Positions 1 through 29,339 of a DNA stretch of 29,339 bases are shown in pieces (position 1 is the stretch's first letter; every line of letters begins with the position of its first letter). The notes under the pieces were generated by a model. That model had not been told where the DNA came from, made no database searches, and saw nothing but the letters and a program-made list of their open reading frames with translations. A program made the position numbers and the translations under genes. The stretch is from a virus: the IMG/VR virus record IMGVR_UViG_3300001305_000002, positions 1 to 29,339 of that record. One strand, 5' to 3'.

Positions 1-1074
1 AGGCATACGATACAGTTCACCAGATACTCGACCTAGCTTCTGTAGAAGATTAGAGCTTGACTCAGAGAAATCATCGAATCCTGAAATGAAGGAATTAAGG
101 AAGTTTCCTCCACCGCCAGCACCAGCAGCTCTACGAAGTTTTTCAAAGGTTGATGCGCCCTCTTCGGCTTCTTTGAACACGCGAGACATATCTGATAGTG
201 CAGTAAGAGCCCAGAATTTGAATGCTTTACCTGAAGGTAGGCTATCTATTCTTTCAAGTTCTTGCTTAAGGCGTTGGGCATCCTTGACAACTTCTTGACC
301 TAGCTCATCTTTTAGAGAATTCTTCAGAGACCTGATATCAGATAATGCTTTGTTAGTAATTACTCTAACTTCAATATCATTATCTTCATGAGCAAGTCTC
401 TTTAATTGAATTTCAAGAGAGCTGATTTCTTGTAGTGCATCATCTACGTCTACATCAACATTTAATTCATCAAGTTTAAGTGTACGTAGTTTACTGTTAA
501 GGCTACTTACACGAGAATCCAGAGCTGAAACAAAGTTATTTCCTGAAGTGTTTCCAGCCTTAGTAAAAGCTTGCTGAATATTGTTGATAAGCTTGTTAAA
601 TGAACTACTGTTGTTACTAGTACTTAAACTAGAAGATGCTGACCCAGTAAAATTCTTACCAAAATAGGTACCTGACTGAGTACCAGCATTACCGAACCTT
701 TGGTGTAATGCTTGAGCTAATGCATCAACAGCACTCTGATTCTGACTTGACTTAGTACTATTCTTAATACCTTGAGTCAGTCCAGTACCGTATGATTGGC
801 CTGTAGTCTGTCCTGCCTTATTAGCAGAATTAGCTTTGTTAAGATCGTTAATAGCTTTCTGAGCAGCATTTGAACTGTCAGTCTCAGCTTTTGTACGTGC
901 CTGCTTTGATGCAATTACTTTTTTGTCATCAGCAATAGAGGCAGCATTAAGCTTTGCCTCTTCATCACGTAGATCTTTTAATGCACGGCGAGCGTCACGT
1001 GCTGCACGAACTAAATTATCAAATTCGCCGATAGCACGGTATTTACTAATATGCTCTGATCCAGGGCTTGTCAT
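1..1074 (-). CDS. Tape measure protein, N-terminal 358 aa (runs off the left edge; missing from the ORF track)
   Basis: ATG at 1074 with SD GGAGG (1084-1088). Reads MTSPGSEHISKYRAIGEFDNLVRAARDARRALKDL... and the same frame gives ...KLGRVSGELYRMP at base 1. Ala/Ser/Lys-rich helical sequence directly after the tail chaperones. Confidence 0.88.
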   Translation of the reverse strand, partial: MTSPGSEHISKYRAIGEFDNLVRAARDARRALKDLRDEEAKLNAASIADDKKVIASKQARTKAETDSSNAAQKAINDLNKANSANKAGQTTGQSYGTGLTQGIKNSTKSSQNQSAVDALAQALHQRFGNAGTQSGTYFGKNFTGSASSSLSTSNNSSSFNKLINNIQQAFTKAGNTSGNNFVSALDSRVSSLNSKLRTLKLDELNVDVDVDDALQEISSLEIQLKRLAHEDNDIEVRVITNKALSDIRSLKNSLKDELGQEVVKDAQRLKQELERIDSLPSGKAFKFWALTALSDMSRVFKEAEEGASTFEKLRRAAGAGGGGNFLNSFISGFDDFSESSSNLLQKLGRVSGELYRMP

Positions 1075-1099
1075 ACCGTGCTACCTCCAAGGCTTCTTT

Positions 1100-1642
1100 T
1101 TACTGTCCAGGTTTGGCTGTTTGTATCCCTTGACCGAACAGTCCTAACATATCAAAATTATTCCTGTCTGCTGCTTTTTCAAAATTAGATTTAACAGCTT
1201 GATCCTGCGTAGTTGCATGAATAGGAATCTTTTTAGCTTCAGCGACTTTAGGCTTTTCATTACCGAATTCCTGAAACTCTTCTGTATCTATCGTCAGGTT
1301 AGATGCAAATTTCATTAAGTCTTCACTTGCATTACTGCCTGCCGCAGCAGCTACCATTGCTAATGATCTAGTCTGCCAAGATATTATCAGTCTTTCATTC
1401 TTAGTCTGCTCAGCTTTTCGTAAGCCTATTGCTGCTAAGATTTGACGAATGCGCCTTAGTGGCTTATCGAGTATTTGATCATCATCCCAAGAATACTCAG
1501 AACTAATTAAATCAAATGCTCTAGCAATAGGACCGACTAAGTCCATTCCAGGAATTTGAGGAATCCAAGGTCTGCTTATTCTGTCATCTGAGCTGGAATC
1601 TGACCTGTCTTCTTCGCTAGATCGAACATCTGCATGAGACGT
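1100..1642 (-). CDS. Tail assembly chaperone, -1 frameshift extension (gpT part of a gpGT fusion, about 329 aa in total)
   Basis: The -1 frame is open from the slippery site at 1642-1648 through ORF 1100..1546. The ATG at 1546 has no convincing SD. Confidence 0.85.
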   Translation of the reverse strand, partial: TSHADVRSSEEDRSDSSSDDRISRPWIPQIPGMDLVGPIARAFDLISSEYSWDDDQILDKPLRRIRQILAAIGLRKAEQTKNERLIISWQTRSLAMVAAAAGSNASEDLMKFASNLTIDTEEFQEFGNEKPKVAEAKKIPIHATTQDQAVKSNFEKAADRNNFDMLGLFGQGIQTAKPGQ

Positions 1643-2088
1643 TTTCCCAAGGCTTGTAAATCTTCTGCTTCTCGCTTAATGATTCCCTCAAGAAGGGTTA
1701 GTGTGTCGCCTAGTTCAGGGTTATACAATTCAACTTGTAATTCATCCTGTAGACGCCTATTTTCTGCTTGCTGACTCTTAGTCAAGCTCAACCCTGATTT
1801 CTCTCCTGCTGGCTTAACCATAGAGCGAAGGAAATCAAATACTTCATCTTCAGCATCAGGAATAGCAAAACCAAGTAGCGCAACTAGTTTTGCACCAAAC
1901 TCTTCTGGGCTATCGTCTGAAGAGAATTTAAAGTTAAGAAGCATACCACCAGCACCGTGAGTAATGATTCTTAACATCTTAAAGAACTGGCGAGACTTGA
2001 GAGGCACTAATACAACCTTAGTGCCTGACTCAAGTGTCAAAACATCGCCTTCATCAACAATTACTTCAACATCAGTTGTTTTTGCCAT
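1576..2088 (-). CDS. Tail assembly chaperone (gpG-like)
   Basis: Lies between the tail tube and tape measure genes, has SD AGGAGG and contains the slippery heptamer. Confidence 0.88.
   Translation of the reverse strand: MAKTTDVEVIVDEGDVLTLESGTKVVLVPLKSRQFFKMLRIITHGAGGMLLNFKFSSDDSPEEFGAKLVALLGFAIPDAEDEVFDFLRSMVKPAGEKSGLSLTKSQQAENRRLQDELQVELYNPELGDTLTLLEGIIKREAEDLQALGKRLMQMFDLAKKTGQIPAQMTE
1642..1648 (-). other. Programmed -1 ribosomal frameshift site GGGAAAA
   Basis: Minus strand reads TTG GGA AAA CGT (L-G-K-R), i.e. G GGA AAA in X XXY YYZ register. The -1 frame ACG TCT CAT GCA... joins the downstream ORF with no stop. Confidence 0.88.
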
Positions 2089-2131
2089 AATAGCCTCCTG
2101 GGCTTCTAAGACTTACTAAGTTAATTTAAAA

Positions 2132-2689
2132 TCAAGCTGCTCTGTTTACGATACGACCAATAGCACGCTTAGCTAGGGTTGCACCCTTTTCATCCTTGTC
2201 TGAAATAACTGCTCGACCTGTGTAGTTAAGCAATAGGCCAGACTTATAAGAAGGTCCAGTGAAATTAATAGGACCGAAGATAACCTTGTAAAGAATGAAG
2301 TCCATTACTCGAACAGCACCATCACTGTCTCGTGAAGGAACACGAATAAGCATAGGACGTGATGGCTGGTTTACAGAATCTTCGTCATAGAGTGGAAGAC
2401 TATAAGTAGTTCCTGCTCCTGAGCCAGATGATGTAATTGTTGCACCAGAAAGTAATGCAATAGTCTTGAACGGTAAGTAACCGGCTTCAACGGTTACTGT
2501 AGCGAAGTTCAACCAGAACCATGATGACAATACGTAGTCATCACCGGTATTATCGTAGTTACCTGTATCAGCAGCAATAGTTCCAGAACGAATACCGTAG
2601 ATATCACCGAATTCTTCTTCAATACCAGTGCTACCGTTCAGGATTGCTGCGTGGCTTACTGAGAAGCCTTCAAAATTAGTTCCTGCCAT
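2132..2689 (-). CDS. Major tail (tube) protein
   Basis: 185 aa, beta-rich, upstream of the chaperones, with SD AAGGAG and its own upstream motif and hairpin. Confidence 0.8.
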   Translation of the reverse strand: MAGTNFEGFSVSHAAILNGSTGIEEEFGDIYGIRSGTIAADTGNYDNTGDDYVLSSWFWLNFATVTVEAGYLPFKTIALLSGATITSSGSGAGTTYSLPLYDEDSVNQPSRPMLIRVPSRDSDGAVRVMDFILYKVIFGPINFTGPSYKSGLLLNYTGRAVISDKDEKGATLAKRAIGRIVNRAA

Positions 2690-2708
2690 TAATATCTCCT
2701 TGGAGGCG

Positions 2709-2729
2709 AATAGGCAGAAACTGCCTATT
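2709..2729 (-). promoter_or_regulatory. 5' leader hairpin of the tail tube gene
   Basis: AATAGGCAG-TTT-CTGCCTATT is a perfect 9-bp stem without a U-tract. Confidence 0.5.
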
Positions 2730-2749
2730 ATTACTTGTTTCTCTTTAGG

Positions 2750-2762
2750 TAATCGGTCATAA
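2750..2762 (-). promoter_or_regulatory. Putative late promoter motif TTATGACCGATTA
   Basis: The identical 13-mer occurs at 7569-7581; member of the recurrent CCGAT family. Confidence 0.65.
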
Positions 2763-2766
2763 TTAA

Positions 2767-3006
2767 TTAGGTAGTCACTTTAGTTGTTACACATCTTCCT
2801 GTACTGTCATAATAGTGTAATGCTCTTTTAAAATTGATACCTTGAGCTTCTCTCAGCATCTTGGCACAATCAGAACAAGCTATTTCCATATACATTCCTG
2901 AAGATGGAAGGTGTTCCTGAAGAAGAACTAAAAATAACTTCTTGAACTTACCAGGGCAACGAATTTCTATTGCATTATCTGGTATATTGAATTCTTCAGT
3001 TTCCAT
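2767..3006 (-). CDS. Small Zn-finger-like protein with partial resemblance to Mu Com
   Basis: IRCP..KKLF...EIACSDC...LHY; Cys/His residues could ligate a metal. Confidence 0.55.
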   Translation of the reverse strand: METEEFNIPDNAIEIRCPGKFKKLFLVLLQEHLPSSGMYMEIACSDCAKMLREAQGINFKRALHYYDSTGRCVTTKVTT

Positions 3007-4117
3007 TATTTACTCCTGACATAAGTGATTTCTGATAGATCTCTTTACCTTTGCCAGGAACTAATTGACCTACTTTTTCATACAAGCGAGATACTATGTT
3101 GTCCCAGCTCATAAGTTGAGGAATTATCTCTGAAGCTAAATCTGCTTTCTGCTTAACTTCAGCACGATTTCTAAAGGTATGAAGCATGAGTGCTTTCATA
3201 TGATCTTTATCGGCCCTAGCGTTATAAACTGTAGGACAACCATCAAGAGGCATAAGTTTGTAATCTAAAGGATAAGAGTATTCAGGAGATAGCCATCCTG
3301 TGTGGCCTCCCCAATTAGTAGCAATAACTGCTCCACCCATTGATTGAAATTCTAGGGCAGGCATGTTCTTTCCTTCCCCGCGAGAAGGAGCACACAATAC
3401 GTGCTGTACAGAATAGAACTGCTTGAGCACATCTTCAGGCCAAGATGCGTAATGAACCTTTAATTTAGGAACCCATTGTTCCATAGCAGAATGAAGACCT
3501 AATGTCATAGTCTTAAGATGCAATTCTGCTGGCTCAAACTCTTCAGGGTATTCTTCTTTTAATTCTTTAAATGCCATGATAGTAACGAAAGGATCTTTCC
3601 TTTCATTCAGCATTCCAGTCATGCAGAAACCAAAGCGTTTACTGAACCAATCCTTTTCAACTTTAGGCCAATTCTCAGGTAGGAAGCCACCTTGTAATAC
3701 GCCTGTAGAGACCTTTGATTTATTTATGTACTCGTCAAAACAGTTCTTGGTTACTTCGTCATACCCGAGTAATAAATCATAAGTTTTTAATGCTTTACGT
3801 AATTTAGAACGACCAGTCATGTTGTCAAAATTAGTGAACTCCCACATACTCCACCCGACAGTAACTGTTGATGAAGATCGTTCTTGAGAGAGTAATCCTA
3901 GTTGCATAGGATCAACATGATGAATCATTAAATCGAATGGAGCTTCTAGACGTTTACCCAGCAGAGCTAATACATCTGGTGGTAACGGAGCATCCACATG
4001 AGTAGGGTGTAAATAAACATCTGCACCACTACGAATTAAGGCACGAGCTAGACCTATGCCATCATTACCATATCCTGTATAAACTGATACAGGAGTCTTC
4101 AATAATACTCTTAACAA
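2996..4117 (-). CDS. Glycosyltransferase, GT-B fold (GT4-like)
   Basis: N-terminal TGYG, then ERK and PSRGEGKNMPALE (E-x7-E motif) followed by VIATNWGG. Confidence 0.9.
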   Translation of the reverse strand: MLRVLLKTPVSVYTGYGNDGIGLARALIRSGADVYLHPTHVDAPLPPDVLALLGKRLEAPFDLMIHHVDPMQLGLLSQERSSSTVTVGWSMWEFTNFDNMTGRSKLRKALKTYDLLLGYDEVTKNCFDEYINKSKVSTGVLQGGFLPENWPKVEKDWFSKRFGFCMTGMLNERKDPFVTIMAFKELKEEYPEEFEPAELHLKTMTLGLHSAMEQWVPKLKVHYASWPEDVLKQFYSVQHVLCAPSRGEGKNMPALEFQSMGGAVIATNWGGHTGWLSPEYSYPLDYKLMPLDGCPTVYNARADKDHMKALMLHTFRNRAEVKQKADLASEIIPQLMSWDNIVSRLYEKVGQLVPGKGKEIYQKSLMSGVNNGN

Positions 4118-4164
4118 AATATCCTCCTGGGATTCTTATTTGTGTTGTTAAGAGTATTATCGGT
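4102..4164 (-). promoter_or_regulatory. ACCGATAA motif plus a 16-bp hairpin masking the start codon
   Basis: 4102-4117 ataatactcttaacaa and 4145-4160 ttgttaagagtattat form a perfect inverted repeat. The motif core is at 4159-4163. Confidence 0.7.
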
Positions 4165-4171
4165 CTAGCTG

Positions 4172-4651
4172 TCAGAAAAATACCGCATAGTATGCTGAAG
4201 CGATCATAATTCCGTCGCCATCAGTAATAGCTACTGGCTCACTTATGTCTACTAATCTATCACAAGCGACAGTAGCAATATCAGCCCAATATACTGTTGC
4301 AGGATCTGTTCTGTTTAAATACTTATCTATTACTTTAAAAGTATCGTTTATCTTCCATCTAACAGTCCTAGGATTTGCTAGATTACCATTACCATCTCTT
4401 GTACCGTTAGCCCAGATAGTAACTCGTAACCTTCTCCCTCTAAAACGAGAAGTAGGTAATGATGCTAGAGGACCAGCATCTTCTACGACAACAGCACTAA
4501 CAGCCTGATATTCATCGTATTCTAAGTTAACGAGAATTTCATCTCTAAAAATGAAAGGTTTCAATGTTAAATTAAATTTACCTACTGCATCAACTACTTC
4601 AGGAATGTTAAGAAGATAAAGTACCGCAGCTCCTTGCAGATCCTCTGCCAT
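4172..4651 (-). CDS. Tail terminator / tail completion protein
   Basis: Last gene of the connector cluster; size and the RLRVTIWA strand pattern are typical. Confidence 0.65.
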   Translation of the reverse strand: MAEDLQGAAVLYLLNIPEVVDAVGKFNLTLKPFIFRDEILVNLEYDEYQAVSAVVVEDAGPLASLPTSRFRGRRLRVTIWANGTRDGNGNLANPRTVRWKINDTFKVIDKYLNRTDPATVYWADIATVACDRLVDISEPVAITDGDGIMIASAYYAVFF

Positions 4652-4653
4652 AA

Positions 4654-5016
4654 TTACCTCCTAAAGAAATTATTGATTGCAGTAATGTATTGATGCTCCA
4701 TAGCAATAGCTGGAGTCAGGAAGTCATGTCGTCCTTCACGCTCACGTTCATATTCAGCATAATCAACAGGATTATGAACTCCAGATGACTTACCACCGTA
4801 AGAGATAGTTCCTTCCCAATCATTTTCAGTAGTAGAGCTATCTACATTACCACTTGACTTAAGTGATCCTGTAATAACGTGAACAGCAGACTGTGTTGCC
4901 TGAAATTGATTGGCTAAGATAGTTTCAAAATTAATTAAATCTGTCAAAGTAGGTCCATCAGCTAGACGATTGATTTCATCGTCTATGCCGTCTGTTAATC
5001 TTTCTATTCTTATCAT
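4654..5016 (-). CDS. HK97 gp10-like neck/tail completion protein
   Basis: VHVITGSLKSSG, YAEYE and FLTPA motifs, plus synteny. Confidence 0.7.
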   Translation of the reverse strand: MIRIERLTDGIDDEINRLADGPTLTDLINFETILANQFQATQSAVHVITGSLKSSGNVDSSTTENDWEGTISYGGKSSGVHNPVDYAEYEREREGRHDFLTPAIAMEHQYITAINNFFRR

Positions 5017-5429
5017 ACTGGCGCTCCTGACGGATAATTAAATCCTGCTTGAGCAACTTCAAATACCTGAACCTCAATGTGATGAGAGCCTTGGAAATCT
5101 TGAGCTTCGTCGGGGCGCATCTTGAGTAAAAATGAAGATCCTAGATAAGGGCCTTTGATCACTTTAATAATCTGCCCACCTTTTAACTCAGGAGTATTAC
5201 TACAGTACATGATTCCAGTACGATCAGGTGTTCGTCCAGCAACAATAGGAGCAGGTTGGTCTTTTCCTGGTCTTAAGAATGTCAGATCTAGTCTGCACTT
5301 CATTTCACCGGGTGCGCAGGTAGGATCAAAACTTGCGCTTGACTTGCTCCAGGACTGCACTCTAGCACCGTCTATAACGTCTGTAATGGATTGTAAAATT
5401 TCAACGGTACAACTGAATAAGTGTCTCAT
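5013..5429 (-). CDS. Head-to-tail stopper (head closure protein)
   Basis: 138 aa, beta-rich, C-terminal HHIEVQV, plus synteny. Confidence 0.65.
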   Translation of the reverse strand: MRHLFSCTVEILQSITDVIDGARVQSWSKSSASFDPTCAPGEMKCRLDLTFLRPGKDQPAPIVAGRTPDRTGIMYCSNTPELKGGQIIKVIKGPYLGSSFLLKMRPDEAQDFQGSHHIEVQVFEVAQAGFNYPSGAPV

Positions 5430-5440
5430 TATTCAGCTCC

Positions 5441-5977
5441 TTAAAGTAATTCATTCATTGATACTTCTGGACCTCTAAGAGTATCGATAGACCAAGCATT
5501 TTCTGCATCGCCTTGATAAGTTCCTGAAGATGCTCCAGCAATTCTAACTTTGCCAGCAGCAGTAGCTTCTAGGCCATCCCACTCCATGCCCTGAATAGAT
5601 CCTGTAGCTCCGACTGAAGATGCTCCTGATCTTAATTTACTTACTGCTAAATCAAACCAAGCAATGCCTGTAGCATCGCCTTTTTTAACTGCTGAAGTTG
5701 TCTTGCTGTAAGAATACGATCCAATAGTTTCAGACTGGTAAGGTGATGCAGAAGCTTCTTGATATGGCTGACTTAAGTAAATATTGTCAGCCATATCAAG
5801 AATACCATTTTTAGCTAGTTTATTTAACTGCTCATTCAATGGATAAGCTTCTAAATCAGTTGCTAAATAGAAAAGTAAAGTAGCTTGAGATAGTGCCTCC
5901 ACCGCAAAACTACTAAACGTATTACTTGCACGACCAGTGAAACTGGCTAATTCTGCTACAGTAGGTGGCACTAACAT
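5441..5977 (-). CDS. Head-to-tail adaptor
   Basis: PTVAELA N-terminus and the SETIGSYSYS motif typical of adaptors. Confidence 0.75.
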   Translation of the reverse strand: MLVPPTVAELASFTGRASNTFSSFAVEALSQATLLFYLATDLEAYPLNEQLNKLAKNGILDMADNIYLSQPYQEASASPYQSETIGSYSYSKTTSAVKKGDATGIAWFDLAVSKLRSGASSVGATGSIQGMEWDGLEATAAGKVRIAGASSGTYQGDAENAWSIDTLRGPEVSMNELL

Positions 5978-5983
5978 GCTATC

Positions 5984-6562
5984 TCATTTCTTTTCGAAGA
6001 AAACTTTTCCGTAACGCTTTACTTGATCGTCAGAAGATTGCTCATACCAAACGTTATCTTCAGTATCAGCATTACCTCTGCGGTTCTCATCTGAATCTTC
6101 CATAGTCAAAGACTCGCCTGCTTTCCAGACACGACCCTGTACAGTTAATCCGCTGTCAACGAATTCAATAACAATATGCTTATGGTCTTCGTCTAACTCG
6201 ACTAGTTCTTTAGCATTCATTGCAGCAGATTCCTGACGAACCTTAGCCTTGCGAGCCTTTTCTTCAAGACTGTTATCTGCTACCTGCAATTCAGGGTATG
6301 ACTTACTTACGTCATACTTGTTAACACCATCATCAACGATGACAGGCTCAGGATTGCGATCTACGAAAGTACCAGTTCCAGGGCTTTCCTGGTTCTTAAC
6401 AGTTTCGTCTACTTCATTAGCAGGGTAATTCTTTACAAACTCATCTGATGCTAGTGGTGTTTCAGTAGACTCACGAGATACTTCAGAAGTAACAGGGTTC
6501 TCCTGATTAACGACTGTCTCATCTACTTTAGGAGTTGTTGATTTTCTTGCTTTTGCTGTCAT
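5984..6562 (-). CDS. Acidic hypothetical protein with an internal duplication
   Basis: VDETVVNQENP and VDETVKNQESP repeat; N-terminal half looks disordered. Confidence 0.7.
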   Translation of the reverse strand: MTAKARKSTTPKVDETVVNQENPVTSEVSRESTETPLASDEFVKNYPANEVDETVKNQESPGTGTFVDRNPEPVIVDDGVNKYDVSKSYPELQVADNSLEEKARKAKVRQESAAMNAKELVELDEDHKHIVIEFVDSGLTVQGRVWKAGESLTMEDSDENRRGNADTEDNVWYEQSSDDQVKRYGKVFFEKK

Positions 6563-6573
6563 AATTATCCACC

Positions 6574-6912
6574 TTAGTCTTTTACATCGCTGTAGCGTTT
6601 AGCTAAGCGTCCTCGTAGTGCTTTTCCTCTTCTACCAAATTGTACTTCTAAAAAGCCTACAACTGAAGTAAGCATGACAATACCTAATACCCAGAACATA
6701 ATTAGTCGAACCCACTCGACCCCCGGAACATATACGCCCCAAATTCTTAAGCTTAAGTAGCCACACAAAAATACTACGCCAATTGCGAATATAGCTACGA
6801 CAGTTCCTACAAAACTCTTATACCACCTAGACAGGGTAAGATATAGGAATGTAAACATAGTAGAACTAACAGTAAATACAAGGAAGCCAATATCGCCCCA
6901 TAATTCTATCAT
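6574..6912 (-). CDS. Holin-like membrane protein (3 TM segments)
   Basis: Three hydrophobic segments and a basic C-terminal tail (GRRGKALRGRLAKR). Confidence 0.65.
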   Translation of the reverse strand: MIELWGDIGFLVFTVSSTMFTFLYLTLSRWYKSFVGTVVAIFAIGVVFLCGYLSLRIWGVYVPGVEWVRLIMFWVLGIVMLTSVVGFLEVQFGRRGKALRGRLAKRYSDVKD

Positions 6913-6924
6913 TAGCGCCTCCCC

Positions 6925-7107
6925 TTACTCATTAAATAATTCCTCTAGCATAAGGCGAAAATGATTTCTTCTCTTAAGCTCACGGAACCTACTAGTTAAA
7001 TCGTCAACCTTTTCGCGGCGTTCTTCAATAGACTTCTGTGCTTTATCTAATTGTTGCTGAGATTCATCTAATTCTCTCTGTTCATCCTGATCTCGGTCGG
7101 TAGACAT
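6925..7107 (-). CDS. Small coiled-coil protein of the holin-like cluster
   Basis: 60 aa, charged heptads ending RRNHF; SD GGGAG. Confidence 0.65.
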   Translation of the reverse strand: MSTDRDQDEQRELDESQQQLDKAQKSIEERREKVDDLTSRFRELKRRNHFRLMLEELFNE

Positions 7108-7109
7108 TT

Positions 7110-7487
7110 TCAGTTCTCCCTTCCTGGACGGATTACATGAGTTGTCTTATTGCGCGCTGCTTCAGCATTACCGAATCTAGCACTGTGTACAGCCTCAAGC
7201 AGCTTCAAAGAAGTCTCACTTAATTCAGTAATAAGCTCAAACTGCTCTCCTTGCTTATCTATTGCTTGAATAGCTTCGGTGGCTTGATGTTTCCAGTCCT
7301 GAGTCTGCTGATCCTTATCAGCAATTCTAGCCTCATAACTGTTTCTCATTTCAGCAATTCTAGCCTCTTGCGATTCGTGAACTTTTTGAACTGCTGCTGG
7401 AGTAAGTAACCATCCTCGTACTAATGCAATAAATAGCAAAGGCAAAGGACCAATACTGGCAATCCACGGTCCGATAGCATCTAACAT
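7110..7487 (-). CDS. Membrane-anchored coiled-coil protein (holin-cluster / lysis accessory)
   Basis: N-terminal hydrophobic helix ending RGWL, followed by a coiled coil; SD GGAGG. Confidence 0.6.
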   Translation of the reverse strand: MLDAIGPWIASIGPLPLLFIALVRGWLLTPAAVQKVHESQEARIAEMRNSYEARIADKDQQTQDWKHQATEAIQAIDKQGEQFELITELSETSLKLLEAVHSARFGNAEAARNKTTHVIRPGREN

Positions 7488-7509
7488 GCTGCCTCCACTA
7501 TACCTACCT

Positions 7510-7546
7510 AAAAAGAAAAGCCAGGTAGCTCGTAAGCTACCTGGCT
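7510..7546 (-). terminator. Intrinsic terminator
   Basis: AGCCAGGTAGCT-TACG-AGCTACCTGGCT followed by TTTCTTTTT: 12-bp stem with a UNCG loop. Confidence 0.85.
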
Positions 7547-7554
7547 AAATTACT

Positions 7555-7589
7555 GCTTACATTTACAATAATCGGTCATAAATGTAAGC
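7555..7589 (-). promoter_or_regulatory. CCGAT motif centred in an 11-bp inverted repeat
   Basis: GCTTACATTTA-TGACCGATTATTG-TAAATGTAAGC. Confidence 0.6.
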
Positions 7590-7594
7590 TGATA

Positions 7595-8911
7595 TTAAAT
7601 TACGGACAACTCATCCCAGCCACGTTCTCCGGCTGATTTACCTACTACCATTCCTAGCATTCCTGGCTTTGACCATACACCAGCAGAATCATAGAACCAC
7701 TGAGAAGACTTTTCAGCTTCAAGTGCAGGACAACCAAAGAAGGTACGTCCTCGATCCTCAATAACATTGAAGTGATGGTAGTGAGCTGAAAAGTATAGAG
7801 AAGTGTCTACTAGTTCAGCGGTACGTCCAAGAATCTGCTTTTCAATAGCACTCTTAGAACTTACGCCGCCTGTCTTAGATCCTGATCCATTAGAGATGTG
7901 ACCATGAGTGAAATTAGCTTTGATGCCAGAAAGCTCTAGATTAACATCTTGACGTTCCTTAGCGATCTGCCAAGTCAGCAGTTCACCAATATTAGTTTCA
8001 TTGAAAGTCTTTTGAACTAGAGCAGCAATCATAGTAGATGAGTTATCATAAATACTAGTCAGTGCCTTATTACCGCCGAAACGGGTATGCTCACCATGAT
8101 TAGAAGGAACAGATCCAATAAGCATAGGCAGACGCATTGATTGAGCTAGAGTTTTAATACTCCATACTCTCATATCAAAATCTAGTTCAAGCTGATCTGA
8201 GTAACTAAGTTCTACTTCATAAGGCTGAGAAGCATAATTACCTACAGCACCTTCATGCTCGTCACCCATGAATACTAGAGCAATATTTCCAATAGGCAGT
8301 CCTGCATCTGTAAGATTCCTGATTCGAGTCAAGTGACCTTCAATGCCGTTATTCCAGTTAGCAACAGCTTCCTTAGTTCCAGGCTTACCTAGCTGAGGAT
8401 CAGCAACAAGTATAGTATATGTAAGATCGCTACCATATACAGTTTTACGAGAATAATCACCTATTGCTTTTAGGTGCTCTCGCCATCCTTCAATATCAAA
8501 CTTCTCTTCTAGATCAGGCTCAACTTCTGCTTTCTTTTGAATTCTAGCAGCATAGCTGTACCTGAAATCATTTGGCTTTCCCCAAGCCTTCATAGTTACA
8601 GGCTGAATGACTTCGAATACTTCAGGATCAAGACCCCAAAGCTTAATAGTATCTGTCCAGTCTGTAATAGGCTCAGCAACCATGCCTGTCTTAATTACAC
8701 CAGAATCCCCAGTTAGGGAAATACTTCCACCTTCACCACTAGAATCATCAGGAATGTCTTCTGAACCAGCATAAAGGTTTCCATTACGAAATTCTCTCTG
8801 GCGGCGCTTAAGCGTTTCAATGTTTTTTCCAGGAAAATTAAGTTGAAAATCTTCAAGTGTACTACAAGCAAGAAGCTTGTCAGTGTTTTCTTGAGTCCAT
8901 TCAATATTCAA
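7595..8911 (-). CDS. Calcineurin-like metallophosphoesterase (Mre11/SbcD-like)
   Basis: Motifs ADPQLG, MGDEHEG, SNHGE, THGH and AHYHH in the canonical order. Confidence 0.85.
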   Translation of the reverse strand: MNIEWTQENTDKLLACSTLEDFQLNFPGKNIETLKRRQREFRNGNLYAGSEDIPDDSSGEGGSISLTGDSGVIKTGMVAEPITDWTDTIKLWGLDPEVFEVIQPVTMKAWGKPNDFRYSYAARIQKKAEVEPDLEEKFDIEGWREHLKAIGDYSRKTVYGSDLTYTILVADPQLGKPGTKEAVANWNNGIEGHLTRIRNLTDAGLPIGNIALVFMGDEHEGAVGNYASQPYEVELSYSDQLELDFDMRVWSIKTLAQSMRLPMLIGSVPSNHGEHTRFGGNKALTSIYDNSSTMIAALVQKTFNETNIGELLTWQIAKERQDVNLELSGIKANFTHGHISNGSGSKTGGVSSKSAIEKQILGRTAELVDTSLYFSAHYHHFNVIEDRGRTFFGCPALEAEKSSQWFYDSAGVWSKPGMLGMVVGKSAGERGWDELSVI

Positions 8912-8965
8912 AATGTTTATTCCTTAAGTTAAGAGTTGCTCGTTTCTTATGTGAGCATTTCTACA

Positions 8966-8994
8966 AGTCTAGCACACAGGTACGACATTGTCAC
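8966..8994 (-). promoter_or_regulatory. Housekeeping-sigma (sigma70/HrdB-like) promoter
   Basis: GTGACA-N17-TAGACT with an extended -10 TG, just after a terminator and upstream of the phosphoesterase. Confidence 0.65.
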
Positions 8995-9003
8995 CCGCAC
9001 AGC

Positions 9004-9040
9004 AAAATAGACTAGCTCCCGAAGGATGCTAGTCTATTTT
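9004..9040 (-). terminator. Intrinsic terminator (copy 2 of a duplicated hairpin)
   Basis: AAAATAGACTAGC-A-TCC-TTCG-GGA-GCTAGTCTATTTT with a cUUCGg tetraloop. Confidence 0.8.
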
Positions 9041-9083
9041 TATCAGTTGTTCAGGTCTAAGTCAAATCGGACATTATATGACA

Positions 9084-9338
9084 TTAGTTTTTCATAATAG
9101 TCTTATTTTCGTGAGATTGTAACACAGCCCAAAGTAATCCTGCGGCTGCCCTTACTGCTGTTTCTTCATCAACTTTCCCTGTCGCAATATCCATGTTGTT
9201 TATAGCGTAGCGTATTTCAGACTCTAAAACTTTATGTTTTGGTGCTGCGTGTGCCCAATCATTAATTTGATAAAATAGGTTAGAAAGCATATCAGTAATT
9301 CTTACGAAATCTGGACTTTCTTCTGGTTCACGATACAT
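9084..9338 (-). CDS. Hypothetical helical protein
   Basis: 84 aa, SD GGAG, overlaps the endonuclease stop. Confidence 0.65.
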   Translation of the reverse strand: MYREPEESPDFVRITDMLSNLFYQINDWAHAAPKHKVLESEIRYAINNMDIATGKVDEETAVRAAAGLLWAVLQSHENKTIMKN

Positions 9339-10092
9339 AATTCTCCAAAGGTCTATTGTTAATGTACTGATTTAAGTTGAACTTCTCAACTAGCGTAGGC
9401 TTACATTCTAGCTTACCTAGCGAGGTATTGCAATCAGTACATAGTAATCCACGAATGCATTTACCACAAGAATTATTTCCTGGGCAGCAACGACGGTCAT
9501 GATCAATTGCCAGATTCATAACTAATCCTGTTCGAGGATCGATTCTTGTTTCGAGCTGTTCGCAAAGAAAACATTTGGAATCTTGTGTTTTTAACAGCCA
9601 AGCATACTGCTCAAGAGTCAAGTTAAAATATTTTTTTAGCTTAAAAACTCTATTAGTAAGTCTAAGTTTTTCTTTGTTAGCATCTACATATTTTTTCGTT
9701 GATGCCAGCCTTCTTTCAGCACGCTCCTGCTCATCCAGTGCCGAAGGCTTATGCACAACAGCGCCCATACGTTCACGTCTAGTTAAATGACGACATACCT
9801 TGCAGCGAGGATCTTTACCACAAGGAGTTTCTTTATTATTAGGAAACTCATCAATAGGCTTCATTCTCTGACAACCTGTGCAGCGGTGCTGGGAGCCATC
9901 ACACTCAAGCATTGAATGCCGAGGCGTACTCTTACGCTGCCAATCAGGGCCACGTTCTTTTTCTCGCTGTTTAGCCATTCTAGCATTATTGTATTCACGC
10001 ATACATGGCGTACACTTAAAGTTTACATTTCCCCATTTTTTCTCAGTACCCTCGGGGATTTCTTTGTTGCAAGTAAAACACGTATAAAGCAA
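9328..10092 (-). CDS. Endonuclease VII-family (His-Me finger) nuclease with N-terminal CxxC fingers, probably a free-standing homing endonuclease
   Basis: QDSKCFLC...IDHDRRCC...IRGLLCTDCNTSLG; CFTC, CTPC, CTGC and CKVC pairs upstream. Start moved to TTG 10092 (SD GGAG) because 10122 lies inside the terminator. Confidence 0.85.
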   Translation of the reverse strand: MLYTCFTCNKEIPEGTEKKWGNVNFKCTPCMREYNNARMAKQREKERGPDWQRKSTPRHSMLECDGSQHRCTGCQRMKPIDEFPNNKETPCGKDPRCKVCRHLTRRERMGAVVHKPSALDEQERAERRLASTKKYVDANKEKLRLTNRVFKLKKYFNLTLEQYAWLLKTQDSKCFLCEQLETRIDPRTGLVMNLAIDHDRRCCPGNNSCGKCIRGLLCTDCNTSLGKLECKPTLVEKFNLNQYINNRPLENYVS

Positions 10093-10104
10093 TTTAACTC
10101 CAAT

Positions 10105-10147
10105 AAAAAAATAGACTAGCACCCCGATTGAGGCACTAGTCTATTTT
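10105..10147 (-). terminator. Capsid gene terminator (copy 1 of the duplicated hairpin)
   Basis: AAAATAGACTAGTGCCTC-AATC-GGGGTGCTAGTCTATTTTTTT. Confidence 0.85.
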
Positions 10148-10195
10148 ATCAGCTCTAGGCTATATCCGCAACTACCCAGAACAGTTTGTCATACT

Positions 10196-11194
10196 TTAGG
10201 GAGTGAGGTCTGCAATTACAAATTGCTCAGGGCGAGTTACGATAGGTAGGAAGTTGTACTCAATAAGAACCTGACGACCTGATGGGTCTGGCTCGAACCA
10301 GCTCTTAGTGTAACGACCAATGAATCCATTAGGTGCTGAGAAGTCCGCAGTTGGTCCTTCTACTAGCTCTACTGGGCGGTTGGCATCAAAATTACCTAGA
10401 AGCAGAGTATCATCTGAAAGGTAACCAACTTCATCACCGTTATCAGTTTCGTATACATGCTCAACAGCAGTCCAGTCCATTCCGAGGAATCCTGGCATAG
10501 TTCCAGTTGAGTAGTACTGATCACGCATTCTGTCAGAAAGTAGGTATCCAGGTGTTGAACCGTTAGATACGAATGAGTGAATAATACGGTCAAGTGTATT
10601 CTGAGTAGCATAAGCCTTATTTGCAGCTACGCGGCCGTGGTTAAGAACTAGTTTCTTCCATGCGTTGATGTTGTCAACAATCTGAACAGGTGTAGCAGTT
10701 GCCCAAGATACGGCAGCAGTTACTTTATGATCTGCTGGCATCTTGTAGTCTACAGTAGCCTGTACATCTGGGAAGTCAAGTACTAGGTTTCCACCTAGAG
10801 CCTTCCACAGAGTATATTCAACAAAAGCATCGATACGTGCGTTAAGGTCCTGAAGTTCACGTACTACTTCACGCTCTGCGTTCTGAAGTCCAGTAGGAGT
10901 ACCTACTTGACGTAGCCACATAAGAGTAGTAGGTTCGAAAACCTTCTTCTCACGAACGTATAGTAGGCTAGCAGTTGCCTGCTCGCGTCCTAGACGACCT
11001 ACGATGTGGGCTTCAGAGTTAGGAACGTTAGGCTTTGCCATCTGGCGTGAACCACGAATAATATCCCAAGTGAAAGTCTGAGTAGGTGACTGACGCTTTG
11101 GAGTGCTGTTCATCAGAATCATATTCTGAGCGGTTGGGAGCTTTTCTACTACGCCCAACAGAACCAGCGGTTCTAGTAAGCTAATATCTGGCAC
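10196..11194 (-). CDS. Major capsid protein (lambda gpE-like)
   Basis: About 332 aa with C-terminal W..PDPSG...LP...RP pattern and biased codon use. Start is GTG 11194 behind AAGGAG rather than 11209. Confidence 0.9.
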   Translation of the reverse strand: MPDISLLEPLVLLGVVEKLPTAQNMILMNSTPKRQSPTQTFTWDIIRGSRQMAKPNVPNSEAHIVGRLGREQATASLLYVREKKVFEPTTLMWLRQVGTPTGLQNAEREVVRELQDLNARIDAFVEYTLWKALGGNLVLDFPDVQATVDYKMPADHKVTAAVSWATATPVQIVDNINAWKKLVLNHGRVAANKAYATQNTLDRIIHSFVSNGSTPGYLLSDRMRDQYYSTGTMPGFLGMDWTAVEHVYETDNGDEVGYLSDDTLLLGNFDANRPVELVEGPTADFSAPNGFIGRYTKSWFEPDPSGRQVLIEYNFLPIVTRPEQFVIADLTP

Positions 11195-11328
11195 AAGGAT
11201 CTCCTTCAATAATTAGGGGCAGCAGAAAATTTGCATTCCCGAAAAATTAACTAGCGACCTCTTGAGGCCCGACCTGCACTGCCATTTAAGGCTCAATCCA
11301 GTTGGTCTATTTTTATTGTCTTTTCTCT

Positions 11329-11336
11329 TTATCGGC
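11329..11336 (-). promoter_or_regulatory. GCCGATAA motif upstream of the capsid gene
   Basis: Exact match to the sigma28 -10 octamer, about 135 nt before the start. Confidence 0.7.
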
Positions 11337-11376
11337 ACGTTTCGAAATAATATAGAAAACTATTCTAGTAAATTTG

Positions 11377-12078
11377 TTAGTTATTAAATTTAACTGCTGC
11401 GCGTGGACCTGCTACAGAGCCACCTATAGTTCCGAAAGTTGACGGCAATGCTCCTGATTGTGTAGTAGACGCATAATAAGCATTCTGCTGACCGCTAAAA
11501 AATGTTGATGTTGGAGCAGATGTATTAGTATCTCCTACTTGCTCATGCACACCTAAGGCTGTTCTAAACGTAGGTGTTCCAGAAGAACCACCTTGATAAA
11601 CAAACGTTAAGAAATAACTCCCCGCTGCAAGGAATGTAATACCGCCAGAAGGAGTCCATGTCTTAATACCTACTGTTGCTGCTACTGTTCCATAATCTGC
11701 AATAAGGTTTGTAGGAGAATTCATGTAGTCAGCATAATACAATCCTGCTCTGATGTTTCCTGCTGTTGTAAATGCTGCAACTACTTCCATAGCGATTCCA
11801 CTGATTTCAGCATAACGAGCTAGGTTAATAGGAACAGCATATACACGGTTAACTGTAGGAGTAGCAGTAGAAGATCCCCCACTTGTTGTCATATACCATC
11901 TGTTAGGTGCAAAGTCGTTAAAGCGAGCACCCATAGAAAGAGAAACAGGTGGAGTATCAGGAGTCTGGAATCTTACCTGATCAATAAATGAGTTATACCA
12001 AACTTCAGCTTCAATAGCTGCCGGAGAAGGATCTCCTGGGAATACAGGTAATCTTAATCTGCCTAAATTCTTGGTCAT
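11377..12078 (-). CDS. Putative virion fibre / receptor-binding or accessory structural protein
   Basis: Thr/Ser/Gly-rich beta protein, translationally coupled (ATGA) to the fibre gene. Confidence 0.55.
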   Translation of the reverse strand: MTKNLGRLRLPVFPGDPSPAAIEAEVWYNSFIDQVRFQTPDTPPVSLSMGARFNDFAPNRWYMTTSGGSSTATPTVNRVYAVPINLARYAEISGIAMEVVAAFTTAGNIRAGLYYADYMNSPTNLIADYGTVAATVGIKTWTPSGGITFLAAGSYFLTFVYQGGSSGTPTFRTALGVHEQVGDTNTSAPTSTFFSGQQNAYYASTTQSGALPSTFGTIGGSVAGPRAAVKFNN

Positions 12079-13019
12079 GCCTGCACCACCACACGGTATG
12101 CATTAGATGCAGGAGCCTGAGCAAATGTCAGAGTTAATACTGATGTTGAAGTTGCTACACCATCTACTTCTACGAATTCAAATGTAGTTGAGTCATAGAC
12201 ACTCCAAGTAATATCTCTAGTACCTAATGAGTGTGTTACTGCAATAGATGTAGCGGCAGCATTACCAATAGTTACTGCATACTTTCTTACTACTACAGCA
12301 GTATCAACAGAAAGTGAATCTGCGGCTACAGTAATACCAGCTCCTGCAACGACATCTAATACGCCAGCAGTAAGTGTTAAACCATTACCTGCGGCTGATG
12401 ATGCAATTGCTACACCACCAGAACCTACTGAAATACCAGCACCAGCAGTAACAGATACTCCACCAGCAGCTACAGTAATACCACCATTAGTCAATGGATT
12501 TACTGAGAAAGTATTAGTAGTAAGAGTTAAACCGTTTCCAGCAGAATAAGTAGTACCGCCGCTAGAAGTCTGAGCCCATACTAATGCTGTAGTTCCTACA
12601 ACAATAGGACCATCAGTAGTAATCTGATATGTTGAATTACCGTTAGCTGAACCTTCTGATACGAATACCTGAGTACCAGGCTTTACTTCAACATCAGAAT
12701 CGGCATCAGCAGAACGAGTCAAAGGTGATGCGCTACCGTTGAAGTCATAAATACCATTCTGAGAACCAGTAGACTGATCCTTTAGAAGAACACGATCACC
12801 GTTAGCCAGCGTTACGCCATCAATTGCTGTACCTGGTGATGCTACTGTTACGTTAGTTGTTGAGGCTGCACGAACAGCTTCTTTACGGTTAGTTACACCT
12901 TGAACCAATCTTCGTGCAGACTGAAGGTTGATTGCATCTGTTTCGGCTTGAGGATCAGCAATAGCAATCAATCTCTGATTACCAAAGTTTTTTCCTGTAC
13001 CTAAATATTTTGTAGTCAC
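12075..13019 (-). CDS. Fibre-like virion protein with beta-spiral-type repeats
   Basis: IDGVTL..GDRVLLKDQ....QNGIY domain, five 15-18 aa AGxG[LI]x[VL] repeats, and a C-terminal H[SN]LG domain. Confidence 0.7.
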   Translation of the reverse strand: MTTKYLGTGKNFGNQRLIAIADPQAETDAINLQSARRLVQGVTNRKEAVRAASTTNVTVASPGTAIDGVTLANGDRVLLKDQSTGSQNGIYDFNGSASPLTRSADADSDVEVKPGTQVFVSEGSANGNSTYQITTDGPIVVGTTALVWAQTSSGGTTYSAGNGLTLTTNTFSVNPLTNGGITVAAGGVSVTAGAGISVGSGGVAIASSAAGNGLTLTAGVLDVVAGAGITVAADSLSVDTAVVVRKYAVTIGNAAATSIAVTHSLGTRDITWSVYDSTTFEFVEVDGVATSTSVLTLTFAQAPASNAYRVVVQA

Positions 13020-13345
13020 GCCAATACCGCCTTACCGGATGCTGGAGCTGCAAAAACAACTGTAATTTGATTTAAACTATTATAAAAGACATCGGCTTCG
13101 AACATATTTCCCTCATCATCAATTAATGTAACTTGAGGATACTTGTTTAGGTTATGATCAATAATCCAAGTAGAGGCGACAATACTGTTTCTATCATAGA
13201 TGTAGCCGACATCTATTCCGTGCTCCAGTAAATATTCTTCAATCTGTTCTTGAATAATATCTGGATCTATTTCACCAAACTCATTAATAATTTGAAGAAG
13301 CTTTGCCTGTACTAATAAGGCAGAAGAAGTAGTTAAGTTCAGCAC
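13016..13345 (-). CDS. Small virion-associated protein (HNL domain)
   Basis: WIIDHNLNKYPQVTLID. Start moved to GTG 13345 behind AGGAGG. Confidence 0.6.
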   Translation of the reverse strand: MLNLTTSSALLVQAKLLQIINEFGEIDPDIIQEQIEEYLLEHGIDVGYIYDRNSIVASTWIIDHNLNKYPQVTLIDDEGNMFEADVFYNSLNQITVVFAAPASGKAVLA

Positions 13346-13383
13346 GTCTGACCTCCTATCTAATTTAACAATCGTCAAGATAT

Positions 13384-13419
13384 AGAAAATGGGACACTAT
13401 CAATTGATAGTGTCCCATT
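13384..13419 (-). terminator. Terminator formed by a perfect 32-bp palindrome
   Basis: aatgggacactatcaattgatagtgtcccatt (13388-13419) with TTTTCT on the minus strand, after the decoration gene. Confidence 0.8.
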
Positions 13420-13434
13420 GTTGTTAAACTATGA

Positions 13435-13827
13435 TCAGAGAATGAAAGTTCCCATTGCTGCGCTTGTGCGTGCATTAAGAGCAGTAATAGCATTTGAATC
13501 TGCTCCTGAAACAAGAGAAAGCTTCAGTGCACCTGAAATAACAATGTTACCCTGCTGCTCGCCAGTACGAGTATCTGCTGCACGACGTAATACGCCTACA
13601 GGAGTACCTAGACCGTTAGCGCCACCATTAGTATAAACGTAGTAACGCTTATTGCTAGAATGCTGTGCAATAACAGTTCCTGCTGGAAGGATTCCCTGAT
13701 TGGCTGCTAGAGTAACACCTTTTTGACGCAGGCCAACAGCAGAGTAAAGAATCTCTGTTGGTGCGTAAGAATGTGTAGGGCTAACAAAGCCAGGTGACGG
13801 AATCTTCTCAAAAGAATCGTTCGCCAT
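13435..13827 (-). CDS. Head decoration protein (lambda gpD-like)
   Basis: GVTLAANQGILPAGTVIA and PVGVL motifs; follows the scaffold. Confidence 0.8.
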   Translation of the reverse strand: MANDSFEKIPSPGFVSPTHSYAPTEILYSAVGLRQKGVTLAANQGILPAGTVIAQHSSNKRYYVYTNGGANGLGTPVGVLRRAADTRTGEQQGNIVISGALKLSLVSGADSNAITALNARTSAAMGTFIL

Positions 13828-13856
13828 TTAAATCTACCTTTCCTTTAATTAATTCC

Positions 13857-14363
13857 TCAAGCTAGCTTTGCTAGACGCTCGGCTTCTGCTGTTACATCTA
13901 CTTCAACTTTTTCATCATCTGCTGAAGTTCCTACTTCTTTACCACTAAGATTTACAATAGCCTCAGTTGGTAGAAGTTCTGCGTAAAGATCTTTGTTAGT
14001 TAGGTACAAGGAAATCATTGCCTTTTCCTTGGCTGGTGCGATAAAACCATCACGAACCTTAGTCTTTACTTCAAATGCTGCTTCTGCTTCCCTGCCTGAA
14101 AGTTCTAGCTTCTCAACACGGTTTGAAAGCGTAACATTGTCTTTAGCCAATTCAACTACTGCGCCGACAACCTGCTCAACGTTAGCTGTTGAATCATCAG
14201 AAGAAAGCTTAACTACGCCTGCGTCTGTTAGAGCAGCAACAAGCTTGTTTGAAAGCTCGGCAGCAGGATCAGTTTCAGCAGGCTTGTCTGCCTCAGCCTG
14301 GAGAGCAGCAACATCAATATTGTGCTCAGCCTTCAGAGCTGCGATAAGCTCATCTTTAGTCAT
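13857..14363 (-). CDS. Nested in-frame scaffolding protein (168 aa)
   Basis: Internal AAGGAG-N9-ATG (MTKDELIAALK); GCCGATAA at 14464-14471 upstream. Confidence 0.7.
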   Translation of the reverse strand: MTKDELIAALKAEHNIDVAALQAEADKPAETDPAAELSNKLVAALTDAGVVKLSSDDSTANVEQVVGAVVELAKDNVTLSNRVEKLELSGREAEAAFEVKTKVRDGFIAPAKEKAMISLYLTNKDLYAELLPTEAIVNLSGKEVGTSADDEKVEVDVTAEAERLAKLA

Positions 14364-14993
14364 AGGATTGTTCTCCTTTACTACTGGTTCTTCTTGTGAA
14401 CCTGTATCGATTTCTACATTGTTTTCTGTAGTCGGCTCAGTAAGAAGAACCGCTTCCTCAGAATTATCGGCTGATGCCTTAACAATTTCTTCGTAATCTT
14501 CTAAATTAGTAATGTAAGGTCTATTAGTTACCGCAACATGACAAAGTGTCGGACCAGACTTCTTACCAGTATTAGTATCCTCGTAATCTAGAGAAAGCAT
14601 CGCAGACGCACCAATGTAGGTTTTATCTTTGAATCTTTCTGCATTTCTACGAGCATCGATTACTGCGTATACTTTGTCACCGCTAACTTCAATATCGATT
14701 ACTTCACCAACATTACGATCTGGATCTTCTACATGCTGATTAGAATCATTAGCTAAAGGCACCTGAACAATAGGACATACTTTATTGTCAAAGTTACTTT
14801 TTAGCTTGGTAACAAAATCATCATCTATTTTGATGCGAGACTTTGTTACTGGATGAATTAAATCACCCTTAGTTAAGATATGCTTCCTGAACAAAGTACC
14901 TGAGCTTTTTCGAGAAAGCTCAATGCGAGCTTCATCCATTTCACCGTAGGCTTCAGAATCTTTGCTAGGAATAATAACTAGTTCATTAGTCAC
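13857..14993 (-). CDS. Prohead protease / scaffold (Mu gpI-like)
   Basis: NQH, YIGASAML and GPTLCHVAVTNRPY motifs, then an acidic linker and a helical C-terminal half. Confidence 0.8.
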   Translation of the reverse strand: MTNELVIIPSKDSEAYGEMDEARIELSRKSSGTLFRKHILTKGDLIHPVTKSRIKIDDDFVTKLKSNFDNKVCPIVQVPLANDSNQHVEDPDRNVGEVIDIEVSGDKVYAVIDARRNAERFKDKTYIGASAMLSLDYEDTNTGKKSGPTLCHVAVTNRPYITNLEDYEEIVKASADNSEEAVLLTEPTTENNVEIDTGSQEEPVVKENNPMTKDELIAALKAEHNIDVAALQAEADKPAETDPAAELSNKLVAALTDAGVVKLSSDDSTANVEQVVGAVVELAKDNVTLSNRVEKLELSGREAEAAFEVKTKVRDGFIAPAKEKAMISLYLTNKDLYAELLPTEAIVNLSGKEVGTSADDEKVEVDVTAEAERLAKLA

Positions 14994-14994
14994 T

Positions 14995-15031
14995 ATTACC
15001 TCCTATTTTGCCAACATGGTAATCATCGGCA
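14995..15031 (-). promoter_or_regulatory. GCCGATGA motif with overlapping inverted repeats before the protease gene
   Basis: TGCCGAT/GTTGGCA and ATTACC/GGTAAT pairings; the second covers the end of the SD GGAGGT. Confidence 0.6.
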
Positions 15032-15035
15032 TAAT

Positions 15036-15320
15036 TTAAATTTTACCTAAAAAAGTTGTCATGCCTGTTTCCCAGTGAGTTAAGAAAGCTTTTTCTGTTA
15101 ATCTCTTACTCAACTGACCGTGTTTATTTTCGTAATAAACTGTTCCATCAGAATCGACAATCAAGAATGCCTTAGCAAATCCTTTAGGTCTGCCGTATTT
15201 ACCTGGCTTTAATTTCTTTCCTGCAAATTCTACGAACTCAGGCTCCTTGGCCTCAAAGAGTATTTCTTTATTGCCAAGTTCAACTAGAGAATTTCTTAAT
15301 TCTAAGGTGAACTCATTCAT
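15036..15320 (-). CDS. Small head-associated protein, paralogous to the portal C-terminal domain
   Basis: LIVDSDGTVYYENKHGQLSKR aligns with portal LLVFADGTVQFQFPDGTKSVK. Confidence 0.65.
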   Translation of the reverse strand: MNEFTLELRNSLVELGNKEILFEAKEPEFVEFAGKKLKPGKYGRPKGFAKAFLIVDSDGTVYYENKHGQLSKRLTEKAFLTHWETGMTTFLGKI

Positions 15321-17168
15321 TTATTTTTCTCCGTTTGGTGTAGTTCCCCAACCACGCTTCTGGAATTTCCTCCAGTCGAATTCTCGTTTTACAGACTTAG
15401 TTCCGTCAGGGAATTGGAATTGTACTGTACCGTCAGCAAAGACAAGTAATTTAATACCTTGTGCTTTAGGGTTACCGAGAATTCTTAAAATTCCAGCGCC
15501 ACTAGTAGTCTTTTCTGAATTGACTCCAGGTTCAGACTTCTGCTGACCCTGTGTTCTAGGATCAGATGATTTAGTAATAGTTCCTTCTGCTGGAGCAGGT
15601 GCCTTTGATCTCTTAGTAGTCGCAGGCTTTACTTTATTACCTAATACTGTGCCTATAGGCAAACCATAACGCCTTACACCTTCTTGAGAGTTAACTCGAC
15701 GCTCTCCGGCTAATTCAACTACTGTACGATCATCTTCGGGTTTATTGCCGTATTCAATACCCATAACAAAACCAAAGTCTTCCATGTTAGATAGAGTAAA
15801 TCCTTCAGGTAACAATTCTGTAGGAATAGTATTCTCTGGTGATGGAACTCCTTCTGGAGATAGTTCTCCACCAGCATCTACTGCTTCAGCACTTGCAGCT
15901 AATTCTTCTTCTCGCTCGATAGTGTCATAATCAATTTCAAAACCGAATTCATCAGCCATCTTCTTCTCCGCTTCACGGAAGAATTCCTTAGTGAAGTTTC
16001 CTCCTTGAATCCCAGCTAATGAAGTAAAGACATCCTTGATGGCATCCTTCTGATCATCAGTAAATGCTCCCCAACGAAACTGAGGATATTTGCCTGAATT
16101 GAAGTTCCAGTCAATGAATCTAGGAATGATGTAATGATTAATAATAGATGCGATTTCAGTCATGATTGTCTGAAGCATCATAACGAACAAAGAGTCAGTC
16201 TGCTTACCGAAGTCAACTAAACTTGCGTCTCCACCAGAACCTTGCTGCTCATCAAAGAATGCAGCCAAAATAGATTTTGACATCTGAGAATTGTGATGAT
16301 TAATATAGGACAAGAAATCGAAATTGCCACCTTCTTTAAGAAGATCTACATCATAACCTTCAGGCTTAGTCATCCACTGAGCTACACCTAGATCAGATAA
16401 ACCTTGACGGAATGCGTTTAGTTCATCTGTTGAGTGGTCTTCAGGAACAGTACCTACACGTGTACCTACCGCAGATCTTTGTGCAGCCAAGTGCATAAGG
16501 TAATAAAGTTTAAGTTTCTTGTCATAATGGTAATAAGCACTCTGGAAATAACTTAAACCGTAGAATCTGTTTTCCTCTTCTTGGGCGGCATAATATACAC
16601 AAGAATCTCTAGAAATCTTAACATCAACAAGTTTACCGCCCGGCTTTTGAGTAACTTGTCTAAAACCATCAAAGCTACCATCCTCGGTTACGAGAAATCT
16701 AACAGTATGGGCAGGTAGATAATTTAACTTTCTAAGAATCCATTTACCCTTTAGTGGCCCTGTCTTAGCAAAATCAAATACCATTTCAAACGGTGCGAAG
16801 CCATCAAAGATAGCTTGAAGCATCTGAGCAATAACTCTAGTAAATGGAATACTCATTCCACCGACATTAGGTGGCAGATTAAACAATTGATCAATAAAGT
16901 CAGCTTCGTCTTGCCCGCCTTCTAGATTAGAAGCAGGTACGAATGTCGCAGTCTGCAATGCTGCTCGAATAGGCAAAGTAATAAGACGGTACAATGCACG
17001 AGCCTGCCCGTCTGTCTGCCTCATTCTGACAAGTTGATCTATAGTTACGTCTGCTCTCTTTTGAACAAGGTGAGAACCCTGATAAGGTTCAGTGAATGGC
17101 ATATAATCACTAAAGCCTCGCTCTACGAGAGGGCGAGGCTTAGGTGTTGCCATGTTGTCTTTAGCCAT
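15321..17168 (-). CDS. Portal protein (Mu gp29/DUF935-like) with a C-terminal extension
   Basis: Follows TerL. DGFAPFEMV, YGLS and YINHHNSQMSKSIL motifs; roughly 190 extra residues after the portal core. Confidence 0.88.
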   Translation of the reverse strand: MAKDNMATPKPRPLVERGFSDYMPFTEPYQGSHLVQKRADVTIDQLVRMRQTDGQARALYRLITLPIRAALQTATFVPASNLEGGQDEADFIDQLFNLPPNVGGMSIPFTRVIAQMLQAIFDGFAPFEMVFDFAKTGPLKGKWILRKLNYLPAHTVRFLVTEDGSFDGFRQVTQKPGGKLVDVKISRDSCVYYAAQEEENRFYGLSYFQSAYYHYDKKLKLYYLMHLAAQRSAVGTRVGTVPEDHSTDELNAFRQGLSDLGVAQWMTKPEGYDVDLLKEGGNFDFLSYINHHNSQMSKSILAAFFDEQQGSGGDASLVDFGKQTDSLFVMMLQTIMTEIASIINHYIIPRFIDWNFNSGKYPQFRWGAFTDDQKDAIKDVFTSLAGIQGGNFTKEFFREAEKKMADEFGFEIDYDTIEREEELAASAEAVDAGGELSPEGVPSPENTIPTELLPEGFTLSNMEDFGFVMGIEYGNKPEDDRTVVELAGERRVNSQEGVRRYGLPIGTVLGNKVKPATTKRSKAPAPAEGTITKSSDPRTQGQQKSEPGVNSEKTTSGAGILRILGNPKAQGIKLLVFADGTVQFQFPDGTKSVKREFDWRKFQKRGWGTTPNGEK

Positions 17169-17173
17169 GTATT

Positions 17174-17210
17174 CCTCCTACTGATATCTTTTTTAGATAT
17201 CGGCAGAAGA
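17174..17210 (-). promoter_or_regulatory. GCCGATAT motif inside a hairpin masking the portal SD
   Basis: TCTTCTGC-C-GATATCT-AAAAA-AGATATC-A-GTAGGAGG. Confidence 0.7.
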
Positions 17211-17213
17211 TTC

Positions 17214-19043
17214 TTAAAATTCTTCAGAATAAAGCATATTGTGGTTTAAACCGGCAGGCAATTGTACTCTTTCGCCCATAAAAAACTGTGCTTGCTGATA
17301 AAAAGCTTCTTCACCGCCTTCATTTTCTCTTCCACCTTGCTCAACAGCTCCAAAAACCGCACAAGCCATAGCATCAGCTTCATCCTTAGATCCCATTCTA
17401 GGGTGATCAATTTTACCGTTAGGCAGAATGGTTAATCCTAGAAGCTCATCAACAAGTAATTCACGGTGTTTAGCAATCAATCTGCCGTCGTACATAACAT
17501 CCATGAGATTTCTCCACGGCTCATTAGTACGGTCTGTAGATACTCTTTTGGATTCAATTCCTGACTTATCGAGAATCTGCATAGAGTCACGAGATTCAAA
17601 ACCATCAAAAGTAAATCTCTTAATTCTGAATCCTCTTTTCTTCAATTCATATGCTAATTCACGAGCCCATCGAATTTGAATTTCTCTGGGAGGACTTTCC
17701 CCTTTAGCTGCTTCAAAAGAGAATACAAAATCTACTTTAACAATAGGTCTCATTTCTCGTATGCTAGCAACTTCACCATTCTCCAAAGTGACTTGAGATT
17801 CAAATTCTTCTTTACGAACGACATGAGCCATAGAGATTCCAGCTCTGTCCTGCGTAACAGCTAAGTCTCCGTGCATACAGTATTGTGCACCTTTAATAGG
17901 TTTAAAATCTGGAGCGAAGTCGTATTTTACTTCCCAGTTATCGCCAGATTTGTAATAAATTACTTCAACAGGTTGGCGATCTGCTTTAGTAAATGCAGAT
18001 CTGACTAAGAATTCATTTCTGAAGAATGGATTAGACGCCTTACTAGGCTTACACTCGTATTTAGCTTTAGCCATAGCAGCATCTTCTTCATAGTCTGCTA
18101 CATAAATCTCAGGAACTAATTCGTCTGTTCCTTCTACTTTTACTCTTTCGAATTTCTTAAAGTTAGGATTAACTACCCAAGTAGGTAAAGGACCAGAAGC
18201 ATAATGACGAGACTTCTCACCCTTCTTAATAACATCTTCATGAGATTGAGCAGTTAATCTCTGAATAATAGATCCTAGATAACGAGGATAAGAAATACGT
18301 ACGTTCTTGAAAGTAATAGGGAAACGAGTAGATGATGATGTACGCATCATATCTAGAATACCTTCTACAGTATTCTGAGGCACTCGTCCTGTTCCATTTC
18401 CTCTCACCTCTTCTTTAGACTTAAAACCATCAACCTCATCCGCTACGCCGAGAAGCAGGTTAAGACCTTCCTGAGATTCGGCTTCTGAGTGCCCTGAGAT
18501 GGCCTCTACGTTTTTAGCATATACGATAGCACCACGAGTAGGGGCAGCTTTATTTTTAAACCAGGGAGACGTTCTCACGAGCTTTTCTACAGGATCGAAG
18601 AATGCTCTCTGAGCCTGTTGTGCATTCATCGCAACGTTAAGAAGGTGAATAGAATCCTGAGCGGGCATACCGAAGTATTCTTGTGGAGATCGCAAGCACA
18701 AAAGGAGATACGCTACACGCAAAGAAATAGTTCTGCATACGTGACCTTTACCGGAACCTTTACCCCACTGAAGATTAACGAAGTTAACCATTCTGAGAGG
18801 TTCAGACCAATAAGGATCAAAGTGCTCCCCCATTAAAGGATAAAGCTCAGGATAATAAATTCTTTCTGCAATTCTTACAGCATCGTATTGCACAGGAGAT
18901 AATTGCCAAGCATCTCCTGCACCCATGAATTTCTTATCTCTAATGAATACATCTAAAGGAACAGGCTGTTCTTCGAATATTTGTTCAAGATCAGACTCTG
19001 GGCTATCCTCCAGGGCTCCATTCAGTAAGTCTGAAAGATTCAT
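17214..19043 (-). CDS. terL: Terminase large subunit
   Basis: Q motif (LSPVQ), Walker A WGKGSGKG, Walker B LLGVADE, and nuclease acidic residues (HGDLA, FDGF, KDEADA). Confidence 0.92.
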   Translation of the reverse strand: MNLSDLLNGALEDSPESDLEQIFEEQPVPLDVFIRDKKFMGAGDAWQLSPVQYDAVRIAERIYYPELYPLMGEHFDPYWSEPLRMVNFVNLQWGKGSGKGHVCRTISLRVAYLLLCLRSPQEYFGMPAQDSIHLLNVAMNAQQAQRAFFDPVEKLVRTSPWFKNKAAPTRGAIVYAKNVEAISGHSEAESQEGLNLLLGVADEVDGFKSKEEVRGNGTGRVPQNTVEGILDMMRTSSSTRFPITFKNVRISYPRYLGSIIQRLTAQSHEDVIKKGEKSRHYASGPLPTWVVNPNFKKFERVKVEGTDELVPEIYVADYEEDAAMAKAKYECKPSKASNPFFRNEFLVRSAFTKADRQPVEVIYYKSGDNWEVKYDFAPDFKPIKGAQYCMHGDLAVTQDRAGISMAHVVRKEEFESQVTLENGEVASIREMRPIVKVDFVFSFEAAKGESPPREIQIRWARELAYELKKRGFRIKRFTFDGFESRDSMQILDKSGIESKRVSTDRTNEPWRNLMDVMYDGRLIAKHRELLVDELLGLTILPNGKIDHPRMGSKDEADAMACAVFGAVEQGGRENEGGEEAFYQQAQFFMGERVQLPAGLNHNMLYSEEF

Positions 19044-19044
19044 A

Positions 19045-19809
19045 TCAGTACCTTACTGCCATAAGGTTTAGAACAAAAGAAGAAAACTGCATGAGTTCCT
19101 CTTCTTCCATCTTTAACTGCTGAGAAAGACGAACAGTATCCAGCAGTGATCTGTTTACTTTATCAGTACAAGGAATCAAAGCAGCCAATTCTAATTGAGC
19201 ATCTGTCAAAGGTGATTCAAGATTAGATAATTCTACATAGGCTTGCTTTACAGGAATCTCTTGACCGAATGTAGCCACACCTTGCTTGTCAACAGTATAA
19301 GGAACCTTTACATACTGCTGGTTTTCGTCTAAGCCACTTTCAATATTGACAATAAGGTAATCACTCCACATCTCACGAACCCAACGGTAAGGTCCATTAG
19401 TATCTGAAGATGGGTAATTCTCTTTGTACTGACGACGAATATCATCAACATTCCAAGAAGAAAGATTCAAAATCATATCATCCTGGTGAGATAGCTTAGT
19501 CTTGTTGTTAAGTTTGGCAGCCTTCTTCTTTGATTCCCATTCTGCCAGAGCCTTAGCAGCTTTAGCACGAGTGCCTGCATTAACTCCACCACCACCTGAT
19601 GCCCATGTCTTTACACGACCTACTGCAATAGCAATAGACTGAGAAATAGAATGAGAGCCATTACGGTGAACAGCACGAGCAATACGACAAATATAATCTG
19701 GTAATCCTCCAACTGCATCCTCTTCCAGCCAGTTATTTTTTCCGGCCTTCTTAGCTAGCGTACAGCCCGCTAAATGCAGTACTAGGGCTTGGTCTTCAGT
19801 ATCGAACAC
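19045..19809 (-). CDS. Head-morphogenesis-associated hypothetical protein
   Basis: GGLPDYICRIA...AIAVGRVKTWA domain and many [VL]xL[SA] motifs; lies directly before terL. Confidence 0.55.
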   Translation of the reverse strand: MFDTEDQALVLHLAGCTLAKKAGKNNWLEEDAVGGLPDYICRIARAVHRNGSHSISQSIAIAVGRVKTWASGGGGVNAGTRAKAAKALAEWESKKKAAKLNNKTKLSHQDDMILNLSSWNVDDIRRQYKENYPSSDTNGPYRWVREMWSDYLIVNIESGLDENQQYVKVPYTVDKQGVATFGQEIPVKQAYVELSNLESPLTDAQLELAALIPCTDKVNRSLLDTVRLSQQLKMEEEELMQFSSFVLNLMAVRY

Positions 19810-19858
19810 AGCATATTCTCCTTAGAATAAATCTAGACAGTATATGCTGTTAATCGGA
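19808..19858 (-). promoter_or_regulatory. TCCGATTA motif plus a hairpin enclosing the SD and start
   Basis: ACAGCATAT (19850-19842) pairs with ATATGCTGT (19816-19808). Confidence 0.65.
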
Positions 19859-19863
19859 TAAAC

Positions 19864-19896
19864 AAAAAATGCGACCCAGCCGAAGCCAGATCGCAT
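19864..19896 (-). terminator. Intrinsic terminator
   Basis: ATGCGATCTGGC-TTCG-GCTGGGTCGCAT-TTTTT. Confidence 0.8.
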
Positions 19897-19901
19897 CTTA
19901 A

Positions 19902-20177
19902 TCATTCTTCTGGGTTAGCCCAATGAATATGTCCCATCCCAGTTTTCCAAGTATTTTTCTTACTGTAAGATTTTTTTATAAACTCGAAGATGTCCTCTCT
20001 TGGCGGCATATCAATAGCTCTACCTTGAACAAATGAATAATTTACAGGAGTAAACCTTCTAATCTCTTCACCGTCTCGGCCACCTTCCAGATAAACTACT
20101 TCTCTTGTATCTAGATCATCGTAGCAATAGACATCTTTACCTGCCCATTCAAACCTAGATAAAAATCTAGCTCGCAT
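19902..20177 (-). CDS. Hypothetical protein
   Basis: 91-aa ORF packed between its neighbours, SD AGGA. Confidence 0.65.
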   Translation of the reverse strand: MRARFLSRFEWAGKDVYCYDDLDTREVVYLEGGRDGEEIRRFTPVNYSFVQGRAIDMPPREDIFEFIKKSYSKKNTWKTGMGHIHWANPEE

Positions 20178-20180
20178 TAA

Positions 20181-20630
20181 TCAGATTCCTACTTTTTTAA
20201 ATTCTTCTACTAATTCAGCAAAAGCTGCTCTCTTAGCAGGATCATTTGCTGAAGACTTGAATACACGAACAATAATATCGCGTACTTCACGCATAGTATT
20301 CTCGCGGTCTTCCTGAGCCGTAGCCTTAGCCAGCATTTTCTGGAATTGAGCTAACAGACTAAGAAGATAAACATTCTGCTTATCCTGAGTCATAGAATTC
20401 AAATTCTCAAAACCCTGAGATTCCTTATACTTAATATAGATATAAGTAGTAGCAATACGCTCAATCAAAACATAGTTAGCAGTTTGCATAGGAACATTTT
20501 TAGCTTCTTCAAGTAATTTCTGAACCAGTGCAGTGTGTAGCATTCTATAATTTAAATCCGGTACGGCGCTCTCAGGTAGCTCAAATGCAGCTTCTAGGAA
20601 AGCTGGAGCATGGTTGATTCCATCAGTCAT
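20181..20630 (-). CDS. Helical protein, candidate terminase small subunit
   Basis: ATG 20630 behind GGAGG; all-helical; upstream of terL and preceded by GCCGATAG (core 20654-20658). Function inferred from position only. Confidence 0.45.
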   Translation of the reverse strand: MTDGINHAPAFLEAAFELPESAVPDLNYRMLHTALVQKLLEEAKNVPMQTANYVLIERIATTYIYIKYKESQGFENLNSMTQDKQNVYLLSLLAQFQKMLAKATAQEDRENTMREVRDIIVRVFKSSANDPAKRAAFAELVEEFKKVGI

Positions 20631-20729
20631 AATTACACCTCCTGGAATCAACTATCGGCTCAAACAGGTAAACCGCAGGATGGACAGATATTATCCTGTC
20701 CTGGAATCTGACACCAGGCACAGACCTTA

Positions 20730-20855
20730 CTATCCTTTAATGCGATTAAGATCTTCTTTAAGAGTTTTTGCATCTTTCAACAAATCCTTACTATCTTTAT
20801 GTGCTTTTGTTGCTTTCTTCAAAAGAGAAGCAGAATCAATCGACAAAGGAGTCAA
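20730..20855 (-). CDS. Small basic helical protein (41 aa; not in the ORF track)
   Basis: TTG start, MTPLSIDSASLLKKATKAHKDSKDLLKDAKTLKEDLNRIKG; fills the gap after thioredoxin. Confidence 0.45.
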   Translation of the reverse strand: MTPLSIDSASLLKKATKAHKDSKDLLKDAKTLKEDLNRIKG

Positions 20856-21111
20856 TCCAATCCTGTAAGAATGGTTCAGACTTCTGACCTATGACTCTAC
20901 CCAGTACCTTATCGTTTTCATCCAATAGAACTAGAGTCGGAATAGATCGAACATCATACTCATTCATAACATCTTCATTTTCTGGAGCATCAGCATCGAT
21001 CTTTAACACTTCCAGTTTTCCTGCGTACTGAACTTCTAACTTCTCCAGAATAGGAGCCATCCTCTTGCACGGCAGACACCAATCCGCCCAGAAATCTATC
21101 AATTTCAACAT
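20836..21111 (-). CDS. Thioredoxin
   Basis: IDFWADWCLPCK active site and VRSIPTLV cis-Pro loop. Confidence 0.93.
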   Translation of the reverse strand: MLKLIDFWADWCLPCKRMAPILEKLEVQYAGKLEVLKIDADAPENEDVMNEYDVRSIPTLVLLDENDKVLGRVIGQKSEPFLQDWIDSFVD

Positions 21112-21949
21112 CTATGTTTTCCTCACTGACAATAGTCTCTTCTTGCTCAACTATTGTAACACGAGGACTCTTGAAAAGCTTCCTACCAGAACTCAAGAAT
21201 TCAGTAACCCGCTGCTCAACAACAGACTCTTCTTGCAATTCATCAATGTAAGTTTGGAATCTAGCCTCAAGAACATCCTGACGAGTAGTAGATTCTCTAC
21301 GGTATACAGCAGTCATAGCATGATCAGAGAAAAGTAACCAATCATCAAGAGTTGAAGTGTAGGTGAGTATATATTCCTTGGGGAGGAACTCAATCTTAGT
21401 ACACTTAGATCTGTTACCTCTCTTGCCCCACTCATTAACTTTAATGAACTTTTGCTCGACAAGAACCTCAAGAGCCTTACGGATAGTTAAGTATCCTAGC
21501 TCTTTACCATACTTAGTATTGATCCATACGTTGATAGAATCAAAAGCAAAGAGAACCTCATGTTTGAATTCAGTCGCAGCTCTGTGCAGGATAGCCTCTG
21601 CCACCATAATGGTATTAGCTTTAGCATCACTACGGCGAACACTGAGGTTAGTCTTGATATCTTCTAAGGTGGCAAAAGCCTGAATGGGGATAGTGTAAAC
21701 ATATTTCTTTACATTAACCAAGGCATTGTAAAGAGTCTTCTGACCTGTAGAAGAGTTAAGAGACTGAGGAAAGGCAAAAGCCTTGAATTTGCCATCAGAC
21801 ATAGTCATGGCAATAGGATTTTCAGCAAGTTTGATGAGAGTTTCAGATGGAGTCCCGTGTTTCAGGAACAGCTTCATCTCTTCTGGTTGATGCGTCCACA
21901 TGTACGCAGCCCAGGAATAAACTAGAGTCTTACTTACTTTCTTTGACAT
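20990..21949 (-). CDS. Putative winged-helix DNA-binding protein
   Basis: GYLTIRKALEVLVEQKFIKVNEWG helix-wing pattern; has its own sigma70-like promoter. Confidence 0.55.
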   Translation of the reverse strand: MSKKVSKTLVYSWAAYMWTHQPEEMKLFLKHGTPSETLIKLAENPIAMTMSDGKFKAFAFPQSLNSSTGQKTLYNALVNVKKYVYTIPIQAFATLEDIKTNLSVRRSDAKANTIMVAEAILHRAATEFKHEVLFAFDSINVWINTKYGKELGYLTIRKALEVLVEQKFIKVNEWGKRGNRSKCTKIEFLPKEYILTYTSTLDDWLLFSDHAMTAVYRRESTTRQDVLEARFQTYIDELQEESVVEQRVTEFLSSGRKLFKSPRVTIVEQEETIVSEENIDVEIDRFLGGLVSAVQEDGSYSGEVRSSVRRKTGSVKDRC

Positions 21950-21956
21950 TATAATT

Positions 21957-22043
21957 AATCCAATTTTTCGTGTCGGAAGTCTCCAGCCTTTAGAAAGACA
22001 GACCAGGGTAGCTACTCCCTGGCCTCAACACGAACGTTGGATC
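21957..22043 (-). ncRNA. Candidate structured cis-regulatory leader RNA (three-way junction)
   Basis: Four nested helices; the G-U pairs work only on the minus-strand transcript. Confidence 0.55.
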
Positions 22044-22061
22044 TTACTAAATGCTCCCTAT

Positions 22062-22091
22062 ATCTTACCCCAGAACTATCATCTGTGTCAA
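22062..22091 (-). promoter_or_regulatory. Housekeeping-sigma promoter
   Basis: TTGACA-N18-TAAGAT. Confidence 0.75.
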
Positions 22092-22145
22092 CCCTCCCTA
22101 GGAATATATACTTACCTACACTTCAAACTGATGCTAGACTGAGGT

Positions 22146-22286
22146 ATGGACATAATATTTGTTGTAATCTTCGGAGCAACTTTCTGGCTGTACATGATGT
22201 ATGAGTTATTTCTTGCACCTACAGTATTCGATAATTTACCATCTCTTACCTCCGATAAAAATAGTGAAGACTATAAGGAGGAATAA
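22146..22286 (+). CDS. Small single-TM protein (46 aa, probably leaderless; not in the ORF track)
   Basis: MDIIFVVIFGATFWLYMMYELFLAPTVFDNLPSLTSDKNSEDYKEE. TGCTAGACT -10 lies 5 nt before the ATG, and TAATG overlaps the next gene. Confidence 0.6.
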   Translation: MDIIFVVIFGATFWLYMMYELFLAPTVFDNLPSLTSDKNSEDYKEE

Positions 22287-22897
22287 TGGGAGTAATCTCA
22301 GATCGTATGAATTTAAAACCAGGAGATCTTGGATTCACTAGAATTACAGGATTCACTGGGTGGTGGGTAGCTAGAGGACAATCTCTTATGGGAGATGCTA
22401 ACAGATTTACTCACGTGTTTATTGTTATGGATGATGATACTGTCATTGAAGCTATGCCTAATGGAGCAAGATTCGCTCCATTAGATCGAGAATATAAGAC
22501 TGATGTGTTGTATGCTAGACTACCGTTGACCAACGAGCAACGTCAGCAAGTCGTGGTTGAGGCGAGGCGTCTCATGGCTCGTCCAGGAGGCATCAAATAC
22601 AGCTTCACAGACTACGCTGCGCTTGCGTTAAAACATTGGGGTATCAACGCTAGGCTTTTGAATAATTACATTAAAAAATCCGGCAGGATGATCTGTAGCC
22701 AACTTGCTGACTACCTGATCTCTCATGCCGGATTCAAGTTATTCAATGATGGTAGATTATCTCAGGATGTTACTCCAGGAGATTTAGTTTATGCTACAGA
22801 TCCTCGCCTTAATGAATCTATTGCGGGAGCTTTTGTACTGGGAATGCAGAAAGCAGGTCAACCTTCTCAGTTGCCTGATGCTGAAGATCCACTCTGA
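22286..22897 (+). CDS. Permuted papain-like NlpC/P60 enzyme (YiiX/YaeF-like)
   Basis: LKPGDL, FTHVFI, VIEA, ICSQL and VTPGDL; His precedes Cys. Confidence 0.82.
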   Translation: MGVISDRMNLKPGDLGFTRITGFTGWWVARGQSLMGDANRFTHVFIVMDDDTVIEAMPNGARFAPLDREYKTDVLYARLPLTNEQRQQVVVEARRLMARPGGIKYSFTDYAALALKHWGINARLLNNYIKKSGRMICSQLADYLISHAGFKLFNDGRLSQDVTPGDLVYATDPRLNESIAGAFVLGMQKAGQPSQLPDAEDPL

Positions 22898-22901
22898 TAC
22901 A

Positions 22902-23612
22902 TCAAACTTCGATATAACGACTACGGCCCCTGATCTGACTGAAATCAATGCCTTTGCTTGATTCGAATTGATCAGGGGTCATGTGTGTTCCATCGAATTC
23001 CCCGATATGATCACTTCTGCTGTGCAAAGGTTTGATTACTGTCATATTCTGATTCTGTAAGATTCGATTGATATTCCAATCCCATCCTGCTTCAGAGCCG
23101 TCTTCGTTTCCACTAGAATAGTCTTTATCCCAAGAATCTTTTAGTAGCGTATCCCATCTGTCTTTCCATACTCCCCAGACAAGAGGACTAAAAGTAGACT
23201 GCCTAAACAAATTACTAGTTTTACCTCCACCGATTCTGGAAAAGGCATTGAGGCACAATACATCTTGAGCAGTATTATATTCTTCAGATCCCCACTCGAA
23301 ATATTCCAGCACATCTTGACTGACGATAGTGTCGTCTTCTGCTAATACAACAAAGTCAGCTCCGTTGAGGAAAGCATTATTAAGAGCATTCCAAGGATTT
23401 ATTAAAACACCTAATTTAACAGGATTATTGTATACCGTTACTGTAGTCTGTAGATCGAAAGCAATAGCAGACATTTCAGTTTGGACATCAGATGGTTCAA
23501 GATAAACTGTAGTATTCCACAGCTTTAAATTTCTAGCCATATTCCAGCTATCAATTACTTGTCTGAAATATTCTGTTCTGTTGTACGCAGTGAATACTAA
23601 TTCACGCTTCAT
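22902..23612 (-). CDS. Glycosyltransferase, GT-A fold (EDD type, GnT-I-like motifs)
   Basis: FTAYNR, VVLAEDD, WGVWKDRW, GWDW and SRSDHIG..GTH. Confidence 0.82.
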   Translation of the reverse strand: MKRELVFTAYNRTEYFRQVIDSWNMARNLKLWNTTVYLEPSDVQTEMSAIAFDLQTTVTVYNNPVKLGVLINPWNALNNAFLNGADFVVLAEDDTIVSQDVLEYFEWGSEEYNTAQDVLCLNAFSRIGGGKTSNLFRQSTFSPLVWGVWKDRWDTLLKDSWDKDYSSGNEDGSEAGWDWNINRILQNQNMTVIKPLHSRSDHIGEFDGTHMTPDQFESSKGIDFSQIRGRSRYIEV

Positions 23613-24336
23613 GTAATCTCCTTAGTGTGTTTCTTACTCGTCTGATGTCACCATCAAAATCATCGTTCAGATAATCGTGATAAATTCTTTTGTCTGATGC
23701 ATCTAAATTATGTGAACCTGAGAAATCATATCCTGCATCTTGCTGTGATTTACCTGCGGCTGGATGCATATGCTCTATGACTACTTCAGGCATATAGGCT
23801 AATCTTCCTAATTCTTTACCGAAGTCAAGCCAGAAATCATCAGCATAAAGATGAGATAATTGTGGCAAAGTCATAAATCCTAATGATAGTGGAATGTCAG
23901 CAGTCATAGCGATATGAGTAGGAATCTTTTCACCTTGTAATAAATCATTACCATAAACTAATCCTGCTCTCATTTCCAGCAGTTTACCTACAAACTTCTC
24001 ATCCCAGCCATAAGTTCTTGGCATATGGTCATCGCCCATAAAACCTAAAGCATAACTATAGACTTTCTTTCTATCTTGCAGATAGCCCAGATTTAAAGGA
24101 TCTACAAAACCAGGTTTCTGAGGACTTACAGTAATAGTGCAATCAAGACTGTGATAATCATTAATTTTAGCATCATTATCAGATAATATGAATACGATAC
24201 GACTTGCTAATACAGTACTCTTGTAAAACTGCTCTTGAAGTCGAATAGCATTATCAGGTCTGCCTTTTGTCGGTACATACATTGTTAAGTCGAATTCGTT
24301 ATCTTTCAGGTCAGGGTAGAACAAAACATCCTCCAA
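23602..24336 (-). CDS. Glycosyltransferase, GT-A fold (GT2-like)
   Basis: VPTKGRP, FMGDDH, LYADD and IEHMHP. The true start may be a few codons downstream, since GGAGG overlaps the annotated TTG. Confidence 0.8.
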   Translation of the reverse strand: MEDVLFYPDLKDNEFDLTMYVPTKGRPDNAIRLQEQFYKSTVLASRIVFILSDNDAKINDYHSLDCTITVSPQKPGFVDPLNLGYLQDRKKVYSYALGFMGDDHMPRTYGWDEKFVGKLLEMRAGLVYGNDLLQGEKIPTHIAMTADIPLSLGFMTLPQLSHLYADDFWLDFGKELGRLAYMPEVVIEHMHPAAGKSQQDAGYDFSGSHNLDASDKRIYHDYLNDDFDGDIRRVRNTLRRLHEA

Positions 24337-24342
24337 ACATGC

Positions 24343-24373
24343 AAAAAGCCCACCCGCAGAGCAGATGGGCTTT
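24343..24373 (-). terminator. Intrinsic terminator after the endolysin
   Basis: AAAGCCCATCTGC-TCT-GCGGGTGGGCTTTTT. Confidence 0.75.
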
Positions 24374-24386
24374 CTGATTATTCAAT

Positions 24387-25262
24387 TTACTTAGCAACTC
24401 CATCACGGAATGCAGTTTTTACTGCGTCTGACAATTCTGCTGGGGTAATCTTAACACCAGCAGGTAATTTAGCAGAAAGAGCATCAGCTAATGCAGTAGC
24501 GAATTCTTTGTTACTTGCTAGTGCAGCAGCTACAGCTACTTCATCTACGTCATCAGCTTCGATCAATGGCTTAAGTGCATTGATAACTTTATTAGCTGAT
24601 GAATTGTTTACTGAATCATTGTAGCGCTGGAAATCTCCAGCAGCAGTTGTCTTCTTAGGGTCATCAGTTCTTACTAGACGGTAATCCCAGACAGCTTTAG
24701 CAATTTCATTAGCTGTAGGCATATCATCATCTCCTTTAGATACTGTACTTGTATTAGTTTTTCCTAGGTATTCTGCTAATGTCTCACCACGAAGCATAGA
24801 CAGAATAGCTTTCATGGCTACTTCGTCATTAACATATCTACGACGAATCTCCATATGAATGTGCCACTTGTGATCAGCAGTAGCAGTAGTTACAGTGCCT
24901 TTTATGACATCATAACGTCCTGCATCACCTTTACCATCCCAACCGTTCCATGCATTGATGTATTTCATGCGAGGATCGTTATTACGGTTCAGCCAGATAG
25001 TGCGCAGACGAGAATGACACTTAATCATGTCACTAGTGCTCATAGTCATATCAACAGCAGATGCTCGATCACTAGGACCTAATTTATCATCTGCTCTGAT
25101 GACAGAATAGTTAGAACTACCTTGATCCTGCCTAGAGATGTGATAACCACCTCTGGCTTTGTGAGCTAAATCACCTACGATACCTGATAATACAGCAGTA
25201 GGGTATAATTTCTCCCACTCCCTAGCTAAAGAATTAAGTGTAGTTGTTGATAAAGTAGTCAT
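24387..25262 (-). CDS. Putative endolysin (Zn-peptidase, M15/LAS-like N-terminal domain)
   Basis: GDLAH..GYH, SAVD and DHKWHIH motifs; GDDDMPTANEIAKAVW linker and an Ala-rich C-terminus, as in actinophage lysins. Confidence 0.65.
   Translation of the reverse strand: MTTLSTTTLNSLAREWEKLYPTAVLSGIVGDLAHKARGGYHISRQDQGSSNYSVIRADDKLGPSDRASAVDMTMSTSDMIKCHSRLRTIWLNRNNDPRMKYINAWNGWDGKGDAGRYDVIKGTVTTATADHKWHIHMEIRRRYVNDEVAMKAILSMLRGETLAEYLGKTNTSTVSKGDDDMPTANEIAKAVWDYRLVRTDDPKKTTAAGDFQRYNDSVNNSSANKVINALKPLIEADDVDEVAVAAALASNKEFATALADALSAKLPAGVKITPAELSDAVKTAFRDGVAK

Positions 25263-29339: not shown

Follow-up and report, generated by a model that had tools for sequence, protein, structure and literature searches.

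Phage T4 genes e, soc, 49 and I-TevI, as well as mobE of phage Aeh1, carry a hairpin that sequesters the ribosome-binding site (RBS), with a late promoter located in the DNA of the 5' strand (PMC3014915). Promoters of the sigma-28 family consist of TAAA-N15-GCCGATAA, the −10 consensus GCCGATAA occupying positions −15 to −8 (PMC12784957, PMC8325347). In Pseudomonas aeruginosa FliA, residues Y76, R80 and D87 stack on −11A and contact −12G and −13C (PMC12784957). Here, we analyzed a 29,339-nucleotide stretch of DNA from an uncultured soil phage (IMG/VR record IMGVR_UViG_3300001305_000002), referred to below as the window, together with related phage genomes. About half to two-thirds of its putative CCGAT promoters lie in or adjoin the 5' arm of a hairpin that hides an RBS.

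The CCGAT motif and a candidate sigma factor

Among the 5-mers of sense-oriented upstream gaps CCGAT ranks first, with 9 occurrences against 0.70 expected (Poisson 5.6e-8; Bonferroni 6e-5), level with GGAGG. Across the whole window it is not enriched (20 versus 23 expected). The motif is retained at orthologous gaps of relatives whose portals are 72-78% identical. The 35 sites examined match the −10 element GCCGATAA, the base after CCGAT being W in 32 and the next base A or T in 29. The base before the first C is never C (A, G or T) and is the G of position −15 in just 14 of the sites. The upstream flank is AT-rich. A −35 TAAA box about 15 nt upstream was not found, positions −36 to −28 carrying no information over background in the 35 sites. 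FliA/sigma-28 geometry would place +1 at 10 nt past the T of the motif; this position is a purine in 29 of the 35 sites and is the most informative one downstream of CCGAT. As judged from these features, CCGAT(W)(W) is most likely the −10 element of phage late promoters that have no recognisable −35.

G001, a relative with a complete genome, has a gene for a sigma factor of 239 aa, the best match of which is TIGR02479 (FliA_WhiG; E 9e-34, full length). Its Sigma70_r4 score is above the cut-off, while its FliA/WhiG score falls below the curated cut-offs of that family. Orthologues are present in three further relatives (G002-G004; 59-63% identity), and P. aeruginosa FliA Y76, R80 and D87 align to F, R and D in the phage protein. 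The gene was not found on the window's own, truncated contig, which is without exactly the segment that carries it in G001. A phage FliA/WhiG-type sigma factor probably reads the late CCGAT promoters.

Hairpins over ribosome-binding sites

Occlusion was expressed as opening cost, that is the energy required to open the ribosome site (−15 to +12), with z-scores determined against leaders having a dinucleotide-shuffled 5' part. The cost amounts to 14.5 kcal/mol for 14 motif leaders versus 8.8 kcal/mol for 83 other genes bearing a Shine-Dalgarno sequence (SD) (Mann-Whitney P 2e-5), and mean z is 2.1 and 0.09, respectively. In G001, 9 of 20 leaders with the motif are occluded as opposed to 2 of 80 controls (Fisher 4e-6). 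According to these thermodynamic predictions, controlled by shuffling and by comparison with other genes, the SD, the start codon or both are paired in a stable hairpin of the long transcript, hereafter called a lock. Genome-wide, locks are found on 9-10 of 14 short leaders, 4 being unlocked. The window contains the following locked or candidate leaders:

4159-4163, minus strand: CCGAT before the glycosyltransferase (GT) gene, at predicted −14 to −10, in the same place in 8 relatives
4102-4160, minus strand: GT leader hairpin, perfect 16-bp stem, 4145-4160 with 4102-4117
17174-17210, minus strand: portal leader hairpin, TCTTCTGC-C-GATATCT ... AGATATC-A-GTAGGAGG; start codon ATG at 17168
19808-19857, minus strand: leader of gene 19045-19809 (gene 19809), motif at 19853-19857, stem 19842-19850 with 19808-19816
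20613-20658, minus strand: leader of gene 20181-20630 (gene 20630), motif at 20654-20658, 9-bp stem 20644-20652 with 20613-20621
22249-22288, plus strand: leader of gene 22286-22897 (gene 22286), anti-SD CCTCC at 22249-22253, SD GGAGG at 22277-22281

The GT hairpin has z 6.7. Its 5' arm, 4145-4160, overlaps the AT of the motif and its 3' arm, 4102-4117, covers the TTG start and four codons; the SD (AGGAGG, 4123-4128) is occupied by an inner AUCC/GGAU stem, and opening cost falls from 21.0 to 9.0 kcal when the RNA begins at the predicted start. In the portal leader, the 5' arm comprises an anti-SD and the CCGAT motif (17199-17203) and the 3' arm contains the SD GGAGG (13.4 to 5.2 kcal; z 2.4). 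For gene 19809, ACAGCATAT (19850-19842) pairs with ATATGCTGT (19816-19808), the 3' arm covering the GTG start (18.1 to 10.4 kcal; z 3.4). This leader comes after a strong terminator (19866-19899), where read-through should be rare, which argues against the mechanism proposed below. The stem of gene 20630 encloses SD and ATG and is weak (z 1.3). In the leader of gene 22286 the anti-SD CCTCC overlaps the motif at 22252-22256 (15.5 to 5.3 kcal; z 2.3); the label 'NlpC' given to this gene in the earlier note found no confirmation, there being no Pfam match and a PHROG match to an enoyl-CoA hydratase/ClpP-like family.

Conservation differs between leaders. The GT stem has 17 pairs, of which 6 are changed on both sides, and is 96% paired across 8 relatives (0-1 of 500 shuffles); 6 of 7 orthologues are locked. 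Across 12 relatives, 3 of the 14 portal pairs are changed on both sides (5 of 500 shuffles), with 10 of 11 orthologues locked. Such compensatory changes, together with the locked orthologues, indicate that the GT and portal stems are maintained by selection. Comparison of the GT and portal stems also reveals G-U pairs, which point to sense RNA rather than DNA as the level at which the stems act. The other locks are variable: relatives of gene 19809 keep a stem of other sequence and register (1 of 4 locked by z-score), the motif region of gene 20630 orthologues pairs SD or start in differing ways (2 of 4 locked), and neither of 2 orthologues of gene 22286 is significantly locked.

The earlier note had quoted stems for the GT, portal, 19809, 22286, protease and fibre leaders; a letter-by-letter check located every one of them, and folding with and without the 5' arm against shuffles, as well as covariation in GT and portal relatives, agreed with its proposal of hidden start sites. 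Chance complementarity in AT-rich leaders is an extremely improbable explanation: some stems are indeed short and individually unremarkable (6 bp for the protease, 5 bp for CCTCC/GGAGG), but the shuffle and motif-less gene controls, the replication in a second genome and the compensatory changes all argue against it.

Further motif sites in the window are unlocked or of unusual order:

2752-2756, minus strand: CCGAT before gene 2132-2689, unlocked (z −0.4)
7519-7589, minus strand: 14-bp hairpin with CCGAT (7571-7575) in its loop, then an intrinsic terminator (7519-7546)
9003-9070, minus strand: CCGAT (9066-9070), then a conserved spacer and terminator
11331-11335, minus strand: CCGAT at the head of a conserved ~135-nt leader that precedes the major capsid gene; GTG near 11194
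13352-13389, minus strand: 'fibre cassette' leader, a terminator, then TTTTCTAT, variant motif ACGAT and ATAGGAGG
14991-15029, minus strand: protease/scaffold (Mu gpI-like) leader, motif at 15025-15029, no RBS lock
25638-25642, minus strand: CCGAT before gene 25262-25603, unlocked here (z −1.2)

For two supposed locks the letters are present, but the folding does not support a lock. The protease leader with ATTACC/GGTAAT has z −1.4; at minimum energy it folds by other pairs, and 0 of 9 orthologues are locked (the gene itself has a weak Mu-like_Pro match). TTTTCTAT/ATAGGAGG around GACGATT form a weak, G-U-rich stem (9.6 versus 8.2 kcal) next to ACGAT instead of CCGAT. The long capsid leader has no lock. 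The lock thus does not extend across the morphogenesis programme, as the earlier note had supposed, and its conservation holds for portal and GT, varies for genes 19809, 20630 and 22286 and fails for protease/scaffold and capsid. The G001 orthologue of gene 25262-25603 is locked (G001:96181, z 3.3). As a separate observation, the two conserved motif copies at 7571 and 9066 stand just before intrinsic terminators, an order that a simple promoter reading does not explain; the 7571 motif-hairpin-terminator unit is conserved in four relatives (L002, L003, L004, L007).

Transcript starts, read-through and the proposed mechanism

Truncation of locked leaders at the predicted start lowers opening cost from 17.0 to 7.1 kcal/mol, and none of the locks persists in silico when the start follows FliA geometry. 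The positions that pair with the RBS on its 5' side are most frequent 2-8 nt past the motif. A start placed right after the T leaves 4 window leaders (including GT, 19809 and 20630) and 6 leaders genome-wide locked, and six locks would persist if RNA began within about 4 nt of the motif. Because starts right after the T leave locks closed, the start would have to be about 7-10 nt further on; the arm is then lost as previously suggested, though not by a start just after the motif.

The spacing has a second possible meaning. The hairpins could be 5'-terminal stem-loops of late mRNAs that start at or within the motif, stabilising the mRNA and damping translation with no switch between long and short transcripts. 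The arm begins 0-3 nt past the motif in GT, 19809, 20630, 72208, 82715 and 102078, which is the geometry of a protective 5'-terminal hairpin, and the 19809 lock lies behind a terminator. In the portal, 22286, 63225 and 94395 leaders, on the contrary, the arm is upstream of or across the motif, and RNAs of this kind would not contain it; nevertheless, no stem is better conserved than that of portal (10 of 11). Moreover, sigma-28 geometry puts +1 ten nt past the T, and essential genes with a permanently hidden start codon would need a further opener. We consider this explanation quite unlikely.

RNA containing both arms would have to come from upstream. Host-type promoters of the form TTGACA-N17-TAGnnT are abundant (58 versus 10 expected), nearly all outside the late block, and one of host type points to a CCGAT leader:

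22062-22091, minus strand: host-type promoter TTGACA-18-TAAGAT, oriented to gene 21949-20990 and, beyond it, to the 20654 leader

Five CCGAT sites lie among host-type promoters, in early transcription units. All five are locked, and for four of them such a promoter lies 0.4-1.6 kb upstream with no terminator between. The genes behind these five locks include two for nucleases (endonuclease VII and an HNH endonuclease) and one for a small membrane protein. No terminator was found between TerL and portal or before GT. Read-through RNA is plausible on this arrangement.

In the mechanism that we infer, host core RNA polymerase with a phage sigma factor of the FliA/WhiG (sigma-28) family would read the CCGAT late promoters and start transcription about 10 nt downstream of the T. 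At about half to two-thirds of these promoters, the DNA between some 30 nt ahead of the motif and 12 nt past it would encode the 5' arm of a hairpin, the SD and/or start codon of the gene that follows being its 3' arm. RNA from further upstream, initiated at a host-type early or an upstream late promoter, would contain both arms, leaving the next gene translationally silent, while RNA begun at the gene's own CCGAT promoter would be without the 5' arm and be translated. The device may serve to silence nucleases and the small membrane protein on early read-through RNA and, in late operons, to have low-copy proteins (portal, glycosyltransferase) made from own-promoter RNA alone, with high-copy proteins (scaffold/protease, capsid) staying unlocked. 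We regard this account as a whole, sigma-28-like CCGAT promoters inside RBS-hiding hairpins, as probable. The T4-like logic of the earlier note is retained in it, supported by hairpins tied to the motif in two genomes, compensatory changes, opening upon truncation and the sigma gene of relatives, with its extent and start position revised.

The motif might instead act as RNA: a phage or host protein, an endonuclease or a small RNA would recognise CCGAU and melt or cleave the hairpin, so that translation is activated either as by Mu Com on mom mRNA or through processing, with RNA starting upstream of the motif. Consistent with this, the motif is always in the stem, at its base or in a loop, the geometry varies (the arm may precede, span or follow the motif), and the motif also adjoins terminator hairpins, for which a promoter does not account. 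On the other hand, relatives encode a sigma factor of the cognate family with exactly this −10 core, the upstream flank is AT-rich and the predicted +1 a purine, six locks would survive cleavage at the motif, and a terminator 9 nt upstream of the 19853 site leaves little room for another promoter. The alternative in the earlier note, in which a protein or nuclease acts at such a site, found no specific support, and a PF10122 search of G000 and the complete G001 returned no Com-like zinc-ribbon activator. An RNA site is unlikely in our opinion.

Nor are the hairpins well explained by intercistronic translational coupling or stabilisation of upstream 3' ends, with nearness to the motif resulting from very short gaps. 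At five sites the upstream stop codon is just 8-13 nt before the motif, and the arms of portal and 102078, 4 and 7 nt past the stop, could be opened by a ribosome that terminates there. At 19853, 22252 and 82715, however, the arm is 44-72 nt past the upstream stop, 63225 has no upstream ORF, and SD-bearing genes without the motif are not so occluded, though most are as tightly packed. We hold this to be very unlikely.

Within the preferred promoter-in-hairpin account, we tentatively propose that the locks may reflect a general gene-dosage rule and not timing alone. Low-copy proteins (portal, glycosyltransferase, nucleases) would not be translated from read-through RNA of long late operons, and each would be made just from its own sigma-28-like promoter, with the high-copy scaffold and capsid read from all RNA. 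The promoter-then-terminator units at 7571 and 9066 might follow this 5'-end-dependent logic too, with an effect on termination or with small RNAs as their product.

Comparison with described systems

With sigma-28 (FliA/SigD/WhiG) promoters, the sites share an invariant CCGAT core followed by A/T-rich positions; they contain the A that is flipped at −11 and the G/C that conserved R and D residues read, and relatives encode a sigma factor of that family. They differ in having no −35 TAAA box and no conserved G at −15, in the phage origin of the sigma factor, which scores under the family's curated cut-offs, and in their targets, which are virion, nuclease and other late genes instead of flagellar or sporulation genes. 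A previously uncharacterised FliA/WhiG-like phage sigma factor is thereby given a concrete, testable candidate regulon of −10-only CCGAT promoters.

The resemblance to mom and its activator Com in phage Mu is that a late gene has its RBS hidden in a hairpin, the phage here also having a Mu-type portal, and that a short RNA site by the stem could in principle serve an activator. Here, in contrast, CCGAT corresponds to the promoter element of a sigma factor that is encoded, and targets are many versus the single one of Mu.

The closest parallel is T4. In T4, and by prediction here, a hairpin hides the SD or start codon in RNA from upstream promoters, and a short −10-only late promoter lies in or beside the 5' arm, so that late RNA would be without the arm. 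The gene classes overlap (endonuclease VII and HNH endonuclease here; gene 49 and homing endonucleases in T4). The promoter is CCGAT as opposed to TATAAATA, and the sigma factor FliA/WhiG-like as opposed to gp55. The locks here are predicted from sequence and in silico folding. Several, among them those of portal and GT, belong to late operons and would receive upstream RNA that is late as well; for these genes the lock would thus affect amounts, not timing. If so, transcript 5' ends, not promoters alone, would decide which cistrons of polycistronic phage RNA are translated, a point of relevance for annotation, while the compact promoter-plus-lock module may be of use in engineering. Scale differs as well, with 9-10 locks in this genome and 9 in the relative versus four classic T4 cases, and the lineage, soil phages of 108-136 kb with a Mu-type portal, is unrelated. 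This suggests that the T4 late-promoter-in-hairpin device arose independently in an unrelated phage lineage, where it would be a common design element of about ten genes per genome, including virion genes in late operons.

The late block and its CCGAT motif

The window forms the first 29.3 kb of a linear contig of 108,159 bp with 41% GC, estimated to be 80% complete. A late block on its minus strand encodes a glycosyltransferase (GT), a lambda-E-type capsid protein, a Mu-gpI-like protease/scaffold, a Mu-type portal and the large terminase (TerL). A nucleotide search against cultured phages gave no matches. Among cultured phages, Microbacterium phage Magritte comes closest (portal 48% identical); its late genes overlap without gaps and therefore provide no leaders for comparison. 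Uncultured relatives with portals 72-78% identical served as the comparison set, among them G001, a complete genome of 135,654 bp with terminal repeats. Gene 22286-22897 (+), previously called NlpC, has no Pfam match; its PHROG match is enoyl-CoA hydratase-like instead (possibly ClpP/SppA-type).

Over the whole window, CCGAT is not enriched (20 copies vs 23 expected). Eleven of these 20 copies occupy short gaps and are oriented like the following gene, most of them 23-43 nt 5' of its start codon. On a par with GGAGG, CCGAT is the top 5-mer of sense-oriented upstream gaps (9 vs 0.70 expected; Bonferroni 6e-5). Orthologous gaps of the relatives also carry it, with flanks that differ in places, and the arrangement is absent from distant high-GC relatives (portal 37-51% identical). 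Combined in a logo, 35 sites drawn from two genomes read [not C]-CCGAT-W-W; their upstream flank is AT-rich and a -35 signal is lacking. Because a -35 box is absent, description as a canonical sigma-28 promoter in the strict sense was rejected. Host sigma-70-type promoters were also dismissed as drivers of the late block, being unenriched there (52 vs 46 expected). No report of CCGAT late promoters was found in the literature searched.

Two copies precede strong intrinsic terminators, an arrangement for which a plain promoter reading does not account.

CCGAT motifs before terminators
7519-7589 (motif 7571), minus strand: CCGAT in the 7-nt loop of a 14-bp hairpin before a strong intrinsic terminator; conserved in four loci of relatives (L002, L003, L004, L007)
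9003-9070 (motif 9066), minus strand: CCGAT before a strong intrinsic terminator; conserved in the same loci (L002, L003, L004, L007)

RNA from either motif is predicted to end after about 40-55 nt, and the units could be small RNAs or attenuators. An anti-terminator at the 7571 unit was discarded, as the short RNA folds the complete terminator anyway. In several relatives, CTTAC of the 5' arm of the 7571 hairpin reappears in the terminator loop. Elsewhere in the block, a capsid leader of about 135 nt separates CCGAT from the start codon (11194-11335, minus strand) and contains the conserved block GACCAnCTgg..TGAGCC..GGCAGTGCAGGTCGGGCC, which has no Rfam match. Within the protease/scaffold gene (13857-14993), an in-frame CCGAT at 14466-14470 (minus strand) has flanks, GCCGATAATTCnGAnGAAGCGGTTCTTCT, that are unusually conserved in all relatives; by analogy with Mu I/Z, this copy may serve as a late promoter within the gene, giving rise to a nested scaffold product.

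Predicted occlusion of ribosome-binding sites and its conservation

The earlier note described stems hiding the Shine-Dalgarno (SD) sequence or start codon, with the motif in or beside the 5' arm. All quoted stems are present at the claimed coordinates, and all except the protease stem appear in minimum-energy folds. Occlusion was quantified as the free energy needed to render positions -15 to +12 single-stranded in 14 motif-bearing leaders across the genome, with 83 SD-bearing genes lacking the motif as controls and z-scores computed relative to leaders in which the 5' part had been dinucleotide-shuffled. The mean opening cost is 14.5 kcal/mol, vs 8.8 in controls (p 2e-5), and the mean z is 2.1 vs 0.09, in support of the claimed occlusion. 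Nine leaders exceed a z of 1.8, namely GT, portal, 19809 and 22286 in the window and 63225, 72208, 82715, 94395 and 102078 outside it. The leader of gene 20630 is weaker (z 1.3), and occlusion is absent in leaders 2752, 15025 (protease), 25638 and 29663. In G001, z is above 2.9 in 9/20 candidate leaders vs 2/80 controls (Fisher 4e-6). A search of the window against Rfam gave no family at threshold.

Covariation bears out the GT and portal stems. In the GT leader, 6 of 17 pairs are changed on both sides among eight relatives and 96% of cells are paired, a covariation that 0-1 of 500 shuffles surpass; in slid controls, 34-49% are paired. The portal leader, compared in 12 relatives, has 14 pairs, three of them changed on both sides, and its richness in G-U pairs fits a stem acting as sense RNA, not as a DNA cruciform. 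Since the stem registers of gene 19809 differ between relatives, covariation could not be counted column-wise on one alignment and per-sequence folds were used. Scored individually, orthologues are locked in 10/11 cases for portal, 6/7 for GT, 2/4 for 20630, 1/4 for 19809, 0/2 for 22286 and 0/9 for protease; all four 19809 orthologues still drop by 4-10 kcal when truncated. Several orthologues retain the lock via another partner segment, and one leader that is unlocked in the contig is locked in G001. Judged from these folds, locks have evidently been gained, lost and rebuilt. In some relatives the 19809 lock is kept despite a strong terminator 9 nt 5' of its motif, a place that read-through RNA should seldom reach.

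A candidate sigma factor and the predicted transcription start

The contig itself has no Sigma70_r2 or Sigma70_r4 match. Its termini correspond to 120.5 kb and 13 kb of G001, and it therefore lacks exactly the segment in which G001 carries a sigma-like gene (133907-134626, equal to 1330-2049 of locus L152) between those for an SNF2 helicase and a dUTPase. Some 28 kb of the genome are missing from the contig. The best NCBIfam match of the 239-aa product is FliA_WhiG (TIGR02479; E 9e-34), full length and under the curated cut-off, and its Pfam Sigma70_r4 score exceeds the cut-off. Orthologues with 59-63% identity are found in three more relatives (L153-L155) and a homologue with 40% identity in one high-GC relative. 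Magritte is the only cultured phage with a homologue, a weak one annotated 'DNA binding protein'. The literature searched holds no report of a FliA/WhiG-like phage sigma factor.

The sigma-28 -10 consensus, GCCGATAA (PMC12784957; PMC8325347), spans -15 to -8 in the P. aeruginosa fliC promoter, where FliA residues Y76, R80 and D87 stack on -11A and contact -12G/-13C (PMC12784957). Aligned to P. aeruginosa FliA, the relatives' sigma factor has F, R and D at these positions. Sigma-28 geometry places the predicted +1 10 nt 3' of the T of CCGAT; this position is a purine in 29/35 sites and carries the highest information of the positions 3' of the motif. We infer that CCGAT most probably serves as the -10 element in late promoters that lack a -35 box and are served by a phage FliA/WhiG-like sigma factor.

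The 5' segments that pair with the ribosome site cluster around the motif, between about 30 nt 5' and 12 nt 3' of it, and are most frequent 2-8 nt past it; placing the partner near the motif comes at the cost of hairpin loops of 13-27 nt. It had been proposed that a transcript starting just after the motif would lose most of the 5' arm. In silico, six leaders remain locked when RNA starts directly 3' of the motif, whereas every leader is open when it starts at the predicted +1, the locked ones falling from 17.0 to 7.1 kcal/mol, under the control mean. The geometric claim thus holds given a sigma-28-type start.

An RNA-level factor acting at CCGAU, the alternative raised earlier, is possible but less likely: six leaders would stay locked after a cut at the motif, and no Com-like protein is encoded in the contig or in G001. 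RNase III sites were also considered; just two stems (16 and 18 bp) come near the length of a substrate, the majority measuring 9-10 bp. Were the locks instead 5'-terminal stabilising hairpins, arms upstream of the motif, as at portal, would be left unaccounted for. Translational coupling is possible at portal and 102078, where the arms lie 4 and 7 nt 3' of the upstream stop, but impossible at leaders with the arm 44-72 nt past it.

Possible read-through RNA and comparison with T4

Promoters of a second class, TTGACA-N17-TAGnnT, number 58 where about 10 are expected, and nearly all lie at 32-104 kb on the minus strand of the full contig (G000). The class is very regular, of host type and often preceded by GG.

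Host-type promoters in the window
22062-22091, minus strand: reads toward the 20654 leader
8966-8994, minus strand: promoter of gene 7595-8911 inside the late block; GTGACA-17-TAGACT with upstream TG

All five CCGAT sites outside the window are within early units and predicted to be locked (5/5). At four of them, an early-type promoter lies 0.4-1.6 kb upstream and no intrinsic terminator intervenes. Besides those listed below, the genes concerned code for products of 46 aa and 130 aa, the latter weakly matching an endonuclease.

Genes in early units with a locked CCGAT upstream, outside the window
G000:62592-63182: HNH endonuclease
G000:82027-82674: endonuclease VII (PF02945, 54 bits)
G000:72027-72170: 47-aa hydrophobic membrane protein

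Terminators are also absent between TerL and portal and among the genes 5' of GT. The RNA upstream of portal and GT is itself late, so locks in these operons would set amounts, not timing.

In T4, this device governs gene 49 (endonuclease VII), the homing endonuclease I-TevI, e and soc (PMC3014915). The observation of motif-linked stems is confirmed. The T4-like promoter-in-hairpin reading proposed earlier is partly supported and has become more specific; locks are tied to the motif and opened in silico at the predicted +1. Predicted locks and promoters together suggest a mechanism of known kind in a new lineage. The likeness extends to the locked gene classes, endonuclease VII and HNH endonuclease, while the lineage, the sigma factor and the promoter differ from those of T4 and the device is used far more densely, partly inside late operons.
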